Below, piece after piece: positions 1 to 64,000 of a DNA stretch of 64,000 bases. The stretch is taken from positions 1 through 64,000 of IMG/VR virus record IMGVR_UViG_3300005264_000003; one strand, given 5' to 3'. The notes under the pieces are model-generated. The model was not told the origin of the DNA and did not search any database. It saw nothing but the letters and a program-made list of their open reading frames with translations. The number at the start of each line of letters is the position of its first letter. Positions within the stretch are counted from its first letter, which is position 1. Made by a program: the position numbers and the translations under genes. Origin of the DNA: a virus.

Positions 1-6
1 CCCCAC

Positions 7-141
7 TTACCCCATTACAAAGAACGATAAGATGACAGTAATGCCACCTAGCACCACTAATGACACCATACATAGTGCTTCCTGCAATATGCTCTTCTCT
101 GCTACTACATTGTTCTTGATCTTACCCTTATACATGCTCAT
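7..141 (-). CDS. Small 44-aa membrane peptide (not in ORF track)
   Basis: Manual translation MSMYKGKIKNNVVAEKSILQEALCMVSLVVLGGITVILSFFVMG*. AGGAG RBS (rc of ctcct 149-153); C-terminal hydrophobic helix. Confidence 0.7.
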   Translation of the reverse strand: MSMYKGKIKNNVVAEKSILQEALCMVSLVVLGGITVILSFFVMG

Positions 142-468
142 GATAATACTCCTCTATTAGGGTATATGTACCCCCGGGTTATAGTAAAGGGGCCTATAGT
201 TAGCACCCCATGCATACTTAGTTATCATTAAGGTCTATCATGCATGACCCTTACGTCTTGTACATGTGTCACCATATGGCCCTCTATATCCATTATCACA
301 CGTACACTTAACATATCTAGGTCTATATACAGGCTCATGCTCACGTACTACAACATTACGTACTACAGCACCACAATGGGTACAGATCTCAGTTACTTTC
401 ATGATATAGCCTCCATATATAGGGCATACATACGAGGGCCACTATTGACCCCCGCCTTATACTAAGCC

Positions 469-738
469 CTATGCTGTGCGTAGTACATATTGCGTTATTG
501 CAATACGTAGCTGTAAGCGTAACGCCAGCTCTTCTTGCTCTACTACTGCCTGGTTAAGTGCATTAATATCTTCTAGTAGTGCAAGAATCTCATCATCCTG
601 AGATGGCACAGCAGGACAACCAGCAGCAACCCATCGCACTAGGCGAACAGCACCAACACAAGCAGCATACACAACGCAAAGAGCAAGACAAGCAAGTGCA
701 ACATTAACGAGTACAATAAATACTAAAAGTAAATCCAT
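469..738 (-). CDS. Hypothetical membrane protein (N-terminal TM helix, C-terminal helical region)
   Basis: AAGGAG RBS 6 nt upstream of ATG; hydrophobic N-terminus. Confidence 0.75.
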   Translation of the reverse strand: MDLLLVFIVLVNVALACLALCVVYAACVGAVRLVRWVAAGCPAVPSQDDEILALLEDINALNQAVVEQEELALRLQLRIAITQYVLRTA

Positions 739-909
739 AATGGTCTCCTTTCAAGAGGCCGGGGTTGATGATAGTATACAAGACGTATACCATATATATA
801 CTACAGTCCCTCTAACTCTACTAACCAATCCAGCACACTCCATAGTGTGCGTTTAAAGAGAATTCATACGATAATCTTCTGGCAGATCCTTTCCATATAC
901 ACAAGACTT

Positions 910-922
910 GACCCCCGGGGTC
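910..922. promoter_or_regulatory. Palindromic GACCCC-C-GGGGTC element, with related copies at 169-180, 445-454 and 757-766
   Basis: Interrupted palindrome read directly; GC-rich ACCCCCG cores recur in AT-rich non-coding DNA. Function unknown. Confidence 0.4.
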
Positions 923-1207
923 TGTATATAGCTTTCTTTCCGATTTCCCCTATACGTTTCCTCTCAGGAGAGCCAAGAGGCTTTTTGCTTTCCATACAGC
1001 AAAAATATCTTTAGATAATGCCAGGGTATATTCTATATCCTCACACATAACACTAACACATACGCCCTTTACACCCTCTTCACATCCCTTCACCCACTCT
1101 AATTCCCCCAATTCTAACGCCTACAAAAGATTAAACAATTCTACAAACTATTTCACACAATTTCACATAACTTAAGGTTGGTTTTCCATTTTATAACAGG
1201 CAAGCTC

Positions 1208-1237
1208 TTGACATGCTCCTTCTTTCCGTATTATATT
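1208..1237 (+). promoter_or_regulatory. Sigma70-type promoter for the + strand gene block
   Basis: TTGACA (1208-1213), 18-nt spacer, TATATT (1232-1237), upstream of the first + strand ORF. Confidence 0.6.
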
Positions 1238-1260
1238 ATAAGCATAGACACAGTTCATAC

Positions 1261-1270
1261 GTTATTAACA
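1261..1270 (+). promoter_or_regulatory. GTTAWTAACA conserved upstream element (copy 1)
   Basis: Same motif at 15112, 20224, 23321 and 50835, each shortly before a start codon. Confidence 0.55.
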
Positions 1271-1289
1271 TTATAGATAAGGCTACATT

Positions 1290-1466
1290 ATGCACATTTG
1301 GATTCAATTAGGGATACTAGGATTAGTAATATTTACAGCTAGTTGTCCAGAAGAGTACAAGCTAGCAATAAGTGCATCACCAATTAACATACTAATAGCA
1401 AGCATCGCCCTAGGACCTATATTCCTACTTGCAACTATGATATATCTAACATACATGGAGTTTTAA
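1290..1466 (+). CDS. 58-aa two-TM small membrane protein (not in ORF track)
   Basis: MHIWIQLGILGLVIFTASCPEEYKLAISASPINILIASIALGPIFLLATMIYLTYMEF*. Stop abuts the next ATG (TAAATG). Confidence 0.6.
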   Translation: MHIWIQLGILGLVIFTASCPEEYKLAISASPINILIASIALGPIFLLATMIYLTYMEF

Positions 1467-1622
1467 ATGAAGAAAGTAGTAAAGAAGACAATAGACATGC
1501 CAGTTGAATTATTTGATAAGATTATGACATTTGCATACAGTAAGAAAATCTATAAGTTCAGTCCTTCTGTTATACAGTTACTAGAATCCGCCTTAGATGC
1601 AGCAGAGAAAGAGGACGCATAA
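1467..1622 (+). CDS. 51-aa ribbon-helix-helix (Arc/CopG-like) DNA-binding protein (not in ORF track)
   Basis: MKKVVKKTIDMPVELFDKIMTFAYSKKIYKFSPSVIQLLESALDAAEKEDA*. Strand (KTIDM), P-x-E-L helix A, helix B pattern; GGAG RBS; TAATG coupling to the next gene. Confidence 0.7.
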   Translation: MKKVVKKTIDMPVELFDKIMTFAYSKKIYKFSPSVIQLLESALDAAEKEDA

Positions 1623-2047
1623 TGGAAACAATAGACGCGTTAAGCTTCGACAAAGAGCAATCATTCGACAGAATCGTATCATGCTCACTGTTCATAAATG
1701 CAAGGCAGCAGATTTTTGATATAAACCATACACTCTTAGATGATAGCATTAATGCTACTGATACAATGCTAACACTGTCCTTTAGCATCAAGAACGGTGT
1801 AGAAGAACTAATAACATTCTTCTCAGATAAAGTAAGCAATACGTTAGAGCCTGCAGACATAGAGATCTGCTTAAGTAATGACCAGATGTCACTATGCATG
1901 ATTACAGCTATTGAACTAAGTAACTTTAGATACAATATTAAAGGAAACAGTCTTATCTGTAACTTCGACACTAGAGACCAGGCACTACTGATTGATAGTG
2001 ACTATAAAGAAGTAGAATACTTTAAGCAAAGAGAAGGTAAGTTATAA
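1622..2047 (+). CDS. Hypothetical protein
   Basis: 141-aa ORF, GAGG RBS, translationally coupled to the upstream ORF. Confidence 0.75.
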   Translation: METIDALSFDKEQSFDRIVSCSLFINARQQIFDINHTLLDDSINATDTMLTLSFSIKNGVEELITFFSDKVSNTLEPADIEICLSNDQMSLCMITAIELSNFRYNIKGNSLICNFDTRDQALLIDSDYKEVEYFKQREGKL

Positions 2048-2061
2048 CCATAGAGGAAGCC

Positions 2062-2388
2062 ATGAACAACATAGGTCACGTAATAAGATATAAGAAGAAG
2101 AAGTTTTTCGGACTTGTAACAACTATAGCTTTAGGCATAAGGCATAGTGGTGACTATTTTGTTATATTTGAAGAAGAAAACAGCGCCCCTAAAAAAGTAC
2201 ACATGAACGACATAGGAGAAATAAAAGATAGTATGATTATTAAGTCTACTATCTTTAAAGTTCTACAAGGAGAAAGGTTTCTTGAGAGATCAATATTCAA
2301 TAACAGGACATGCAATAGAGAAGTATTTCTCAGACAATACATGAACGTAGTAAAGGATAAAGCATGGCAAACGAATATAAAGACATAA
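2062..2388 (+). CDS. Hypothetical protein
   Basis: 108-aa ORF, GAGG RBS. Confidence 0.75.
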   Translation: MNNIGHVIRYKKKKFFGLVTTIALGIRHSGDYFVIFEEENSAPKKVHMNDIGEIKDSMIIKSTIFKVLQGERFLERSIFNNRTCNREVFLRQYMNVVKDKAWQTNIKT

Positions 2389-3143
2389 CAGCACCAGCAG
2401 GATCTCTAGCAGATGTTGTTACTGCCTTAGAGGTTATAAACAAACCAAAAGGATTAGACAGAGTAAGAAACGTCTTAGCAATGAGGATGAACCAATACGC
2501 AGACATCCAACTAACAGAAGACGAAGTAAAGAAGATGGCAACATCTTTTGCTAACATCGAAACAGGATCAGCAACTAACTTAGTAGTTATATGCAGCAAA
2601 GAAAAATGTCTATATAAGAACAGATGCGTACTCTATTCATCTAACAAAGCTCCTGAAGGCAGAGAATGTCTTCATGAAAACAAAGTACTTATAGATGCTA
2701 TGGATAGATACATGCAATCCTTAGACGTAGATATTGATAACTACGCAGAGATGGTAATGATTAATCAGCTAGTAGAATATGAACTAATTGAATTCCGCTG
2801 TAATACCATACTATCCTACGACCACCAGAACATGAAGATGGAAATAGTAGTAGGCATAGATGAGAAAGGACAGCTAATTACAAAAGAAGACATATCTCAC
2901 GCACTGCAGATTAAGATGCAGATCTTTAAAAACAAAATTAAGCTACTTGAAGAACTTACTGCTACCAGACGAGAGAAGTATAAAAAGCAAGCTGCGTTGA
3001 AAGAAAGTAAGGATGGCCCTACAAAGGTCATATCTAGCATGAAAGCCGAACTAGAGAAAATGAAGAGAGGCAACGTAGAAGTAGATGAAGTACATTACGA
3101 ATTAAATGCTTTAGAGAATGAGGATATCGTAGTAGATGAGTAA
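2364..3143 (+). CDS. Putative terminase small subunit
   Basis: Cys cluster (CSKEKC..NRC...GRECLHE); helical oligomerisation-like region (LVEYELIEFR...LLEELTATRREK); lies upstream of the large terminase. Confidence 0.6.
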   Translation: MANEYKDITAPAGSLADVVTALEVINKPKGLDRVRNVLAMRMNQYADIQLTEDEVKKMATSFANIETGSATNLVVICSKEKCLYKNRCVLYSSNKAPEGRECLHENKVLIDAMDRYMQSLDVDIDNYAEMVMINQLVEYELIEFRCNTILSYDHQNMKMEIVVGIDEKGQLITKEDISHALQIKMQIFKNKIKLLEELTATRREKYKKQAALKESKDGPTKVISSMKAELEKMKRGNVEVDEVHYELNALENEDIVVDE

Positions 3144-3471
3144 TTCATTCTTAATCGTATGTAGAGACAGAAAGAGAATCGGGCATGTTTATAGTATAAT
3201 GAAAAACTATATGCTTAAGAATAATCAATGTTCACTACATTCTGTCAATCCAAACTACCGCTTATTAAGCAGTAATGGAGATTCATTTAGATTTACAGCC
3301 ACTACCTTTTCAGATGCTACTACAAGAGGCTTACATATAGACTATATTATCTTAGATGATGACATAACAATTAGAGATGTAGGTACTGATATGTATATGA
3401 GCCTTAAAGGCAATAAGAACGCAAGAGAAGATAGAATTAAAACACTTAATTTAGAAAGCTTACTTAAATGA
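3136..3471 (+). CDS. Truncated terminase-ATPase-like protein (Walker B-like motif, no Walker A)
   Basis: SNGDSFRF...TRGLHIDYIILDDD resembles TerL DNGSKIML...ARGQ/TADWIYLDEAA. Confidence 0.55.
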   Translation: MSNSFLIVCRDRKRIGHVYSIMKNYMLKNNQCSLHSVNPNYRLLSSNGDSFRFTATTFSDATTRGLHIDYIILDDDITIRDVGTDMYMSLKGNKNAREDRIKTLNLESLLK

Positions 3472-4538
3472 AATATGCAAGCAAAGAGTTAATGCAGATC
3501 TATAAAGAGCTAATAGAAGCAATGGTAAAGCCAGAATTGAATGAGAGCGGTGAAGAGATTCTCTATACTTATACTGAATCATCTCCTAGTATAATTCAAC
3601 CTAATAAGCCTTGTCTTATCTCTTCCGACTTACTCCATGGCGTAAATGAAGAAAGTAGTAAAGAAGAAAATAATATAGAGGAGTTAAGTCAGCCGTGCGA
3701 CTTTGAGGACTCACTCATTGAGAAAGATGAAAGACTCTCTACAGATGAGCTTGATGTCATTCTCCATGAACTAGATAACCATTATAAACAAGGTGGCAAT
3801 ATCTACACTAGCGAGAGTGATGAAGAGAAGTATCTTGTAATTAATGATCTACATATTCCTTTCCAAAGAAAGACTGTAATAGAGGCCATCTTAAAGACTT
3901 ATGGGGATAAAGGATATAACTTAGTTTTAGCTGGTGATATTCTCGACTGTTATGACATCTCTACTTTCCCTAAAGCTTACGCCGTTGGCTTAGGTACTGA
4001 GATTAAGACTGCCAAGGATTACATTAAGAGATTTGCTGCTTTGTTTAAATCGGTCTATGTAGTGTCAGGTAACCATGAAGGTAGGTTAGCTACCTATTTA
4101 CGCAAAAGAATCTCTCCTGAGGTCGTTGAGTTCCTTCCTGATGATATTTTAGAGAACATCATCAATGATCTTAAGCTAGATAATATTAAATACGTACCAG
4201 GTGACACTTATAACTGGTATGTTCAGATTGATAATGTAATTATCTGTCACCCAAGAAGCTTCTCAAAAGCCTCCCTAGGTACTGCAGCTCGGGTACAAGA
4301 GTTCTTTACCACCAGAGGATTTACGGCTGATATGTTTATTGTTGCTCATACACATAAGCTAGGACAAGCAGTTAATAAAGGTGGAACTATTATAGAATCA
4401 GGCTGCATGTGCGTACCTCAAGACTATGCAATGGACGGTAAGGTTTCATATACACCAGAAGCTTCAGGCTTTGTAGTATTCACATCTAACAAGAAAAAGG
4501 TAGGATTTAACGATGTACGACTTCACTATGTTGGCTAA
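3468..4538 (+). CDS. Calcineurin-like metallophosphoesterase with acidic N-terminal extension
   Basis: Motifs NDLH, GDILD, GNHE, ICH and AHTH in canonical order. Confidence 0.9.
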   Translation: MKYASKELMQIYKELIEAMVKPELNESGEEILYTYTESSPSIIQPNKPCLISSDLLHGVNEESSKEENNIEELSQPCDFEDSLIEKDERLSTDELDVILHELDNHYKQGGNIYTSESDEEKYLVINDLHIPFQRKTVIEAILKTYGDKGYNLVLAGDILDCYDISTFPKAYAVGLGTEIKTAKDYIKRFAALFKSVYVVSGNHEGRLATYLRKRISPEVVEFLPDDILENIINDLKLDNIKYVPGDTYNWYVQIDNVIICHPRSFSKASLGTAARVQEFFTTRGFTADMFIVAHTHKLGQAVNKGGTIIESGCMCVPQDYAMDGKVSYTPEASGFVVFTSNKKKVGFNDVRLHYVG

Positions 4539-4773
4539 GGCAATGGACCTTAAGCGAGAAGGAGAAAATGAAGTAGAAAAAGAAGTTAATGCTGAAGTCT
4601 TTCTCGATGACATAGATAAGTTGTATTCAAATTTGGTAGTTGCCTCTTTTGGAGGAGGCGCTACCTCTTATCTTGATCTAATAGAAAGCATGCATGCCGT
4701 ACTAGATTTTGAGGAAGCTTCCATGCCTATGACATTAATGGAAATGCTAGAGAAAGGAGAGCAGAATGAGTAG
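4513..4773 (+). CDS. Hypothetical acidic protein
   Basis: 86-aa ORF overlapping its neighbours in the operon; true start may be a later ATG. Confidence 0.6.
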   Translation: MYDFTMLAKAMDLKREGENEVEKEVNAEVFLDDIDKLYSNLVVASFGGGATSYLDLIESMHAVLDFEEASMPMTLMEMLEKGEQNE

Positions 4774-5452
4774 TATACCATGGGCAGATTCGGGTAAATT
4801 TACTAGACATACAAACTGGGCTCAAGGTTGGGGAATGACTAGGTATGGCGTAGCTACAGCCATTACTGCTTCTGCATATACGACAATCGGTACGGGAGCA
4901 CAATTTTTAAATGATGCACATAGTCAAAATCCTAATACAATGGAAAACTTAGGATATGGCACTGGCGCAGCTATAGGTGAAGGATTAGTCTTAGTAACAA
5001 TGGGTATTACGGCTGCTGATGCATATAGATCTAGAGGATCAAACCTAAAGAATCCTGCATTCCAGGCTACTATGTACAAAGACAAACTTTACAGAAATCC
5101 TAATACTATTGTAGGGCCAAGAACTGGAACGAAAGTTAAAAATGCACCTAGGGCTAAAACAGGCCTATTCAGAGGCGGTAAATTTATTAAGCCAATGAGC
5201 TGGAAAAAAGATATTAGCCTAGGCATTGGAGCTATGCTTACAGGAATGGTCGCGTCAGCTGGTCTTGGCATGGTAGGCAGATATATTGATGGTAATATAG
5301 CTGAACACAAACGGAGAAGCGTGATAGATTACGACTCTAGATTTTTTGATACAAGAAGATATGATCAGGCTACTAATAATCAAGTTGGAATGGCTATGCA
5401 AAACTATAGCGATAGACTTGTAAGTGTAGCTAGAATTCATCATAGCAGATAA
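4766..5452 (+). CDS. Gly/Ala-rich basic protein with hydrophobic segments (probable virion protein)
   Basis: AGGAG RBS; small-residue hydrophobic helices (GYGTGAAIGEGLVLVTMG, LGIGAMLTGMVASAGLGMVG). Confidence 0.7.
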   Translation: MSSIPWADSGKFTRHTNWAQGWGMTRYGVATAITASAYTTIGTGAQFLNDAHSQNPNTMENLGYGTGAAIGEGLVLVTMGITAADAYRSRGSNLKNPAFQATMYKDKLYRNPNTIVGPRTGTKVKNAPRAKTGLFRGGKFIKPMSWKKDISLGIGAMLTGMVASAGLGMVGRYIDGNIAEHKRRSVIDYDSRFFDTRRYDQATNNQVGMAMQNYSDRLVSVARIHHSR

Positions 5453-5463
5453 TAGGGGGTAGT

Positions 5464-6153
5464 ATGAGTATAACATCTAAAGCAGGCGAAACATTAACTG
5501 ATTGGCTTGGTATAGCTAGCCATGGATCAGAAGGCTTTTCCAGGCTAGTACAAAAAGAGTCACAAATAAGCAGGAGAGTATATGGAAGGACTGCTCCGAA
5601 AGTGCCGAGGACTGGTAATCGTACAATTCCATTTAGAGGAGCAAGGAAAGCAGCTCCTATTGGGACTCTGTTTGTAGGACCACCAAGACCAAGTCTCCCT
5701 CCCTCTCCTATGAATACTGGCTGGCGAGGCGCTCGTGACGGAATTGGCTCTGGCATAAAGAAGTGGGGATGGAACAGTAAGAAGCAAGACCTAACAACAG
5801 CAGGATATGAGGCGCTAGGCAGTGTTGCTAGAGGCGCAATGATTGGGGTAGCAGGCAATATCGCATATGGTGCTGCGAGTGCAATTGCTCCAAATAACTT
5901 TCAGCGGGACAGAAGCGTGTTTTCTTCTGCCTTTAAAGGTGCACTAGGCGGAGCAATCCTAGGAGGCGCAAGAGTTGCTGGCGGAGGCATAAGAGCAGCA
6001 CACTTTAACGGGAGATACCAAGGCATAGCTAATGCTGGTAAGATGATACGCAAGGCTAGTGATAATAAGGTTATACGTGGAGCACTAATTGCTGGCATTG
6101 CTGGTTCGCAAGGTAGCTTTTCAATGACCAGGCCTGTCAATAAAGGCTACTAA
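5464..6153 (+). CDS. Gly/Ala/Arg-rich basic protein with glycine-zipper-like segments
   Basis: GALGGAILGGARVAGGG and GAMIGVAG; coupled to terL by TAATG. Confidence 0.7.
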   Translation: MSITSKAGETLTDWLGIASHGSEGFSRLVQKESQISRRVYGRTAPKVPRTGNRTIPFRGARKAAPIGTLFVGPPRPSLPPSPMNTGWRGARDGIGSGIKKWGWNSKKQDLTTAGYEALGSVARGAMIGVAGNIAYGAASAIAPNNFQRDRSVFSSAFKGALGGAILGGARVAGGGIRAAHFNGRYQGIANAGKMIRKASDNKVIRGALIAGIAGSQGSFSMTRPVNKGY

Positions 6154-9071
6154 TGAGAATAAATCACCCTAAGTTTAAAAATAAAATTTGTCAAGCCTGC
6201 ATAAAAGCACAAAAGGCTAAGTATGGTAAGTTTGACATGAAGTGTAGTGGCATAACCATTGAAGCTGATGTTAAATTTGCTATGAAGCATGGCAATATGT
6301 CAGAGGAGGATGCTAGGTATATATATGACCCAGTGTTCTTCTTTGAAGCTAGCTTTGGATCTCCTGCGAGAGACTATCAGATCCCTATCTTGCAATGCAC
6401 AAGCAGAAACTTAGTCTCAAGACAGTGTCGGCAGACAGGCAAGACTCTTGCTATTACAAATAAGATCTTACACTACGTAGGCACCAATGACAATGCTACT
6501 GTTCTTATAATAACTCCACAAGAAAAGCAAATTAAAAAGATCTGGGATGAGTACATATTCCGAGATGGTATAGATAAAAACCCTAGATTATCTGTAAAAA
6601 GAAAGCGCGAGAAGCCTTTCTATCAAGTTGAATTCGATAATGGATCTAAAATAATGCTTATGATTGCAGGCCCTGGTGCTCGTGGTCAATGCTTACCTGC
6701 TGGACAGCTAGTAACTATGCATGATGGGTCTCAGAAGGCAATAGAGGAGATAGAGCTAGAGGACATTGTACTTACGTTTGATGATAAAGATAATACTTTA
6801 AAGCCTAATAAAGTGAGAACTCTTCACGGTAATGGCATAAAAGATATCTATGAAATAGTTACCGAAAGCGGAAGAAGGACAAGAGCTACAGGTAATCATC
6901 CATTTTACATTAACGGTGAGTGGAAAGATGCAGATCAGATCAACAAAGATGAGCTAATTGCTATACCTAAGCATGTCCCTTTTGGTAAAAATAAACTGAA
7001 TGACGCCCTAGTAAAGTATATTGGATACATGATTGGAGACGGTACATGCTCTTCTGTTGAGTCTACTCCGTTTAAGTTTACAGTAAACAATAATACGATT
7101 AAAAGTGAGTTTATTAATATTTGTTCATGCCTAGGCATTAAGATTAGCAGCATTCATCAAGACACAAGAAGAGATAATTTATTTAATATTGCCATGTCTG
7201 CAAGAAAAACAGGCACTGCTTATGATGTAATGAATAGCTATAATTTATATGGTAAGAAGTGTGACACCAAGAGTATTCCAGAAGAAATAATGTCTTTAAA
7301 TAAACAGCAACTTGCCTTGTTTATTAACAGGCTATACTCTACGGATGGCTGGATATGCCATAGCCCTGGGCAAAGAACTATTAATACTGAAATTGGATAT
7401 TGCTCTACTTCTAAAAAACTAGTTACTCAACTGCAATATTTATTAAATAAGTTCCAAATCAAATCTAGAATACAAGAAAAGGAAAAATCTCTTAATGGAA
7501 GAGCCTGTAAAAGACAATACATACTTAAAATAAGAGATAAAAAACAGACACTTGACTTTATTGAGCAAATTGGATTCATATTTGGGAAAGAAGAAAAGTC
7601 TAAGGAAGTTTTTGATATAGTCAACAAGGACAGTATAAGAAGTAGAGTATACAGATCTGACATTAATGATATTTACTATGAGAAAGTAAAAAGCGTAAAT
7701 GTAGTTTCTAGTGAAGAAACTTACAACTTAACGATAGAGAATACACATACTTTTATAGTAGATGGTATCATAACTCATAATACTGCTGATTGGATCTATT
7801 TGGATGAAGCAGCAATTATACCAAATGATATGCTTAAAGATATAGTCATGACAATCGCTTCTCGTGGAGATGAAGCTACAATGCTATTGACATCCACGCC
7901 TATGGGTCGTGGTAATGTATTCTATACAGCATGTAAGGAAAACTCTGTATTTAGAGAGTTCCATGTATCTATTGATGACGTACCTAGTATGCATAATATG
8001 ATACCTCAATTTAAGAAGCTATTAGGTGAAACTGGGTATATACAAGAGGCACTAGCTGAATTCCCAGCTACATCAGGCGGTCCATTTAACCTTAATGGAA
8101 TTACTTTAGCTAAGACAGATTATGAGTATGAACATGCTACTAGAAGTGGAGGTATGTTATACTTCGGAGGAGTCGACTGGAACGGACCGGGCATAGGTAC
8201 TTATTTCTATATAGTAGGCTTTGACCCTCAGAGTTATAAGTTTAAGATAGTAGATAAGCAGATAATAGCTTCTGCTAACTGGAATAGTACTGTTGCTAAA
8301 CAGGCTCTTATAGAGTTAAACAGAAAGTGGGAACCGAAGCATTGGATGTGTGATTATGGATACTCTCAATCCTTAATAGAAGAAATTAGACTATATTCAA
8401 TGAAAGTTAATGTCGAAAATGGACATCCAGATACACAACTCAAGCATATAGTAGAAACAGTAGCATTTGGATCACCTATGGAAGTAGAGGATCCATTTAC
8501 TAAAGAAATGACTAAGAAGACAGCTAGATCGTTTATAGTCTCACAGGTTGCAAGATTATTCGAGCCACAAGGTACTACGGGCAAGGAGTGGGTTCCAATA
8601 CAATTCTCATCTCATGATGAGGAGTTAATAAAGTCTCTTGAAGTATATAAGTTGCTATCTATATCAAGAACAGGCCAAGAGCAGTACGGTATAGATTCCA
8701 AGGATGGAGTAGAGGATCATGCAATGGATGCTTTTATTCTAGCTATTTACGGCGTTGTTAAATATTACAATGAGCTGTTTAAGAAGATTATATATTCTTC
8801 AGTTTCATTTAATGCAACAACACTACTTGGTGCAGAAGCAGAAGAAGAGCTAGAAAAGAATGTCGTAGCTGGAGGAATCATCTTATTAACAGATAATAGC
8901 CCAGAGCCAATCTATCTTGACGAAAGAGTAATTAAGGATCCTTCTGAGGCAAAAGAGATAATTATATCAAGAAGCTTTTCTAAAGGAATGACAAAGAGAG
9001 CCTATACAGAAAAAAATCTTTCTGGTATAATGAGAAGTAGACGTGGAATGATTAGAAGAAATAATTTTTAG
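6153..9071 (+). CDS. terL: Terminase large subunit, intein-containing
   Basis: Walker A (RQTGKT), Walker B (WIYLDEAA), coupling motif (LTSTP), RNase H-like nuclease residues (GVDWN, DHAMDA). Confidence 0.95.
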   Translation: MRINHPKFKNKICQACIKAQKAKYGKFDMKCSGITIEADVKFAMKHGNMSEEDARYIYDPVFFFEASFGSPARDYQIPILQCTSRNLVSRQCRQTGKTLAITNKILHYVGTNDNATVLIITPQEKQIKKIWDEYIFRDGIDKNPRLSVKRKREKPFYQVEFDNGSKIMLMIAGPGARGQCLPAGQLVTMHDGSQKAIEEIELEDIVLTFDDKDNTLKPNKVRTLHGNGIKDIYEIVTESGRRTRATGNHPFYINGEWKDADQINKDELIAIPKHVPFGKNKLNDALVKYIGYMIGDGTCSSVESTPFKFTVNNNTIKSEFINICSCLGIKISSIHQDTRRDNLFNIAMSARKTGTAYDVMNSYNLYGKKCDTKSIPEEIMSLNKQQLALFINRLYSTDGWICHSPGQRTINTEIGYCSTSKKLVTQLQYLLNKFQIKSRIQEKEKSLNGRACKRQYILKIRDKKQTLDFIEQIGFIFGKEEKSKEVFDIVNKDSIRSRVYRSDINDIYYEKVKSVNVVSSEETYNLTIENTHTFIVDGIITHNTADWIYLDEAAIIPNDMLKDIVMTIASRGDEATMLLTSTPMGRGNVFYTACKENSVFREFHVSIDDVPSMHNMIPQFKKLLGETGYIQEALAEFPATSGGPFNLNGITLAKTDYEYEHATRSGGMLYFGGVDWNGPGIGTYFYIVGFDPQSYKFKIVDKQIIASANWNSTVAKQALIELNRKWEPKHWMCDYGYSQSLIEEIRLYSMKVNVENGHPDTQLKHIVETVAFGSPMEVEDPFTKEMTKKTARSFIVSQVARLFEPQGTTGKEWVPIQFSSHDEELIKSLEVYKLLSISRTGQEQYGIDSKDGVEDHAMDAFILAIYGVVKYYNELFKKIIYSSVSFNATTLLGAEAEEELEKNVVAGGIILLTDNSPEPIYLDERVIKDPSEAKEIIISRSFSKGMTKRAYTEKNLSGIMRSRRGMIRRNNF
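6690..7781 (+). mobile_element. Intein (364 aa) with LAGLIDADG homing endonuclease, inserted in TerL
   Basis: Begins CLPAG; block B TGNHPF; LAGLIDADG-like IGYMIGDG and LYSTDGW; ends ITHN followed by +1 Thr. Confidence 0.93.
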
Positions 9072-9083
9072 GAGATATTAATA

Positions 9084-9800
9084 ATGGCTGCAGCATCAAA
9101 TGAACCTGGAGTCTCAGGCTCTGAAGTAAAACCACTAAGTACGCTTGAGTTATATCAAGAGTCAGTACCTTTCTCTAACGAAAGACTTGATAGAGCGATA
9201 AGTTCAAATCAAGAATTCTCTAATCCTATTATAGTGCCATTTGCATTTGATTTCACTACAGCGCTTAATACGTTGGAGTGTGTAATTTATGTAAAAAATA
9301 CATCTACTGAGTTTAGATACGAGAACGTTGTTGTTTCTATGATAGAGAGCACTGGGCAGAGCTTTGACAATGAACACGCCTACATAGAAAGAGACGAGTC
9401 AGACAATATGCTCTTCATATTAAATAGAAAAGCTGTTCGTGCTAAGTGGGCTCAAGTACCAGATCTTCCTTTTTTTATTGATAGTTCGTTTATGATAATA
9501 AGCCATGCAAGTGAGGGTAATGGATATTCTAACTCATGCAGGCCTGTTGGCGATGACGAGAAGCTATCTGTAAAATTTAGTTATGGTTACGATGAAATCT
9601 CTTCAGTAGAATGGGAGTCTAAGGGCAGCGTTTTAATTATTCCTGCCATTGGCAGAGTTAATGTTCCTGACACATCTTATCATCCAATAAGAGTAAGAGT
9701 TACATGGAAAGATAAAACTAAGCTTTTTACTATTAGAGATTATTCTATTGATATATCATATCAGCGTCAAAGACCTGTAGCTGAACTAGAGCTGCGCTAG
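9084..9800 (+). CDS. Hypothetical (likely virion) protein, beta-rich
   Basis: AGGAG RBS; lies between terL and portal. Confidence 0.75.
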   Translation: MAAASNEPGVSGSEVKPLSTLELYQESVPFSNERLDRAISSNQEFSNPIIVPFAFDFTTALNTLECVIYVKNTSTEFRYENVVVSMIESTGQSFDNEHAYIERDESDNMLFILNRKAVRAKWAQVPDLPFFIDSSFMIISHASEGNGYSNSCRPVGDDEKLSVKFSYGYDEISSVEWESKGSVLIIPAIGRVNVPDTSYHPIRVRVTWKDKTKLFTIRDYSIDISYQRQRPVAELELR

Positions 9801-9809
9801 AGGTGATAT

Positions 9810-10193
9810 ATGGATGACTTTAATAGGATAGAGATAGGTTTTAAACCAGGAAAGATAGACAGGAAAGATGTAGTTAATAATGATGCATCGACTAAATCTA
9901 TTGAGAACTCTACGGTAATAGCTACTAAGCTGTTAGATCACTTAGCTATAATTAAAGATTTCAGAGACAAAATAGATGCAGTAGACTATCTTATAGAAAA
10001 CGCAGAGAAGCTTTCTGGTAATATAAGATTTGATGTTTCTGAAAAAGATATACAAAGAGCAATTAAGTCTATTGGATATAGTGGAAACTACATTGACTTT
10101 AATGTATTTAAAGAGGCTGTAACCTTACTAGTGCAAGCTTACGGTGAGGTTGCACTAATAGAATTAACAGGAGTCAGAAATGAGCACAAGTAA
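9810..10193 (+). CDS. Hypothetical protein
   Basis: GAGGTG RBS; operon context. Confidence 0.75.
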   Translation: MDDFNRIEIGFKPGKIDRKDVVNNDASTKSIENSTVIATKLLDHLAIIKDFRDKIDAVDYLIENAEKLSGNIRFDVSEKDIQRAIKSIGYSGNYIDFNVFKEAVTLLVQAYGEVALIELTGVRNEHK

Positions 10194-10557
10194 CTTAGCT
10201 GATGCTACGCTAGCTGCAGAAGCTTTGCTTGCTCACAGTAGTCTTGCTGGGGAGTCTGCGCTAATTCCAGGTAAGTCAGACTGGGCTACACAGATAATTG
10301 GTGCTTATGACTTGATATTCCCGCATCTACATATTGATATCCCTACTAGGCTGGAAGTTCAGTCAGCACTACAGACTACTATGGATACTCATCACTTGAC
10401 AATTAAACATGACGGCAAAGACAGCTTCGTTGGACAAGAAACATTAGCTACACTGACGGCAGTTGATAATAACGAGACAAGTGGCGGGCCTGGACTAGTA
10501 AGATCTATTGGCAATAGCGTGCTCGCGAAAGGATATGGTGTTGGTAGTGTTAAGTGA
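10180..10557 (+). CDS. Hypothetical protein
   Basis: AGGAG RBS; overlaps the upstream gene. Confidence 0.75.
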   Translation: MSTSNLADATLAAEALLAHSSLAGESALIPGKSDWATQIIGAYDLIFPHLHIDIPTRLEVQSALQTTMDTHHLTIKHDGKDSFVGQETLATLTAVDNNETSGGPGLVRSIGNSVLAKGYGVGSVK

Positions 10558-10726
10558 AAAAGCAGTAAATGCAAAAAGAATAATTGAATACTATACAGAC
10601 CTACTAAATGAAGAAGAGTCTAGCGAGGCGGTATTTACTACACAATTCTCTAACTTGCACATGCTTAAGTTTAGAATACAAGCTACGCTGGATGCACTAG
10701 AGAGCTATGAAATTAAGGTAGAGTAA
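10535..10726 (+). CDS. Small hypothetical protein (start uncertain; track gives 10508)
   Basis: Fills the gap between neighbours; TAATG coupling to the next gene. Confidence 0.55.
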   Translation: MVLVVLSEKAVNAKRIIEYYTDLLNEEESSEAVFTTQFSNLHMLKFRIQATLDALESYEIKVE

Positions 10727-12153
10727 TGTCTAGTATATCTGATTTTACAAACAGTAACGAGTATACAACGATACTCGGCAATATAACTAATGGCGCCTCT
10801 AGCTTAAAGATAGAAGGCAGCGTCATATCTCTTGATAATGGAAAGATATCTGGCGTATCAACACTGCTTGAATCTGCAAAAGGAGTAGCATCAACAGTTA
10901 CTTCTCCGCTAGTAGAGCTAACGAGCTATTCTGCTCCAGCCACCTTGGCTCTAGATAGCTTCTATTCTATAGGCCAAGAGTTTGACGAGATGATAAAGGA
11001 TAATTTAGCTGTGCAAACTATGCACATTAAAGGGTCTGATATACTATGCTCAGCATTCTGTGTTGTTGTTAGCTTTTTGGATTGCAAAACTAGAAATGAA
11101 CTGTATAGTGCCATACTAAACATGCAAAGAGGACTAACAGCTGTAGCTCAAATGAGTGCTGCCGCCAACGAGCTCGCTAGAACAGCAAATGCCTCAATGG
11201 CAGCAGCAGAAACAGTTGTAAGTGCAGCTACATCTATATTTGATAAAAATCCTATAAATACAGTTTTTGATAAGCAGCCAAGTGGCATGTCTGTGGCTAT
11301 GGCAGCATCTACAATCGGAGCCTTAGGTAAAAGCGTTGGAGGTATTGTAGAGACGTTTGAAAGGGGAATTAATGTACTTAATTATGGAAGAGTATTAAAG
11401 CCAACAAACGTTACTTGTTTAATATGGGACTTAGCTAAAAGCGTACTATATTCACTTCAGGGACAGGCATTGTCCTATGCTAACGAGGCGATTGATAAGG
11501 TCATTTCACCTATCGAGGACATGATAATAGGTTGGATTCCGTCCGAGTGTGGCACAAGGGGATATGCCTGGAGATTCTTTCAGAAAATACTGGATGGAAT
11601 AACAAGAGAAAAGCACTGGATATTACAGTTAATAGCAGATATGTTTGCTTCAGGAACGGACTTTTCGGACAAGATGGGGAATTTTAGTAAAGACTCCTTA
11701 GACATGTTAGAGCTAAGAGCGTTTCTAGATGCATTAAAGATGTCTTCGCATAGATTTGGTGACCTAGCTATAGCATGTGGCATTGCACCATGCAATGATG
11801 ATTTAATAACAGATGAAGGAAAAGCTCTTGCAGATGCTATTAAGAGCGGAGTTGCATCCACAGCTCCTCCCGGCATACCAAATGTAATAAACAGCTTGCC
11901 AGTAAAAGGTACTACTAACCTAGATGAGATATCTGAATCGATGGCCAGCATGCTTGGATTGCAAGGCGAAGATGTAATAGCAACTGAAGACAGTTTATCA
12001 TTTACATATACAGTGGCAAGTAATGCGCCCAGTAAAATAAAAGAACTAGTAAGCCTTAATGATCTTGGACCCGACTATTCTGTATTTAACAACGGTAGTG
12101 AAATTAAAGTCATACACACGTTCAAGCGAATGTGCGGTGGAGAGAATAAATAA
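10726..12153 (+). CDS. Hypothetical helical virion-associated protein
   Basis: 475-aa ORF directly upstream of, and coupled to, the portal gene. Confidence 0.75.
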   Translation: MSSISDFTNSNEYTTILGNITNGASSLKIEGSVISLDNGKISGVSTLLESAKGVASTVTSPLVELTSYSAPATLALDSFYSIGQEFDEMIKDNLAVQTMHIKGSDILCSAFCVVVSFLDCKTRNELYSAILNMQRGLTAVAQMSAAANELARTANASMAAAETVVSAATSIFDKNPINTVFDKQPSGMSVAMAASTIGALGKSVGGIVETFERGINVLNYGRVLKPTNVTCLIWDLAKSVLYSLQGQALSYANEAIDKVISPIEDMIIGWIPSECGTRGYAWRFFQKILDGITREKHWILQLIADMFASGTDFSDKMGNFSKDSLDMLELRAFLDALKMSSHRFGDLAIACGIAPCNDDLITDEGKALADAIKSGVASTAPPGIPNVINSLPVKGTTNLDEISESMASMLGLQGEDVIATEDSLSFTYTVASNAPSKIKELVSLNDLGPDYSVFNNGSEIKVIHTFKRMCGGENK

Positions 12154-14315
12154 TGGAATTAAAAATAAACCCTACGCCAGGCCAACTAGACAGTGCTAAG
12201 AGATTTTTATCATTAGCAGATAGCACAAAATCAATAATACCGGTAAGATCAACTCCTATTATCTCTAAGCTGGCCCGGAATATAAAAACTGTCAATGCTC
12301 CAGTTCCTAGATTCTTTGAGTCTCCTGAGCAAATAGCTAACTCTTCTGGTTCAGAGTATGATTTGATATCCGTATTTAAGCTATTAAAATATGAGCCATA
12401 TTTCTTAAAGGCTACTCAAAAAAAATTAGGACTACTAGTTAAGTCTGGATTTCAGATCAATAGCGATAACGATAACATTAAGAAATATATTGATACAAGA
12501 TTTTCATTAATGTTTCTTCAGACAGGCTGCTCTTTAAGAGAAATTATACATAAGCTAGCATACTACTTAATTACATGCAGCAACGCATTCCTTATCAAGG
12601 TAAGAGATAAGAATTTTCAGCATGCGACATCATATAAGTTAGATGGGAAAGAAATGCATCCAGTTGTAGGGCTATTTTTAGCTCATCCAACAAGTATGAA
12701 GCCTAGATTTAAGACTCAGAAGATGGGTAAAGGTAAGTATAAGCTCGTGATTGATAAGTGGGTTCACTTTAACTCAAGAGGAGAAACTGCTGAGTTTCAT
12801 CCTGATGACATAGTTCACTTTACAACACTTAGAGAAGATGGCATGATATTTGGAATGCCAGAAGTGCATCCTGTAATTGATGATGTACGCACGCTTAGAA
12901 AGATTGAAGAGGACGTACAGCTTCTAATATATAGAGACTTATTCCCTGTAATACATTACTCAATTGAGAATCCATCAGTAATAGATCATGCGAGCGGAAT
13001 GACAGAGCTAGATCAGGCAAAGCACGATATGCAAAGTGTAATTCAAGACGGTGGTATAGCTACAGATGCAAGACACGAAATTAAGTTCGTAGGCAATGAA
13101 CATAAAGGTATTGATGCTAAGCCATACTTAGAATACTTCCAGTCTCGTGTATTTACAGGACTAGGCGTATCAATGGCAGACATGGGCATAGGGCAAGACA
13201 TTAGTGGCGCGACAGCATCTTCCATGTCTAAGCAACTAACAGACGCTGTAAGATATATTCAGCAAGAGCTAGCACAACAGTTTAACGAGCTAATTCTAAC
13301 TGAAATGGCACTGCAATCTCCATTCGGAATGAGTGCTGTTAATGATAAGTCAGCGCCTACGCTAGAGTTTAATGAAACTGATATCGAGTGGAAGATTAGA
13401 CAAGAGAATCACGAAGCAGATCTTTTTGCTAAAAACGTAAAAACAATAGATGAAGTAAGAGCTAAGCTAAACGTAGAAGAGCTTACTGATGAGCAATTAA
13501 CTAGAACGTTCCAAGGACTATTTGGTCAACTACAAGTAGATCAAGCAACAGAAGCAGGAGAGCATCTTGCTAAAGTTGGAGCATCAGCGGCACCTCAGAC
13601 TGTCAAGACCGCTACTGGTGGCACTAAGCAAGTTGGCGGAGCTAAAGATCCTGGCACGTGGAATAATCCTACATCTACTGGCACAGGAAAGAAGTCAGCA
13701 GCTGATAGAGATTCAGTTAAGTCAGCCAAGTCTAATTCTAATATAGTTAAATCCGTAAAAGACTCAGAAGACAGCATCTCTATACAAGACCAGTTTAAAG
13801 AATCAGTTACGTCTATACTTGAGATAAACGACAAGGGTAAGAAGAAGCTAGATTTAATATTCGCTACCAAGATGACATACGAGACTATAAAAAGTAATAT
13901 GATGGACTCCTTCCACGAGGGCATTAGCGCAGCTATTGGGGACATAGGCAGTGTATTACATGACAACAATAGATCTAGTCTAGATATTATCCATAATATA
14001 TTTGAGAAGGTAGACAGACTAAGAGATAATATTGTAGGTAAGCTTAATGCCGATCCAAGCTATCTTAATATTGCAGCAGCAAGAGTAGGCGCTACTAGTA
14101 AAACAGAGCAAGTAAGAGCTTATAATTATGGATATGCTTTAGCAAGTTTAAATAATGGTATAAGTAAGTTTACTATTTATTCTGAACATAAAGACATTGC
14201 ATGTGATAGTTCTGAATTTGTAGGAAAGGAAATTACAGTAAGTAAAGCCACGGCCTTTAGCGCAATACCTCCTTTTAGGACAAACTCAAGACTTAAAATT
14301 AAAGCTATAACATAA
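12153..14315 (+). CDS. Portal protein with low-complexity linker and C-terminal MuF-like region
   Basis: Portal-type motifs (YLITCSNAFLIKVR, FHPDDIVHF, IFGMPEV..VIDDVRTLRKIEE, KTIDEVRAKL); position before the protease; tail KTEQVRAYNYG...IPPFRTNSR. Confidence 0.85.
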   Translation: MELKINPTPGQLDSAKRFLSLADSTKSIIPVRSTPIISKLARNIKTVNAPVPRFFESPEQIANSSGSEYDLISVFKLLKYEPYFLKATQKKLGLLVKSGFQINSDNDNIKKYIDTRFSLMFLQTGCSLREIIHKLAYYLITCSNAFLIKVRDKNFQHATSYKLDGKEMHPVVGLFLAHPTSMKPRFKTQKMGKGKYKLVIDKWVHFNSRGETAEFHPDDIVHFTTLREDGMIFGMPEVHPVIDDVRTLRKIEEDVQLLIYRDLFPVIHYSIENPSVIDHASGMTELDQAKHDMQSVIQDGGIATDARHEIKFVGNEHKGIDAKPYLEYFQSRVFTGLGVSMADMGIGQDISGATASSMSKQLTDAVRYIQQELAQQFNELILTEMALQSPFGMSAVNDKSAPTLEFNETDIEWKIRQENHEADLFAKNVKTIDEVRAKLNVEELTDEQLTRTFQGLFGQLQVDQATEAGEHLAKVGASAAPQTVKTATGGTKQVGGAKDPGTWNNPTSTGTGKKSAADRDSVKSAKSNSNIVKSVKDSEDSISIQDQFKESVTSILEINDKGKKKLDLIFATKMTYETIKSNMMDSFHEGISAAIGDIGSVLHDNNRSSLDIIHNIFEKVDRLRDNIVGKLNADPSYLNIAAARVGATSKTEQVRAYNYGYALASLNNGISKFTIYSEHKDIACDSSEFVGKEITVSKATAFSAIPPFRTNSRLKIKAIT

Positions 14316-14325
14316 CAGCAACGAC

Positions 14326-14354
14326 TTGACTATTAACACATTAATGCATCTACT
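14326..14354 (+). promoter_or_regulatory. Possible sigma70-like promoter of the endonuclease insert
   Basis: TTGACT-N17-TCTACT followed by AAGGAG RBS; overlaps a TATTAACA variant motif. Confidence 0.35.
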
Positions 14355-14371
14355 TTCGAAAAGGAGAACAC

Positions 14372-15116
14372 ATGAGTAGGGGTAAAAAATAACCAATAAA
14401 GAGTTTTCAGATTGCGCCAATGAGATTCATCTGTTTAGATATGATTACTCTAAAGTAAAGTATATAAACTCTTATACTAAAGTTTGTATTAGCTGTCCTG
14501 TTCATGGTGAATTCTGGCAAAGGCCGGCTGCTCATCTACAAGGACAAGGATGTCATAAGTGTTCTCGCTGCAACCAAAAACAGAATAAGCAACTTACAAC
14601 AGAAGAATTTACAGAGAAAGCAAAAAGTATACATGGTAGTAAATATAGCTACCTGAAGACTTCATATGCAGGAAATAGAAATAGTATAACCATTACATGC
14701 TTAGATCATGGTGATTTTGAGCAAATTGCAGGCAATCATATCAGAGGATACGGATGTCCTAAGTGTAACTCATCAAAGGGAGAATTTCTTATCAGAGAGT
14801 ACCTGCCTCACAAGAAGATGCTGTTTGAAGAGCAAAAAAGATTTAAAGGATGTAAGGTAAATAAAGCTTTGCCTTTTGATTTTTATTTACCAAGCCATAA
14901 TCTTCTCATAGAATATGACGGAGTTGCTCATTTTAAGCCAACTACATTTGGAGGAATGAGCATGGACAATGCTATTCTAAATCTAGAGAATCAAAAAACA
15001 GAGATAGAATTAAGAACGAGTATGCTAAGGAAAACAAGATTAAACTTATAGGAGTGCCTTATTGGAAGATTTCTAATATAAGCGCAATACTAGACTTAGA
15101 GCTAAATAATAGTTAA
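14372..15116 (+). pseudogene. Free-standing homing-endonuclease-like gene (two DUF723-like Zn repeats plus Vsr/PD-(D/E)XK-like domain) with two frameshifts
   Basis: Repeats CPVHGEFWQRPAAHLQGQGCHKC and CLDHGDFEQIAGNHIRGYGCPKC, then SKGE...PFDFYLP...IEYDGVAHF; C-terminal RDRIKNEYAKENKIKLIGVPYW is in another frame. Frames break at A6 runs 14384-14389 and 14993-14998. Confidence 0.85.
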
Positions 15117-15121
15117 TAACA
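15112..15121 (+). promoter_or_regulatory. GTTAWTAACA element upstream of the head genes
   Basis: GTTAATAACA begins 43 nt before ATG 15155. Confidence 0.55.
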
Positions 15122-15154
15122 TAATGAAAGTCAAAATAAACCAAGGAGAACGAT

Positions 15155-15514
15155 ATGTCTGAAGATAAGAAGCCTAAAACTCGCAAAAAAAGAACACCTA
15201 AAAGTAAAGTTGAAGTTACGGCTGTAGAGCCTGTAGAAGTTAAGCCAGAGACTCAGCCAGAGCCCACAGAAGAAGCTCCAGTTGAGGAAGTTGTAGTAAA
15301 TGAGGCTCCAGCAGGGGTAGCGGAAGTTAAGCCCATTAAGCCAGTAAAGAAAGATATTGAAGAAGGATCTGAGGTTACTATAGTTAAGGTGTCTGGTAGA
15401 TTCTCAGTTCTTAATGGCAAGCCTGGTGTTGTGTTAGAGAAGATTGGTGGAAGTCTTCTTGTTGAAATTGAAAACAAGAAATACTCACTAACAGTTAGAA
15501 ACGTAGAGGCTTAA
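15155..15514 (+). CDS. Small protein: basic N-terminus, Glu/Pro linker, C-terminal KOW/SH3-like domain
   Basis: AAGGAG RBS; IEEGSEVTIVKVSGRFSVLNGKPGVVLEKIGGSLLVEIENKKYSLTVRNVE fits a KOW-type beta-barrel pattern. Confidence 0.7.
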   Translation: MSEDKKPKTRKKRTPKSKVEVTAVEPVEVKPETQPEPTEEAPVEEVVVNEAPAGVAEVKPIKPVKKDIEEGSEVTIVKVSGRFSVLNGKPGVVLEKIGGSLLVEIENKKYSLTVRNVEA

Positions 15515-15515
15515 A

Positions 15516-17573
15516 ATGATTCTCAATAAAGATTCCATTAAACTATTTGAACAATATCAGGTAAACCTACCGGAAGCTGTTCTCATTAAGATGGAGGATG
15601 GAATCAGGAAGGATAAAGAATTACTAATAACAATAGATGCTAGTCATTATGGACTTCGCAACAATAACGGTACCATCTATCGTCATGACACAATGATTAA
15701 TGACGTACAGTCGTTTGTTTACCCTAAACCTAAGCCTATTATTGAGAGACACAGACCTAGTACATCAGCTAAGTTTGGTAGCATTATCGCTGCAGACTAT
15801 AAGCTAACAAATTATCATGCAGATCTTTTGCAAGATATGGATGTTGACGGATTAACTACAGAAGAGTATATTGATATGTGTAACGAAGAGATTCTTCCTA
15901 TGCAGCTCAGAGATGCTAATTATAATGGACTCGCCTATGTGCAGGTTGTTGGTAAGCTAGATGACAAAGAAGGCATAAAGAAAGTACTTGATGGTGAATT
16001 CTTAAGTGTTTCAATAGGAGCTTCTCCTAGAAGACTTATATGTTCTATATGCTTACAAGATCAAACAAAAGGCATATGTGAACACTTCGCCAATAAAGCA
16101 AGCAATAGATTTATGCTAGCTGAGCAACTAGACTACGAAGAGCTTTCATTTGTTCCAAAGCCAGCAGATCCATTTGGTAGAGTAGTTAAGATCCATGATG
16201 GTCAAATGGAAGAATTTCAAATAGAGCATGATATCAATATACTTAATACTGGTATTAATGTAGTATACATGGAAGACTTCTTTGAAGAAGCTAGAGATAA
16301 AACAATTGTATGTGTAGATAACATCTGCACAATTATTAACCAGGAGGAACAAAAGATGGATAGAAAGAATATTTCTATTGCAGATGAGTTCTCTGCTGAG
16401 ATTCTATTAAATGCCCTGAAGAACATTAAGCTAAATGATGAAGATAAGGATATCGTTAGCGCGCTCAAGCTGAATGAGGATAGAGCAAAGGACTGGACTG
16501 CTAGAAAGTTCGCCGTTGTTCAAAAAACTCAAGATGGTGAAGCACGTAGATTTCCTCTGAATGATGAGCTAAATGTTCGTGCAGGATTAGCATTAATTGA
16601 TCAAGCAGAAGATTTAACTGAAGCTGAGATGAAAAAAGCAGTTGCTAAACTAGGGAAGGCAGCAGCTAAGTTTGGCATTGAGCTAGAAGATAGCGAAAAG
16701 AATACTGAAGAAAAAAATGAAATACCTCAAGAAGAAGATACAAGTCTTTCTGATGAGGAAAAGGGTCAGAAAGCAGCCAAAGCTGATGCAGGTGCTGAAG
16801 ATACTTCTAGTACAGGTGAAGTAACTCCAATTGATACTCTCCTTGATTCTCTAAAAGAGGAAATGTCTAAGATTGAGTTTAAGGAAGCAGATCCAAAGCT
16901 AGAAGACAACACTGGCATTGATACTGTTAATTCACAAAAAGACCCAATAGGCAAGATCTTCGATTTACTTAAATGGTATGCTAACGATCAGGCTTATGCA
17001 GCTAAATCACTTAATAGCGGAGTTGGTGCATTCCTAGAAGAAGTTGGCAAGGAAGCTATCGCTAAAGGCTCTTACGATTCGTTGCGAGATGAAAAGACTG
17101 TGCTTGAAGATAGTGTTAAAGGATTTGAGTCTAGTAAAATTGAACTTGAAACTAAGAACACTGAGTTAGCAGAGGAAGTACAATCATTGCAAGATGAGTG
17201 TGACATTCTCGAAGAAACAGCTAAGGATCTTAACTATGAACTACGCACACATCTAGTAGATGAAGTAGTTGCATGCAAGCTAGCTATTGGCCTCTTAATT
17301 GATGCTGAAGTTGAGCAATCTAAGGTTGATCTATTTAAACTTCCATACAATGCTCTTAAGATGCAGGTTAATGATTCACGTAAGTTAACTGCAAAGCTTA
17401 AGGGCCCAGTTAATAACAAAGTAGAAATAGAAACAGTAAAAGACCCCACTCTTCAGGATAGTGATAATTCTGAGGAAAAAAATTCTCAGGCGCCCCCTGA
17501 GTTGAAAGATGAAGACGCTAGAAAAGAGTCTGGCGATGAACTAGTAAAAGCATTTGTAAACCTATTTAGGTAA
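15516..17573 (+). CDS. Prohead protease fused to a DUF6582-like domain and coiled-coil scaffold
   Basis: KPIIERH, FLSVSIGA, CSIC..CEH and EELSFVPKPAD protease motifs; acidic coiled-coil C-terminal half. Confidence 0.85.
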   Translation: MILNKDSIKLFEQYQVNLPEAVLIKMEDGIRKDKELLITIDASHYGLRNNNGTIYRHDTMINDVQSFVYPKPKPIIERHRPSTSAKFGSIIAADYKLTNYHADLLQDMDVDGLTTEEYIDMCNEEILPMQLRDANYNGLAYVQVVGKLDDKEGIKKVLDGEFLSVSIGASPRRLICSICLQDQTKGICEHFANKASNRFMLAEQLDYEELSFVPKPADPFGRVVKIHDGQMEEFQIEHDINILNTGINVVYMEDFFEEARDKTIVCVDNICTIINQEEQKMDRKNISIADEFSAEILLNALKNIKLNDEDKDIVSALKLNEDRAKDWTARKFAVVQKTQDGEARRFPLNDELNVRAGLALIDQAEDLTEAEMKKAVAKLGKAAAKFGIELEDSEKNTEEKNEIPQEEDTSLSDEEKGQKAAKADAGAEDTSSTGEVTPIDTLLDSLKEEMSKIEFKEADPKLEDNTGIDTVNSQKDPIGKIFDLLKWYANDQAYAAKSLNSGVGAFLEEVGKEAIAKGSYDSLRDEKTVLEDSVKGFESSKIELETKNTELAEEVQSLQDECDILEETAKDLNYELRTHLVDEVVACKLAIGLLIDAEVEQSKVDLFKLPYNALKMQVNDSRKLTAKLKGPVNNKVEIETVKDPTLQDSDNSEEKNSQAPPELKDEDARKESGDELVKAFVNLFR

Positions 17574-17598
17574 ACAATAAATTAATGGAGGAATAACA

Positions 17599-18903
17599 AT
17601 GAGTGTAAACGGACAGAACTACTTCGCAAATATGGTTCAGGCACCTCAAATTTTACAAGGTAGCCCTAACTATAACGTTGAGGTTTCTGAGGGCCAAACA
17701 CCTCCTGGTGAATTTTACCCTGCACAGTACTTGCCAACAGTTCTCTCTGAGAACCGTCTAGCTGGTTCCGCGTATGTGTTAATGCCAGGTAAGGTTGTTG
17801 CATATGATAGCGCTAAGAGACTTGTACCTGCTGGTCTTGCAATGGAGTACTCTGAGTACAAAGCCGCATTTGATGCTCACATTACATCAAATGCAAGTGA
17901 CGCTAGTGCACCTACGGCTACAGATATTTCAAACGCAAAGGCAGATAGTACCGTAACTGCTAAAAACCTAACTACTTTCAATCGTCAAGATATTGAGTTC
18001 GGCGTAATCAGTGCAGATGGTGCACCTGTAATCGACGGTGATATATGGAACGAAATGATTGTAGATAACCTAGATACATTTACTGCAGGACAATCTGCAT
18101 TTACTGACCCTGTTGGTATTATGCGCTATTCTGCTTTAATGGCTCCGGGTTCAAATCCATCTAACCCTACTACATTTACCAAGCATGCCTATGACACTGG
18201 CGGAGCTCGCGCTTACACTCGCTGGGCATACATTCAAGTGCCTGTAGTGGAAGTAAATACTCGTCGTGAGCTAGCTACCGAAGGTGACAACAAGCACCGT
18301 ATGCGCATCTATTCTGATGGCGCTATCAAGATTGTTAGAGCTAATGGCGATCCAGTTGAACTTGACTATGGTGATGGTCTTGGTGCTGTTGAGCTTAAGC
18401 AAAAGCATTCTTTCACTGACGTTGAAGGCGTTGATGGCGAGCCTACCTACTTTACAGTACTTGGCCGCACAGTTCTATTTAACGGCGCAATCCCAGCTGA
18501 CTGGTACGTAGAGTATGCTCCTAAGGTTGACCTACCTTTCACTTGTGTTAAGTATGGTACTCCTGGTCAGGCTACTACATTGTATGATTCTATGATCACT
18601 AATCCAATCTCCACCTTTGTTGGTGAGCAAGTCGGATTTGATATGAATTCTAACTTTGCAATGCAAGCTGACATAACAGCTAACGGCTACAACCGTACTG
18701 TTGGTCGTATTCTTGATATTAAGAATGGCTCTAATGATGATCTTAAGCTTGTACGTTCTTACTTCCGTGACTCTGGTCTATGGCAAGAACAACCAGGTTC
18801 AGCAACAGATGGACGTAATACTCAGCTTTCTATTGTTAATGCTCCTAAGCATATCGTTAGAATCGCTGTTAACTTTGAATCTAACTTTAGCCTAATCGCT
18901 TAA
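17599..18903 (+). CDS. Capsid decoration/stabilising protein
   Basis: Lies between protease and MCP; strong GGAGG RBS; strongly biased codon usage like the MCP. Confidence 0.7.
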   Translation: MSVNGQNYFANMVQAPQILQGSPNYNVEVSEGQTPPGEFYPAQYLPTVLSENRLAGSAYVLMPGKVVAYDSAKRLVPAGLAMEYSEYKAAFDAHITSNASDASAPTATDISNAKADSTVTAKNLTTFNRQDIEFGVISADGAPVIDGDIWNEMIVDNLDTFTAGQSAFTDPVGIMRYSALMAPGSNPSNPTTFTKHAYDTGGARAYTRWAYIQVPVVEVNTRRELATEGDNKHRMRIYSDGAIKIVRANGDPVELDYGDGLGAVELKQKHSFTDVEGVDGEPTYFTVLGRTVLFNGAIPADWYVEYAPKVDLPFTCVKYGTPGQATTLYDSMITNPISTFVGEQVGFDMNSNFAMQADITANGYNRTVGRILDIKNGSNDDLKLVRSYFRDSGLWQEQPGSATDGRNTQLSIVNAPKHIVRIAVNFESNFSLIA

Positions 18904-18927
18904 TAGTTAATTACTGGAGGAATAATA

Positions 18928-20136
18928 ATGGATTTATCGCAGAAACTACTTTCCTTTATGAAGGCTAGAAAACTTCTAGATGAGGATCAGATTGCTAAGG
19001 GTGACATTAAACTAAAGGACATTCTTAATAACAATGACCTTTCTCGTCTTGTCCCAATTGCTATTTCTGAAGTTGTTCGTGAGGCTAGTGAATTCGAGCT
19101 TCTTGCAACAAAACTCTTCAAGAAAATTAGTCAAAAGGAAGGTATCTATATTCAACTGCCCGCAGTTGGCGCTATGGATACAATCGAAGAAGTTGCTCCA
19201 GGTGCTGAGTACGGCACTGAAGAGATTACTTTAGGTGGGGGAACAGCAATCAGAGTTGATATCCGTAAGTATGGTATTAAACTGGGCCTTACTGAGGAAA
19301 TGATCGAGCAATCTCAATGGGATGTTATCGGTGAGTGGCTTAAGGCTGCTGGTAAAGCATTTGCACGTAAGAAGAACTGGATTCAATTCCAGATGTTTGA
19401 GCGTCAAGGCCTTACTCTTGTTGATAATAAAAACCCTAACCATACTGTTCTTGGCCGCGCACTTAGTGGTAAAGATGGTGCTGGTAACTTTAACTATTCG
19501 TTTACACACGAAGACTTCTTTGATATCTATGCAGCAATGCTTCAAGAAGGTTTCGCTCCAAACGTAGTTGTAGTTCACCCAATGACATGGGCTCTTTGGG
19601 TTAAAGATCCAATCTTGCGTGCCTTCACCATGACAAATGGTGGTGGTAACTTGATGGCTGGTTATGACCTTGGCGGAGTTAAGCGTGACAGCTTCTTCGG
19701 CGGGCTTGGTAAGTCTTCTGGTGGTGCTGATCTTGGTGAAGCTATGCCGCCTGATTTTCAAGGGCGTCCTATTCTTCCATCCTACCTTAACGTTCCTTTA
19801 AGTGTTATGGTTTCTCCTCAGGTTCCTTTTGATCCTGTTGCAAAAACTACCAGTATGTATTTTGTTAATACTGAGAATGCCGGAGCAATTGTTCAAGGCG
19901 AAGAGATCAATCATCACAGCTGGGCAGATCCAGAGCGTGATGTTCAGTTTATCAAGCTTCGTGAGAAGTATGGTATCTCAATGCTGAATGAAGGTAAGGG
20001 TGTTGGTGTTGTTAAAAACGTACCAATCGTTCCTAACCGTTGGGTTGATCAGCAACTACAGCCTACTGTGGTTATCGATCCTGCTAATGCTCAGGTATTC
20101 CCTGAAGACATGACAGCAACAGACAAGCTTGTTTAA
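18928..20136 (+). CDS. Major capsid protein (HK97-like)
   Basis: EEVAPGAEY, IRKYGIKLGLTEEMIEQSQWDVI..WLKAAGKAFARKK and PNVVVVHP; followed by a terminator. Confidence 0.9.
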   Translation: MDLSQKLLSFMKARKLLDEDQIAKGDIKLKDILNNNDLSRLVPIAISEVVREASEFELLATKLFKKISQKEGIYIQLPAVGAMDTIEEVAPGAEYGTEEITLGGGTAIRVDIRKYGIKLGLTEEMIEQSQWDVIGEWLKAAGKAFARKKNWIQFQMFERQGLTLVDNKNPNHTVLGRALSGKDGAGNFNYSFTHEDFFDIYAAMLQEGFAPNVVVVHPMTWALWVKDPILRAFTMTNGGGNLMAGYDLGGVKRDSFFGGLGKSSGGADLGEAMPPDFQGRPILPSYLNVPLSVMVSPQVPFDPVAKTTSMYFVNTENAGAIVQGEEINHHSWADPERDVQFIKLREKYGISMLNEGKGVGVVKNVPIVPNRWVDQQLQPTVVIDPANAQVFPEDMTATDKLV

Positions 20137-20162
20137 TCTAAGATTAAAGTAAGTGGATATAG

Positions 20163-20201
20163 AAAAGGTAGTCAGTTAACTCTGGCTACCTTTTTCTTTT
20201 T
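20163..20201 (+). terminator. Intrinsic terminator after the MCP gene
   Basis: AAAAGGTAGTCAG-ttaact-CTGGCTACCTTTT followed by a T-rich tract. Confidence 0.85.
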
Positions 20202-20223
20202 GTGCTAAAATTTACTTAGAGTG

Positions 20224-20233
20224 GTTAATAACA
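20224..20233 (+). promoter_or_regulatory. GTTAWTAACA element directly after the MCP terminator
   Basis: GTTAATAACA begins 43 nt before ATG 20267, where transcription must restart. Confidence 0.6.
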
Positions 20234-20266
20234 TACATAATAAATAAAACACTTGGAGTAATAAAT

Positions 20267-20605
20267 ATGGTATTTACAGTAAATCTAAAGCAATTATCTT
20301 TTAAGCAAGATCTTTCTAATTTAAATATTATGCTAACCGATCAAGTTTCAACCTATGCTATATTGCGATACGCTCAAGATGTACCAGACAAGGCGTACCA
20401 AAGAGCGATGAATATACTATTGGCCTCTGGTGACAACATTGGACACAGGAAATTAAGAAGTTTAGTTATGGCATATGGTAAGGTTGCCGGAGCAGGCATG
20501 ACTATGGATGAAGAGCTTGAAGAGACTATTGAATGCTGGGTTGGCTTTGGCCCTGATGCTAATATGTCTGTAGATGGCATACCAATGCAGATGACAATGG
20601 AGTAA
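20267..20605 (+). CDS. Hypothetical protein
   Basis: GGAG RBS; 112 aa. Confidence 0.75.
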   Translation: MVFTVNLKQLSFKQDLSNLNIMLTDQVSTYAILRYAQDVPDKAYQRAMNILLASGDNIGHRKLRSLVMAYGKVAGAGMTMDEELEETIECWVGFGPDANMSVDGIPMQMTME

Positions 20606-20609
20606 TTAA

Positions 20610-21602
20610 ATGTCAATTAAGATACTTACAGCAGACCCATATAACAATCAGCAATATGTTGCAATAGATTCAAAGATTGTAATAGAATTTGATTCTGAAA
20701 TAGACCCCTTTACAATAGAGAACGGAGTAAGCTTATATACTCCATCTCCTTCTATGTGGACTGGACCAGACCTAGCTATCCTAAACAATAAGCATATGGA
20801 TGGTATGGATATGACCGAAGAGTATACATACTTTCAGTTTAACTGGACGCTAGAGGATACAGATAGTGGGGTTATTAATGGTAAGCTAACACTTACACCG
20901 CTAGTTACATTATTGCCAGATAGAGATTATTTTGTAGCTATATACCCCGGATTAGACTCCTCGAGATATTTATCTAAAATAACTACATCAGCTCCAGTTA
21001 CAGTACTAGATGATGCAAGCACGGGACTAGTTGAGATTGCCAGTGCATATAAAGGTATAAAAGCCGGGACACTAAGCATAGTTGTTACAGGCATTAATGG
21101 TCTAGAAATAGAGTTTACAGCAACCGACTTAGAGAATAACTCTACAGTGCATAATGTAGACTTTGCTGGCGGTATAAAGCTTACGCTACCAGCTTTAGGC
21201 AGTGATGATATTCCTGTTACATGGGCATTGTTGGATAGTATTGAAATAGATGTATTTGCAGGAGAAGGAGTAGATTCATTATTTAAGAATCAGTTTACAA
21301 CTACACATATAGCATTAAGCGACACACCTAGCTCTACTAAGATAAATACTCTTAGTGATATAGGTAGGGACGTAACAGCGCTTAAGCTACTTGGCTCAAT
21401 ACCAGACAATCTAGCAATAGATAATATAAGATACAATCCAGTTACTCTTAAGTTCAATCAAGACATAAATCTTGATCAAGACATAAGCTCTAAAATTAAA
21501 ATAAAAAGAAAAGATATAGATAGCGGAGTAGTGAGGACAGTAAATTATTACTACAAGATTACTGGCTCAACAATCAAGTTGTACCTCACATCACTAGCTT
21601 AA
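20610..21602 (+). CDS. Ig-like (Big/SbsA-type) domain virion protein
   Basis: ADPYNNQQYVAIDSKIVIEFDSEID...LTLTPLVTLLPDRDYFV and a second SIPDN...VTLKFNQDI repeat. Confidence 0.7.
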   Translation: MSIKILTADPYNNQQYVAIDSKIVIEFDSEIDPFTIENGVSLYTPSPSMWTGPDLAILNNKHMDGMDMTEEYTYFQFNWTLEDTDSGVINGKLTLTPLVTLLPDRDYFVAIYPGLDSSRYLSKITTSAPVTVLDDASTGLVEIASAYKGIKAGTLSIVVTGINGLEIEFTATDLENNSTVHNVDFAGGIKLTLPALGSDDIPVTWALLDSIEIDVFAGEGVDSLFKNQFTTTHIALSDTPSSTKINTLSDIGRDVTALKLLGSIPDNLAIDNIRYNPVTLKFNQDINLDQDISSKIKIKRKDIDSGVVRTVNYYYKITGSTIKLYLTSLA

Positions 21603-21638
21603 CAGGCTAATTTCAGCCAAATCAACAGGAGAAATAAA

Positions 21639-21785
21639 ATGGCGTCAAAAGGAAAAGCAATGAGCGGAACCAAAGTAGTTAAGAAGACACCTAAGCCTAA
21701 AACTAAAGGACCTTCAGCTGGTAAAAGTATGAAGAACACTAGCAAGAAGTCCTTTCCATCTAAAGGGCGCAAGGTTAAGAAGTAA
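21639..21785 (+). CDS. 48-aa lysine-rich, histone H1/protamine-like peptide (not in ORF track)
   Basis: MASKGKAMSGTKVVKKTPKPKTKGPSAGKSMKNTSKKSFPSKGRKVKK*; AGGAG RBS; 16 K, 1 R, no D/E. Confidence 0.8.
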   Translation: MASKGKAMSGTKVVKKTPKPKTKGPSAGKSMKNTSKKSFPSKGRKVKK

Positions 21786-21791
21786 TTTTTA

Positions 21792-21811
21792 GGACTGCTT
21801 TACGGCAGTCC
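21792..21811 (+). terminator. Stem-loop after the basic peptide gene (weak terminator or mRNA stabiliser)
   Basis: GGACTGCT-ttac-GGCAGTCC; T-run only ~8 nt downstream. Confidence 0.5.
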
Positions 21812-21855
21812 GCATAACTTTTATAGCAAACTTTTATTTATCATAGGAGAACACA

Positions 21856-22860
21856 ATGGATGGATTAAGAATAGAAGATGGTCAGACTATATATAAGATA
21901 GGGTCTAAGCTAGATTTAGCATTACAGCTCAGCTCAGATGATGCACTAACTGAAGGGCTGACAGTCAGTATTGAAATTAGAGATATATTTAATAATGTTA
22001 TTGATACAGTAGTTGCAGATCAAATAGGCGGTAATTTATATGTAGCAGAATGGACTGTGCCAGTAAACTTAGATGCCTTATATAATACAAATCTTGTTGA
22101 TGAAACTGACATGAGTATATCTATTTATTGTCTGCAAGATGTATGGATTTTTAGTGATGCTTCAGAGTCATCTTACAGCTTCTCTGTAAGCAGAAGAGCT
22201 GAGCAGGTCATACAAGATGATTCATTGTTTACAATAACTATAAGCGATTTGAACAATACCGGCATAGAAGCAGAAATCAGCTTTATGTCTAAGCTATCTA
22301 AATACTACGCGCCAGTCGATGATGTAATAGCAGTATCTAGTATTGCACTATCTAATATAAATACGTTTGATTTAGTTAAGCAAATAAAGCTAGCCTCTGA
22401 TTACGTCGATAATCACATGAAGCCAAGCGTAATAGTTAACAGCATAGCTTTCAATAGTGCAGTTAAGTGCTTTGTAAGATATACAGCAGCAGCTAATGCG
22501 CTAAAAGAAGACCTTAAGATTGAGAGTGAGTCTAAGAAGCTAGATACATTTACAGTACAGAAAGCATATAACTCTAAAGGCTTTCTTAGTGATATAGAAT
22601 CTAAGGCCGATGACTGTGCTTTAGTTATTTGGGCAGGCGGCAATGATACTCCTTTTACGACTAAGAGGTTTCAGAAAGGACTATGTGACCCAAATAGACC
22701 TAGTGTCTCTAGGGCTAACTTAGATATATCAGGCAATGCTCCATGGGTAAACGTTACTACTGGATCACTGCTTTCCTCAGATATGGATGGTAATATTATT
22801 GAGCTTCGTGGAGTAAGAACAATAAGCCTGCCAAGTGCAAGTCAAAGGATGTTGTTATGA
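21856..22860 (+). CDS. Head-tail adaptor/neck protein with N-terminal beta domain
   Basis: Position; adaptor-like C-terminal half (YYAPVDDV...IKLASDYVD...ESKKLDTFTVQK). Confidence 0.6.
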   Translation: MDGLRIEDGQTIYKIGSKLDLALQLSSDDALTEGLTVSIEIRDIFNNVIDTVVADQIGGNLYVAEWTVPVNLDALYNTNLVDETDMSISIYCLQDVWIFSDASESSYSFSVSRRAEQVIQDDSLFTITISDLNNTGIEAEISFMSKLSKYYAPVDDVIAVSSIALSNINTFDLVKQIKLASDYVDNHMKPSVIVNSIAFNSAVKCFVRYTAAANALKEDLKIESESKKLDTFTVQKAYNSKGFLSDIESKADDCALVIWAGGNDTPFTTKRFQKGLCDPNRPSVSRANLDISGNAPWVNVTTGSLLSSDMDGNIIELRGVRTISLPSASQRMLL

Positions 22861-23321
22861 GTATAGACTTAAGAAAAGAGCTGTCTATTCTTTTAGAAAA
22901 AAGTTACGATACAGTCATAATTAGAAGGATGTCAGATATTAAGTGTAATTGCTGGAGAATTAAGTCTCTAACTCCAGATCCAGAATGTCCTAACTGTGAA
23001 GGCTCTGGGTATATATATAATGAACATTTAGTTACATGTAAAATGTTTTCTGCACCAAGCTTCTCTATTTCGCACGCACAAGACTTTGATTATGGTGTTT
23101 CTTATTCCAATACGTATGTTTTATATTTTAACGTTACTGACTTAACAGACTCCATAAGCATAGAAGACTTAATTTATGAGTTAAAAATCAAGCAGAATGG
23201 AGAACCAGTAGACCCAATAATTAGAACTAAGAGTCTTAAAGTTATTGATTCATACAGAATGAACCTAGATGATGGCGGTCGAGAACTAGTTAAAGTATAT
23301 GCGAAGCCAATGGTAGTATAG
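22857..23321 (+). CDS. Head-closure/neck protein with Zn-binding Cys cluster
   Basis: KCNCW....PDPECPNCEGSGY; position after the adaptor. Confidence 0.65.
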   Translation: MSIDLRKELSILLEKSYDTVIIRRMSDIKCNCWRIKSLTPDPECPNCEGSGYIYNEHLVTCKMFSAPSFSISHAQDFDYGVSYSNTYVLYFNVTDLTDSISIEDLIYELKIKQNGEPVDPIIRTKSLKVIDSYRMNLDDGGRELVKVYAKPMVV

Positions 23322-23337
23322 TTATTAACAAGGTAGC

Positions 23338-24072
23338 ATGGGAAATGATATTATTATGGAAGATACTAAAGCTTTAGCCAATAAAATATTTGTAGAAATG
23401 GTAGAGAAACTACCAGCATCTGATCCAGAAAATAACCCCTTTGCGAACGTTGGAGTTATAACATCTTTAAATCAATTCATGGATTTAGTTATTGCAGCAA
23501 ACTCTATTTACAATGAAACATTTGAAATACCGAATACGGACCAGTTAGTAATAGCAGAAGATGTGCCAAGCGAAATCGTCAACAAGATGAATAACTTGGG
23601 CTCAAATACAATAGATGCAGATACATTAAGAGACTTAAGAATAGTAACATATACTGCTGATGAGAGACCGGCAGTTATTGCAGCAAGAAGAACAAACGAA
23701 TACAATGGCACTCGTAGCATTAAGTACAGGTTAATTGATATAGTTCCTGATCCTATGTACACAGGCTATTCGATAGCTAGGTATGGAAGAGAAATAGAAG
23801 CTGACCTATCCTTTCATGTGTGGGGAATAAATTTCGAGGACATCCGTAAGAGAGGGGCGCTCCTTAAGGATATAATCGACACAAACGTTTGGTTTTTTAA
23901 AAATAAAGGTCTCAAGGATATTATCTGGCAAGACAGTCGAGAGACAAGATTGTGGGATGGTAAAAACTTAGTTAAAGAGAAAATAGAACGCTATCTAGTA
24001 AGGTATGTTGACCTTAAGGTAGTAAGAGAGAAGAACCTTGAGCAGGTAATTTTCCAGTTCGGGTTATCGTAA
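23338..24072 (+). CDS. Tail completion/terminator-like protein
   Basis: Immediately precedes the sheath gene; LSFHVWG...helix pattern; preceded by GTTATTAACA (23321). Confidence 0.55.
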   Translation: MGNDIIMEDTKALANKIFVEMVEKLPASDPENNPFANVGVITSLNQFMDLVIAANSIYNETFEIPNTDQLVIAEDVPSEIVNKMNNLGSNTIDADTLRDLRIVTYTADERPAVIAARRTNEYNGTRSIKYRLIDIVPDPMYTGYSIARYGREIEADLSFHVWGINFEDIRKRGALLKDIIDTNVWFFKNKGLKDIIWQDSRETRLWDGKNLVKEKIERYLVRYVDLKVVREKNLEQVIFQFGLS

Positions 24073-24101
24073 CCTCAATAAAACAATGGAGGAAAGAATA
24101 T

Positions 24102-26810
24102 ATGTTTAATGTTGCACCCAGATATCTATCCGGTATTTCTGTGTTTCTTGGTGATGATATCACTGAGCGAGAAGTCACTGGAGAGTTAGTTGTCCTAATG
24201 GGTCCAGCTACAAAGGGTCCTTCTAGTGCCGTAACTTTAAGAAGTATTGATAGCTTAGTACCTCTTTTTGGCTCTAATAACCCTCTTGCTAAAGCTGCTC
24301 ACCAATTTTGGGATGGCTATGTTGATGCAGGCGCTACAAACTCACTACAACTCGTAGCAATGCGTATTGGTGGAATTGCAGCAACGCTCGCAAACTCTTT
24401 CGGCGTAGTCATCGAAACAGAAGATGCATATAATGGTATTGAAGACGAATACTATGTTTATATTTGTGACGTAGATGCAGAATCCTTTAACGTTAAGGTA
24501 TGGGACAAAGACAGACTGCTTGTTTTTGACTACCTAAATGCAATTGATACAAGATATGTCAAGGTAACCGTGCCTGATATAACTGGCACTACTGGTAAGC
24601 TTTATGGTACTGATATTGATAATGATCCTTTGAATCCTGGCTTAACACTCGCTGAGCTAACAAACAAAGATCAAGTTGCACCTGGTGGCTTATTTTATGG
24701 TACTACTGGTGCAGGCCCTGTTCCTGGTGCAAGTAGCATTGTCTTAAGTGATGAGCATGGCTCGCAAGATTCATTTGCATCCTTTGCTGACCTATTCCCA
24801 TCTACGGGCAAGGTAAGAATTTCAGGTAAGATTGGTGCCGTTAAATACGAAGAGTTTATTAGCTATTCAGAATATGACTCTGAAACTAATACCTTTACTT
24901 TATCTGCCGAGACTACTGTGGATTTCTCTGGTGTAGCTGCTACTGATATGAGAGTAGAGTATATTGGCTCAACTTTAATAAAAGGTGATTCTGAGTTAGA
25001 CCTAACTGATCGTCAGCTTTATGAGAAGATGCGCAATATGCTTCTAGAAGTTGAAACTTGGACTCCTGATTATATTGTTACTGGTGGCGGATATTTTGAT
25101 GCTAAAGGAACTTACGTATCAGGTAAGACTGCTGTAACAGTACCTACAACTGCACAGGTTGCTGGTCCAGAAACTGCAGACACAGCGCTTTCATTAGCAT
25201 TCGTTGAGGCTGAGGCAGCTGCTACATGGGCAGACTCAGGTACCGCTAAGCTAGATAGTGGACTAGAGCTAGACCTTGGTGATGGCAATGGCCTTACTGG
25301 AGTTAGTCAGTATATTCGATACTCAGGCATTACAACCGTTGATGACGGACAATCGGATACAGACTATAGACTCAATGTAACATTTGATCAATTTGAAGTT
25401 AGTGCAAATTACGTAGGGGATTCTCAAGTTCTTTATGTTAAGCAAAAAGCAAGTGGACCTGCAATCGATAAGTTGATGCCAGAGGGATGGTTCCGTATCT
25501 CTAAGGCAGGACAAACACTAGCTGGATACTATAAGCTAGCATCTGTTACTGATGGAGTTGCTAAGCTTGCAATTCACGTACCTGCTAATCAAGCAGCAGA
25601 AATAAGTGTCCATGTGTCTGGTGCAGCTGAATTTGATGCCGATGGAGATGGAGCACTGCCGATAGCTACTGACACATTTGAGCTTTGCTGGATGCCTTTT
25701 GGTACTAATGACACTTACCTACATGGCTACTGGACTGAGATTGAAAGCTATGAGACTGGCATTGGCTACGTTAAAGAGACCGATCAAGGTGACTGCTATA
25801 CTTTTGAGTGGAGCGATGAGCCTCAGATTGGATATGGATTAGCTCATTTCGGCTATCTTATTGCGAACTTCTGTAATGAAGCGACTATTGGTTACAATAC
25901 GCCACTTACAGGAATGAACATGACTCCGCCTACTGCATTTGACAGAGCGTCAGTTATTCAATGGATTGGATCTAAGGCCGCATACAAGATGGTTGCTGGA
26001 GAGCCTACCGCTATTGAAGCTGTATCTGCATCCGGTACAGGTCTTCTTGGCAATGCCATTATGGCAGGTTCGGAGAGATTTAATCGTACATACTTAAATG
26101 ACACAGCAAATAACAAGTTTGTTGATCCAGCATATGGTCTTCTTATGACTAATGATGGATTTGTTGATGGCTCAGAGACAAGAGATACTTACGGTAACGT
26201 AGTTGATCTTGGTAAGTTTATGTGTGTTGGTGCAGGACTGCTAACATTTGTAAATGCCGCTTCTGGTACTCCTTATACTGAAACATGTGGCTTGTATTCA
26301 ATTGGTATGCTAGCTGGTAGCCCAAAAGAGCAAGGTATTTCATTTAAGCAAATTGGTAAAAATTCTGGCACTACAATTAGTGTCATTGTTAATAGAAAAT
26401 TATATAATGACCTAGTTAACCTTGGCTATATTGTAATTACTAGAGAAAAAGGCCTTGGATGGGTTATCAATAACGATCACTCTGTTGCAAGAAAAGATAG
26501 CGGATATCGCTTAATTTCTACTACAAGAATTGTTAAAACTGTTATTGAGGCTAAGCGTCAAGAGCTTGTAAGTTTTATTGGCAAGCCTATTAATACATTC
26601 TACTACGAGGCAGCTAAGACTAAAATGGCTGACTCCTTCAAGAATGACGTTTCACTAGGTCTGCTTAATGGCTATAACTTCAACCTCGAAGCTTCTAAGG
26701 CTGGTCAGGCTATTGGTAAGCTCTACTTAAGAGTAGTTCTTAATCCGCCACTTGAATTAACTCAAGTAGACATTGATACTGTTATTGACCGCAACGTAAC
26801 AACTAGCTAA
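24102..26810 (+). CDS. Contractile tail sheath protein (902 aa, with insertion domains)
   Basis: N-terminal VVLMGPATKGP; C-terminal ISTTRIVKTV...FIGKP...LYLRVVLNPPLELTQV sheath signature. Confidence 0.88.
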   Translation: MFNVAPRYLSGISVFLGDDITEREVTGELVVLMGPATKGPSSAVTLRSIDSLVPLFGSNNPLAKAAHQFWDGYVDAGATNSLQLVAMRIGGIAATLANSFGVVIETEDAYNGIEDEYYVYICDVDAESFNVKVWDKDRLLVFDYLNAIDTRYVKVTVPDITGTTGKLYGTDIDNDPLNPGLTLAELTNKDQVAPGGLFYGTTGAGPVPGASSIVLSDEHGSQDSFASFADLFPSTGKVRISGKIGAVKYEEFISYSEYDSETNTFTLSAETTVDFSGVAATDMRVEYIGSTLIKGDSELDLTDRQLYEKMRNMLLEVETWTPDYIVTGGGYFDAKGTYVSGKTAVTVPTTAQVAGPETADTALSLAFVEAEAAATWADSGTAKLDSGLELDLGDGNGLTGVSQYIRYSGITTVDDGQSDTDYRLNVTFDQFEVSANYVGDSQVLYVKQKASGPAIDKLMPEGWFRISKAGQTLAGYYKLASVTDGVAKLAIHVPANQAAEISVHVSGAAEFDADGDGALPIATDTFELCWMPFGTNDTYLHGYWTEIESYETGIGYVKETDQGDCYTFEWSDEPQIGYGLAHFGYLIANFCNEATIGYNTPLTGMNMTPPTAFDRASVIQWIGSKAAYKMVAGEPTAIEAVSASGTGLLGNAIMAGSERFNRTYLNDTANNKFVDPAYGLLMTNDGFVDGSETRDTYGNVVDLGKFMCVGAGLLTFVNAASGTPYTETCGLYSIGMLAGSPKEQGISFKQIGKNSGTTISVIVNRKLYNDLVNLGYIVITREKGLGWVINNDHSVARKDSGYRLISTTRIVKTVIEAKRQELVSFIGKPINTFYYEAAKTKMADSFKNDVSLGLLNGYNFNLEASKAGQAIGKLYLRVVLNPPLELTQVDIDTVIDRNVTTS

Positions 26811-26819
26811 CAATAGGAA

Positions 26820-26839
26820 GGAAGAGCTTCGGCTCTTCC
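26820..26839 (+). other. C(UUCG)G tetraloop hairpin between sheath and tube genes, no U-tract
   Basis: GGAAGAGC-TTCG-GCTCTTCC, perfect 8-bp stem. Confidence 0.7.
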
Positions 26840-26869
26840 GGACTATTAATCTATTCGGAGGAATAATTA

Positions 26870-27493
26870 ATGGATAACAATAATGCTCTACAGAATGTCT
26901 TCTCTGGATCTGATGTAGTTTGCATCTTCGGTGACAGCTACATGGGTGAGTGTATGTCTCTTACCGTTGGCATCAACAGAGAAGCAGGCCCACTATATGT
27001 TATGGGCCGTAAGGAGCCAATCGCAATCCCTAAAGGAAAACGTGGCATTGGCGGATCATTTATCTTAGCTCAATTAGGATACGATGCGCTACTTGGCTTC
27101 TATGAACAGATCATGGGAACTAATAAGAAGCCTATTTGGGTACGTAAAGATGAAAGCGTTCCTTCTACTGAGAGAGGCATTGATACAACAGCCTATAAGG
27201 CAGACAATGTTTCAATTGCTGAAGATGGTACTATTACTGAAATTGGCACATTTGACTTATGGGAAGAGCTATATACCCCTAACTATGTCGATCAAATGCC
27301 TCCTTTTAACATGACTATCGTTGGCGTCAATGAGCAGGGCGAGAAGATGGGATTCCGTATTTACGGAGTTACCATTATTAATGAAGGCATGGCTATTTCT
27401 GTTGATGAGCTTAATATGGAGAAGCGCTATACATTCATTGCTCAATCTGTATCTCGTACACAAAAACTAGCTAGCAATACAAGTACTAATTAA
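26870..27493 (+). CDS. Tail tube protein
   Basis: Follows the sheath; FSGSD...REAGPLYVMG...GKRGIGGS...DQMPPFN...RIYGVTIINEG...YTFIA. Confidence 0.85.
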   Translation: MDNNNALQNVFSGSDVVCIFGDSYMGECMSLTVGINREAGPLYVMGRKEPIAIPKGKRGIGGSFILAQLGYDALLGFYEQIMGTNKKPIWVRKDESVPSTERGIDTTAYKADNVSIAEDGTITEIGTFDLWEELYTPNYVDQMPPFNMTIVGVNEQGEKMGFRIYGVTIINEGMAISVDELNMEKRYTFIAQSVSRTQKLASNTSTN

Positions 27494-27524
27494 TATTGCT
27501 AACAAGCTGAATGCACTATCTCTT

Positions 27525-27572
27525 AAGCCCGAGGTTGCACTAGAAATAGTGTGCTTCGGGCTTTCTGTTTTT
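27525..27572 (+). terminator. Intrinsic terminator after the tail tube gene
   Basis: AAGCCCGAGG.TGCACTA-gaaa-TAGTGTG.CTTCGGGCTT followed by TCTGTTTTT. Confidence 0.8.
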
Positions 27573-27598
27573 AAAACTTTATATAGGAGAAGCTAAGA

Positions 27599-28915
27599 AT
27601 GGCTACCTTAAAAAGAACAAACTCAAATATACATATAATTGTAAGATTACAGCCAAGTAAAGATAAGCCATGGTACTTTCATAATTCATCAATTGAACTA
27701 ACTGTCGCTGAGGGCAGATATATAGATCCCGTTTCAGGACTAACACTTGAAAGCGCCATTAAGAGCAAGCTTAATGAAATAGAATTGAGCTCGCCAGACT
27801 CGTCTCCTAAGGATGTTGAAAGTCAAATAACCAGAATAATAGAAAGAGCAAGAGAAAATGCCATTGAATTAAGCTTCAATGCCTCAAGTAGCACTGTTGG
27901 CAAGTTTGATCCTAAGGTGGGTAAGGTAACTGGAGTAGAGGCTCCTGGTAAGTTTCCTTCATCTATGTCCACAGAGAGCGACTCTGCATATAATATTGGT
28001 GATAAAAACGTAGAAGACGTAACAGAAGGGCTTGGTGCATTTTGGAAGGCTCAAAGAGAGGGTGGCAAGAATGTAAATGGATTTCAAGAGACTGTTGGTG
28101 GAGCCGACATGGCAGTATTTTTCTTAGCTGAAGTGCCAATTATTGACGACCTAGTTAAAGGTATAGCCAAGGAAGAGGCAAGAAAAGAGTTAATTGTTCT
28201 TGAGATGGACAACGTGCTATCTTTACAGTACTCTATATTAAGAGAGGTCTACCCCGTAAGACAACTAGGCAATGCTAATCCTGTAGATTTCACAAGAGGC
28301 CCTAGGACAATAGCTGGACACATAGCGTTTGCTATATTCTCAGAAGATATACTTGGCAGGTTAAGGTCTCGAGTACTTAAGGAATTTGAAGGCCTATTTA
28401 AGAATATAAAAAACAATCAAGAGTCGCTCATGAAAACAGTGGCGTCAACTCAAGCTAAAATGGATAACCTGCTAATTAACGAAGACTTATCTGTAGATCA
28501 AGGCGTAATGGATAATAAGACTGCACTAGATGAAGCAAATGCAGCTGCAGCTAAAATGTATCAATATTATGATGCAGCACTACACTTTGATGCTGTTGAA
28601 TTACTAGACTCACTACCTCCGTTTCACTTACTTGTTATGGGGATTAATGAGAATGGTGTATTATCTAAATTTCTAGTAAAGAATATACAAATAATAGATG
28701 AAAATCAATTGCAAGGCACTAGGCAGCCAAACATAATGAATAAAGCATCATTCGTTGCGAGAGATATAGTACCAATGAGCGCTGCTGGACTAGATAAGAC
28801 TGTAACATCATCAATGAATGATTGGGCTCCTGGATCCGGCAATAACTCTGTAACAAAGAAGTTTTCAGCCTCTCAGGCATTAAGTCAAAGTATACGTAGC
28901 GATTTGGAGATATAA
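27599..28915 (+). CDS. Tail tube paralogue 2 (tube-initiator-like) with N-terminal extension and helical insertion
   Basis: GGADM...REVYPVRQLG...RGPRTIAGHI...DSLPPFH..GINENG aligns by eye with the tube protein. Confidence 0.75.
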   Translation: MATLKRTNSNIHIIVRLQPSKDKPWYFHNSSIELTVAEGRYIDPVSGLTLESAIKSKLNEIELSSPDSSPKDVESQITRIIERARENAIELSFNASSSTVGKFDPKVGKVTGVEAPGKFPSSMSTESDSAYNIGDKNVEDVTEGLGAFWKAQREGGKNVNGFQETVGGADMAVFFLAEVPIIDDLVKGIAKEEARKELIVLEMDNVLSLQYSILREVYPVRQLGNANPVDFTRGPRTIAGHIAFAIFSEDILGRLRSRVLKEFEGLFKNIKNNQESLMKTVASTQAKMDNLLINEDLSVDQGVMDNKTALDEANAAAAKMYQYYDAALHFDAVELLDSLPPFHLLVMGINENGVLSKFLVKNIQIIDENQLQGTRQPNIMNKASFVARDIVPMSAAGLDKTVTSSMNDWAPGSGNNSVTKKFSASQALSQSIRSDLEI

Positions 28916-28917
28916 GA

Positions 28918-30399
28918 ATGACTGACAATTCAGGATATGAATTTAGCGGTGGCATAAATAGTGTTGGAGAAGTTACTGAATATAAAAAGCAAACATCTTA
29001 CGAGCCGACATATGTTACTGCACCACAGGGTAAGATTTTAATAAACGGTATGTTAATTGATGAATGCTATGATATACAATACTCTTATAGAGAATTTAAA
29101 GAGCCAGTATATGGGTACAACTCCAGGCATTTTGATAAAATATTACCTGGCACCGTAATAATTCACGGAGCCTTCACGATAAACTATAAGCACGATGGAT
29201 ATCTTCATTCAGCTCTGCATATCGCTAGCGGAGGAGACAGTGGTAACGATCTGTCTTCTATAGATGCTGCCATCTTAAGAAAGGAAGATCTTAAACAAAA
29301 ACAAATAGCATACAGGTCGAGCTTAGATAGCTTAAGGGCTAGCCAAGAAAGCCGCAAAGGACTATTGGATCAAAAAGCTCAAGCTGAGGTAGCCATGAAG
29401 ACTGCAACTCAGCACTTATCTGATGCAAAGAGCAAGCAGCAAATGAACTGCGGAAAAGGAGGAGCACTCGATGCTGAAGTTTCCTCGGCTAGAAAAAAAT
29501 ACCAAGAGTATGTAAATAGTCTCACCACTGAGCAACTAGAGCAAGTTACGGCTGCTAAGAAAGAAGTCAAAGAAGCTCAAACTCTTAGTAGCGAGAGCAG
29601 TGCTGAGTATGCTAAATTATCTGAAGAGCTACTGAGTAAGAAGAATCAAATTAGATTAGAGATAAATAAGCTAATAGAGCAAAACATAAATAACAAGACT
29701 GTAATGCAAAAGTCAGAAACAAAAAAAACTTTACTTAAGGATACAAATGCAACAGAAGAAGAGGTCTCTTCTGTCGAAGCATATATTACTAGGCTAAGAA
29801 TTTCATATGAAGCAAGGGAAGATAAAATAACGTCACTTAAGGCTAAGGAAGAATTATTAGACGCAGACATAGCTGAGCAAGAGCAATCATATAGGAAAAT
29901 TGCAATCAAGGAAGATGACTCAATAGAGAAGAGTGTTACTTCTACTCCAGAGACAGTAAGGTATATTGAGTTAAAACAAAGGCTTGATGTGGCGATTACA
30001 AATAAAACTGACGGATCATCACTAATTAAAGCAGAGGTAATGTCATTTCAAGATGTATTTGATAAGGCCTCAGCTAACCTGAAGTCTGCACAGAAAAAGC
30101 TAGGAGAACTAGAGCAGAGCACGGATGCACTTAGGGAATCAATGATTGACAATAAGAAGAAGGTAAGAGAAATAAACGATTTAGTAATAAAGCACATAGA
30201 GCTAGGCGATGACTATGTGAGAATTAAGCATCAGAGAGCAGAAGACTATAAGGACTTTAATATATTTATTGAATACAATGGAGACATACATAAAGTTCTT
30301 ATGCATTGCCAGCTTACTGGGCATACACATGCATTGCCACATTCAGGCGATCCAGTTAGAGAGCAATATACATTTATAGCAAAGAAGATAAATGCATAA
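28918..30399 (+). CDS. Tail tube paralogue 3 with long coiled-coil insertion
   Basis: IQYSYREFKEPVYGY...GTVIIHGAFTINY and C-terminal FNIFIEY...EQYTFIAK flank a ~330-aa E/K/L/A-rich helical insert. Confidence 0.72.
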   Translation: MTDNSGYEFSGGINSVGEVTEYKKQTSYEPTYVTAPQGKILINGMLIDECYDIQYSYREFKEPVYGYNSRHFDKILPGTVIIHGAFTINYKHDGYLHSALHIASGGDSGNDLSSIDAAILRKEDLKQKQIAYRSSLDSLRASQESRKGLLDQKAQAEVAMKTATQHLSDAKSKQQMNCGKGGALDAEVSSARKKYQEYVNSLTTEQLEQVTAAKKEVKEAQTLSSESSAEYAKLSEELLSKKNQIRLEINKLIEQNINNKTVMQKSETKKTLLKDTNATEEEVSSVEAYITRLRISYEAREDKITSLKAKEELLDADIAEQEQSYRKIAIKEDDSIEKSVTSTPETVRYIELKQRLDVAITNKTDGSSLIKAEVMSFQDVFDKASANLKSAQKKLGELEQSTDALRESMIDNKKKVREINDLVIKHIELGDDYVRIKHQRAEDYKDFNIFIEYNGDIHKVLMHCQLTGHTHALPHSGDPVREQYTFIAKKINA

Positions 30400-30437
30400 T
30401 ATGCTTATTAACACATACAACCTAAAAGGAGACAAAT

Positions 30438-30854
30438 ATGAAAGAAGAGATTAGCAAGGAAGCGCAACCAGTTTTAGAGAGTAGTTTTTGGGATGAAATT
30501 GATTGGGATAAAGTATCTCATAATAAGATTGACAGAGGAAGCTTCTTGAGAACTAAGTCACTTAATAGTAAGATATTTGCTACGTTTCTTGGACCGCAAG
30601 ATCAGTTGCAATTCTACTTATTTAAGCCTCTTGGATGGGCTAAGTACAAAGACATTAGATCAAAAGACTTAGATAAAGACACTGTGCATGAATATATCAT
30701 AAATGCATGTCTAATACATCCAGCCAGCAATCCAATTGCTGTAGGCAATATTGATGCAGGTATAATGCTAACACTTGTAAATCAAATACTTACTATAAGC
30801 AACTTCTTAACGGATCCAAATCAGGCACTTGAATTACTATTAGAGATCAAATAA
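30438..30854 (+). CDS. Tail assembly chaperone
   Basis: YLFKPLGWAKY...CLIHP...AGIMLTLVNQILTISNF; position before the giant tail genes. Confidence 0.6.
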   Translation: MKEEISKEAQPVLESSFWDEIDWDKVSHNKIDRGSFLRTKSLNSKIFATFLGPQDQLQFYLFKPLGWAKYKDIRSKDLDKDTVHEYIINACLIHPASNPIAVGNIDAGIMLTLVNQILTISNFLTDPNQALELLLEIK

Positions 30855-31429
30855 TGTCAAAATATAAAATCTCTACCAGTGATTACACGATAGTATTTAA
30901 CTCTATAAGTGCAGAGGATGCAGACAGGTATCACAGAATAATAAAGCAGACAGATAGCGCAGAGGCTGAAGAGATGTTATTCTTGTCAATAGTGGAAGAT
31001 AAGAGCATTGACATAGAGTCACTCAATGCTGGCGTTATACCAACAGTGCTGTATTGCGCATTTCATATATCTGGATTTATAACTATAGATGAGTCTGTTC
31101 CAGACAACATAGAGAAGGCTAGAACTAGAATAGCAAGTAGCCTTTATCATTCCTTACTGTATCCAGCTATAATAAAGACTCAGCCAGGGTATACATTAGA
31201 TATGCTGCGGAGCAAAAGCTTAAATGACTTAATGGAACTATTCGCTTTAAGCGAGATAATCCTAGGCAAAGACATTGTCAATATCGAAGAAATGAGAAAA
31301 ACTATTGCTGAAAGTAAACAAAATAAAGTTTCTCCATCTGCTGGCGGAATTGCCGGAGTAACATCAGAAGAGCTTGACTTAGTTAAGTCAATGATTGAAG
31401 CGGAAGAATTTAATAGCGAGATATTCTAA
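30854..31429 (+). CDS. Second tail assembly chaperone-like protein
   Basis: Shares an AG-[IV]-x-x-T pattern with the upstream gene; TAATG coupling on both sides. Confidence 0.55.
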   Translation: MSKYKISTSDYTIVFNSISAEDADRYHRIIKQTDSAEAEEMLFLSIVEDKSIDIESLNAGVIPTVLYCAFHISGFITIDESVPDNIEKARTRIASSLYHSLLYPAIIKTQPGYTLDMLRSKSLNDLMELFALSEIILGKDIVNIEEMRKTIAESKQNKVSPSAGGIAGVTSEELDLVKSMIEAEEFNSEIF

Positions 31430-34400
31430 TGAGCAGTAAGCCAATAAATCCTATAACATTTTCGGTAGATATAGAGGCTAATAATCTCCCCACTGACTTT
31501 CATATAGTGAGAGGCCTTGGGGAGCCCTTTAGGCTTCCTGACCTAAGCAAGATGGTGGATGGATTTGCAAACGTAGATATATATCAAATTGGATACATGG
31601 CCAATGGTGAAAAGAAGCATGTTGACGTAACTGAAACTACGTTTAAGCATCCCGAGGTCTCTACGCCATTAAAGTATTCAGAAGAATATATAGACGCTGC
31701 TGGCAAGACGCGTTCGTTTAAGAGAGCTACTACAGTTACAGCATCAAGAGAAAGCTATGAGTCTCTATTCAAGTCTAGTGTAAATAAGATGAATGCTGCA
31801 TCTACCGAGCAATATAGGAAAAAAGTACTGCCCTACTACTTACTGCAGGCTAGGAAGAATACTCAGTTCATGCTAGATAACGGTGGATCAATTGGTGCAA
31901 TGCCTTTTGATGTATTCATAAAGCCATATGAAGAAATAAGAAGAATAGCTGAATCTCCTGAGAATGGGTTTAAGTATAGTCAAGTTACGCAAGCTAACTT
32001 TAGAGGTAAAGGTACAGACTCTCTCTATGAAGCAATAGATAATCTTGTCAGCTCAGCTAGCTCTAAGGATGCACCAGCTGTATTTAGATCATGGAACCCA
32101 GCATATGATGCGCCAGTTATACTGGCAGCACTACAGAAGTCGGGGCATACTGCTCTGGCAGACAAGTTTATTGCACAGCATAAGTCTGGACTATTAAAAA
32201 TACAAGGCATAGAAGATGAGTGGCATGAAGTTTTATGGAAGTTAACTAAAGAGAATCCTGATATAGCAGATGATATAAGAGTAGGAATGCACCCAATAGC
32301 AGCAATTGCTACGGGTCGGCCTGGTGGCAAAGTAACTACGTATGGAGAATTTAAGTACTCTACATATAGCTGGAAGCAAGAGGACATAGCTAAGCTTTTC
32401 AGGGGACATAAGAATTTTAGAGACATAGGCCATATAGCATCAACAGATATATTACAATCAGAAGAGCTTGCTAGTTTTATGCAGGCAGTAAAAGAAAGAG
32501 CTAGGAAAACTCTTGGACTTAAAGAGGCTACAGAAGCATTAAATCTAGAAGATACAGGCAATGCATTTACAGATGCCTTTAATGCTGAGATAGCTAAGAC
32601 CTTTGGTGATAATGGCGCTACGACAGCAAGGGGAATGCTAAGAGAAGCAACTATAGATTCAAAGAGGAAGAATAAATTCTTTAGACAAAACTTTGGATCA
32701 TGGTTTGCTGCTGACACATCTAAAAGAGCAAGAGCAAGCTGGACAAAATATCCTGGAGTTATAGGAGCAGCAATTGCAGTAGCAGGAGCAACATATTTAG
32801 CTAATAGTGAAACGAAGACAAGTCTAGGCAGCGGTTTTTCAAGTATCAATGGAGTTCCTATAGGCAAAGGCATTGGGTCAGGAATAGACAAGGACAGTCC
32901 TAATCTTGGCGCTAATATGGTTGGCGCTATGGCATCAGGCATTGTTGTGCCTGGAATAACAATGGCAGCTATTGGATACGGAGCAGCGCAAAGACATCCT
33001 ATGCTGGGATATTCTCCATCTAAGCCTGAGACCTTTACGCAGGCCTGGAATCAAATTAAGAGTACGATAAGATATGGCATCAAGACTACAGAGGGTCAAG
33101 TATCTTTAGCTCGCGTATTCGAACTAGGAAGCTTAACAGATTATTTTTCTAGCAGTAGAACTTACTTGGCTGGAAAAGGCAAGAGTGGTAATTTGCCTAA
33201 CGGAAAGCCTGGCAGGTACTATAAGTTTAATGTTATACAGACAAAGAATGGCATAACAAGAGTACTTGATCAGAAATCACCAGGCCACGGCATGGACATG
33301 ACTAAATTTATGCATGTACTCAAGCGGGATAATATATCTCAATATAAAAAACTAGACAGTATTCTTAATCCAAACATTAAAGATATGGCGCCTGAAAAGA
33401 GGCCTTACACAAGGCAAATAAGAATAGCATCCACAGTTGGCGGTGGAACAAGAGTGCAGTGGGACGACTATGCCACTGAAAGCTTCGGCAAGGAAAACAG
33501 AATAACGAATTATTTATTAATAGATAAACATATAGGCATAAATAAACTACGGGACGTAATACCGCAAGCTGCCAATCTGCATACTAGGCAGACTGATAAA
33601 AATAATTTGCGCAGCACGAATACAGCAGCCAGGGAAGCTGTTCATAGGGATATGTATAGATATGGCGGGTTTGCAAAAGATGAATACGAAGATTACATGG
33701 GCAGGCTTGTTAAGCCTGGATTTGCCAGAAGAAGCGAGCTTGGTAACACTGCGTGGCGCGGAGCCGAGAAGTTAAGATGGATGTTAGATCTGAACTCGAA
33801 GAGTGTTGGTGAGGCTAACAATTTACTTATACCTAATGTAGCTGAGACGCTTAATAGCACGAAGGCTGTAGTGCTAGTAAAGGATGCTAGATACTATGCT
33901 GATGTAATACCAAACTGGCTCATTGGTAGCATGGATAGATTCCTTGAAACTCCATTTGAGTTCTTAGGAGTTGAGCATGGTAAAATAGAAGGGCTTGCTA
34001 ATAAATTGAAAGCATCCCCCAACTTTACAACTAATACATTCGGTAAGGCATTATCTGCTATAGAGAAGCCTCACTTCGGATTAGGACTTGCAGCAAATGG
34101 TGGGTCTGCTTCTAGGTATCTGATGTCATTTGGACTCAAGAGAGTACTGCCTGCATACCTAGCTATAAACATGTTCTCGCTTACTGATCACTTACTAGGT
34201 GCAGCTACTATGTCTCCTACTGGAAGAGGACCTCTTACATCTGTTCCCATAAAAGCATATGAGACAGCATCCTTGCTATATACTAAGATGTCCGATATTG
34301 TAGGGCTAACTGATTATGCAAAATGGCAAGCAGATGTTGCTCCTGGATCTACGGGTATCGGAATATTCGCTCCCGCTGCGACAATGACTGCAACTTATTT

Positions 34401-37284
34401 TATGGGTGAGGTAGCATATAAGCATGGGCCAGATTTTATTGGCGGAGCAATAGACAAGGCTGCAAAGAAAGCAATTGAGCATCCATTCTTACAGAAAGCA
34501 CTTAGAAAGGAATCATTTACTGGTGCAGTTTCTAGGGGGCCAGTGGAAAGGTTCATGTCTTATGCTATTAAGAATCCTAAAAAGGCTTTGTTTGGATTAG
34601 CAATGTTGCCTGCAATACCTTTTGTTCCAGGATTCCTCGGATCAGATAAAAACTATATGGAAAAAAAGGCTGAATACGATGGCGAAAAAGATGTTGCCAT
34701 TAGAAAGTATCGTGGATGGCTATTATCTTCATCTCCATTTGAGGGCGGTAGAGTTAGATCGTTTCGTAGGCATGCTTTAAATTTGGTTGAGAGCGACTTT
34801 GAGAACAGAGGGGTAGTCTATCCTTCTTTCGCAGAAAGATTTGCTCACAGCGCAACCCTAGGCCTCTACAAGCCTAATATGCTAGAGGAGTACCACAAGG
34901 AATCGCAGCCAGTATATAAATCTGCTCCATTCGGAGCAAACATTCCATTACTTGGTCCTTTGATAGCCGGTACGTTGGGTCAAATAATTGGACAAAAAAC
35001 ATATCACGTTCCAGGAGAAACAGCAGGAGAGGGCGATGGAGTTGGATATGATATGGGCATCGGACTAGAGCAGTCATTAAGTGATGGCGAGTCAAGAGCT
35101 ATGATTGCTGGTGATGGTAGTACTGGATATATAATGGGCCTAGAAGATCCTGCATCTTTAAACTCTATGGCTTCAAGATTTGCTGACACACTTTCTGATT
35201 TATCCGGTTTCCGTGGCTTTACAACAAAGACACTTTACAGTCGAGGATCAGGAAAGTCGCTGCCAGATGATTACACACCATATGCGCAAGATGCAAGTCA
35301 AATGTATAGTCCCGCAGAGCAAATGTGGCAATACAATCTTGGTGACATAACAGTAGTTGGTGGTGAGTTTTTACGTCGTGTATTACAAAATTCTGAGAAG
35401 AAGTGGCAAGTTAATGATATACCGAACGAGTTAATGGGAGTAAGCTGGATACCGCAGAGTGATAATTATGGTAAAGACTTAACTCATGGCACCACTTTCG
35501 ACAAGGTAGACATGGGTTGGCTTTACGGAGCTAGAAAAGGCTGGGAATTTTTATACCCAGGAGAAGCTAATGGAGAAATGGAAACATATGGGGCTCCAGT
35601 AAGAACAGAAATATTGTCTCATATAGCACCTTACTCTAGACAGTATAAACAAGAAGCAAAAAAGACATTAGACATGGCTCTTGACGATAGAATAGATCCA
35701 AGAAGAGAGCAGAGATTCTATGAGACTCTAGAACAAGTTTCTCAAGTTAAAGAACAGTTATATGCTACGGCAGGAGAATATACACATACAATAGATACAG
35801 AAAGTAGATCTGGTGTAGTGCAGTCAATGGATGAGTCAACTGGGTCATTTATGATTAATAATACGCAGTATAGGCTGGCTGGGGTATCTACAAATGAGGC
35901 TGATATAAGATCAAGGCTATTGCAAAAAAAAGAATTTGAGAATGCTAGACAACTAAGCGCTGAAGTGCAGAGAGTTCAGCTTCAAACAGCAGAGATAATG
36001 AGAAGCAATCTAGCTCCAGGCACGCATATAGACATGGACGTTGCTACAGCAGCAATGCTACCTAGTGCTACTAACCTGGGATATGAAGCGAGAATCAGCG
36101 GACTTTCAGAAAAGATGCTTGAGGCTGGTGCTGCTTTTGCTGATACCGGTAACATAGCAACACATAACATGGCGCAAGATAGACATGGTATGTTTAGTAA
36201 GCTACTAGCTTCGCATTGGGAAGGAATGACGTCAGTTAACTCGTATTGGAATAAGAAGCTTATATCTCAAAGAGACTATCTTGATAACTATACCACTAAT
36301 CAAGTATTTAACCGAGAAGTAAAGCTTTGGACTAGGCCTATCGATCACATACTAAAGCCGTTTATTGCATCAACTATGCATAATTGGTTCGGGCTAGATG
36401 CGATACCTTCATTTACTAAGCAGCGCAGAGCTACTCAGCAGTATTGGGATATATTAAAGTATATAAAATACAAAACACTATCTACTAAATCTAGGGCTGA
36501 CGGAGATCTTGATTCAGCTACTTACTATGAAACTCAATGGAGAAGCACTATGGTAGGTGCTGATCCAACCAATGAAAGCAAGAGAGACGAACTAATGGCT
36601 CTTCCTGGAAATGAGAGACAGTATTTTAATTACTTCTCAGCTGAATCAGATCCAGATAAAAGATCTGAAATATTTAAGTATTTACCAGAGCCAGCTAAGA
36701 GAATATATTCAAGCATATGGCTAAAGAAGATGGCAGAGACGTCGAGTAACCAAGAAGTTCAAGCAGCTTGGGCAGGACTAAAATCATCTGAAGGCTGGAG
36801 TCTTTCAGAGGAAGAGGAAGCTGACTATATAAATGAAACTAATGGCAATGTATCTAAGGGCGACTGGGCTAGAGCAAGATTTGTACAGCAATATGCTAGA
36901 GAAAATGATCTTCCTGGACCTGAGTGGTCAGGCTGGAACTCAAATGTAGATATAGATAACACACAACTGCTTTCATTAATGGAAGATGGAGAGAATGCGC
37001 AAGACTATGGATTTTTTGATAGTAAGATACGTAAAGCTCTATATGACGATGATGCATATAAGGCAGCAACCGATATAGATTCGGCTAGTACCACTGCCAG
37101 CGTATTAATGGGAAGCGCACTTCCCTATTTAATGGAAGATAGCATGTCTTTATCTTACGCCGTGCCTGTAAGTATGTCTAGTCCTACTATTGAAATGAAT
37201 ATAGAGACTAATGGATTCAATAAAATATTAATGAGAATGAATGACTTAGGGTCATCACTACTTCCTGATGAATTCCTAGATTAA
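31429..37284 (+). CDS. Tape-measure-position giant protein (1951 aa): N-terminal DEDDh 3'-5' exonuclease-like domain, hydrophobic segments, degenerate SNase-like region
   Basis: ExoI SVDIEA (D14,E16), ExoII SWNPAYD (D227), ExoIII HIASTD (H335,D340); YRLAGVSTNE near residue 1480; follows the chaperone genes. Confidence 0.7.
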   Translation: MSSKPINPITFSVDIEANNLPTDFHIVRGLGEPFRLPDLSKMVDGFANVDIYQIGYMANGEKKHVDVTETTFKHPEVSTPLKYSEEYIDAAGKTRSFKRATTVTASRESYESLFKSSVNKMNAASTEQYRKKVLPYYLLQARKNTQFMLDNGGSIGAMPFDVFIKPYEEIRRIAESPENGFKYSQVTQANFRGKGTDSLYEAIDNLVSSASSKDAPAVFRSWNPAYDAPVILAALQKSGHTALADKFIAQHKSGLLKIQGIEDEWHEVLWKLTKENPDIADDIRVGMHPIAAIATGRPGGKVTTYGEFKYSTYSWKQEDIAKLFRGHKNFRDIGHIASTDILQSEELASFMQAVKERARKTLGLKEATEALNLEDTGNAFTDAFNAEIAKTFGDNGATTARGMLREATIDSKRKNKFFRQNFGSWFAADTSKRARASWTKYPGVIGAAIAVAGATYLANSETKTSLGSGFSSINGVPIGKGIGSGIDKDSPNLGANMVGAMASGIVVPGITMAAIGYGAAQRHPMLGYSPSKPETFTQAWNQIKSTIRYGIKTTEGQVSLARVFELGSLTDYFSSSRTYLAGKGKSGNLPNGKPGRYYKFNVIQTKNGITRVLDQKSPGHGMDMTKFMHVLKRDNISQYKKLDSILNPNIKDMAPEKRPYTRQIRIASTVGGGTRVQWDDYATESFGKENRITNYLLIDKHIGINKLRDVIPQAANLHTRQTDKNNLRSTNTAAREAVHRDMYRYGGFAKDEYEDYMGRLVKPGFARRSELGNTAWRGAEKLRWMLDLNSKSVGEANNLLIPNVAETLNSTKAVVLVKDARYYADVIPNWLIGSMDRFLETPFEFLGVEHGKIEGLANKLKASPNFTTNTFGKALSAIEKPHFGLGLAANGGSASRYLMSFGLKRVLPAYLAINMFSLTDHLLGAATMSPTGRGPLTSVPIKAYETASLLYTKMSDIVGLTDYAKWQADVAPGSTGIGIFAPAATMTATYFMGEVAYKHGPDFIGGAIDKAAKKAIEHPFLQKALRKESFTGAVSRGPVERFMSYAIKNPKKALFGLAMLPAIPFVPGFLGSDKNYMEKKAEYDGEKDVAIRKYRGWLLSSSPFEGGRVRSFRRHALNLVESDFENRGVVYPSFAERFAHSATLGLYKPNMLEEYHKESQPVYKSAPFGANIPLLGPLIAGTLGQIIGQKTYHVPGETAGEGDGVGYDMGIGLEQSLSDGESRAMIAGDGSTGYIMGLEDPASLNSMASRFADTLSDLSGFRGFTTKTLYSRGSGKSLPDDYTPYAQDASQMYSPAEQMWQYNLGDITVVGGEFLRRVLQNSEKKWQVNDIPNELMGVSWIPQSDNYGKDLTHGTTFDKVDMGWLYGARKGWEFLYPGEANGEMETYGAPVRTEILSHIAPYSRQYKQEAKKTLDMALDDRIDPRREQRFYETLEQVSQVKEQLYATAGEYTHTIDTESRSGVVQSMDESTGSFMINNTQYRLAGVSTNEADIRSRLLQKKEFENARQLSAEVQRVQLQTAEIMRSNLAPGTHIDMDVATAAMLPSATNLGYEARISGLSEKMLEAGAAFADTGNIATHNMAQDRHGMFSKLLASHWEGMTSVNSYWNKKLISQRDYLDNYTTNQVFNREVKLWTRPIDHILKPFIASTMHNWFGLDAIPSFTKQRRATQQYWDILKYIKYKTLSTKSRADGDLDSATYYETQWRSTMVGADPTNESKRDELMALPGNERQYFNYFSAESDPDKRSEIFKYLPEPAKRIYSSIWLKKMAETSSNQEVQAAWAGLKSSEGWSLSEEEEADYINETNGNVSKGDWARARFVQQYARENDLPGPEWSGWNSNVDIDNTQLLSLMEDGENAQDYGFFDSKIRKALYDDDAYKAATDIDSASTTASVLMGSALPYLMEDSMSLSYAVPVSMSSPTIEMNIETNGFNKILMRMNDLGSSLLPDEFLD

Positions 37285-37294
37285 CGGAGAGCAT

Positions 37295-40200
37295 ATGTCA
37301 TACAACAATCCATACGATAAAGAAGACGGAATACTTGGTACTATTGTGAAAGGCACTGCTCTTACTGGTGCAGGCGTAGTGGCAGTTAATGCTTATAGAA
37401 ATCCAGAAGCTACAAGACGTAAGTTTGGTCAAGCAATGGACATGATTGCTCCAATTAAGAGCCCTAAGCTTAATCCTTATCAGCAGAGACTAGCAAGAGC
37501 GAATGAGATTCTATTTAGCACAGTAGCAGAAAGAGATGCTAGAATTAAATCAAAAGATAAAATTAGAGCAGCAGAAGCCATGCAGATGACTGGGTCTAAA
37601 AGCTCATGGTCTGCAATAACGCCTGTTGCACTACCAATTGGAGCTGACAGTAAGCAGAAAGTATTGAATGAGATTTCAGCTCAAGTTAGCGAGTATTCAT
37701 TTGAGAAGCTAGATGACATTCGCGATATAGACAATAGGCCCATTGGAAACAAAATACATAAACAGCTTAAAAAGAAGTTTCCAGGACAGATAACAAATGC
37801 TCCTAAGTTTAAAGGTACGAGAGCTACATGGAGGATAGGAGGCGAGGATCTAGAGATAGATTTCTCTAAACGCATAGGACAAACTGAAGGCTTCATGAAG
37901 CGCATAGGTGAGTCAATGTATGTAGCTCCATGGAGAGCAGACCTTCAAAGCGTCGATGGGAAACTAGGGTATCAGTTATCTGATCCCAACACTGATATAT
38001 TAAGCTTCCTAAGCGATATGAATGATGAAAATGGAAATGGTAGATTATTCTGGGGAGTAAATGAGAATAGCGAGGTAAGAAGTAAGTTTGAGAAATTAAC
38101 AGGCAGTGGAATGGATAGTAAAAGGGCTATGGCTAAGCTTAGATCTGAAGCAGAGAAGTATTCATTGAGAGAGTTAGATGTAGTCAGGAACTTGCAGGAA
38201 GCAATTAAAAGAGAAACAAGAACTGATACGCAAATAGCCGATAATGATATTATAGGAAGAAATATGCACGCCTCGAAGGTGCAAGTAAATGAGCACAGCG
38301 CATATCTTGTTGGGCAAATGCCTGCTCATAGAGGAGTTGGGTCCAGAGCTCTTGGTACTGGTGCCATTAATAGTGATGTAATTGACGGCAAGAACGTGCA
38401 AGAGTTATACGATATACATACAAATTCAACAATGGATAACAATCTAATAACAATATCTACTAGCGGCAATACTAGTAAAAGAATAAGAGAGATGGCTATA
38501 AAGCATGGAGGCTATGTAGATAGCCAAAGCACAGTTGCTGAACTTGGTTGGAGCATGAGAGTAGGATCTACAGCTGCATATGCTGAAAGAGAGAAAAGCT
38601 TTAAAGGAATAATGTTTGAAAGCCATAAGCTTGCCAAGACTCCGTTTAGTGGCGTAGGAGGCACGAAGATAGATAGTGATGCATTGGCTAGGATTAGACA
38701 CAACTTCTTTATTAATGATGATGGTGCAGATAGTGATTTCAAGTATAGTTCTCATGTACAAAGCAAGGCTATTGTACAAAAAAATAAGGGCGTTTATAAT
38801 ATGGCTCTTGCTTTAAGTCCATTTGAATCTGAAGCAATAATGATAGGAGACGCAACTAGCGAGAACATGAAGACACTTGCTCCAAAGACAACTAGTGTAG
38901 CAGCAATGGCCATCAAGAAAGGCGATAAGGCATATGAAAAATCTTTCGTTGAAATGAAGTATTTCGATGTGGATTCTAATTCTCAGAAATCATTCACAAA
39001 TCTTACGCTTCAAGACATAATGGAAGATTCACACAAAAGCAATATTATGACTCAAGGATTTGGTGAGATACACATAAAGAGAGGTACGATATTAGGCAAA
39101 AAGCCAGTTGGTCAAGAATTACTCAATGATGGCACTGTAAATGATATAATTGCTAGAGAAAGCGGAATTATAAAAACACAAGTCAACAGGCTGATTGGTA
39201 GAGATGATTATATATCTACATTAGCATCACATAACAGAATGATTGTTGATGGTCATAAGCTAGCAGGAGGAGTTAAGATTGTATCACAAGTGCATGAGGA
39301 TGCAGTTAAGATGGCACTTAGCAATGTAACTACACGTAACACGACTAACTTTAGAGACAATGAATTAGTAAATGAATTGACTCAAAATGCAGGGCTTGGT
39401 AAAGCAGAAGGTACTATGTCACTGGACTTTCTTAAAAAAACACTTCCTAAAAAGGGTCCAAATAACAGAGTAGTGCTTGGTAAGGGTTCTTCTGAGTTAA
39501 TGCAAGTTTTACAGTCTGCGATTGGGTGGCAGGCTCTGCAAGGTGATCATGATGTAAAATTAAAAGGTAAGGCGGCACAGCAGTTCTCTAAGTATATTAA
39601 TAATGGTAACACTCATTTAATTAATGGAGAGTTAAACTTATCAAAGATCATGAAGAAAGGTAACTTATCTTTCAAGCAAATGATACATGATAAGAAGTTA
39701 TTCGCAGACCAGTATGAGCACACAATTGAAACACTTGGCCTAATAAGAGAAGGGTTTGGCAATGGAGATGCTCAAACTATTATTCAGCCAATGAGAGGAA
39801 GTGTAGACATAGGCTTTTCATCAAAAGGAGCTAAGTCTGCAGCCACAACAATAGACACTCACATAAGGCAACTTGAAATACTTGGAGAAAGAGCAAAGAG
39901 TGGCACAAATGCAAGGAAGCTTCTTGCAAAACAAATAACAATTGGTGAGATAGCGAAGACAGTTACAGCTAATGCCAGGGAATTAGCAATGGGTGTAATT
40001 GGTGGTGTAATGCCTCAAGAGCAAGCATGGAATTCTATAGGTAAAGAGTTTAGTGAAATGAAATTATCTTCTAAGGCAATTTTTAATTTTTTAGATAATC
40101 CAGAAATACTTAGAGACCTAGGCGTCAACAGTACTACTCCTGCTATTAAAATGAGCAACGAGTTAAGACTTATGGAAAGTGGAGCCAGGGGCCATAATAT

Positions 40201-42685
40201 TAATGGAGCACTAAAAGCCTACGGTGACAGCTTTGGGCATATACCTCACCTTAAGGATCCAGGTGATATACTTAAAATGCTAGGTGGTGTGAATGCATAT
40301 GATGACATAACTTTAAAGAGGCCAGAGGTTGCTCTTAATACATTCTTAAATTCTGGGCACAGCTTTGAAGACTCCAAGGGTAATATTATAAATAACAGGC
40401 ATGGGTTTACAATAGAGGCTGACGGAAAGAAATTATACATACCAAGTGGAGATGTATGGTCTGGGTATGTTACTGAAGATGGGTCTACTACGTTTGATAG
40501 TATGTTTCTTAAGACTCAGAAAATGCTAAGAGGCTTAACGGTACGAGATGGGGAGCCTGGAGATATTGAGGGATGGACTAAGTCATTATTTGGAGAACTA
40601 GGCAACTCAAAAGAAGGACTAAGAGGACAGGCAACATTAAAGGTAGATGGATCTTCATATGTTAAGGTTGCACAAGATTATAGATTATTACAGAACGATG
40701 TATTAGGTGGAGCAATTGATTCATGGGATACAGATGCTAGCTCAAAAGAAATTAGATATGCAGCATCAGAACTAAAGCACTTACTTGGCAACAGCTCTGC
40801 TATGTCAGCTGACGACTTCGATAGTCAAATTAAGCAAATGCTTAGTGAGACATTTGAGCAATCTCAAGATAACTCTACGTTAAAAAGATCAATGAATGAA
40901 ATACTTGTCGCTCAGTATGGAGAAGGACATTTCTTGGCTAAGTATGAAAGTAAGATTAACTCCATAAAAGCTAAGGAAGATATAATACCGCTAGTAGAAA
41001 AAATTACCTCTGATCAAGTAAAACTTAGTGATAAAATAGCTGATATGTATGAAGAGTTTGGCAAGACAGGCAATGCTAGTCTCTATAATGATATAATGAG
41101 CGAGTCTAGAAATATGCATCAGTCTTATAGCATCAGATACCCGCATATACTACAGGGCTCTCATTCACAAACACCTACATTTATAAGCAAAGCAATAAGA
41201 CGTGGTACAGTAGCGCTTGGTAATATAGACTTAGTTAACAAGAATGGTGACCATGATGGTGATGCAAATTTTGTGAAAGGAATATACAGTAGGGCTACGA
41301 GAAATAAGACGTTTGAAATGATAGATGTGCAGCAAAGAGAAGCATTTAAGCACATGAGCCTTAGAATTCAAGGTGTAATGGCCGACATATTTCAAGGAGG
41401 CGTTGACGCTAAAGGTCCTGCGCTTGCAGCTTCAATAGATGGAGCAAGCTCAGTAGCGGAAACGATACTAAAGACAAACCCAATGGCTACATCAGTTGCC
41501 TCATTTATGACAAAAGCTGTTACTGGTGGCTTTAATGTTGGAGCTCTACAGACAAAAGGTTACCTTGGCATGATACAAGAGAGCTTAGGCTTATCAGAGG
41601 ATCATATAGCTTCAATGAATTCATATTTTAGCAATATGATTTCAATGACAACAGAGCAGAAGATAATTGGATCAAAGCAAATGGAAACAGTTATAGGTGA
41701 CTTTCAAGGCTTACCAGATGAAAATAAAATGAAAGGCATACTAGGCATGCTTAATCAAGATGATTATATGGAAAAGTCCCTCCAGGATATAAGATCTACC
41801 GGTAAAGTTAATCCATTAATTGGCACATGGGCATCAGATGCAGCTAGGCATAACAATCCAAAGGAAATAAGAGAAGTTGCACAGGCAGTCCTTAATTTTG
41901 CTGATATGGAAAACGGATGGCAAGAGTTTGGAGAGGCAGATTTCAGGTCTACCATGAACATTATAGGACACAAAGAAGATGTTATAGATACAATGTGGGA
42001 TCAGTATATAGAAACCATGGCAGTAGAGAGGCAGAATCTTGCCTCTAACAGTGAAGCTATGAGGGCTGCAGGATTGCAAGATAAGCAGCTATTTGAAATA
42101 TGGGGAGACGCATTGCGCAGCAAGGACCTATCTGCATCTGAGAATATCAGCTTTATCTTAAGTAAAAAGAACTCTCCAGGCGAAGCGCTTGCAGCACTTG
42201 ATCTTAATCGTCAAATGTCAATAGCAGGTAACATGCTTAATCTTCCAGAAATGAGCAACACGCTACCTCAGAAAGGAAGAAGGATAATAGGGTATGATAA
42301 GTTACAGGATGGCATATCATGGATGATGGATCCAGTACACGGCGGAGGGCCTGTTAGGATGGCTGGAGTTGCTGGTATTGGACTGGTATCAATGACTGCG
42401 CTAAATGTCTTGTCTGGTGATGGCACACTGGAAGATCCAGGCGATTTACCTAGCGTCAACAATCCATCCTTTACATCTAATAGAGGCAGTGGTAATATGT
42501 CCATGAGTACACTTTCATCTAATGTTGGGCTAAACTCTAATATAAACTTATTAACAGATAATACAATGAGTCCAACAAGTGCTATTGGTATGATGCAAGG
42601 TATGCTTGGGTACCAAGGCAACACAATATCTGTTAGACATGACGGTGAAGATCCTTATAAGCAAGACCTTATGTATTATAAATAG
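37295..42685 (+). CDS. Putative single-chain two-barrel virion RNA polymerase (1796 aa)
   Basis: Beta-like FESEAIMI (~510) and DGHKLAGGVKIVS (K655, K661); beta-prime-like IRYPHI (R1281) and NGDHDGDAN (from N1317; DxDGD triad). Confidence 0.75.
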   Translation: MSYNNPYDKEDGILGTIVKGTALTGAGVVAVNAYRNPEATRRKFGQAMDMIAPIKSPKLNPYQQRLARANEILFSTVAERDARIKSKDKIRAAEAMQMTGSKSSWSAITPVALPIGADSKQKVLNEISAQVSEYSFEKLDDIRDIDNRPIGNKIHKQLKKKFPGQITNAPKFKGTRATWRIGGEDLEIDFSKRIGQTEGFMKRIGESMYVAPWRADLQSVDGKLGYQLSDPNTDILSFLSDMNDENGNGRLFWGVNENSEVRSKFEKLTGSGMDSKRAMAKLRSEAEKYSLRELDVVRNLQEAIKRETRTDTQIADNDIIGRNMHASKVQVNEHSAYLVGQMPAHRGVGSRALGTGAINSDVIDGKNVQELYDIHTNSTMDNNLITISTSGNTSKRIREMAIKHGGYVDSQSTVAELGWSMRVGSTAAYAEREKSFKGIMFESHKLAKTPFSGVGGTKIDSDALARIRHNFFINDDGADSDFKYSSHVQSKAIVQKNKGVYNMALALSPFESEAIMIGDATSENMKTLAPKTTSVAAMAIKKGDKAYEKSFVEMKYFDVDSNSQKSFTNLTLQDIMEDSHKSNIMTQGFGEIHIKRGTILGKKPVGQELLNDGTVNDIIARESGIIKTQVNRLIGRDDYISTLASHNRMIVDGHKLAGGVKIVSQVHEDAVKMALSNVTTRNTTNFRDNELVNELTQNAGLGKAEGTMSLDFLKKTLPKKGPNNRVVLGKGSSELMQVLQSAIGWQALQGDHDVKLKGKAAQQFSKYINNGNTHLINGELNLSKIMKKGNLSFKQMIHDKKLFADQYEHTIETLGLIREGFGNGDAQTIIQPMRGSVDIGFSSKGAKSAATTIDTHIRQLEILGERAKSGTNARKLLAKQITIGEIAKTVTANARELAMGVIGGVMPQEQAWNSIGKEFSEMKLSSKAIFNFLDNPEILRDLGVNSTTPAIKMSNELRLMESGARGHNINGALKAYGDSFGHIPHLKDPGDILKMLGGVNAYDDITLKRPEVALNTFLNSGHSFEDSKGNIINNRHGFTIEADGKKLYIPSGDVWSGYVTEDGSTTFDSMFLKTQKMLRGLTVRDGEPGDIEGWTKSLFGELGNSKEGLRGQATLKVDGSSYVKVAQDYRLLQNDVLGGAIDSWDTDASSKEIRYAASELKHLLGNSSAMSADDFDSQIKQMLSETFEQSQDNSTLKRSMNEILVAQYGEGHFLAKYESKINSIKAKEDIIPLVEKITSDQVKLSDKIADMYEEFGKTGNASLYNDIMSESRNMHQSYSIRYPHILQGSHSQTPTFISKAIRRGTVALGNIDLVNKNGDHDGDANFVKGIYSRATRNKTFEMIDVQQREAFKHMSLRIQGVMADIFQGGVDAKGPALAASIDGASSVAETILKTNPMATSVASFMTKAVTGGFNVGALQTKGYLGMIQESLGLSEDHIASMNSYFSNMISMTTEQKIIGSKQMETVIGDFQGLPDENKMKGILGMLNQDDYMEKSLQDIRSTGKVNPLIGTWASDAARHNNPKEIREVAQAVLNFADMENGWQEFGEADFRSTMNIIGHKEDVIDTMWDQYIETMAVERQNLASNSEAMRAAGLQDKQLFEIWGDALRSKDLSASENISFILSKKNSPGEALAALDLNRQMSIAGNMLNLPEMSNTLPQKGRRIIGYDKLQDGISWMMDPVHGGGPVRMAGVAGIGLVSMTALNVLSGDGTLEDPGDLPSVNNPSFTSNRGSGNMSMSTLSSNVGLNSNINLLTDNTMSPTSAIGMMQGMLGYQGNTISVRHDGEDPYKQDLMYYK

Positions 42686-42695
42686 AGGTAAATAA

Positions 42696-45600
42696 ATGTC
42701 GATTACGAATGAAGAGTTAGTAGAAATCCTAAAAGAAGCTGACCTGTGGCCACCAGTTAAGAAAGCTCCGGCAACTAGCATTAAGAAAGTGCATTCAGTA
42801 CCAGAAGGATTGGTTACATATCATAATAAAGTAATAACTAGCCTTGTTGTTGTCGATGGTGATACGATTGAAATCGTTGAGCCTGGCATTGAAGATAATG
42901 AGTCTATACGTTATTATGGAATTGATACAAATGAAACAGCCAAGGACTGGCTAGGCAAGCCAGAAGAAGATTATGCTAACTGGCAGACACAAGTACATGA
43001 TGAGCTAATAAGATATGCTATAGACAAGAATCTTCATATAGAAATAAGTGATCACCTAGCAGGTTACTTCGGTCGTACTGTAGCTGATATACGAATAGAC
43101 GGATCTAGTGTATCAGGAATATTCGTAGGAGCAGGCATTACTCCGCCCAGCATGGGGGCAGATACGAAAGTAGTTCCAGATACATCTATTACTAAAAATC
43201 AAATCATAGCAAACTATAACACTGCTATGCATAAGCGTTCTGGTATCTGGAAAAATGTTGGCGAGTATGTCTATCACCCCAATAACAATATTGACGAAAA
43301 ACTTATAATTGACCTGTTTAATGATACATATTCTACTAAAAGAAAACTAGGTAAAGGCATAACTAAGATTGGTGACGTGTATCTAGATATACCTCCTACG
43401 CAAATAGCTATTACTCAACTCAGAACATCACGCTCTGTGCCTCAATTGGGCGGTGAATCAAAGCCTATTAGTGAAAACTCAGCTAGAACAATCATAAAAC
43501 TTCACTTAGTGTTCTCAGGCGAGGAGACTATAAACACTGATCTGGTAAGAATTTTACAGCAATTTAGGTACTGTCCAATAAACCTGCTTTACTCTTTCGA
43601 TATATTTGAGAAAGTTGTAGGCGATAATAAATATCTACTAGAAGGATATGGTCAAGTAGATGATGAGTGGTTTATACCTGTAACAATGGATGAGTATACT
43701 ATACATACAATTGAAGGTCATCCATCCTCGCTTGGATGTGTCTTACAGTTATCTTTATTTAACTATGCAGCATACTTTAATGGAGATATAGCAGAGAAAG
43801 TTCAGTATTACAAATATGAAATTGAAAGTGGAGAAGTCGACTCTAAGAGATCTTTAGCTGGTGTAAATAGAGACTTTGTATACACTTCACACCTAGAAGA
43901 AGCTGTGCATCCATATAATTTATATATAACTAGTCACTTAAAAGATAAGTTGCACATGTTTAATGGTTCAGATAGCTATACTGAGCTATTCAAGGTAGCA
44001 GGCACTAGAACTCCCCCTAACTATGAAGCAATTAGCGCTAAAGATGCAGGTAGGCTTTCTGATGAACTAGATGAGCTTTACTTGATACTTAGCTCTAGAG
44101 TTAAAGAATTAACAATGTCTACGAGTATCTTTTTTAGGAATAACTTTACATGGCTGCCAGTTATTGGATACTCACAACCAGTTGCACAATACATAGGGCC
44201 TGGAGACTCTGTAGTTACACTCGAGTTGCAAACTGAGGACAACTCAGTTATATCTAGTTTATTAAATACATTCGGAGAAGAATCAACAACAAGTATTGTT
44301 GATACATTTTATGATGATAGATATATATTATCTAACTCACTTACCAGATTGTGTGCTACTGAAGTCTGCAGTATGAAGAATTTTTCAATGTCTAATGTTA
44401 GTGGTCACCCAGATGCGTCAGTTATTAATATGGTATTTTGTAAGACAGCATATGCCACTACAGCAAATGAGGTTAATCCTGTTGCTGAGTTTGACGAGTA
44501 CTGGGGTCTTCAGAGAATATTAAAATCACTAGACAAAGAAGACATGGAGGCAATTGAAACTGAACTCAAGAGCGATAGAGTTACAAGACTAGACATTGGC
44601 GACAGTGCTGACTCTTTCATTAGGCTGGCAGAGAGAAGCGGAAAGACTGATACGGAAAAGAAGGTAAATGAAAAAACAATAGCTGCTATGACAGTTGCTC
44701 TTAATAAGCTAAAGGGACATAAGAATTCCATGGAGTTTAATGCCCCTGAGTTTCATTTGCTTCAATTTAGAACTAACTTAAATTCAAGTATATTAAGTGC
44801 ACGAATGAGCGGTTTGTCTGGAAAAATTATTCTTCTAGATGGATTGAGCATGTATTCAAGAATGACGGTGTCTCAATTCCCTGCTAATAAAACACTAGAT
44901 CAGCTTAATCTTAATGCGAATAAGGCATATAAGACTTACTATGGTGGAATGCTTAGTTCTTATCCTCGCAGCCGGGTTGCCAAAGAGATGACTAGAAACT
45001 TCAGAGATGCCTTAGGCGGACACGGAGAAGCATCTAGGATATTAAGAGCTTATGTTAGTAAGGTATACGCAGGCGGATGGCTTACTAGTGATATAACAGG
45101 ACCGCCAGTAAGCTTACTAGATTTAAGCGAGAAGCTGCATGAAGAATACCTTAATCCTAGCTATAGTAATGACTATGTAAATAGAATTAACACTCATGGC
45201 ACCTATAATGGACATGGATGGGATCTTTCTGATTACGATAGATGGATGGGTAAGCTGGTTGACAAGTTATGTCATGCAATTGAAGCTAAGTCAACTGGAT
45301 TGCTTTCTAAGTTTAAAGAGAGGTGGAATGAGCAGTCTCTCCTAGAAAGCAAGGGATACTCTGTTATAATGAAGTTCGTTGGCACTGCAATAGAGGCTAG
45401 AGTTATTAAGACTGCTTTTATTTTAGGTAGCAGAGACGCTAATAGGAAAGAAGAAGTGTCTGAGGCAAGAGAATATTTCCATACCCCAAGGAATATATCG
45501 TACCCTTCATTTTCAGTTATATATAATGCAGATGATGGTACAGAAGGAACTGATTTAATACTAACAGATAGTGATGCTAATGGAGAGTCTAAAAATTGGA

Positions 45601-48600
45601 CATTTCAGGTAACATTTTTTCCTTCTGAGCACAATGAGGGCATTAGTAGATATTGGCACGAGGAGCCAGACTCTGAAGCTGCATCTGAAGCTGAGCTCGA
45701 AGAAGCTAGAGCAAAAATGGATGTAGTGTCACATGGCAATATAGTTATACCTTATGCTGGACATAGGTATTTCCCTAACATAGACTTATACCTGAAGCAT
45801 CAAGAGATATTCTCTACTACCGTAGGGGAATGGTTTGCTAATAAATATATAGAGGACCCATATAAGATTTTCGAGCAAGTATCTGAATCAGTAGAGCAGT
45901 CTATAGCTCCACTAATGGATAGGCCGGCATGGGAAGCTACATACATTGAAAGAAGTCATGGTGTTGCATTTGCTAACAAGATAGCAGAAGACCCACATGA
46001 TCCATGTAAGTTAGTTGCAGCTATTAACTGGATGAGTTTTGGTAAAGATTTCAGTGAAGACAATCGAGACACAGCCTTATTAAAAGGCAAGCCTAATAGC
46101 ACAGTAGATCGCTGGATAAATAAATGCATACCAGATATGATTCTTAGTAGCGAAGATGGTAGCCCTAAAGATCTCGACGTTCCTTTTAGTACTGTTCATC
46201 AGTGTGCTGCCCTTAGTAGTGGCTACTATGACTCGGCTAAGTTTCAAGGAAAAGAGATAGTTGCATTTAGAATGAATGTAATGAGTAAGACAAGTATGTC
46301 TCTCAATACAGCAGGACAAACATCTAGGGGATATAATCTTCAAAACAAGATGTGTGCTATAGAGTCAGATGGTGCACTATACTTGCCTTCAGATGTGCCT
46401 GAAGCTTCACTTGCTGGCAGCATAGATGATTCAGCTAAGTTCATTCATTCTCCAGCAGACACGCAAATACACTACGGAGGCAACTATGCAAATGGGTGTG
46501 ACTTGACATTATTGCAAAAGCACCCAGAGGGATTCGCAAAGGAGCTAGGGCGAGAACAACCTGCATTACAAGCGCTGGGTCAGAAAGATGGATTAAATAC
46601 AATTGAAGCTGACGCAATGCTTAGGGAAAAATTCTATAAGATATTACTAAAAAGCAACAGTAAAGGTGCCGAGTTCAGTAAGTCGCCAGCACAACTAAGG
46701 GGTATAGCTAAGAGTCACGTAAGTACACTTAAAGACTCTATTGCTCCAGCTACAAATATTTACTATATGACAGAGAAGCTAATAGTAGATTATCTAAGCA
46801 ACGGAGTAACGTCTGAACTAAAGGCTGATTTAAAAATAATAGTATCAAAGTACATAGCAGACTTTGGCCCCTTAATAGATGATGCGACAAAAGAGTTGGT
46901 ATCTAGAAATGCTCTTGAATCTATGATGCCTACTATTGGGATAGAAAATGCATTTCCTACATATAAAATGTATATAATTGAAGAAGACATGTCTGATATA
47001 AGATACTTCTCAATGGATGATTGGTATGATCTTAGGACAGCTCAAGACTTGATGATTGTAAAGTCTAAAGACAATCCAGCACATATGCTTAAAGGTAGAA
47101 TTATAGTAGATCATAGATATATAATTACTAGCGACAAAGTGAACCAGAAAGTTTCTGATATTAGCAATCCTCAGGAATTTGAAGTTGAGGCACCAGCACC
47201 GGGGATTGTTGATACTAGGGCTGAAAACCATTTCAATAAAGGAATGACTCCGTTACGAGAAGGTATGAGAATTTGCATTAAACTAGGCTACCACTCTGAC
47301 CCAAGAGCTATGGACACAGTCTTTATTGGTACGATTACAGGACTTAGTGGCAACATGAGTACTGGCGTATATGACCTAGAGGCTAGAGGTGATGGTAGAG
47401 AGCTACTAACTCCTCCGTCACAAGATGTAAAGCCTAATATCTCAGGAGAGAATTTTGCTGAGATTATATCTATTATGATGAGAAATAGCCCTGCTGTTAT
47501 GCACTTTGGAAGAACATATGGTTCATTTTTAGAGAAATTCTCAAGAAGGCACTGGGCGCTATTTGCACTTGCTAAGCACGGAAGACTATCTAAGTCTCAT
47601 GTTTTTGGAGCCGTAGGTATGTCAATGGGACTAGCTGCAAGATCAGCAATCAGGCAGGCAGCCATGAAAGGATCTCTTTCTGAGGAAACTGGCATGGGCA
47701 TGTGGGCGTACATGATTCATTCATTTAGTCGAAAGACTATGTCTGTATATGAAGAAACAACAGCCTTGTATAACAATACGCTTTTGCCTTTATCTGACAA
47801 AGGATCCCATGAGAGATGGGCTGCATATAGTAATAATATATTTGACGGCGATGATGGTAAATGGGGTATCTTTAGCTCAGAGTTTGGTAACGCAAAGTTC
47901 TCTCAAGTAAAGGGCTGGTTAGCAGGAAATACATTTGATCCAAGAAAGGCTAGTGCTCAAACTGCCGGCATACTATATAATACATTCAAGCAAGGCAATA
48001 ATCCTATTGATGATAACATATTCGCTATTGATATTTGGAATACTTTTGTTCCATGGCGCACATTTGACATGCCAATCAATAACACAAGAACTATTTGGGA
48101 TGTGCTTGTTGATATTAAGAGAATGTATCCAAACTTTGCACTTGACGTAAGACCGTATGGGTCTAGATCTACGCTATTTATGGGGCCTAAGGAGTTTAAT
48201 ATATGGAGAACTGACGACCCACTACAAGCAGTTGCTCCTCAGTTAGCCGAGATAACTACCAATGAGGCATCATGGGATGATAGTTTTAGCTATAACTTAT
48301 CAGCTAAAGATGCCCTTAGGTCACAGGTTATATTGGATAGATTTGGTGACCGGAAGCCATCAGAAAACAATGTAGCAGGATGGGTGCCATTTCAAAGGCA
48401 GCATACGGTATCTTCTTTCAGTGACATAGTAATGAATGGCATCCGATCTACTCCTTATAGAGGATGGAATAACGTCGTAGTAACGTATTCAAAAGGCCCT
48501 GGCGATAACGAGAGTAGGGCTCCTATTATGCAGTCTGCCAATGCAAACTTAGATCCAAAAGCTATTAGAACAAAATATGCTAATATAGACTGGACAGATG

Positions 48601-50054
48601 ATCCGCAAATGGCCAAGCAGTATGCCATTGGACTACTCAAAGAGGGCGTTGAGAGAATGTACGGCGGTACGTTAATCATAAGAGGTAACTCTAAGATAGA
48701 GCCGCATGATAAAGTATTTATATGTGACGCAGTTAATAAGATGTATGGATGGATAGAAGTAGAAACAGTGATACATAAATTTGATCTAAGTATGGGCTTT
48801 ACAACTCATATAGTACCAAACATGGTATGCTCTGTAAATAACGACTCTTATAGTACTTTTAGTAATGTATTTAGAAGACAAATGGTTGAAAAGTGGGGGA
48901 CATTAATCTTAGGCTATGCCGGTGGCGCTGCTGTTGGATATGGAGTAGCAGGATTAATTGGTCCAATAGGATGGGTAGCAAGCGCTGTGGTTTCAACGGC
49001 AGCATTAAGTATAAGTGTTGCTGGTGCATATCGAGAAATAAAAAGCAAAGCAGAGTCTATAATGGATGCAGCTGAAGCCGAAGGCAAGGCCAGGAAAGAA
49101 GAGAGACTCTTGTCTGACAGACTAAATTTCATGTTTCTATCAGACGCTGTAAAACACGGATATGACAGAGGAATAGCGGCTCATTACCTATTAAGATTGT
49201 TAGGTGAAGATGGCCTAGGTATAAAAGCAAGAGACATAAGAATGCCTAAGCTAGCAGGAAAGAGGGCGATTAAGAAGGGCGTTGATATTGCAGCGGAAAG
49301 ATGGGCTTTTGCATCAAAGTTTATTGGTGGATTTAGAGATGAGTACAAGGTAGGCAAAGCCATTAAGAAGCAAGCTTTATTTGATAGTATTGCAAAGGAT
49401 GTTGGCAGAACAATTGACTGGGATGCTATTGATGCTGCACCAACATTAACAGATGCGAGAGTTAAGTTAGAGGCTGAATTAAATAGCTTAATAGAAAAAG
49501 CTTCAGAGGAGCTATCTGACGATGCAAAGAAGACGATAACAAGATCGCTAGGCAGGGACTTTGGCGATGCTCTCGTGCCCAGGGATACTATCTCAAGAGC
49601 AGAGAGTTCTTCAGCAGGTGCGTTAAAGAGCACTAAAGCTAAGCTGTTAAAAAAGGTTAAAAAAGTTCGAGTAACGAAAGGCCTTAAGGCGGCAGGAGGC
49701 TTTGGGTTATCTGTTTTTGCAATAGGAGCAGACATGGCTCCAGCGCTAGTGGAAACATTTGTAGTTAATGCTATGTTAAACTCAAATACAATAATATGTC
49801 ATCCGCTATACAGTAAGCATGGTATGCTTATGAATGGATTAGATGGATACCAAAACAAGACATCATATAAGCATCTTAAGGGTATGATAGTTCAAGCTGA
49901 AGGCTATGTTAATAAGGCTAAAGAGGCGCTTAGTGAATGGGATCACATGTTCAACTTGAGCAATGGAGCGACACCTATGAGTGAAGACGCAGCAGCGCAA
50001 CTAAGAGCTTCTGCTATTAACTTGAATGAGGATACAGGAGTAGGAGATGAGTGA
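42696..50054 (+). CDS. Giant baseplate hub-like protein (2452 aa) with N-terminal thermonuclease (SNase) domain
   Basis: VVDGDTI, IRYYGIDTNE and GYFGRTVA (SNase); hub-like LREGMRICIKLGY..VFIGTIT..ARGDGREL and GTLIIRGNSKIEPHD...VETVIHKF...GFTTHI. Confidence 0.8.
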   Translation: MSITNEELVEILKEADLWPPVKKAPATSIKKVHSVPEGLVTYHNKVITSLVVVDGDTIEIVEPGIEDNESIRYYGIDTNETAKDWLGKPEEDYANWQTQVHDELIRYAIDKNLHIEISDHLAGYFGRTVADIRIDGSSVSGIFVGAGITPPSMGADTKVVPDTSITKNQIIANYNTAMHKRSGIWKNVGEYVYHPNNNIDEKLIIDLFNDTYSTKRKLGKGITKIGDVYLDIPPTQIAITQLRTSRSVPQLGGESKPISENSARTIIKLHLVFSGEETINTDLVRILQQFRYCPINLLYSFDIFEKVVGDNKYLLEGYGQVDDEWFIPVTMDEYTIHTIEGHPSSLGCVLQLSLFNYAAYFNGDIAEKVQYYKYEIESGEVDSKRSLAGVNRDFVYTSHLEEAVHPYNLYITSHLKDKLHMFNGSDSYTELFKVAGTRTPPNYEAISAKDAGRLSDELDELYLILSSRVKELTMSTSIFFRNNFTWLPVIGYSQPVAQYIGPGDSVVTLELQTEDNSVISSLLNTFGEESTTSIVDTFYDDRYILSNSLTRLCATEVCSMKNFSMSNVSGHPDASVINMVFCKTAYATTANEVNPVAEFDEYWGLQRILKSLDKEDMEAIETELKSDRVTRLDIGDSADSFIRLAERSGKTDTEKKVNEKTIAAMTVALNKLKGHKNSMEFNAPEFHLLQFRTNLNSSILSARMSGLSGKIILLDGLSMYSRMTVSQFPANKTLDQLNLNANKAYKTYYGGMLSSYPRSRVAKEMTRNFRDALGGHGEASRILRAYVSKVYAGGWLTSDITGPPVSLLDLSEKLHEEYLNPSYSNDYVNRINTHGTYNGHGWDLSDYDRWMGKLVDKLCHAIEAKSTGLLSKFKERWNEQSLLESKGYSVIMKFVGTAIEARVIKTAFILGSRDANRKEEVSEAREYFHTPRNISYPSFSVIYNADDGTEGTDLILTDSDANGESKNWTFQVTFFPSEHNEGISRYWHEEPDSEAASEAELEEARAKMDVVSHGNIVIPYAGHRYFPNIDLYLKHQEIFSTTVGEWFANKYIEDPYKIFEQVSESVEQSIAPLMDRPAWEATYIERSHGVAFANKIAEDPHDPCKLVAAINWMSFGKDFSEDNRDTALLKGKPNSTVDRWINKCIPDMILSSEDGSPKDLDVPFSTVHQCAALSSGYYDSAKFQGKEIVAFRMNVMSKTSMSLNTAGQTSRGYNLQNKMCAIESDGALYLPSDVPEASLAGSIDDSAKFIHSPADTQIHYGGNYANGCDLTLLQKHPEGFAKELGREQPALQALGQKDGLNTIEADAMLREKFYKILLKSNSKGAEFSKSPAQLRGIAKSHVSTLKDSIAPATNIYYMTEKLIVDYLSNGVTSELKADLKIIVSKYIADFGPLIDDATKELVSRNALESMMPTIGIENAFPTYKMYIIEEDMSDIRYFSMDDWYDLRTAQDLMIVKSKDNPAHMLKGRIIVDHRYIITSDKVNQKVSDISNPQEFEVEAPAPGIVDTRAENHFNKGMTPLREGMRICIKLGYHSDPRAMDTVFIGTITGLSGNMSTGVYDLEARGDGRELLTPPSQDVKPNISGENFAEIISIMMRNSPAVMHFGRTYGSFLEKFSRRHWALFALAKHGRLSKSHVFGAVGMSMGLAARSAIRQAAMKGSLSEETGMGMWAYMIHSFSRKTMSVYEETTALYNNTLLPLSDKGSHERWAAYSNNIFDGDDGKWGIFSSEFGNAKFSQVKGWLAGNTFDPRKASAQTAGILYNTFKQGNNPIDDNIFAIDIWNTFVPWRTFDMPINNTRTIWDVLVDIKRMYPNFALDVRPYGSRSTLFMGPKEFNIWRTDDPLQAVAPQLAEITTNEASWDDSFSYNLSAKDALRSQVILDRFGDRKPSENNVAGWVPFQRQHTVSSFSDIVMNGIRSTPYRGWNNVVVTYSKGPGDNESRAPIMQSANANLDPKAIRTKYANIDWTDDPQMAKQYAIGLLKEGVERMYGGTLIIRGNSKIEPHDKVFICDAVNKMYGWIEVETVIHKFDLSMGFTTHIVPNMVCSVNNDSYSTFSNVFRRQMVEKWGTLILGYAGGAAVGYGVAGLIGPIGWVASAVVSTAALSISVAGAYREIKSKAESIMDAAEAEGKARKEERLLSDRLNFMFLSDAVKHGYDRGIAAHYLLRLLGEDGLGIKARDIRMPKLAGKRAIKKGVDIAAERWAFASKFIGGFRDEYKVGKAIKKQALFDSIAKDVGRTIDWDAIDAAPTLTDARVKLEAELNSLIEKASEELSDDAKKTITRSLGRDFGDALVPRDTISRAESSSAGALKSTKAKLLKKVKKVRVTKGLKAAGGFGLSVFAIGADMAPALVETFVVNAMLNSNTIICHPLYSKHGMLMNGLDGYQNKTSYKHLKGMIVQAEGYVNKAKEALSEWDHMFNLSNGATPMSEDAAAQLRASAINLNEDTGVGDE

Positions 50055-50424
50055 TTTAAGAGACATTACAAATCAGTCGAATGAGCTTAGAGACATAAGC
50101 AATAAAGGATTAAGCTCAGCATATAAGTCGCGGGAGGTTTCAATTGGCACTGTTACCTCCTGTGCTACATTTAAAAATAAATTTATAGTTTACTTAATAG
50201 ACGAGCACGTTTCGGTAGATGCAAAGCTTACAGGCATACTTAATGACTGGATAAGCTCTGCAAGGCCGAGCACTGGAGATCTCGTTTTGGTCTTACATAA
50301 AGCTACTAGTGATGCTATGATATTTGCGAAAATGGATGATAAGAGATCAGCAGAATATAAAGACAATGTAAAGTCTAATCCATTCCAGCAATGCAGGCAC
50401 ATGCAGGCACAGGGCCCAACATAA
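50047..50424 (+). CDS. Baseplate spike N-terminal OB-fold-like protein
   Basis: IGTVTS...RPSTGDLVLVL resembles a gpV/gp5 OB domain; follows the hub gene. Confidence 0.55.
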   Translation: MSDLRDITNQSNELRDISNKGLSSAYKSREVSIGTVTSCATFKNKFIVYLIDEHVSVDAKLTGILNDWISSARPSTGDLVLVLHKATSDAMIFAKMDDKRSAEYKDNVKSNPFQQCRHMQAQGPT

Positions 50425-50435
50425 CAGGAGTTAAT

Positions 50436-50834
50436 ATGGCTGTAAAAAATAACGAGCTAAGCGGATGGGCGGCACCAAAAGAGAAGCCTGATGCGGAAAA
50501 TGTCGGCATGGTTAATGTTGAACTTGATCATAGAAAAATAGCAACCAGACAAGGTACAGCACAGATATATATACAAGACAATCAAATCACAGTATCGCAT
50601 GGTGCCAATGGTCTTATGGTAAACGAAAGAGGTACAGCACTAATTAATCCTTTGCATATAGCTACTGATCCTAGCATGACAAGAATAAATACATTTTGGG
50701 TGCTTAATGATGAGATAATGACTACGTTACCATCTACGATATATACACCAATACCAATGCTAAGATACAAGAGACCTGCATTTGCAGATCAAGTAACTGA
50801 TCTTGCTAAAAGATTAGCGTCATTAGGAGCGTAA
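50436..50834 (+). CDS. Baseplate spike-associated beta-rich protein (start likely 50436, not 50391)
   Basis: AGGAG at 50426-50430; short beta-strand repeats. Confidence 0.6.
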   Translation: MAVKNNELSGWAAPKEKPDAENVGMVNVELDHRKIATRQGTAQIYIQDNQITVSHGANGLMVNERGTALINPLHIATDPSMTRINTFWVLNDEIMTTLPSTIYTPIPMLRYKRPAFADQVTDLAKRLASLGA

Positions 50835-50863
50835 GTTATTAACAGATATCTGGAGAATATAAA

Positions 50864-51265
50864 ATGTTAACAATAAAAGACTTAATGACAGACAGCGCGG
50901 ATGACATAATAATTAATGGCGACATTACTATAGAGCCAGGCACAATTGTGTCTACTATTAAGATAGCTGAAAGAAGAATATCTGCTAGATACGATGACTT
51001 CTTGATTAATAATATTGGAGCAGGATTAGAAAGACATATTCTTAAGAGAATTGATGCGGCAACAAAATATAACATTGAAGATGATATAAGAAGATCGCTT
51101 ACGTCTGATATGCTTATGTCGTTTAGTGAATATAAAGCATACCTTCTTAGTGAGACTGATGATGGAAGCCTGCCTATAGTGATAAAGTTTACTTCTCCAT
51201 ATTTTGGATCTGAATATACGTTTAGCACTTTAATTAATAATCAGAATCAAAGATCTTATAACTAG
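50864..51265 (+). CDS. Baseplate wedge protein, gp25/GPW-like
   Basis: DL.....DIIINGDI...NIGAGLE...IEDDIRRSL; precedes baseplate J; GTTATTAACA at 50835. Confidence 0.75.
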   Translation: MLTIKDLMTDSADDIIINGDITIEPGTIVSTIKIAERRISARYDDFLINNIGAGLERHILKRIDAATKYNIEDDIRRSLTSDMLMSFSEYKAYLLSETDDGSLPIVIKFTSPYFGSEYTFSTLINNQNQRSYN

Positions 51266-51294
51266 AATATAAATATATTAAACTTGGAGAAAAA

Positions 51295-52509
51295 ATGGCT
51301 ACCTACAGAGATAAGTTAGAGAGAATACTGCAGTCCATGCAAGAAAGAACAGGGATGACAAACTTACTTCCTGGGTCCAAGGCATATCAGTTAGCTGAAT
51401 CTTACGCATATGAGCAAATGCTTCAAGAAGCCAAACAGGAAGATTGGACTAGTAGCAACAGTATATCTGAAGCTAAAGGCGAGAAGCTTGATGCTATATC
51501 TAAAGGGTTTTTTAAGATTCCTAGGCTAGAAGCTGTGAGGTCATATGCGTCCAGCTCAATGAAGGCTCTTAAGTTCTATACTGATGATGGATATACGTTC
51601 GGGTCCATCAATACAGATGAATCATCTAACGTTACTATGCAGCAAGACATCATTATAAACGAAGGAACTACGATAAGCGGAATAAGGGATGGCTTAATTT
51701 ACAAGTTTAGAGTTATAGAAGATACAGTACTTGAAAAGAGTAGTAAGGAAGCATACGTAAATGCTGAGTTAATTCAAGGTGCTTCAGATAATATTCCAGC
51801 TAATATCTTAAAAATTCATAACTTTACAAATTATTCACAATCAGTTAATGGCTTACTTAAAGTTACCAATCCTGTTCCAGTAAACAGCGGTAGGCCCAGA
51901 GAGCTAGATGAAAACTACAGGTTTAGACTTGCTAACTCAATGAGAGCATTTCCAAAGACAACATCAGTAGCTATACATCAGCAAGTTACAAGTATGCCTG
52001 GAGTGTCAGACGTATACATAGAGACAGCTGCGAATGGCGGAGGTACTTTTACTGTTTACGTACAAGGCACTACTCCAATAACAAGCAATGACTTAATAGA
52101 GGATGTTAACTTGTCATTATCTCAAGTCATTAATCCTTGGCAGGTCACTTACACTGTTACAAAGCCGCGTTATCTTGGAATATCTGCATCTTTAAATTTA
52201 GTATTTAAGGATGGTTTTAACCTGGCAGCATCTGAAATAGCAGTTAACTCAATCATAAATTACTTAAATAACTTTAATGGTCAAGTGTTTTATGTTAATT
52301 CAATTCTTAGCATAGCGCAGGGTGTACATTCAGACATACTTGATGTATCATTTAATTATGTAAGATTACATGTTGGATCTGAAGATATTCGATCCTATGA
52401 AGAGTTTAATTTAACAGAAGACCCTAACCCTACAATAGTACTGGAAGTTAAAGAGAAGCTAATTTCAGAGCCTATAACAAGTGCTATCATAGCTGTACCG
52501 GTGGTGTAA
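51295..52509 (+). CDS. Baseplate J-like protein
   Basis: AKGEKLDAI, VTNPVPVNSGRPRELDENYRFR, MPGVSDV and GTFTVYV. Confidence 0.9.
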   Translation: MATYRDKLERILQSMQERTGMTNLLPGSKAYQLAESYAYEQMLQEAKQEDWTSSNSISEAKGEKLDAISKGFFKIPRLEAVRSYASSSMKALKFYTDDGYTFGSINTDESSNVTMQQDIIINEGTTISGIRDGLIYKFRVIEDTVLEKSSKEAYVNAELIQGASDNIPANILKIHNFTNYSQSVNGLLKVTNPVPVNSGRPRELDENYRFRLANSMRAFPKTTSVAIHQQVTSMPGVSDVYIETAANGGGTFTVYVQGTTPITSNDLIEDVNLSLSQVINPWQVTYTVTKPRYLGISASLNLVFKDGFNLAASEIAVNSIINYLNNFNGQVFYVNSILSIAQGVHSDILDVSFNYVRLHVGSEDIRSYEEFNLTEDPNPTIVLEVKEKLISEPITSAIIAVPVV

Positions 52510-52510
52510 T

Positions 52511-55375
52511 ATGCTATATTATCCTTATAACGCAATAACATCAAAAACGATTAGCCAATTTCGGTATAATCTATATTCTGCTATAAGCATTAATATGCTT
52601 AAGTATAATCATGATTCATCTGCGACCCTGAGATTATTAAGTAGCTTAATTGATTCTAGTTGTGAAATAAATGAAGACCTGCCTTATCAATTTAGGTTTA
52701 ACTTTAAGGATTTTGAATTTGTTAACATAGATAGACTTAATGGATTTTCCTTATCCTCAGTTGATAATTTTTCAAAAGAAAACCAAGAAGGTAAGCAGCT
52801 ATATGGATATTCAAGATATACGAATGAGTACTATCCGCTGGAGATAATTAAAAGAAGGAATGATTTAATAAGACATTCTTTACCGACAGGAGCTTTCTTT
52901 AGCAGTATGACGATAGTGAAAGACCCTGAATTGTCATTAATCTACCCTAACACTAAATCTAATATCGGGCTAAAGGTTGAAGATAGTAGTATTACGATAC
53001 AGCCTGTATCTGGATTTAATTTTCTAGGCCGAGAAAGCGATAGCCCTATAAAGATTACTATATTTGGATTAGATACGTTTGGTGAAAGTATTGAAGAAGA
53101 AGTATTAATAGAAAGCAATATTGACTATATAACGATTAGTGAATTTAGTTTTATAGACAGTGCTATGGTAACAGGCGCAAATTACTCTGTTGAGATAATG
53201 ATATACCCCTACATAAGAGGAAGTGTTGTTGTATGGAACAATGATTATATTGACAGAGATACAATGGATGAGTACAATACGGTGCTAACAGTAAATAGAG
53301 AGGCGCATCAATTAGTATTCAACATGCTAAGAGAGAATCCATCTGAGTACCCGTATAACTACGAGCCCGTTAAAACCGTAGACTTCAACATGCCTGATAG
53401 TGAGATTATAATTGCTGAGTTTATAGATGTATCTAATAAGCTAATATATATATCTTCGGAAAATGATGGAGCCTTTTACTTAAGATGCTATCCTTTAGTA
53501 GTGCCAAAAACAAACATTAACACACTTGACAGTATTAAGACCACAGATCAGTCAGTAAGAATAGAGTGCCTGGAAGACTGTGTAGGTGAGAAGTTTGTGC
53601 TATGGATTTTCCCAACATCTAAGTCTAATGATGTGGATTTTATGCACATTTTCATTGATGGAAAAGCATATAAGCAAGACATACTGCTAGACTTAATAAG
53701 AGAGGGAATAGAAACAAATAGGATAGAGATACCTTTTTCTGACATCATACCAGCTCCGCCAGATAATTCATTAGACATTCCACCGGTAGTGCTAGACAAT
53801 CCTAATGCTTATGGGTCAGAGTCTGGTGATATGTTTGGTGGCTCTGTAGATATGTGTGATTCATATATAATAGCTGGAGCTAGCCGTGAAGATGACCCTA
53901 ATGGTTCAAGCTCTGGCAAGGCATATATATATAATAAAGAAACTGGCGCACTTATTCACACCTTAAATAACCCTAGTGGCTATGGTGGCAGCAATGAAGA
54001 TTACTTTGGTTATGCCGTCGGTATATGTGAGTCGTATAGTGTTGTAGGCGCTTATTATGAGGATGATCCTAATGGGACATATGCTGGTAAGGCATATATA
54101 TTCGACAATGTCACAGGAGAGTTATTGCATGTGTTAAATAACCCTAATGCCATTGGTGACAGTAGTTACTTTGACTTATTTGGCAGCGCTGTTTCTATAT
54201 GTGAATCTTATTGTGTCATAGGGGCGCATGGCGAGAGTGAAGATTCAGCAGCAGGACTCTTGGAATATGGTACAGCCTATTTATTTAACAATAAAACCGG
54301 AAGCCTGTTGCATCAGTTAGTTAATCCGGCAACGAAAGGCAGGTTTGGTCAGGCTGTTTCAGTATGTGAATCTTATAGTTTAATAGGGGCGTCCATGGAC
54401 TCCACTAATGGAACATGGCGAGGCTCGGCACATATATTTAGTAATACTACAGGAGAGCTGTTGAATACAATTGGTGTCCCAGATAGCATATTTTTTGGTC
54501 AAGCTGTTTCTATATGTGAATCTTATAGTCTTATTGGCGCATCTGACAGGAAAGCTAATGGTGTACATATAGTCTCTGATGCGTATTTATTTAAAAATAC
54601 AACTGGAGAACTAGTACATACAATAAAGAATCCAAGGACTTATAATGAAGATGGTAGTGATCGTTTTTCATATTCTGTTTCAGTATGCGAATCTTATAGC
54701 TTAATAGGGGCATCTGGTACAGATGGTGAGTCCGGGAAAGCATATCTCTATAATAATAAGACAGCCGAGCTAGTTAGGCTAATTAATAACCCTAATGCAT
54801 CTGGGTCAGAAGCGGGAGATAAGTTCGGCGGCTCTATATCTATTTGTGAGTCGGGCTATGTAATAGCAGCAATTGGCGAAGGATCAGGCGGACAAGCCTA
54901 TGCATATAAATTACTTCAACCAATGGAAGATGATAACTGTGCGCTAGTAGAAGTAAAGACATTTGGCGAAGTGCAGTCAGTTCAGCCCATCTTTCTTGAC
55001 AGAACTAAGCTTACTGCTTTATGGCAAAAGTCTCTTGATAACTACGACTTAGCTTTCAAAGACAGCCCAGCAATAGAAGCACTAGAGCCATCAATTAAGT
55101 CTTCTAGAATACAATATACTCCGATTGGTGCATATGGATATGGCGAAGAAGGATATGGCGGGTTAATAAGTGGATCAGATGAAAGCTTTGGCTATGGAGG
55201 CTTTAAAGAGCCAGATAGATCATTGCTGTTTAAGCTGTCGAATATAAGCCAAGTAACGCTTGATGGGTCCAGGATTGTGCATGTGTTTAATTCATTTTAC
55301 TATAATGAAGAAGACGACATTGTCGTTACATCAGATACAATAACTCACATAACATCTAACATGGAGATGTCTTAA
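52511..55375 (+). CDS. Baseplate/structural protein with inserted 7-repeat FG-GAP beta-propeller
   Basis: Seven NP...FGxxVxxCESYxxxGA...GxAYxF repeats at about 53792-54913. Confidence 0.8.
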   Translation: MLYYPYNAITSKTISQFRYNLYSAISINMLKYNHDSSATLRLLSSLIDSSCEINEDLPYQFRFNFKDFEFVNIDRLNGFSLSSVDNFSKENQEGKQLYGYSRYTNEYYPLEIIKRRNDLIRHSLPTGAFFSSMTIVKDPELSLIYPNTKSNIGLKVEDSSITIQPVSGFNFLGRESDSPIKITIFGLDTFGESIEEEVLIESNIDYITISEFSFIDSAMVTGANYSVEIMIYPYIRGSVVVWNNDYIDRDTMDEYNTVLTVNREAHQLVFNMLRENPSEYPYNYEPVKTVDFNMPDSEIIIAEFIDVSNKLIYISSENDGAFYLRCYPLVVPKTNINTLDSIKTTDQSVRIECLEDCVGEKFVLWIFPTSKSNDVDFMHIFIDGKAYKQDILLDLIREGIETNRIEIPFSDIIPAPPDNSLDIPPVVLDNPNAYGSESGDMFGGSVDMCDSYIIAGASREDDPNGSSSGKAYIYNKETGALIHTLNNPSGYGGSNEDYFGYAVGICESYSVVGAYYEDDPNGTYAGKAYIFDNVTGELLHVLNNPNAIGDSSYFDLFGSAVSICESYCVIGAHGESEDSAAGLLEYGTAYLFNNKTGSLLHQLVNPATKGRFGQAVSVCESYSLIGASMDSTNGTWRGSAHIFSNTTGELLNTIGVPDSIFFGQAVSICESYSLIGASDRKANGVHIVSDAYLFKNTTGELVHTIKNPRTYNEDGSDRFSYSVSVCESYSLIGASGTDGESGKAYLYNNKTAELVRLINNPNASGSEAGDKFGGSISICESGYVIAAIGEGSGGQAYAYKLLQPMEDDNCALVEVKTFGEVQSVQPIFLDRTKLTALWQKSLDNYDLAFKDSPAIEALEPSIKSSRIQYTPIGAYGYGEEGYGGLISGSDESFGYGGFKEPDRSLLFKLSNISQVTLDGSRIVHVFNSFYYNEEDDIVVTSDTITHITSNMEMS
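53792..54913 (+). repeat. Intragenic FG-GAP tandem repeats with DNA-level identity
   Basis: 24-bp identity between 54188-54211 and 54503-54526; 35/37 identity between 54354-54390 and 54675-54711. Confidence 0.85.
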
Positions 55376-56157
55376 TGTCATTTGGAATCTGGAATAACTT
55401 AGACGAAGCCGCGCTTTACCTTGGACTAGAAAGACTAGACGGAGAAGTTGATGAAGAGCTTTGTGCTCGAATTAAGAAGTTCGGTAAGTGGAGGTATAAG
55501 ACTGATTATTATACTCAAGTTCACTCCATACCTTTACAGGTAGGACTAGGCACGAAGAATCTATTAGAGATAACATCTGTAAAAAGATTTGAATGCAAGA
55601 TAGACTGGGAGCACTTTACAATAGAAAGCTTCAATGACGACGGTACTAGTTCAGAATATGTAAGAGTTTTTATAAATACTCCCTTTGTTACAATTAGTAA
55701 AGTTTCAGACTTACTAGATCAGTCACTAGACTTTAAATGCAATATATATAACCCCCAATACAAGAGTTACTTATTCAAAAACATAATAAGACATACAAAT
55801 GTATTCATTGAAACAGCATTCATTAATAGCAGTAATTATAATTTCCTAAATGGCAATATAATTAAGGGAACATTGAGATTTAATGATGATAATATATTTA
55901 ACAGAGAAGTAGGTAGCCTTCAAGATCTAGGGAGTTCTGGTGATTACTTTGTGGATTATACTAGGGGCTATATTCAGTCTTACGATAATATTAAAGATGG
56001 AATATACGCTACATATAGAAGATTTAATGATAGGTTTATATTAGAGCATACAGACATAAACTTGCAGCCATTGAATGTAATATCTAAATATGGAGTTACA
56101 GATGACCTCATAGACCTAATGCCATATCTCTTAAACGGCAAGACATGGGGAATATAA
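55375..56157 (+). CDS. Baseplate structural protein
   Basis: LDEAALYLGLERLDGEVDEELCARI resembles the wedge/baseplate LD..G....RxxGExD motif; GDYFVDYTRG. Confidence 0.65.
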   Translation: MSFGIWNNLDEAALYLGLERLDGEVDEELCARIKKFGKWRYKTDYYTQVHSIPLQVGLGTKNLLEITSVKRFECKIDWEHFTIESFNDDGTSSEYVRVFINTPFVTISKVSDLLDQSLDFKCNIYNPQYKSYLFKNIIRHTNVFIETAFINSSNYNFLNGNIIKGTLRFNDDNIFNREVGSLQDLGSSGDYFVDYTRGYIQSYDNIKDGIYATYRRFNDRFILEHTDINLQPLNVISKYGVTDDLIDLMPYLLNGKTWGI

Positions 56158-56158
56158 T

Positions 56159-56788
56159 ATGTCAAAATTAACTAAATTCAATGTAAACGGATTAGAAATA
56201 GTAGACACAAACAGTGTGAGCATATATAATCTTGGTCCAGTATTACTTTATGCTGTAGATATATTCATTTACTCTAAAGTAGCAAGTGATATGGAATGGT
56301 TACTAACTAACAATATTAACAATTCGCCTAAGATACAACTATCCATAGATAACAGTCAGGCGTTTGACATATCTAAAGGATTGGCTGGTGAGTCATTTTC
56401 GAATCCCATATCTTATAATAGACTAAACGATATTGGACCAAACATAAGAAAGATTCCAAGTCATAACGTTGAGTATCAAAAAGACGTTGCGCTAATAGGT
56501 GGCAGCATGGACAGCAGTGTTGGGTCAAATTGGTCATATAGATTTCCAGTGCCTAGCTCTGCAGCAGATAGGGCATTCCAGTCTCAGAACCCAGGAGTTA
56601 ATAGTGATTCACTAACTATAGAAATTATCATAAATCCCAAGACTGATTTCTTGATGCTAAATAGGGTTATGGGCAATGCTATAATCACCGTAGCGCCATC
56701 ATTATATAAAGGGCTTGAATACAATTATTTGAACTATAACTCACAGCCTAAATTTCCAGTAAGTATTGAAAAGGGCATAAGGTATTAA
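56159..56788 (+). CDS. Hypothetical virion protein
   Basis: Operon context. Confidence 0.7.
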   Translation: MSKLTKFNVNGLEIVDTNSVSIYNLGPVLLYAVDIFIYSKVASDMEWLLTNNINNSPKIQLSIDNSQAFDISKGLAGESFSNPISYNRLNDIGPNIRKIPSHNVEYQKDVALIGGSMDSSVGSNWSYRFPVPSSAADRAFQSQNPGVNSDSLTIEIIINPKTDFLMLNRVMGNAIITVAPSLYKGLEYNYLNYNSQPKFPVSIEKGIRY

Positions 56789-56789
56789 A

Positions 56790-58973
56790 ATGGCAAATAG
56801 CATTAATGAATCTTTGGATATTCTGAGAAGAAGCGTACTTTCAGTAATTATAAATAATACCGATATAAAGTTTACTAGCATTAAGCAATCACTAGAAGAG
56901 TACATAGCGAGTGGTGATAGTTTATTTTCCAGTCTATTGCATTTAATGGACTTTAATCCTCAAATGCTAGATTCATCGCAAATGAGTGCTGTGTATCTGC
57001 TTTCCTATATGGACTTCTTTGCAGTTTATGCACTTATGTACTCTAATTACATGCCTGTATTTCAGAACTTAAAGCATATATCAGAAAGTAAATATGCTCA
57101 CATATACAATCTATATAAAGACTTAAGCAGCGTAATGAAAGAAAAGCAAGCAGCACAAAAATACTTTTTCATTAGATATAATAGCTTCTTGTTTCCAAAA
57201 AATATAAACACCGAAGGGTCAGGGCTTATAAACAGGATAGAAAAAGCATCGAAGCCTCTTGGATTTAATGGCGTTTGTACTTTGCCGCTAAGAAAGCAAA
57301 CGGAAGTCAAGCCTTCATCAATAACATATTTCTCTGGAGACGGAGCAGTTAGTACTAATGCTAGCAGTGTTAAGCAGGATGGGTTTTCGTTCGAGATATT
57401 AAGAAGTCAAAGCAATAAAATTGGCACAGTGACAGGCAGTGGTGTAAAGCCAGCGAGTAGCACTACAATATCCATACCTGATGTAGCTGGAACTATTTTC
57501 GGATATTTTTCAGAGTCAATTCACTTAGAGTTAGTAGACATTGTTAGAGGTAATGCTAATGGTATAATTAGCGTGTCACTGATTGGCTCTACAAATGGAT
57601 TTGATTGGTCTGATGTTTTTGTTGCAAATGTAGATTCACAGACAAGCTTACTCATAGAGGATAACATAGCCATAGGACTGAATGTTAATTTTTACAGCGG
57701 CATGAACTTAAGAGTAGGCAATAAGTGGCTTATATCTATTAGTAATATAGATGTAAAATACCCATCTCTTATGCTTGATGTTAATTTTGATATATTGGAA
57801 CCAGTTTCATTTATAAGATATATGGATATTAGCTCATATAAGCTTGGAGTCAATAGTTCAACTATAGACAGAAATAGATTTAGCTCAGAGAGAATAAGTC
57901 CTTATACTTATGATGGCAGGATAGGACACGTCACTGTATGTGAAGGAGGACTAAATCAACTTAAGACAGAGCTCAGTCAATACGACTATGATATACAGTC
58001 TGATAATGGTAGCTTGTATTATAAGTATGATTTTAAGCTAAGTGATATAACAGCATATATAAACGAGTATGAAAGACACGGATCATTAGCATTTGATCCT
58101 CTAGTTGTAGATGGAATAAACACAGTAACAGTTGACTCTAAATGCAGGATGCCAGAGTATAAGCCAAATAGAATAGACTATAGTGAAAGCAAAGAAGATC
58201 AAGCTACGAAAGTAAGCATACCTAAGTCAAGCTTAGAGTTTAATATAATAGCAGAGACAGATACAAGCAGAGCTGTTATTCCAATGCTTCCAACTGACAT
58301 ACTTACAGATAGAACTACATATACAGAAAATAGCATGAGCCTACTTAACTCACTTCACTTAGATGCTAACGATGGAGATTACGGCACAGTAAGAGGTATT
58401 GATGAGCTATATGTGCGAATTGGGTCGTCATGGATAAAATACACAGAAGATCAATCTGCTGACACTCCATTGATTTTTGAACACGTTATTCCAGATAGCG
58501 TAGACTACAATGAATCTTATGGTAACATTGAATATGCGCCCGCAATATACAAGCCTAGGTTTCCAGTTAATGAAGACTATAATATTAAAAACACCGACCC
58601 TGTATTAACATTTAATTCTGAAAAAATGGTAGAAGCTGGATCTAATTATATTATAAATACTAAGAGTGTTACGATAAGCGAGTACTTCATGAAAGATACG
58701 CACTCTATATTCTATGGAGTAGACATTAGTAATATAGCGGACATGATTGGTAGTACAGTGGGCGAGAAGTGGATACAGGCAGCAAGCAACATTTACTACA
58801 TTTACTATATGGATGAAAACAGAAAGGTACACCTGGCAATAAGGAATATAGATGCTAGTACTGGTGGGCTAATTCCGTTTGTTGGATCTATAACTGGGCA
58901 AATAGAAATGAGTTCAATTGATGAGTCCTATAAGACTCCAATGGTATTTGACTACACTTTAGGGATAATTTAA
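56790..58973 (+). CDS. Baseplate/tail-associated structural protein
   Basis: 727 aa; helical N-terminus then beta-rich; architecture similar to the next two genes. Confidence 0.65.
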   Translation: MANSINESLDILRRSVLSVIINNTDIKFTSIKQSLEEYIASGDSLFSSLLHLMDFNPQMLDSSQMSAVYLLSYMDFFAVYALMYSNYMPVFQNLKHISESKYAHIYNLYKDLSSVMKEKQAAQKYFFIRYNSFLFPKNINTEGSGLINRIEKASKPLGFNGVCTLPLRKQTEVKPSSITYFSGDGAVSTNASSVKQDGFSFEILRSQSNKIGTVTGSGVKPASSTTISIPDVAGTIFGYFSESIHLELVDIVRGNANGIISVSLIGSTNGFDWSDVFVANVDSQTSLLIEDNIAIGLNVNFYSGMNLRVGNKWLISISNIDVKYPSLMLDVNFDILEPVSFIRYMDISSYKLGVNSSTIDRNRFSSERISPYTYDGRIGHVTVCEGGLNQLKTELSQYDYDIQSDNGSLYYKYDFKLSDITAYINEYERHGSLAFDPLVVDGINTVTVDSKCRMPEYKPNRIDYSESKEDQATKVSIPKSSLEFNIIAETDTSRAVIPMLPTDILTDRTTYTENSMSLLNSLHLDANDGDYGTVRGIDELYVRIGSSWIKYTEDQSADTPLIFEHVIPDSVDYNESYGNIEYAPAIYKPRFPVNEDYNIKNTDPVLTFNSEKMVEAGSNYIINTKSVTISEYFMKDTHSIFYGVDISNIADMIGSTVGEKWIQAASNIYYIYYMDENRKVHLAIRNIDASTGGLIPFVGSITGQIEMSSIDESYKTPMVFDYTLGII

Positions 58974-58974
58974 T

Positions 58975-61299
58975 ATGGCAAAACTTGGAAGCTTAATCTT
59001 TATGGATGATATAGAGCAAAGCGTTAATTCAATTAAAAGCACAAGCGATTTGCTTCACAGTAATATCTTAAATGCCTTTTCTGATAGCAATGTACTATAT
59101 AATATGTCATCTGTAATGGAAGACATTGTTCTTGATAAATATCTGTCAATGTATAACACAGCTAAAGCTATTAATATAGGCAATATACTTAAAAATAATG
59201 TAATCATAGAGTCATTTACATCTAATGACTTTAATGACTTAGAGTTTCCTGTTGATGAGTATTTAAATATTGATACTCAAAATGGTGACTTATCACTACC
59301 AATACAATCAACTAAGTCGCTGGATGTTTCAAGCGTAATACTTGGATCTGAGTCTAATGGTAATCTTGGTAATTCACTAGAAAACAACAAGAATAATGAT
59401 GTCACTGCAATGCTAAATGGCAACAGTACTAGCATGTTAGAATATGAAATTGTCTCAAATTCATGGAAAGTTCCTACTTTAAGACTGTCTGTGACACTAA
59501 GGCTTGCAAGTGAGAATGTAGCAAATGGAGTGTATATAAAGACATTTGCTGAAGACGGAATGTTATATCCTAAGATAGAAAGCATATTAGTATCGCTCGA
59601 CGGAGAGCTGTGGATCAATGCTCCTCGTGTAGTAGATGTAAATAAAGCCGACTACTACATTAGATTTAAGTCTCAAAGGGCTAGATTTGTAAAGGTTTTA
59701 TTTTCTCAAACTACCTATCATGTTGTTAAGTCAATTTTTGGCAATAAGAATAGGTATATGATAGGCGTAAGAGAAATATCAATTAAGCAGACAACATATA
59801 AATCTACAGGCGAGTATATATCGAGAGCATTCACTAGTAGCTCTACAATAAACACTATTGCATTTAGAAGCCAAGAGGAATCCAATAGAGACATAAGCTA
59901 TTTCATTAGCGCTGACAATGGATCTAGATGGGTGCGAATTAAAAGCGGACAACTGTTACAGTTATCTAACGCAAACATGGGACTCAGAGGAGACATAGAT
60001 GTTTCAGCAGTAAGAATAAAGATATTAATGAACAGAAACCTATTGCCTAACACAAAGACTAGTACAGAATGGATTAATACAAATAGTAGCAATAAGTATT
60101 CTCTTACACATCAGCCGGCTGACATAAGCACCGTAGAAGCATGGGTTGGAGGCCACATTACTTGTGGAGATGATCACCCTTACAATGTAAGCATAAATGA
60201 TACAGCTAATATAGACAAAGAGGTATTAGAGACGTCTAGATGTATAATAGATAAGAACGTAAATTTTGCATCTGTTCTCAAGTTCATTCCTTATCATGAG
60301 GATATAGAGAAGGACATTATCGTTAAGATGAATGGTCTTATTCTTAAAAATAGCAGAAATACATATAATATAATCAGGCATGCCAATCCTCTCAACTCAA
60401 TAGTTATATTTAACAACAAGGCATTCTTGAGTAATTCAGTTCCAGCTAGCCAGTTAAGCTTAGAATATGCACCTTATTTACACGACAACAGAACTCAGCA
60501 AGTGCCAACTATAACTCTTCCAGCTACAAGGCCTGCCTTTATTCCTTCAGGTGATGGTGTTAGTGTTATAGCCTTGAAGTATTCTGATATAGAAGTAATT
60601 ACTCCATCACACATGAATATATTTGACAGCCTAGGAGAGACATATTCTGTAATAGAAAATAAGTCAGATGTGGACGGCATGAGCTGTTGGCTAATTGAGT
60701 CTGGTAACATTGGCGAGCCTGTGTGTCCTAAGCAATACACATTTTCACCTCACTTCAATGCAGCTAGTGGAGACTATTCATATAATCCATCAGCGTGGCT
60801 ATTTGAAGGATCGAACGATGGTATTAAGTGGACTACAATACAAGAAGAATCTTTAACTAATCCAGAGTGGAATGGTAGCTTGAAAGCATTCAAGACAGAT
60901 AATGATTGTTATTTTTGTTATTTCAGATGGAGGTTTACTCAGAATTCATCTGCTACCAATTTAACAACACTCAATTTAGCAGGCATAAACTTATATGAAG
61001 GCGAGCTAGAGAAATTAGAAAGCAGTAGCTTCAAAGTAATAGACAGATACACGATAAAGATAGATAATTCTAGCTACAGCATAGACTGGGACTATTTAGT
61101 TTATTATACGCCAGCTGTTAACATTGACAACTACGTACCAAATAATGTAGACTTAAATAGAATTGAGTTACAGGGACTTCCTACGCTACCAAACGGTATC
61201 AAGGTTTGCTTTGAGTATGAATATCAAGACAATGAATCTAATGAAGGTAAAGTGTTCTACACACCAATTTGCAATGAATACAAGGTAGAGTTACTATGA
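58975..61299 (+). CDS. Structural protein with discoidin/F5-8-type-C-like domain(s)
   Basis: VSLDGELW...RARFVKVLF and PSAWLFEGSNDGIKWTTI...YFRWRF. Confidence 0.7.
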   Translation: MAKLGSLIFMDDIEQSVNSIKSTSDLLHSNILNAFSDSNVLYNMSSVMEDIVLDKYLSMYNTAKAINIGNILKNNVIIESFTSNDFNDLEFPVDEYLNIDTQNGDLSLPIQSTKSLDVSSVILGSESNGNLGNSLENNKNNDVTAMLNGNSTSMLEYEIVSNSWKVPTLRLSVTLRLASENVANGVYIKTFAEDGMLYPKIESILVSLDGELWINAPRVVDVNKADYYIRFKSQRARFVKVLFSQTTYHVVKSIFGNKNRYMIGVREISIKQTTYKSTGEYISRAFTSSSTINTIAFRSQEESNRDISYFISADNGSRWVRIKSGQLLQLSNANMGLRGDIDVSAVRIKILMNRNLLPNTKTSTEWINTNSSNKYSLTHQPADISTVEAWVGGHITCGDDHPYNVSINDTANIDKEVLETSRCIIDKNVNFASVLKFIPYHEDIEKDIIVKMNGLILKNSRNTYNIIRHANPLNSIVIFNNKAFLSNSVPASQLSLEYAPYLHDNRTQQVPTITLPATRPAFIPSGDGVSVIALKYSDIEVITPSHMNIFDSLGETYSVIENKSDVDGMSCWLIESGNIGEPVCPKQYTFSPHFNAASGDYSYNPSAWLFEGSNDGIKWTTIQEESLTNPEWNGSLKAFKTDNDCYFCYFRWRFTQNSSATNLTTLNLAGINLYEGELEKLESSSFKVIDRYTIKIDNSSYSIDWDYLVYYTPAVNIDNYVPNNVDLNRIELQGLPTLPNGIKVCFEYEYQDNESNEGKVFYTPICNEYKVELL

Positions 61300-63455
61300 A
61301 AACATTAATGCTCAGAAAGATCATGGAGGAAAAGTTTAAGTCTTCAGTGATAGCAAACAGTGATTGTCCTAGGTTTATTGATATATATAACTCATCAATA
61401 AACGCATTAGAAAAAGTGATAGATACAAGTAATGTTCCCAGTATAAAATACAGGGCCAAGACGTCTACTTTAAGCCATAACAAGAATACTGAAGATATTA
61501 TATCTTGGCTCCAAATAGCAGCTAAGACAATGTCAGTTATGATAAATGACTATGAAGATGTATCAAAAGCTTATCTTAATTTATCTACAAGGATATTAAA
61601 TGATTCTCAAGAATTAAACAATGAAGTTGCTAAGATAACTAGCATGTCATGTATTTATATACCGCCTAGCTATTCTAATCAGACCAGTAAGTCTGTAGTT
61701 GGGAAAATTGGTAACTATATATGTTTACCATTTTTTATTAATGCAACTGAGATGTATGACGGAAGCGCATTTATTAGATCATATTCCAGCGGAAGTATAG
61801 ACTTTACAAACTCTAGTAGGATCAACTCTGTACCACTTAAGGATCCGCTGGCACTAAAGGTGTCTAGTCAAGACAAACTCGTAAGCGTAATCACTAACAT
61901 TAACATAGATCTTATTACAGCTAACATGATTTATATTAGATTTCTAAATGAATCTACAAAAATAAAGCTCTCCTTATTTAATGGCACTATTAAGGTGTAT
62001 GAAAAGGAGTTTTACGATTCAGAGATTTTGGTAAACTTTAGCCCAATTGAGTTTAATATAATATCAATTGAATTAAACTATATCAATACGAATACAGATA
62101 AGCCGTTTGCTATACAACTAGATTCAGTAGAGGTATTTAAGAGGATTCAATTTTCAAAGTGTGGTCAATTTGAGTCTAGTCCAATTAAAATAAACAACGC
62201 ATCTAACATAGAGAATATAGGGCTTTCATATACTCAGCTTAGCGATGACTCTATTACAAAGTCTACCAATCTCGTATCAATATCCAATAATCCAGACATA
62301 CTAGCTTATAACAGAATAGATCAAGGGGAATCGTTAGACGTATCTGTTCATAAATTTAGGCACTCAGAGAGCTTTAGCGGGCTTAGTAGTCGCAATGTAG
62401 ATTATCCAAGGGTAGATATAGCAGGAAAAAGCTTTTATCAAATTGACATGGATCCAAGCAAGGATGATTTATGGAATATAAATTATGATCATGCATTAGT
62501 TTTACATGGACTAAATTCAGACTATGCTGAAACTAATGAAGTTGGATCAGGTTACTATGGTCAGCATTTTGAGAATTGGACTAAAATTGGTACGTACTGG
62601 AGGAGTATGATTAACATTACAGATGATGCTGTATTAATAGATATAGGCAGTAATGAATGCTTAATAAACGGCAGAGAGCGCACGGGTAAGATTGAGATGA
62701 AGAAAGGTATCTCAATGATAGATGTACACGAGAAAGACATAGATTTCAAGATGGGTAAAGAGATTGTATCAGACATGTCAAGAGAGTCGGATATAAAAGA
62801 AGATCCTTTGTATCCGTTTAATTTCGCATACATGTTCTCAGGTTTACCAGAATATGATACTAATGGAGACATAGAAGATAAACTTCTTCGAGTATTTCAA
62901 GTCAGCGGAGTTACAACGCTGTTCCTTAATGAATCATTCATACCTCTTTCTATCGAAGTTAGTGATACGTCTCAAGTTGAACCATATAAAATGCAGTTAA
63001 CTTCTGGTGTATCTGTTCCTGGTACATTTTCCATTGAGCCAAATTCTGGAAGAATAAAAGTTTGCCCAAGCAGAACCAGCAAGGTAAAGCTACAGGTTAA
63101 GTATAGAAGATCCTCATTCTTTAGAAGGCCTATTGGCGTAATGTTTAACAGGTTATTAACATTCATGCCAGTAAAAGCATTAATTGGACTAGAGAATGCC
63201 ACTGATGAACAATTAAACTATAAGTATATATTCGATAACGAGTCCTTTTTTACACTAGATGGCGACACATCGAAGAGAAAGTTACTGTTGCAGGATACAA
63301 CAAGTGACGACCTATTTAGGTATAATAAGATTCAGCATTCTCAGTTAATATTTAATCGCAATAATGAAAATTTATACATATCCTCTAAAATAGAAATGGA
63401 GACGACAAATAGATATATAACACCGGCTATAAAAGATATCTACCTGTCAACATAA
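61296..63455 (+). CDS. Baseplate/tail-associated structural protein
   Basis: 719 aa; GQFESSPI and C-terminal TPAIKD parallel the upstream GEYISRAF / TPICNEY motifs. Confidence 0.65.
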   Translation: MKTLMLRKIMEEKFKSSVIANSDCPRFIDIYNSSINALEKVIDTSNVPSIKYRAKTSTLSHNKNTEDIISWLQIAAKTMSVMINDYEDVSKAYLNLSTRILNDSQELNNEVAKITSMSCIYIPPSYSNQTSKSVVGKIGNYICLPFFINATEMYDGSAFIRSYSSGSIDFTNSSRINSVPLKDPLALKVSSQDKLVSVITNINIDLITANMIYIRFLNESTKIKLSLFNGTIKVYEKEFYDSEILVNFSPIEFNIISIELNYINTNTDKPFAIQLDSVEVFKRIQFSKCGQFESSPIKINNASNIENIGLSYTQLSDDSITKSTNLVSISNNPDILAYNRIDQGESLDVSVHKFRHSESFSGLSSRNVDYPRVDIAGKSFYQIDMDPSKDDLWNINYDHALVLHGLNSDYAETNEVGSGYYGQHFENWTKIGTYWRSMINITDDAVLIDIGSNECLINGRERTGKIEMKKGISMIDVHEKDIDFKMGKEIVSDMSRESDIKEDPLYPFNFAYMFSGLPEYDTNGDIEDKLLRVFQVSGVTTLFLNESFIPLSIEVSDTSQVEPYKMQLTSGVSVPGTFSIEPNSGRIKVCPSRTSKVKLQVKYRRSSFFRRPIGVMFNRLLTFMPVKALIGLENATDEQLNYKYIFDNESFFTLDGDTSKRKLLLQDTTSDDLFRYNKIQHSQLIFNRNNENLYISSKIEMETTNRYITPAIKDIYLST

Positions 63456-63458
63456 GAC

Positions 63459-63746
63459 ATGACTAATGATGATTACTATGTAAGTAAAGTATTTATGTCA
63501 GATAGCAGCCTTGTTATCAATAGCATTAAAACTCAAGTCCTAAACGGATTTAAACAAAAGATTATAGATTTAGAGTTGGCAACAGAAGATGATGTAATTC
63601 TCGATGCGCTTGCTTCACATTTACTAGTACTAGAGGATGCGTATAATATAAGTATGTATAAGTTTCAATTTAAAATATTCACTGGAATAGTTAACAGAGA
63701 ACTTGCAGCCATTAGAGAGATGGTAGAATATGAAGAGACAGTATGA
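63459..63746 (+). CDS. Hypothetical protein
   Basis: 95-aa ORF; ATGA overlap with the next gene. Confidence 0.65.
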   Translation: MTNDDYYVSKVFMSDSSLVINSIKTQVLNGFKQKIIDLELATEDDVILDALASHLLVLEDAYNISMYKFQFKIFTGIVNRELAAIREMVEYEETV

Positions 63747-64000
63747 TAAAGGAGCTATTAGAAAGACACTTTATTAAAGATGCAAAGGAACCAAGAAAGC
63801 ATATCGATAGATTCTATCCAACTCAATCATCAGTTCCAGTTAGCAAGCGTTCATATATAAAGCTAGAGGGGAAATGTCTGAGGGCAGCCTATTATAGCTG
63901 TCTTGGGTTACCAGAAGAGGCCGAGTTTAGCTTAACTAAGCAGTTGATCTTCGGTATGGGAGATTATACTGAAAGCCTTATTCTTGATACTTTAGAGAAA
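63743..64000 (+). CDS. Cas4/RecB-like PD-(D/E)XK exonuclease, N-terminal part (runs off the window; not in ORF track)
   Basis: MIKELLERHF...RFYPTQSS...GKCLRAAYYSCLG...IFGMGDYTE matches the typical N-terminus of phage Cas4-like nucleases; catalytic motifs are not visible. Confidence 0.55.
   Translation, partial: MIKELLERHFIKDAKEPRKHIDRFYPTQSSVPVSKRSYIKLEGKCLRAAYYSCLGLPEEAEFSLTKQLIFGMGDYTESLILDTLEK

Follow-up and report, generated by a model that had tools for sequence, protein, structure and literature searches.

Thermus phage P23-45 encodes gp96, a tape-measure-fused two-barrel virion RNA polymerase that transcribes the pre-early genes; according to a published proposal, it works on the first genes at the pore through which the DNA enters (Chaban et al., 2024; PMC10770324). 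Virion delivery of a tail polymerase has so far been shown only for one long-tailed phage, unrelated to the phage described here. In Bacillus phage 0305phi8-36, a two-gene chaperonin was described, orf146 was assigned as the tape measure from the tail length, and gp147 was described as a hyperplastic gp27 hub (Hardies et al., 2007; PMC2147016). The same paper noted a staphylococcal-nuclease (SNase) domain on the hub of BtI1, a relative of 0305phi8-36, and gave such exchangeable hub domains the place that the tail lysozyme has in T4. The genome record (NC_009760) lists gp146 as "hypothetical tape measure protein", and both gp145 and gp146 as "identified as virion protein by mass spectrometry".

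The window analyzed here is a stretch of 64,000 nucleotides (positions 1 to 64,000 of the IMG/VR record IMGVR_UViG_3300005264_000003), whose parent contig spans 87 kb with a completeness estimate of 42%. Its source is a large uncultured marine-sediment myovirus of the 0305phi8-36 lineage, with a contractile tail and a genome of about 200 kb. The two phages share the same tail module, in which a block of three giant genes follows the two-gene chaperonin, and the middle giant, P0002, stands where the lineage has its assigned tape measure, gp146. By blastp, gp145 matched the first giant, P0001, and gp147 matched the third, P0003. Since only its C-terminal part matches P0001, gp145 shows no DEDDh domain, and gp146 is without a DxDxD motif and has no detectable similarity to P0002. 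Instead, 0305phi8-36 has, at another place in its genome, a free-standing polymerase of the RdRP/YonO-like type (PF05183, E 1.1e-20), reported as orf99 (PMC2147016). Since three enzyme-bearing giants fill the tape-measure slot, the present phage probably brings a transcription enzyme of its own into the host by way of its tail.

Architecture of the giant-gene block

The three giant ORFs, all on the plus strand like every feature below, are P0001 (31429..37284, 1951 aa), P0002 (37295..42685, 1796 aa), and P0003 (42696..50054, 2452 aa). They are separated by spacers of 10 nt and 10 nt; the start of P0001 is the final base of the preceding 191-aa ORF, and the end of P0003 is overlapped by the following ORF. 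The coordinates and spacing confirmed an earlier note on this DNA, which had described three tightly spaced ORFs between the tail chaperones and the spike.

The trio sits between two tail-chaperone genes and the baseplate genes. Upstream lie the tail sheath (24102..26810, 902 aa; phrog_16991, E 5.4e-17; tblastn to the sheath genes of ME3, 0305phi8-36, and MTATph1), the tail tube (26870..27493, 207 aa; tblastn to the 0305phi8-36 gp140 "tail tube" region, 5.8e-21, and to WH1, 3.5e-28; phrog_9206), and a tail tube paralogue (27599..28915, 438 aa; phrog_9206 at residues 206-410; tblastn to the 0305phi8-36 gp141 "tail tube paralog" region). Two tail-chaperone-like ORFs of 138 and 191 aa, in the two-gene chaperonin form (30438..31429), were assigned by position and by the presence of the same pair, with 134-137 aa and 190-193 aa, in loci L003-L006; the first also matched the "putative tail chaperonin" gp033 of ME3 (tblastn, 4.7e-8). 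Downstream, a 125-aa ORF (50047..50424), for which the PHROG search gave no match, is placed by position only in the slot of a P2 gpV-like spike (gp148 of 0305phi8-36 has 127 aa), and a gpJ/gp6-like baseplate wedge follows (51295..52509, 404 aa; phrog_6, E 2.1e-29; tblastn to the 0305phi8-36 gp151 region, 5.5e-13). Taken over the sheath, tube, tube paralogue, chaperone, wedge, capsid, and portal, the matches were to 0305phi8-36, ME3, WH1, or MTATph1.

Within the giant block, internal promoter-like sites (59 vs 61.2 +/- 8.3) and terminator-like sites (9 vs 10.3 +/- 3.6) were not enriched, and no DNA tandem repeat scoring >42 was found within 30000-51000. As previously noted, no classical tape measure was recognized by PHROG or Pfam among the scanned ORFs of the 87-kb contig, which is 42% complete, so that a further tape measure or polymerase may be encoded in the remainder of this genome. 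Gly/Ala-rich hydrophobic, membrane-like segments were found in P0001, P0002, and P0003 (Kyte-Doolittle, window 19), as had been observed before, and they support the membrane association proposed for these proteins.

A predicted RNA polymerase in the tape-measure slot

From its sequence and structural model, P0002 is predicted to be a single-chain two-barrel RNA polymerase with a beta-prime-like module, an invariant DxDGD motif, and hydrophobic helices at both ends. The metal-binding motif NGDHDGD (residues 1317-1323; 41243..41263), with R1281-x-P1283 upstream, was located by profile alignments and by the homologue P0004, which has NADFDGD at this place. Residues D1319, D1321, G1322, D1323, R1281, P1283, K672, R681, and K730 were kept in 30/30 sequences that are 17-36% identical. 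When the P0002-family profile was compared with the PDB, all 13 matches were to beta-prime at the metal motif, and the profile alignments at this motif (beta-prime, phiKZ gp55) had E-values of 0.14-0.68, individually not significant. The Pfam models PF00623 and PF00562 found nothing in this genome or in four relatives.

The AF2 model covering P0002 597-1796 reached a pLDDT of 69.7 and a pTM of 0.65. In Foldseek, all 50 listed matches were RNA polymerase largest subunits or QDE-1, led by the AR9 nvRNAP (E 1.5e-4), at low TM-scores of 0.12-0.34. With VIA, model residues 369-1053 aligned with E. coli beta-prime 23-1353, and the barrel at model residues 518-759 superimposed on beta-prime 344-501 with an rmsd of 3.1 A over 145 residues. 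The scores for bacterial beta-prime were Z 9.4-9.8, and the best values for P0002 (9-9.8) are only modestly higher than the tool's stated background of 7-8; double-psi-barrel proteins unrelated to RNA polymerase also reach about 7. In an unbiased search of 48,161 chains, the best 11 were largest subunits of multisubunit RNA polymerases. These scored Z 7.8-9.0, versus 5.0 for P23-45 gp96 and 4.7 (rank 46) for crAss gp66, which has no sequence match either; the earlier label "crAss-type" was therefore rejected. In its modelled structure, P0002 resembles the polymerases of cells and jumbo phages more closely than those of the crAss type.

The VIA alignment and the wide structure search set the beta-prime-like module at residues ~965-1650 (40187..42244). 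A candidate first (beta-like) barrel containing the invariant K672, R681, and K730 (39293..39514) was indicated by alignments to the single-chain polymerases QDE-1, RDR2, P74 gp62, P23-45 gp96, and crAss gp66, which begin at model residues 34-73 (P0002 630-669); this barrel is not placed residue by residue. The hydrophobic segments lie at residues 12-31 (37328..37387; Kyte-Doolittle score 1.64) and 1685-1708 (42347..42418; 1.62), and the family ends in a strongly conserved C-terminal tail (42404..42682) with near-invariant columns from N1704 to Y1795, modelled in P0002 at pLDDT <50.

Nuclease domains of the flanking giants

P0001, the orthologue of gp145, is predicted to have acquired, at its N-terminus, a DEDDh 3'-5' exonuclease domain of the DnaQ-like type whose catalytic set is complete (residues ~5-410; 31441..32658). 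The AF2 model of residues 1-430 was of high quality (pLDDT 91.2, pTM 0.90), and the wide VIA search gave the S. aureus DinG exonuclease domain (Z 11.9), Exo I (11.2), and Pol III epsilon (10.9), all 50 matches listed being DEDD-superfamily folds (Z 7.0-11.9). The residues D14, E16, D227, H335, and D340 are present; in 27/27 relatives the set was kept, with position 227 being D in 21 and E in 6. Hydrophobic segments at 493-520 (Gly/Ala-rich; 32905..32988; Kyte-Doolittle score 1.83) and 1052-1072 (34582..34644; 1.77) precede a widely conserved C-terminal module at ~1215-1865 (35071..37023), recognized by blastp and by tblastn to WH1 gp096, Edson, and MTATph1. The HMM of giant protein 1 covers positions 1106-1927 in L007, L010, and L011, and the giant protein 1 of locus L003 bears an extra nuclease type, REase_MTES_1575 (E 3e-22).

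P0003, the orthologue of gp147, is a predicted hyperplastic baseplate hub of the gp27/gpD type, with an N-terminal SNase domain whose catalytic residues are intact and with C-terminal hydrophobic helices. On the SNase domain (residues ~50-187; 42843..43256), PF00565 gave E 0.0022 and 18.9 bits, under its 21-bit cut-off, which was exceeded in 2/5 locus homologues. The domain was also matched by phrog_452 (E 1.9e-6), the P0003-family profile (A5) matched a solved staphylococcal nuclease (E 1.9e-7), and all six catalytic/Ca-binding residues are present (D54, D56, R72, D77, E80, R127). A conserved domain of unknown function follows at ~205-610 (43308..44525), with dense invariant columns in A5 and no Pfam match at E<=5. 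The hub-like region (~1400-2065; 46893..48890) was assigned from phrog_20474 and phrog_8809, blastp to 0305phi8-36 gp147 (6e-8), and tblastn matches in ME3 (gp037, noted as "shares homology to baseplate hub protein") and in KLEB27-3 (its baseplate protein). Atlas features grouped it with Mu gp44/GpP-like clusters (score 0.97); neither Pfam nor a direct hhalign comparison with Mu gp44 gave a match. This region is followed by a long hydrophobic Gly/Ala-rich stretch with room for two helices (2069-2112; 48900..49031; Kyte-Doolittle score 1.76) and a further hydrophobic segment (2333-2361; 49692..49778; 1.54).

In relatives of P0003, the same scaffold bears hydrolase domains that can be exchanged (PF01464, PF01832, PF00877, PF01551, PF18013). 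Most of these relatives are extended by 200-600 aa at the C-terminus, an extension that P0003 and P0005 are without. SLT-type matches map to the C-terminus of the P0003-family profile, which matched the solved tape measure 9b45 gp41 through its transglycosylase domain. All three enzyme signatures reported earlier were confirmed and, judged by sequence, look catalytically intact in this phage.

Conservation across relatives

The three-gene synteny, which the earlier note had proposed to check in relatives, was upheld: a P0002-family gene came next after the full-length P0001 relative in 6/6 IMG/VR loci, and a P0003-family gene then followed in all five of those with room. Within the clade, the three enzyme domains occurred together in every locus with room. 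Catalytic residues were conserved for the DEDDh set (27/27, with D/E at position 227) and for DxDGD (30/30), and the SNase set was degenerate in 7/20 relatives, though the domain itself was kept. Sporadic or decayed enzyme domains among relatives, which the earlier note had named as grounds against its reading, were thus seen in part. The DEDDh and SNase domains were not detected in the distant cultured relatives WH1 and MTATph1 or in L007, and the middle genes of 0305phi8-36 and MTATph1 showed no detectable polymerase. The nuclease domains are, as far as their recognizable signatures go, restricted to this clade.

Two cultured phages, WH1 and ME3, bear predicted polymerase-like genes, not annotated as such, in the same slot. 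WH1 gp095 matched the P0002 profile (hhalign 95.4%, E 1.7e-8; HMM E 2.4e-12) and contains KADHDGD; it is annotated as "virion structural protein", a label for which no supporting paper was found. ME3 gp036 has R-x-P followed by GGDHDQD and an N-terminal hydrophobic segment resembling that of P0002, and a BFVD model from ME3 with a length fitting gp036 was matched at E 6.2e-7.

Proposed function and alternatives

We favor, with a probability of about 60%, the reading that these are tail-built, enzyme-loaded giants of the 0305phi8-36 lineage, which are ejected and whose polymerase transcribes the first genes. By analogy, delivery with the virion is likely; the view that the giants are virion proteins is supported by their tail-assembly slot and by the mass spectrometry of their 0305phi8-36 equivalents gp145 and gp146. 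The chaperonins would help to build P0001-P0003 into the tail, in or around the hub and tube lumen, and sheath contraction would expel them ahead of the DNA. Their hydrophobic helices would enter the envelope and line a DNA conduit, and the polymerase, anchored at the cytoplasmic face, could transcribe the first-entering genes without the host polymerase and possibly help to pull in the long genome, a role also proposed for P23-45 gp96. Since a polymerase core of ~1000 aa is expected to be too large for the tail-tube lumen when folded, it would be stored unfolded or elsewhere.

The nucleases would be accessory cargo specific to the clade. The hub nuclease would most likely act at or outside the envelope, because other relatives carry cell-wall hydrolases there, and the exonuclease most likely on DNA or RNA 3' ends in the cell. 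A coupled "toolkit" with direct hand-off from nuclease to polymerase, as the earlier note envisaged, is possible and unsupported.

It is conceivable, at clearly lower odds, that the enzymes are real and virion-borne and that each acts alone. The hub SNase would then be a tail-tip depolymerase that removes DNA outside the cell or attached to the envelope while the phage adsorbs, and it would correspond to the cell-wall hydrolases of relatives; the exonuclease would attack host or defence nucleic acids after entry, and the polymerase would transcribe early genes from ordinary double-stranded DNA. The swapping of hydrolase domains on the P0003 scaffold points this way. SNase is Ca2+-dependent, and Ca2+ is abundant outside cells, which fits the same reading. 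The SNase set decays in relatives while those of DEDDh and the polymerase are kept, and the three enzymes are therefore not co-constrained; L003 adds its restriction-type nuclease inside giant protein 1. The T4-lysozyme position given to hub domains by Hardies et al., with the SNase of BtI1, agrees as well (PMC2147016). Against separate action stands the co-occurrence of all three domains in every clade locus with room.

Head-packaged ejection proteins of the N4 polymerase, crAss cargo, or T7 core type, merely encoded in the tail operon, are an unlikely explanation. The tube-lumen argument above would favor them, and in N4-like and crAss-like phages the known giant virion polymerases are reported to sit in the head. 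However, in every relative the genes directly follow the tail chaperonins and precede the spike and wedge, P0003 contains the hub itself, the middle gene is a length-correlated tape measure in 0305phi8-36 (PMC2147016), and the P23-45 polymerase is part of its tape measure (PMC10770324).

Even less credible is an ordinary non-virion polymerase, made late for middle or late transcription and not injected. In the complete relative G004, the P0002-like gene is single (one P0002-family profile match) and is the only recognizable polymerase, with no matches to PF00623, PF00562, PF00940, or PF05183. Yet P0002 lies within a late structural operon that shows no enrichment of internal signals, is hydrophobic at both ends with a conserved C-terminal tail, and fills the slot of a virion protein in 0305phi8-36; a product made only with the tail genes cannot start infection unless carried in. 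That the domains are inactive structural relics reused in tail building is very improbable, for although the SNase degeneracy (7/20) shows that this domain can be retained without catalysis, the catalytic sets of P0001 (27/27) and P0002 (30/30) are complete down to 17-30% identity, indicating selection on catalysis, and P0003 keeps all six SNase residues.

Comparison with known systems

For the favored tail-delivered polymerase, the tape-measure-fused polymerase of P23-45 is the closest precedent. Like P0002, gp96 is a two-barrel DxDGD polymerase that is encoded at the tape-measure position of the tail operon and whose own chain also has membrane segments, and it shares the storage problem of a folded polymerase versus the tube lumen, unsolved there too. 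The P23-45 tail is non-contractile, and its tape measure has 5,002 aa, of which the polymerase makes up the N-terminal fifth; the present phage has a contractile tail, and its polymerase takes up most of a protein of its own, with 1,796 aa and two giant neighbours. There is no sequence similarity between the two; gp96 belongs to the phage/plasmid/RNAi clade, and in structure P0002 is closer to beta-prime (Z 9), gp96 scoring Z 5.0. The combination, for which the earlier note knew of no characterised myovirus system, is not without precedent: the tape-measure polymerase of P23-45 (PMC10770324) and the hub SNase of BtI1 (PMC2147016) had been published before.

The best structural matches of P0002 are jumbo-phage and cellular polymerases (AR9 nvRNAP beta-prime piece, Z 9.0; phiKZ gp55, 8.8), and multisubunit enzymes share with the P0002 family the active-site signature of R-x-P followed by N-A-D-x-D-G-D. 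Those enzymes consist of several polypeptides and are not tail proteins, whereas P0002 is a single chain, is missed by PF00623/PF00562, and has terminal hydrophobic segments. The crAss-like phi14:2 gp66 is likewise a giant single-chain virion-type two-barrel polymerase with DxDxD but, as described, of podovirus origin and head-packaged. T4 gp5 lysozyme and the transglycosylase/peptidase tape measures resemble the present giants in placing a catalytic domain on a tail-tip or tail-lumen scaffold and delivering it at infection; their cargo acts on the cell wall, whereas the predicted cargo here would act on nucleic acids.

Organization of the three-gene block

The block at 31429-50054 (+) contains three open reading frames of 1951, 1796 and 2452 aa, as the earlier note had observed; their products are designated P0001, P0002 and P0003, or giants 1, 2 and 3. 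The frames are separated by gaps of 10 nt, abut the neighbouring ORFs, and together occupy 18.6 kb of the contig C1, a single sequence of 87,348 bp of which the window covers bases 1-64000. The contig was rated linear and 42% complete (IMG/VR and CheckV), and no terminal repeat was found on it. The sequence occurs in a single metagenome study of marine sediment, which is probably where it came from; no RNA data set was among the sequencing runs listed for it. Upstream of the block lie the genes of the sheath, the tube protein, a tube paralogue and a 493-aa protein, together with two small chaperone-like ORFs, while three small ORFs followed by a gpJ/gp6-like wedge protein lie downstream. Every large ORF of the window is on the + strand. 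Within the block, neither promoter-like sites (59 vs 61.2 +/- 8.3) nor terminator-like sites (9 vs 10.3 +/- 3.6) were in excess, and tandem DNA repeats were absent. The hydrophobic Gly/Ala-rich segments described earlier were found in all three giants, and in P0002 at both ends.

Over its full length (1-87348), C1 carries almost wholly structural genes on the + strand, and replication and early genes are outside the view; tail-fibre-like giants are encoded at 78745-85526. The large terminase subunit gene at 6153-9071 (+), which has a weak N-terminal match to PF03237, contains an inserted intein (Intein_splicing, residues 187-543, E 3.5e-21) with a LAGLIDADG_3 homing-endonuclease domain (residues 386-474, E 2.6e-12).

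Giant 2 as a putative single-chain RNA polymerase

Searches of the 'phages' collection with the DNA or protein of P0002 returned nothing, its family-library searches gave no match, and single-sequence PDB searches with P0001, P0002 and P0003 produced chance matches only. Relatives of P0002 were found neither in the IMG/VR locus search with P0002 or alignment A1 nor among the metagenome contigs searched with A1, and an Atlas search scored only 0.79. A word-based search yielded one distant full-length homologue, P0004 (23% identity), whose canonical NADFDGD motif corresponds to NGDHDGD in P0002. Using residues 597-1796 as the query, HMMER retrieved 42 cluster representatives in addition to the query itself, 41 of them at E<=1e-10, and the members of this family are mostly 1,650-1,900 aa long. 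The family alignment A3 was built from 25 of these matches, P0004, three locus translations and P0002, giving 30 sequences with 17-36% identity to P0002; the remaining 17 matches were short and were left out. The three aspartates of the metal loop NGDHDGD (residues 1317-1323), D1319, D1321 and D1323, are kept in 30/30 sequences, and G1322, R1281, P1283, K672, R681 and K730 are equally invariant.

When the A3 profile was compared with the PDB, 13 of 13 matches were beta-prime subunits, all aligned at the R-x-P and NADFDGD site, with E values (0.14-0.68) that are individually not significant. An AlphaFold model of residues 597-1796, based on a 34-row alignment, was of moderate confidence (pLDDT 69.7, pTM 0.65). 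The best 50 PDB matches listed by Foldseek were all RNA polymerase (RNAP) largest subunits or QDE-1, with the nvRNAP of phage AR9 on top (E 1.5e-4) and low TM-scores. Applied to this list, the fold search VIA gave Z 9.4-9.8 for the model against bacterial beta-prime; model residues 369-1053 (P0002 965-1649) cover E. coli beta-prime 23-1353, and the barrel bearing the metal motif (model 518-759) superimposes on E. coli beta-prime 344-501 with Z 9.7 and an rmsd of 3.1 A over 145 residues. When VIA was run against 48,161 representatives, RNAP largest subunits filled the top 11 ranks at Z 7.8-9.0 (AR9, M. tuberculosis, phiKZ, vaccinia, Pol I, Pol II, Pol IV, ASFV, archaeal and plastid), led by AR9 at 9.0 and M. 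tuberculosis beta-prime at 8.9. The best Z is only modestly above the stated background of the tool, and unrelated double-psi-barrel proteins also score Z ~7. Single-chain polymerases followed at 7.5 (RDR2), 7.4 (QDE-1), 5.9 (P74 gp62), 5.0 (P23-45 gp96) and 4.7 (crAss gp66), in alignments that begin at model residues 34-73.

Pfam Rpb1/Rpb2 domain models matched nothing in the window genome or four relatives and were positive in 14/14 control genomes, and no beta-subunit match to P0002 was found with the A3 profile against the PDB or with PF00562. By fold searches and motif conservation, the beta-prime-like module and its metal site are well supported. A first, beta-type barrel bearing the invariant basic residues is likely near residues 667-740 of P0002. 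On this model, P0002 would be a single-chain RNA polymerase of the two-barrel (double-psi beta-barrel) superfamily, with predicted template-dependent RNA synthesis. The label 'crAss-type', previously attached to it, appears to be wrong: crAss gp66 (6vr4_B) aligned with an rmsd of 5.7 A over 318 residues at its Z of 4.7, against 9.0 for AR9, and has no sequence match to the P0002 family.

The most conserved stretch of the family is the C-terminal end, residues 1704-1796 (window 42404-42682), whose consensus includes GDGTP.DPNDLPSVNNPSF and, at the very end, VSVR.DG..PYK.DM. AlphaFold modelled these ~90 conserved residues as disordered; the tail is a candidate docking peptide. It is faintly echoed in gp036 of Acinetobacter phage ME3.

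Nuclease domains on giants 1 and 3

The P0001 family search returned 30 relatives. Alignment A2 took 26 of these 30 non-self matches, omitting the fragments P0028 and P0050 as well as P0037 and P0041. The DEDDh set of P0001 comprises D14 and E16 (Exo I), D227 (Exo II), and H335 and D340 (Exo III). D14, E16, H335 and D340 are invariant in the 27 aligned sequences (27/27), of which 21 have D and 6 have E at position 227, and N223 is kept in 26/27. Residues 1-430 were modelled confidently by AlphaFold (pLDDT 91.2, pTM 0.90). The best Foldseek matches, exonuclease lobes of family-B DNA polymerases, reached only E 4e-3. The 50 matches listed by the wide VIA search were all DEDD-superfamily folds. 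The top one was the DinG exonuclease domain of S. aureus (Z 11.9, rmsd 3.5 A, 177 aligned), and Exo I (11.2), Pol III epsilon (10.9), TREX1 (10.5-10.8) and RNase T (10.5) also scored. Pfam misses the domain in P0001 and in the N-terminal 430 aa of three relatives. By predicted fold and residues, P0001 opens with a DnaQ-like DEDDh 3'-5' exonuclease.

A nuclease of another kind was observed on the giant 1 homologue of locus L003 (9977-16429; 2151 aa; contig of 115,882 bp), where a REase_MTES_1575/DUF559 domain (PF18741, E 3e-22) is inserted at residues 1277-1369; the same domain was flagged in P0046. It is the third kind of nuclease on the giant-protein scaffold.

In P0003, the Pfam SNase domain PF00565 scored just below its cut-off (E 0.0022, 18.9 vs 21 bits), and a PHROG endonuclease family matched at E 1.9e-6. 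A profile of the 21-sequence alignment A5, which took 20 of 22 non-self matches and dropped the weak P0025 and P0026, matched the solved staphylococcal nuclease at E 1.9e-7; the SNase piece of P0003 alone gave only chance matches in the PDB. The PF00565 cut-off was passed by the homologues of loci L001 (36.5 bits) and L004 (29.3 bits) and failed by 3/5 locus homologues, and precomputed PF00565 matches exist on four P0003 relatives. All six catalytic and Ca-binding positions are present in P0003 (D54, D56, R72, D77, E80 and R127); the corresponding residues of SNase are D21, R35, D40, E43 and R87. Among the 20 domain-bearing relatives, the set is complete in 12, five-of-six in one and degenerate in seven. 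The three enzyme signatures reported earlier (DEDDh, RNAP, SNase) are thus borne out as domain identities with active-site residues in the window proteins.

The C-terminus of P0003 (window 48891-50051) was compared with those of its relatives P0006-P0024; most P0003 relatives carry an extra extension of 200-600 aa that is missing from P0003 and P0005. Transglycosylase, glucosaminidase, NlpC/P60 and M23 hydrolase families are recorded for the relatives, and the transglycosylase-type matches sit where the family profile ends C-terminally. Lacking the extension, the putative hub P0003 therefore has a nuclease and no recognisable cell-wall hydrolase. Swapping of the N-terminal domain among the relatives was considered and rejected; the variable part is the C-terminal domain. 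Relatives carry cell-wall hydrolases on the same scaffold, and it fits better that the hub nuclease acts at the envelope or outside it; SNase requires Ca2+. The scaffold acquires nucleic-acid enzymes repeatedly, as the restriction-endonuclease-like domain in giant 1 of L003 indicates, besides cell-wall hydrolases.

The putative hub part of P0003, residues ~1400-2065, matches two giant-protein PHROGs and 0305phi8-36 gp147 (blastp 6e-8). It also matches ME3 gp037 (blastp 1.5e-13), whose annotation names homology to the baseplate hub of 0305phi8-36. Feature clusters of Mu gp44/GpP-like hubs in the Atlas score 0.97 for P0003. By hhalign, the P0003 family matched neither Mu gp44 (probability 0.1) nor Mu gp43; its profile found no hub in the PDB, and no hub Pfam match is present in P0003. 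Pfam searches with seven protein sub-pieces at E<=5 gave nothing useful. In the account of Hardies et al. (2007; PMC2147016), gp147 is linked to T4 gp27 and P2 gpD and described as a 'hyperplastic' hub whose enzyme domains at the N- and C-termini are exchangeable; a staphylococcal-nuclease domain was already noted there on the BtI1 hub homologue.

Synteny and lineage

The P0001-family search of IMG/VR gave seven loci, six of them with a full-length relative. In keeping with the proposed three-gene synteny, a P0002-family gene lies directly downstream in 6/6 of these, one ending at the contig edge after 207 aa, and a P0003-family gene comes next in the 5/5 loci with room for it. The 206,638-bp relative genome G004, rated 100% complete, has exactly one P0002-like gene. 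The supposed conservation of catalytic residues across relatives held for the DEDDh set (27/27, with D or E at position 227) and for the polymerase (30/30), and only in part for SNase, whose full set is present in 12/20.

The tail module is homologous to those of 0305phi8-36, ME3, Bacillus phage vB_BceM_WH1 (WH1) and Moorella phage MTATph1, the homology extending to the sheath, tube, tube paralogue, next protein, chaperone, wedge, capsid and portal. A run of large genes follows the tail chaperonins in each of the four phages. Giants 1 and 3 are orthologous across all four (blastp), but in giant 1 the shared part is limited to the C-terminal ~800 aa and in giant 3 to the hub part. Searches of WH1, MTATph1 and the distant locus L007 detected neither DEDDh nor SNase domains; the nuclease domains are add-ons specific to the clade of the window phage.

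Of the three genes, the middle one is the fastest-evolving. The P0002 profile picks up the catalytic barrel of WH1 gp095 (2,515 aa; hhalign 95.4%, E 1.7e-8; HMMER E 2.4e-12), which bears the metal motif KADHDGD. In ME3 gp036 (1,603 aa), R-x-P precedes GGDHDQD; its hhalign match to the P0002 family is faint and covers the C-terminal hydrophobic segment only (probability 1.6%), and tblastn with gp036 matched ME3 alone. In BFVD, the best match to the P0002 model (E 9.2e-10) fits half of WH1 gp095 and the second-best (E 6.2e-7), a piece of an ME3 protein, fits gp036, both identities being taken from length. For 0305phi8-36 gp146, DxDxD is absent and neither the P0002 profile nor hhalign gave a match. 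DxDxD is likewise absent from the middle genes of MTATph1, of which CDS0027 and CDS0031 were unmatched to the family by hhalign.

The MTATph1 block is interrupted by a transposase gene (L011 19539-21026; OR602862.1 34538-36025) between CDS0027 (1309 aa) and the small ORFs preceding the hub gene; its middle gene looks broken up and carries no polymerase signature. Two further BFVD entries match the P0002 model: one from Microcystis phage MaMV-DC, uncharacterised (E 2.1e-4), and one from the uncultured siphovirus ctnpt50, labelled 'minor tail protein' (E 3.7e-4). Tail-associated polymerase-like proteins may, from such model matches, be more widespread.

A free-standing RdRP/YonO-like polymerase is encoded by 0305phi8-36 (PF05183, E 1.1e-20; NC_009760.1 209484-211547), listed as orf99 in PMC2147016. 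Among G004, WH1, ME3, MTATph1, the 98% complete G006 and 0305phi8-36, PF05183 was found in 0305phi8-36 only. The slot polymerase is present, and PF05183 absent, in G004, WH1 and ME3; 0305phi8-36 shows the reverse. The idea that every phage of the lineage has exactly one two-barrel polymerase, be it free-standing or in the slot, was rejected, as searches of MTATph1 and G006 found neither; the complementary pattern is therefore only partial. No second polymerase was detected in G004; among the searches run, the one with PF00940 had no positive control and is hence uninformative.

Link to the virion and proposed mechanism

In the 0305phi8-36 record, gp145 and gp146 are 'identified as virion protein by mass spectrometry', and gp146 is given as a hypothetical tape measure. 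Hardies et al. assigned orf146 as the tape measure by tail-length correlation and placed a two-gene chaperonin one gene upstream (PMC2147016). From the record and this assignment, the orthologue of P0001 is a virion protein, and P0002 holds the tape-measure slot; P0002 is tied to the virion by position, not by homology. In the window, the position immediately downstream of the chaperone pair is filled by the block, with P0001 first. The earlier statement that a classical tape measure is absent agrees with the lack of any PHROG or Pfam tape-measure match in the three giants. WH1 gp094-096 are annotated 'virion structural protein'; we found no publication on this phage that would give the basis of the label. 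Nor did the literature searched mention MTATph1, KLEB27-3 or Edson.

The best-supported reading is that the block would encode tail-assembled, ejected proteins, with P0002 as a virion polymerase starting transcription on the entering DNA. Initiation on incoming DNA would then proceed as proposed for P23-45 gp96. We infer the virion location of P0002, its membrane insertion, its timing and any role in pulling DNA.

The suggestion that the nucleases prepare the template for the polymerase found no support. The domains are not co-constrained (27/27 and 30/30 vs 12/20). The earlier observation is confirmed and its interpretation partly supported: the domain identities, the synteny and the tail slot stand, the crAss label appears to be wrong, and template preparation by the nucleases is unsupported. 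In its most ambitious form, the three giants of large contractile-tailed phages of the 0305phi8-36 lineage would be ejected as a trans-envelope machine in which a membrane-anchored, single-chain beta/beta-prime-type polymerase starts transcription at the pore and helps to reel in the 200-kb genome, the exonuclease of giant 1 and the hub nuclease processing DNA ends or clearing host and defence nucleic acids for it; we regard this as doubtful, with a probability of roughly 0.3. If true, it would be a new genome-delivery device for myoviruses, and within the multisubunit-type RNA polymerases the P0002 family would form a new branch, deep and fused. The finding bears on the start and uptake into the cell of very long genomes and on the storage of large enzymes in or near the tail tube. 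Since cultured ME3 and WH1 carry the gene, the hypothesis is directly testable at the bench.

Comparison with known systems

Several elements were already known, namely the polymerase fused to the tape measure of P23-45, the three-giant block and hyperplastic hub of 0305phi8-36, and the SNase domain of the BtI1 hub. Apparently new is that contractile-tailed phages, the cultured ME3 and WH1 among them, have in their tape-measure slot single-chain, beta-prime-like polymerases that make up a sizeable family. The presence of a DEDDh exonuclease on a gp145 orthologue and the combination of all three enzymes likewise appear to be new. ME3 gp036 and WH1 gp095 are annotated only as 'hypothetical protein' or 'virion structural protein'. 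A description of the P0002 family was not found in the literature searched, and the supplementary tables of PMC10770324 and PMC7824862 may list it. According to a comparative survey of 224 jumbo phages including ME3, those outside two groups have no polymerase of their own (Iyer et al., 2021; PMC7824862); the P0002 family thus seems to have been missed. PMC12619734 and PMC4870245 concern other lineages.

For a tail-slot polymerase in contractile phages, the literature searched yielded P23-45 as the sole precedent, and a tail-borne RNA polymerase is demonstrated once, in that phage. As described in PMC10770324, the gp96 polymerase is of the two-barrel type, makes up the N-terminal part of a 5,002-aa tape measure, and transcribes pre-early genes. 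P23-45 is a siphovirus; the window polymerase lies in the tail operon of a myovirus, which has a contractile tail, and P0002 looks nearer to cellular beta-prime than to the known single-chain enzymes of phages.

Follow-up and report, generated by a model that had tools for sequence, protein, structure and literature searches.

A candidate single-chain two-barrel RNA polymerase encoded among the contractile-tail genes of an uncultured marine-sediment phage

To our knowledge, RNA polymerases (RNAPs) carried in phage particles have so far been described from N4 (a T7-like enzyme), from crAss-like phages and P23-45 (single-chain two-barrel enzymes) and from phiKZ-like jumbo phages (multisubunit enzymes). 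The P23-45 enzyme is joined to the tape measure of a siphovirus, crAss-like phages are short-tailed, and the N4 enzyme, also from a short-tailed phage, is a T7-like single-subunit polymerase of unrelated fold. P23-45 gp96, the virion RNAP joined to the tail tape measure, is described as being followed by a non-virion RNAP (PMC10770324), and the gene for the crAss-like enzyme phi14:2 gp66 is reported to have on either side a gene that likewise encodes a particle protein (10.1101/2020.03.07.982082). In the cited accounts of N4, the giant polymerase is expelled together with two other ejection proteins and starts transcription (PMC13434306, PMC12633501).

The locus described here belongs to an uncultured marine-sediment phage (IMG/VR record IMGVR_UViG_3300005264_000003), and the window analysed is the stretch of 64,000 nt at positions 1 to 64,000 of that record. 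Terminase, portal and sheath genes are present, and the genome is that of a tailed dsDNA phage. ORF B, which has a GGAG ribosome-binding site 7 nt 5' of its ATG, is the middle one of three giant ORFs (A, B and C) between the tail sheath gene and a Baseplate_J gene, a setting that agrees with the original prediction of an RNAP among the tail genes of a contractile-tailed phage. The same prediction placed the gene where a tape-measure gene would be, which is right as to the tail block but imprecise, since ORF A takes the first slot after the tube- and chaperone-sized genes. The order A, B, C, wedge is common to both of the two related IMG/VR loci, and in all three genomes seen ORF B lies within the tail block 10 nt from its giant neighbours. 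ORF A has two hydrophobic segments, is syntenic in the relatives' loci (L003 and L004) and had no Pfam, PHROG or PDB match. ORF C has an SNase-like N-terminus (Pfam E 0.0022, below the cutoff; PHROG endonuclease 1.9e-6), a match to phrog_20474 'endolysin' at residues 1967-2062 (1.4e-30) and a hydrophobic cluster at 2070-2109. The palindrome GTTATTAAC occurs seven times in the window against 0.72 copies expected, and the copies at 23321 and 50835 enclose sheath, A, B and C, which are likely one unit. Neither sigma-70-like promoters (58 vs 57.0 expected) nor terminators (10 vs 10.9) were in excess within 31000-50900.

Table 1. Coordinates of features of ORF B and its surroundings in the window
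Feature	Position	Strand	Evidence or remark
GTTATTAAC palindrome (GTTAWTAAC)	23321..23329	.	just before the sheath-containing gene block
Tail sheath gene	24102..26810	+	phrog_16991 tail sheath, E 5.4e-17
ORF A, upstream giant ORF	31429..37284	+	1951 aa; stop 10 nt before ORF B
ORF B (P0001), candidate single-chain two-barrel RNA polymerase	37295..42685	+	1796 aa; ATG start; family and folds
N-terminal Gly/Ala-rich hydrophobic segment, residues 13-31	37331..37387	+	Kyte-Doolittle 1.64 (19-residue window)
Beta-like half with second double-psi barrel (DPBB-B), residues 485-835 as folded	38747..39799	+	AF2 pLDDT 77.4
E513, acidic residue in first motif	38831..38833	+	E 13, D 2 of 15 rows
K672...R681 basic pair (K-x8-R)	39308..39337	+	15/15 rows each
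K730 lysine	39482..39484	+	invariant, 15/15 rows
Predicted beta-prime-like barrel region (DPBB-A), residues about 1119-1349	40649..41341	+	DPBB matches to model
R1281-Y-P1283, equivalent of beta-prime NRxP	41135..41143	+	R and P in 18/18 rows
D1319-H-D-G-D1323, putative metal-binding aspartate triad	41249..41263	+	D, D, G, D in 18/18 rows
48-residue helix after DPBB-A with T-K-A-x-T-G, bridge-helix candidate	41444..41587	+	model helix 905-952
T-E-Q-x-x-I-S-S-K-H block	41651..41680	+	Q1455, K1461 18/18; E1454 16/18
C-terminal hydrophobic segment, residues 1689-1707	42359..42415	+	Kyte-Doolittle 1.62; conserved across family
C-terminal tail (..PND.PS.NNP.F ... LLTD ... VSVR.DG.NPY..DM..Y)	42416..42682	+	conserved
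ORF C, downstream giant ORF	42696..50054	+	2452 aa; start 10 nt after ORF B
Next GTTATTAAC copy	50835..50843	.	3' of ORF C and two small ORFs
Baseplate J / wedge gene	51295..52509	+	Pfam Baseplate_J E 2.7e-16; phrog_6 E 2.1e-29

Searches with the single ORF B sequence returned no Pfam family at E<=1, and thus neither the PF05183 RdRP model (QDE-1/YonO-like) nor a metallopeptidase domain, and nothing in PHROGs at E<=0.01; neither library gave a tape-measure match. By phmmer the sole PDB match was a beta-glucanase (E 2.2), and the 50,697 phage records searched by tblastn yielded none. The family is rare, with 20 proteins at E<=1e-3 among 1,835,955,588 representatives and one further homologue, P0002. 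The 12 full-length homologues fall in one length class (1731-1898 aa), and all six named proteins among the cluster members read are called 'hypothetical protein', as had been anticipated. No description of this sequence family exists in current libraries, and ORF B is its founding member. We aligned 19 rows of this family (alignment A1), with a mean column identity of 26% and members as little as 19% identical to P0001; counts below and in Table 1 use the rows that cover each site. When the A1 profile was compared with 177,635 PDB sequences, the best three matches, all above the usual significance threshold, were phiKZ gp55 (7ogp_A, E 0.068) and the AR9 beta-prime subunit (7s01_d, E 0.085; 7s00_d, E 0.093). 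These aligned exactly on the RxP...DxDGD block, with R1281-Y-P1283 opposite the RNP/NRNP of phiKZ gp55 and AR9 beta-prime.

The 1796-aa ORF and all of the motif strings from which the polymerase had been proposed are present, although their coordinates had been given slightly shifted: ALALSPFESEAIMIGD lies at residues 504-519 (nt 38804-38851), IVDGHKLAGGVKIVS at 650-664 (nt 39242-39286) and SIRYPHI at 1279-1285 (nt 41129-41149). Conservation treated these motifs unequally. The three aspartates of the triad are invariant in the 18 rows that cover R1281...D1323 (one A1 fragment falls short of them), and P0002 reads NADFDGD there. The histidine of DHDGD, once singled out as rare, carries no weight, as its position is freely variable (F4, W4, H3, Q2, one each of L, V, Y and T, and one more; n=18). 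Nor are K655 and K661, proposed as the beta-like lysines, conserved: position 655 is K in 3 of the 11 rows with a residue there, and 661 is K in 7 of 15, plus two R. K672, R681 and K730 are invariant instead, and from the alignment K672 and R681 are better candidates for the beta-like basic residues. C-terminal to the triad, T-K-A-x-T-G (T1406 and G1411 in 18/18 rows, K1407 and T1410 in 17/18) may correspond to the K-T-A-x-(S/T)-G-Y of beta-prime/Rpb1, and the T-E-Q-x-x-I-S-S-K-H block is possibly the trigger-loop region. The N-terminal hydrophobic segment retains a G..AG consensus among homologues, and conservation over 30-residue blocks is highest in the C-terminal tail (0.45-0.52).

We predicted the fold of residues 480-1679 (the core) with AlphaFold (pLDDT 76.2, pTM 0.73). 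The best 50 Foldseek matches of this model in the PDB were all beta-prime, beta-prime-like or QDE-1 chains, with a best E of 6.2e-4 (7s00_d, AR9 beta-prime-like). Re-alignment with VIA gave Z 10.4 for QDE-1 (7y7t_B, rmsd 4.1, 291 aligned, model 19-1157), 9.8 for E. coli beta-prime (7mko_D) and 9.5 for RDR2. An unbiased VIA search against 48,161 chains placed RNA polymerases at all of ranks 1-15, led by QDE-1 (7y7p_A, Z 9.9); 7ogp_A and 7s00_d reached Z 8.4, P74-26 gp62 8.2, and P23-45 gp96 7.5 (8h2n_A, rmsd 5.6, 259 aligned, model 19-1131) and 7.3 (8h2m_A). Single-chain enzymes spanned both halves of the model, beta-prime chains aligned from model residue 486 on and beta chains at 2-457, and the QDE-1 and beta-prime alignments extended to about residue 1160 of the core. 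Isolated and designed double-psi barrels aligned to model residues 640-870 (7dww_A, Z 5.8; 7dbo_B, Z 5.5).

Residues 485-835 folded alone gave a complementary result. Compared with the 48,161 chains by VIA, the top six matches were all second-largest RNAP subunits (4c2m_B, Z 6.3; 6rfl_B, 6.1; 8q3b_B, 5.8; 7s00_C, 5.3; 8qma_A, 5.2; 7eu0_B, 5.0), and the top 50 by Foldseek were all beta/Rpb2-like chains (best E 1.8e-3); designed double-psi barrels matched at Z 3.6. These scores are middling: Foldseek E-values are no better than 6e-4, TM-scores range over 0.1-0.3, and Z peaks at 10.4 for the core and 6.3 for the N-terminal half, on a scale where Z <8 can reflect a common arrangement. The argument for a polymerase is therefore that the leading matches are exclusively RNAP chains, not that they score highly. 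Because the core matches beta-prime-like chains and QDE-1 while 485-835 alone matches beta/Rpb2-like chains, the models, the alignment and the profile matches support the proposal that the ORF B protein is a single-chain two-barrel RNAP. In the predicted layout, residues of about 490-935 would form a beta-like half with one double-psi barrel, E513, K672, R681 and K730, and residues of about 965-1350 a beta-prime-like half that holds the other barrel, R1281-x-P and, as Mg-binding triad, D1319-x-D-G-D1323. The long T-K-A-x-T-G helix that follows is a candidate bridge helix. This core is framed by an N-terminal region of about 490 residues and by the C-terminal hydrophobic segment and tail.

Among the described systems, P23-45 gp96 (PDB 8H2M/8H2N) is an apt comparison, as originally suggested: it too is a single-chain two-barrel RNAP among tail genes, with a DxDGD motif (DFDGD) and a structural match over both barrels, and its phage has a second, non-virion single-chain RNAP. 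No sequence similarity between gp96 and ORF B was detected among the tblastn or A1-profile PDB matches listed. Gp96 forms the N-terminal portion of a tape measure of 5002 residues, in a phage whose long tail is non-contractile. ORF B, by contrast, stands alone as a 1796-residue reading frame of a contractile-tail module, bounded by stops and set 10 nt from each of two giant ORFs. Phi14:2 gp66 (PDB 6VR4) is likewise a giant virion-type single-chain two-barrel RNAP, and its flanking genes, as reported, resemble the A/B/C triad; the crAss-like motif is, however, described as DFDxD. Gp66 is absent among the tblastn, A1-profile, Foldseek and VIA matches listed, which does not exclude a relation, and that relation is shown no further than the superfamily. 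The phiKZ- and AR9-like jumbo phages are also large and contractile-tailed with two-barrel polymerases of their own, and their beta-prime-like subunits are the best profile matches of the ORF B family and rank high by fold, but these RNAPs are described as split into four or five subunits (PMC7598289; PMC7824862), whereas both ORF B barrels lie in one chain. QDE-1 of Neurospora and plant RDR2 (PF05183), eukaryotic RNA-silencing enzymes, and the phage YonO-like enzymes share with ORF B a single chain in which the beta-like barrel precedes the beta-prime-like one. QDE-1 is the best structural match to the core, yet PF05183 is unmatched by sequence, and enzymes of this group differ from ORF B in having neither terminal hydrophobic segments nor a tail-gene context. 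The likeness to the N4 virion RNAP is a functional analogy only.

The best overall explanation, which we consider probable, is that the product of ORF B is an active DNA-dependent RNAP, 'cellular-type' with two barrels in a single chain, and is delivered in the virion; its catalysis and its DNA template we infer. Short motifs do arise by chance in 1796 residues, and the single-sequence searches were empty, but their purely accidental occurrence in some large protein with an unrelated fold is contradicted by two independent models that match only RNAP subunits (beta-prime-like and beta-like, respectively), by the agreement of Foldseek with an aligner independent of it, and by the invariance of the motif in the family; such a coincidence seems extremely improbable. 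The position among tail genes, the terminal hydrophobic segments, a giant size like that of the neighbours and the lack of conservation at K655 and K661 would all suit a protein with a mainly structural role, in ejection or akin to a tape measure, that keeps its polymerase fold as a non-catalytic relic. This appears quite improbable, as relics lose their catalytic residues, whereas here these are the most conserved ones (D-x-D-G-D, R1281 and P1283 in 18/18 rows, and K672, R681 and K730 in 15/15) despite the low identity across the family. The enzyme might instead polymerise on another template or make another product, as would an RdRP like QDE-1, a DNA polymerase resembling PolD or a primase-like enzyme, since its best structural match is an RNAi polymerase (QDE-1, Z 10.4 and 9.9, with RDR2 at 9.5) for which both DNA- and RNA-dependent activity is reported (PMC9508822). 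We regard this as improbable: the phage enzymes of the single-chain clade that have been characterised, phi14:2 gp66 and P23-45 gp96 and gp64, are described as transcribing DNA (10.1101/2020.03.07.982082; PMC10770324), the genome that encodes ORF B is that of a tailed dsDNA phage, and a PolD chain is absent among the 50 matches listed in either VIA comparison of the core, although this does not exclude PolD.

Because ORF B lies in the tail operon, is syntenic in two relatives and encodes hydrophobic segments at both ends of its product, we think that the polymerase is probably carried in the particle and starts transcription at entry. All of the fold and motif evidence would fit equally well an active two-barrel RNAP that stays out of the particle and works inside the cell as a late-operon enzyme, for example in late-gene transcription or in priming of replication; P23-45 gp64 is described as a non-virion single-chain polymerase (PMC10770324), and YonO-like enzymes are reported from jumbo phages (PMC7824862). 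Such an enzyme is a serious but rather unlikely alternative. A polymerase made together with sheath and baseplate comes too late for most of the programme, and the 10-nt spacing to the giant neighbours inside the tail block is kept in 3/3 genomes. It is not obvious what a cytoplasmic enzyme would do with conserved hydrophobic ends and a conserved C-terminal tail, and one relative, G001, already has a separate candidate polymerase outside the structural block.

That relative (CheckV completeness 52%) has a 1207-aa ORF on the opposite strand, outside the structural genes, that carries NIGRNP...MFGDVDGD, invariant in 5/5 homologues. Its nearest Atlas clusters carry PF05183 RdRP (25/30 matches, score 0.92-0.93), which makes the ORF a candidate for a second, YonO/QDE-1-like polymerase and for a counterpart of the non-virion RNAP of P23-45. 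It was seen in this one relative; tblastn found none on ORF B's 87-kb contig, which is incomplete and holds structural-type genes only. The profile of this second polymerase matched no RNAP in the PDB, and its hhalign alignment to A1 was insignificant.

If the ORF B polymerase is indeed a virion enzyme, it would be made late, from one transcription unit that also encodes sheath, tube and both giant neighbours, and would be built into the particle, either in the tail lumen with a tape-measure-like neighbour or in the head. Sheath contraction would then expel it, the terminal hydrophobic segments would hold it at the entry pore, and there it would transcribe the first-entering DNA independently of the host polymerase. 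In a relative, the putative second polymerase (YonO/QDE-1-like), whose gene lies apart from the structural block, might then take over, as in P23-45. Since a typical tail-tube lumen could not hold a folded core of about 130 kDa, the polymerase would have to be delivered in an extended or unfolded form. Taken jointly, and as a tentative picture that we hold with less than even confidence, these would be contractile-tailed sediment phages of roughly 200 kb with a host-independent two-polymerase programme that begins with a membrane-anchored, single-chain, cellular-type virion RNAP, which would arrive by way of the contractile tail or along with it; ORF B may be one of three giant ejected proteins, its neighbours carrying nuclease- and lysin-like parts.

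With an RNAP in the virion, a phage can begin its programme without relying on the host polymerase and thereby evades host shut-off and inhibition of the rifampicin type. If our reading is true, contractile-tailed phages would here have their first example of a single-chain virion RNA polymerase, and a separate single-chain two-barrel polymerase in a contractile-tail module would be a new solution. The family, invisible to Pfam, PHROGs and BLAST, is an example of structure-guided recovery from 'hypothetical' giant phage genes, and alignment A1 provides a profile with which its members can be annotated. Cultured myoviruses such as Microcystis phage Ma-LMM01 (ORF64, ORF80) and Acinetobacter phage ME3 may encode the same kind of enzyme as 'hypothetical protein', leads that would bring the question within reach of culture work. 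The finding would also widen the idea of transcription coupled to DNA entry, and would pose the physical question of how a 200-kDa enzyme exits through or alongside a contractile tail tube.

We examined ORF B, whose 1796-residue product (P0001) had been put forward in the original prediction as a single-chain RNA polymerase. All motif strings quoted there are found in the ORF B translation, and a GGAG ribosome-binding site lies 7 nt 5' of the start; coordinates are collected in the table below. Pfam gave no family for P0001 at E ≤ 1, PHROGs no match at E ≤ 0.01 and tblastn no match among 50,697 phage records, and phmmer against all PDB sequences returned only a beta-glucanase at E 2.2.

Features of the virus record and of related phages (nt, nucleotide positions; motif positions in ORF B are residues unless marked)
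Feature	Position	Strand	Details
Terminase large subunit	6153-9071	+	972 aa, extra helicase-like matches in N-half
Portal	12153-14315		
Major head protein	18928-20136		
Tail sheath	24102-26810		
ORF A	31429-37284	+	1951 aa; hydrophobic segments 497-515, 1053-1071
ORF B	37295-42685	+	1796 residues, ATG start
ORF B motif ALALSPFESEAIMIGD	504-519		
ORF B motif IVDGHKLAGGVKIVS	650-664		
ORF B motif SIRYPHI	1279-1285		
ORF B motif DHDGD	1319-1323		nt 41249-41263
ORF C	42696-50054	+	2452 aa
Baseplate_J/wedge	51295-52509		
FG-GAP and fibre-repeat proteins	beyond Baseplate_J/wedge		
GTTAWTAAC copies	1261, 15112, 17409, 20224, 23321, 50835, 63152		mostly just upstream of gene blocks
Second DxDGD protein, related contig G001	95826-99449 (= 826-4449 of stretch L011)	+	1207 aa; outside structural block, strand opposite structural genes
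Ma-LMM01 ORF64 (AB231700)	8812-13833	-	giant 'hypothetical', 1673 aa; QRTP...NPLLWQAANEGDADGDQ
Ma-LMM01 ORF80 (AB231700)	22701-33389	-	giant 'hypothetical', 3562 aa; LNPISFITSNLGDFDGD

A word-indexed search yielded a single relative, P0002 (23% identity over full length), and reaching the family of P0001 took an exhaustive HMMER search. With residues 480-1679 as query against 1,835,955,588 representatives, 20 proteins passed E ≤ 1e-3, of which 15 passed ≤ 1e-10 and 6 passed ≤ 1e-30. Most family members are 1731-1898 residues long, and the six named source entries among them all read 'hypothetical protein'. Columns of the 19-row family alignment (A1) average 26% identity, and members share as little as 19% with P0001. 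The near-invariant columns cluster (G1165, R1281, P1283, S1289, D1319, D1321, G1322, D1323, T1406, G1411, Q1455 and K1461), and conservation within the family is highest in the C-terminal tail. Gly/Ala-rich hydrophobic segments lie near both ends of P0001, at residues 13-31 and 1689-1707.

Counting only the rows that cover a given column, R1281, P1283 and the D/D/G/D of the triad are each present in 18 of 18, which bears out the predicted conservation of the three aspartates. The position between the first two of them is free (F in four rows, W in four, H in three, Q in two, and others), and the histidine of DHDGD, previously singled out as a rare feature, therefore carries no special meaning. 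In P0002 the triad region reads NADFDGD, which we take to be the exact bacterial beta-prime signature. In the N-terminal half, the E513 column is acidic in all 15 rows, and G601, K672, R681 and K730 are each retained in 15/15. The lysines picked out in the original prediction, K655 (kept in 3 of 11 rows) and K661 (7 of 15), are not conserved and were rejected as the catalytic lysines.

Among 177,635 distinct PDB sequences, the A1 profile matched three polymerase chains best: 7ogp_A, which is beta-prime-like and belongs to the non-virion polymerase of phiKZ (E 0.068), and 7s01_d and 7s00_d, both AR9 beta-prime (E 0.085-0.093). These E-values alone are non-significant; the weight of the matches lies in the agreement of rank and register, all three being in register on R-x-P...D-x-D-G-D.

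A model of the core (residues 480-1679, numbered from 1 in the fold matches) was built from a 21-row alignment, with a mean pLDDT of 76.2 and a pTM of 0.73. The best 50 Foldseek matches to the PDB were all beta-prime, beta-prime-like or QDE-1 chains, with AR9 7s00_d (E 6.2e-4) and 7s01_d (7.3e-4) the strongest. When these candidates were realigned with VIA-align, QDE-1 (7y7t_B) came first, with Z 10.4 and rmsd 4.1 over 291 residues (core model 19-1157, chain 680-1160), followed by E. coli beta-prime 7mko_D (9.8), RDR2 (9.5) and, below it, phiKZ gp55 8que_A (9.2). A second VIA search of 48,161 representative chains, independent of Foldseek, placed RNA polymerases in ranks 1-15: QDE-1 (9.9), M. 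tuberculosis beta-prime (8.6), the phiKZ and AR9 beta-prime-like subunits (8.4 each), vaccinia Rpo147 (8.3) and P74-26 gp62 (8.2), then the largest subunits of Pol II, plastid, Pol I, ASFV, archaeal and Pol IV enzymes; P23-45 gp96 scored 7.5 and 7.3. The VIA alignments divide the core model among the classes of match: single-chain enzymes span about 19-1150, beta-prime chains start at about 486, the beta chains 4c2m_B, 8qma_A and 6j9e_C about 2-457, and isolated or designed double-psi barrels about 640-870. The single-chain polymerase gp66 (6VR4) and PolD are absent from the matches listed in the fold searches, an absence that is no evidence of difference.

As a test of the second barrel, residues 485-835 were modelled alone (pLDDT 77.4). 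Against the 48,161 chains, second-largest RNAP subunits took all top six places, namely Pol I A135 (Z 6.3), vaccinia Rpo132 (6.1), ASFV (5.8), AR9 beta (5.3), plastid beta (5.2) and Pol IV (5.0), modest scores to which the aligner's own caution applies that a Z under 8 may reflect a common arrangement. Chains of phiKZ, Pol III and Xanthomonas beta ranked lower, as did designed double-psi beta-barrel proteins (Z 3.6). The best 50 Foldseek matches were beta/Rpb2-like throughout (best E 1.8e-3); structure prediction with Foldseek, which the original prediction had named as a check, returned polymerase chains only among the best 50 for both models. From these uniform and complementary matches, one half to beta only and the other to beta-prime only, together with the conservation in the family, we regard the two-barrel polymerase fold as secure and P0001 as very probably a two-barrel RNA polymerase, and the core idea of a single-chain enzyme is upheld by the fold matches and the conserved motif. 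K672, R681 and K730 may lie opposite the triad, and a 48-residue helix (model 905-952, with T-K-A-x-T-G at 1406-1411) is a candidate bridge helix.

P0001 appears to work like the single-chain two-barrel branch that includes QDE-1, YonO, gp66, gp96 and gp64, and shows the two barrels and the aspartate triad of the two-barrel superfamily. By sequence it is no member of PF05183. Whereas P23-45 gp96 is fused to the tape measure, P0001 lacks such a fusion, and unlike the jumbo-phage enzymes it is not split into subunits. No paper found in our literature search describes a contractile-tail module with a single-chain two-barrel polymerase. PMC10770324 includes 23 RNAP families in its Supplementary Data 3 and a survey of viral genomes in Data 4, lists that may already name the P0001 family.

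The virus record (87,348 bp, 38% G+C, without terminal repeat), whose first 64 kb make up the window, carries its long ORFs on the + strand throughout, and its recognisable genes are structural. The window's DNA was found in DNA sequencing runs of one marine-sediment study, with no RNA run among those listed; one of these runs may be where the DNA came from. The stretch of the related contig G001 that corresponds to the terminase large subunit gene (83877-86742, -) contains a 609-aa and a 340-aa ORF, so the gene may be split or insertion-bearing. Two adjoining genes after the sheath (26870-27493 and 27599-28915, +) match phrog_9206 'major head protein' (E 2.7e-27 for the first and 2.6e-18 for the second), a label that looks doubtful, since their position makes tail tube-type paralogues the likelier reading.

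Between the sheath and baseplate genes, the giant ORFs A, B and C follow one another with gaps of 10 nt, ORF B being in the middle. ORF A has no match in Pfam, PHROG or PDB, and phmmer against the PDB gave nothing useful for either flanking ORF. The N-terminus of ORF C is nuclease-like (PHROG endonuclease at 1.9e-6, and a Pfam SNase match of E 0.0022 that falls below the cutoff), its residues 1967-2062 strongly match a giant-protein PHROG labelled endolysin (1.4e-30), and its hydrophobic segments cluster at 2070-2109. Two related IMG/VR loci were found, and both preserve this arrangement, with an A-like ORF of 1961-1963 aa followed by B at 1813-1829 aa, a C-like ORF of 2471-2623 aa and the wedge gene; further related-locus searches gave none in metagenome contigs (query A3) and none in viral contigs (queries A6 and A7), so the synteny is based on these two loci.

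Between 31000 and 50900, sigma-70-like promoters (58 vs 57.0 expected) and intrinsic terminators (10 vs 10.9) occur at chance level. The palindrome GTTAWTAAC is present in seven copies in the window against 0.72 expected, a number reached in none of 100 shuffles, and may act as a late promoter or operator. Sheath-tube-A-B-C is flanked by the copies at 23321 and 50835, a bracketing that fits a single late transcription unit.

Foldseek against predicted viral structures matched the core best to A0A7R7G2L5_2 (E 1.6e-11), then to an uncultured-siphovirus protein labelled 'minor tail protein' (5.3e-6) and, in the cultured Acinetobacter phage ME3 (2.2e-5) and Microcystis phage MaMV-DC (5.1e-5), to uncharacterised proteins. 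The two DxDGD pattern matches in ME3 sit in the small ORFs ME3_136 and ME3_307 and do not identify the BFVD-matched protein. In the cultured, contractile-tailed Microcystis phage Ma-LMM01, ORF64 and ORF80 carry beta-prime-like RxP/NP...GDxDGD blocks and, judged from these motifs, may encode single-chain RNA polymerases that have so far gone unrecognised. The A1 profile found none at E ≤ 10 in the whole ME3 and Ma-LMM01 records, and hhalign of A1 was non-significant with ORF64 (E 0.49) and with ORF80 (E 0.14), though the latter aligned at the DFDGD block. Titles and abstracts on Ma-LMM01 and 'RNA polymerase' make no such claim, and our literature search found no single-chain two-barrel polymerase described in Microcystis phages, though the supplementary lists of PMC10770324 may include the Ma-LMM01 proteins.

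Contigs with family members reach up to 217,861, 205,327, 125,202, 135,153 and 401,713 bp; these lengths and the completeness of G001 (107,910 bp, an estimated 52%) point to phages of about 200 kb. G001 also has replication genes (primase-helicase, a ribonucleotide reductase fragment and RusA) and a second DxDGD protein of 1207 aa, whose NIGRNP...MFGDVDGD is invariant in five of five rows (the ORF and four homologues). Its nearest protein-atlas clusters, sharing 188-200 features with it, bear PF05183 RdRP in 25 of 30 matches (scores 0.92-0.93); the first also bears Rho_N, in agreement with a weak Rho_N match inside the ORF. Its profile, A5, matched no RNAP in the PDB, and as a related-locus query recovered its own contig only among viral contigs and none among metagenome contigs; hhalign between A1 and the ORF was non-significant (E 0.19), and no counterpart was found in the incomplete 87-kb contig. 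We regard it as a candidate non-virion YonO/QDE-1-like polymerase. Among the small ORFs beside it is a ParE-like toxin domain protein (L011:6171-6815, +; Pfam E 1.7e-19).

The virion RNAP of P23-45 is described in PMC10770324 as part of the tape measure, and its authors propose a role for it in transcribing pre-early genes at the entry pore. For phi14:2, the RNAP and the products of both neighbouring genes are reported to be particle proteins (10.1101/2020.03.07.982082), and the N4 polymerase is reported to exit together with two other ejection proteins (PMC13434306, PMC12633501). Because features of its tail-block setting parallel those of such ejected polymerases, packaging of the ORF B protein in the particle is plausible. 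By analogy, the one genome of G001 would be a candidate for the two-step scheme of P23-45 and phiKZ, with a virion and a non-virion polymerase. The full reading, in which P0001 would be an active, DNA-dependent polymerase that is carried in the particle and starts infection, we hold to be moderately probable.
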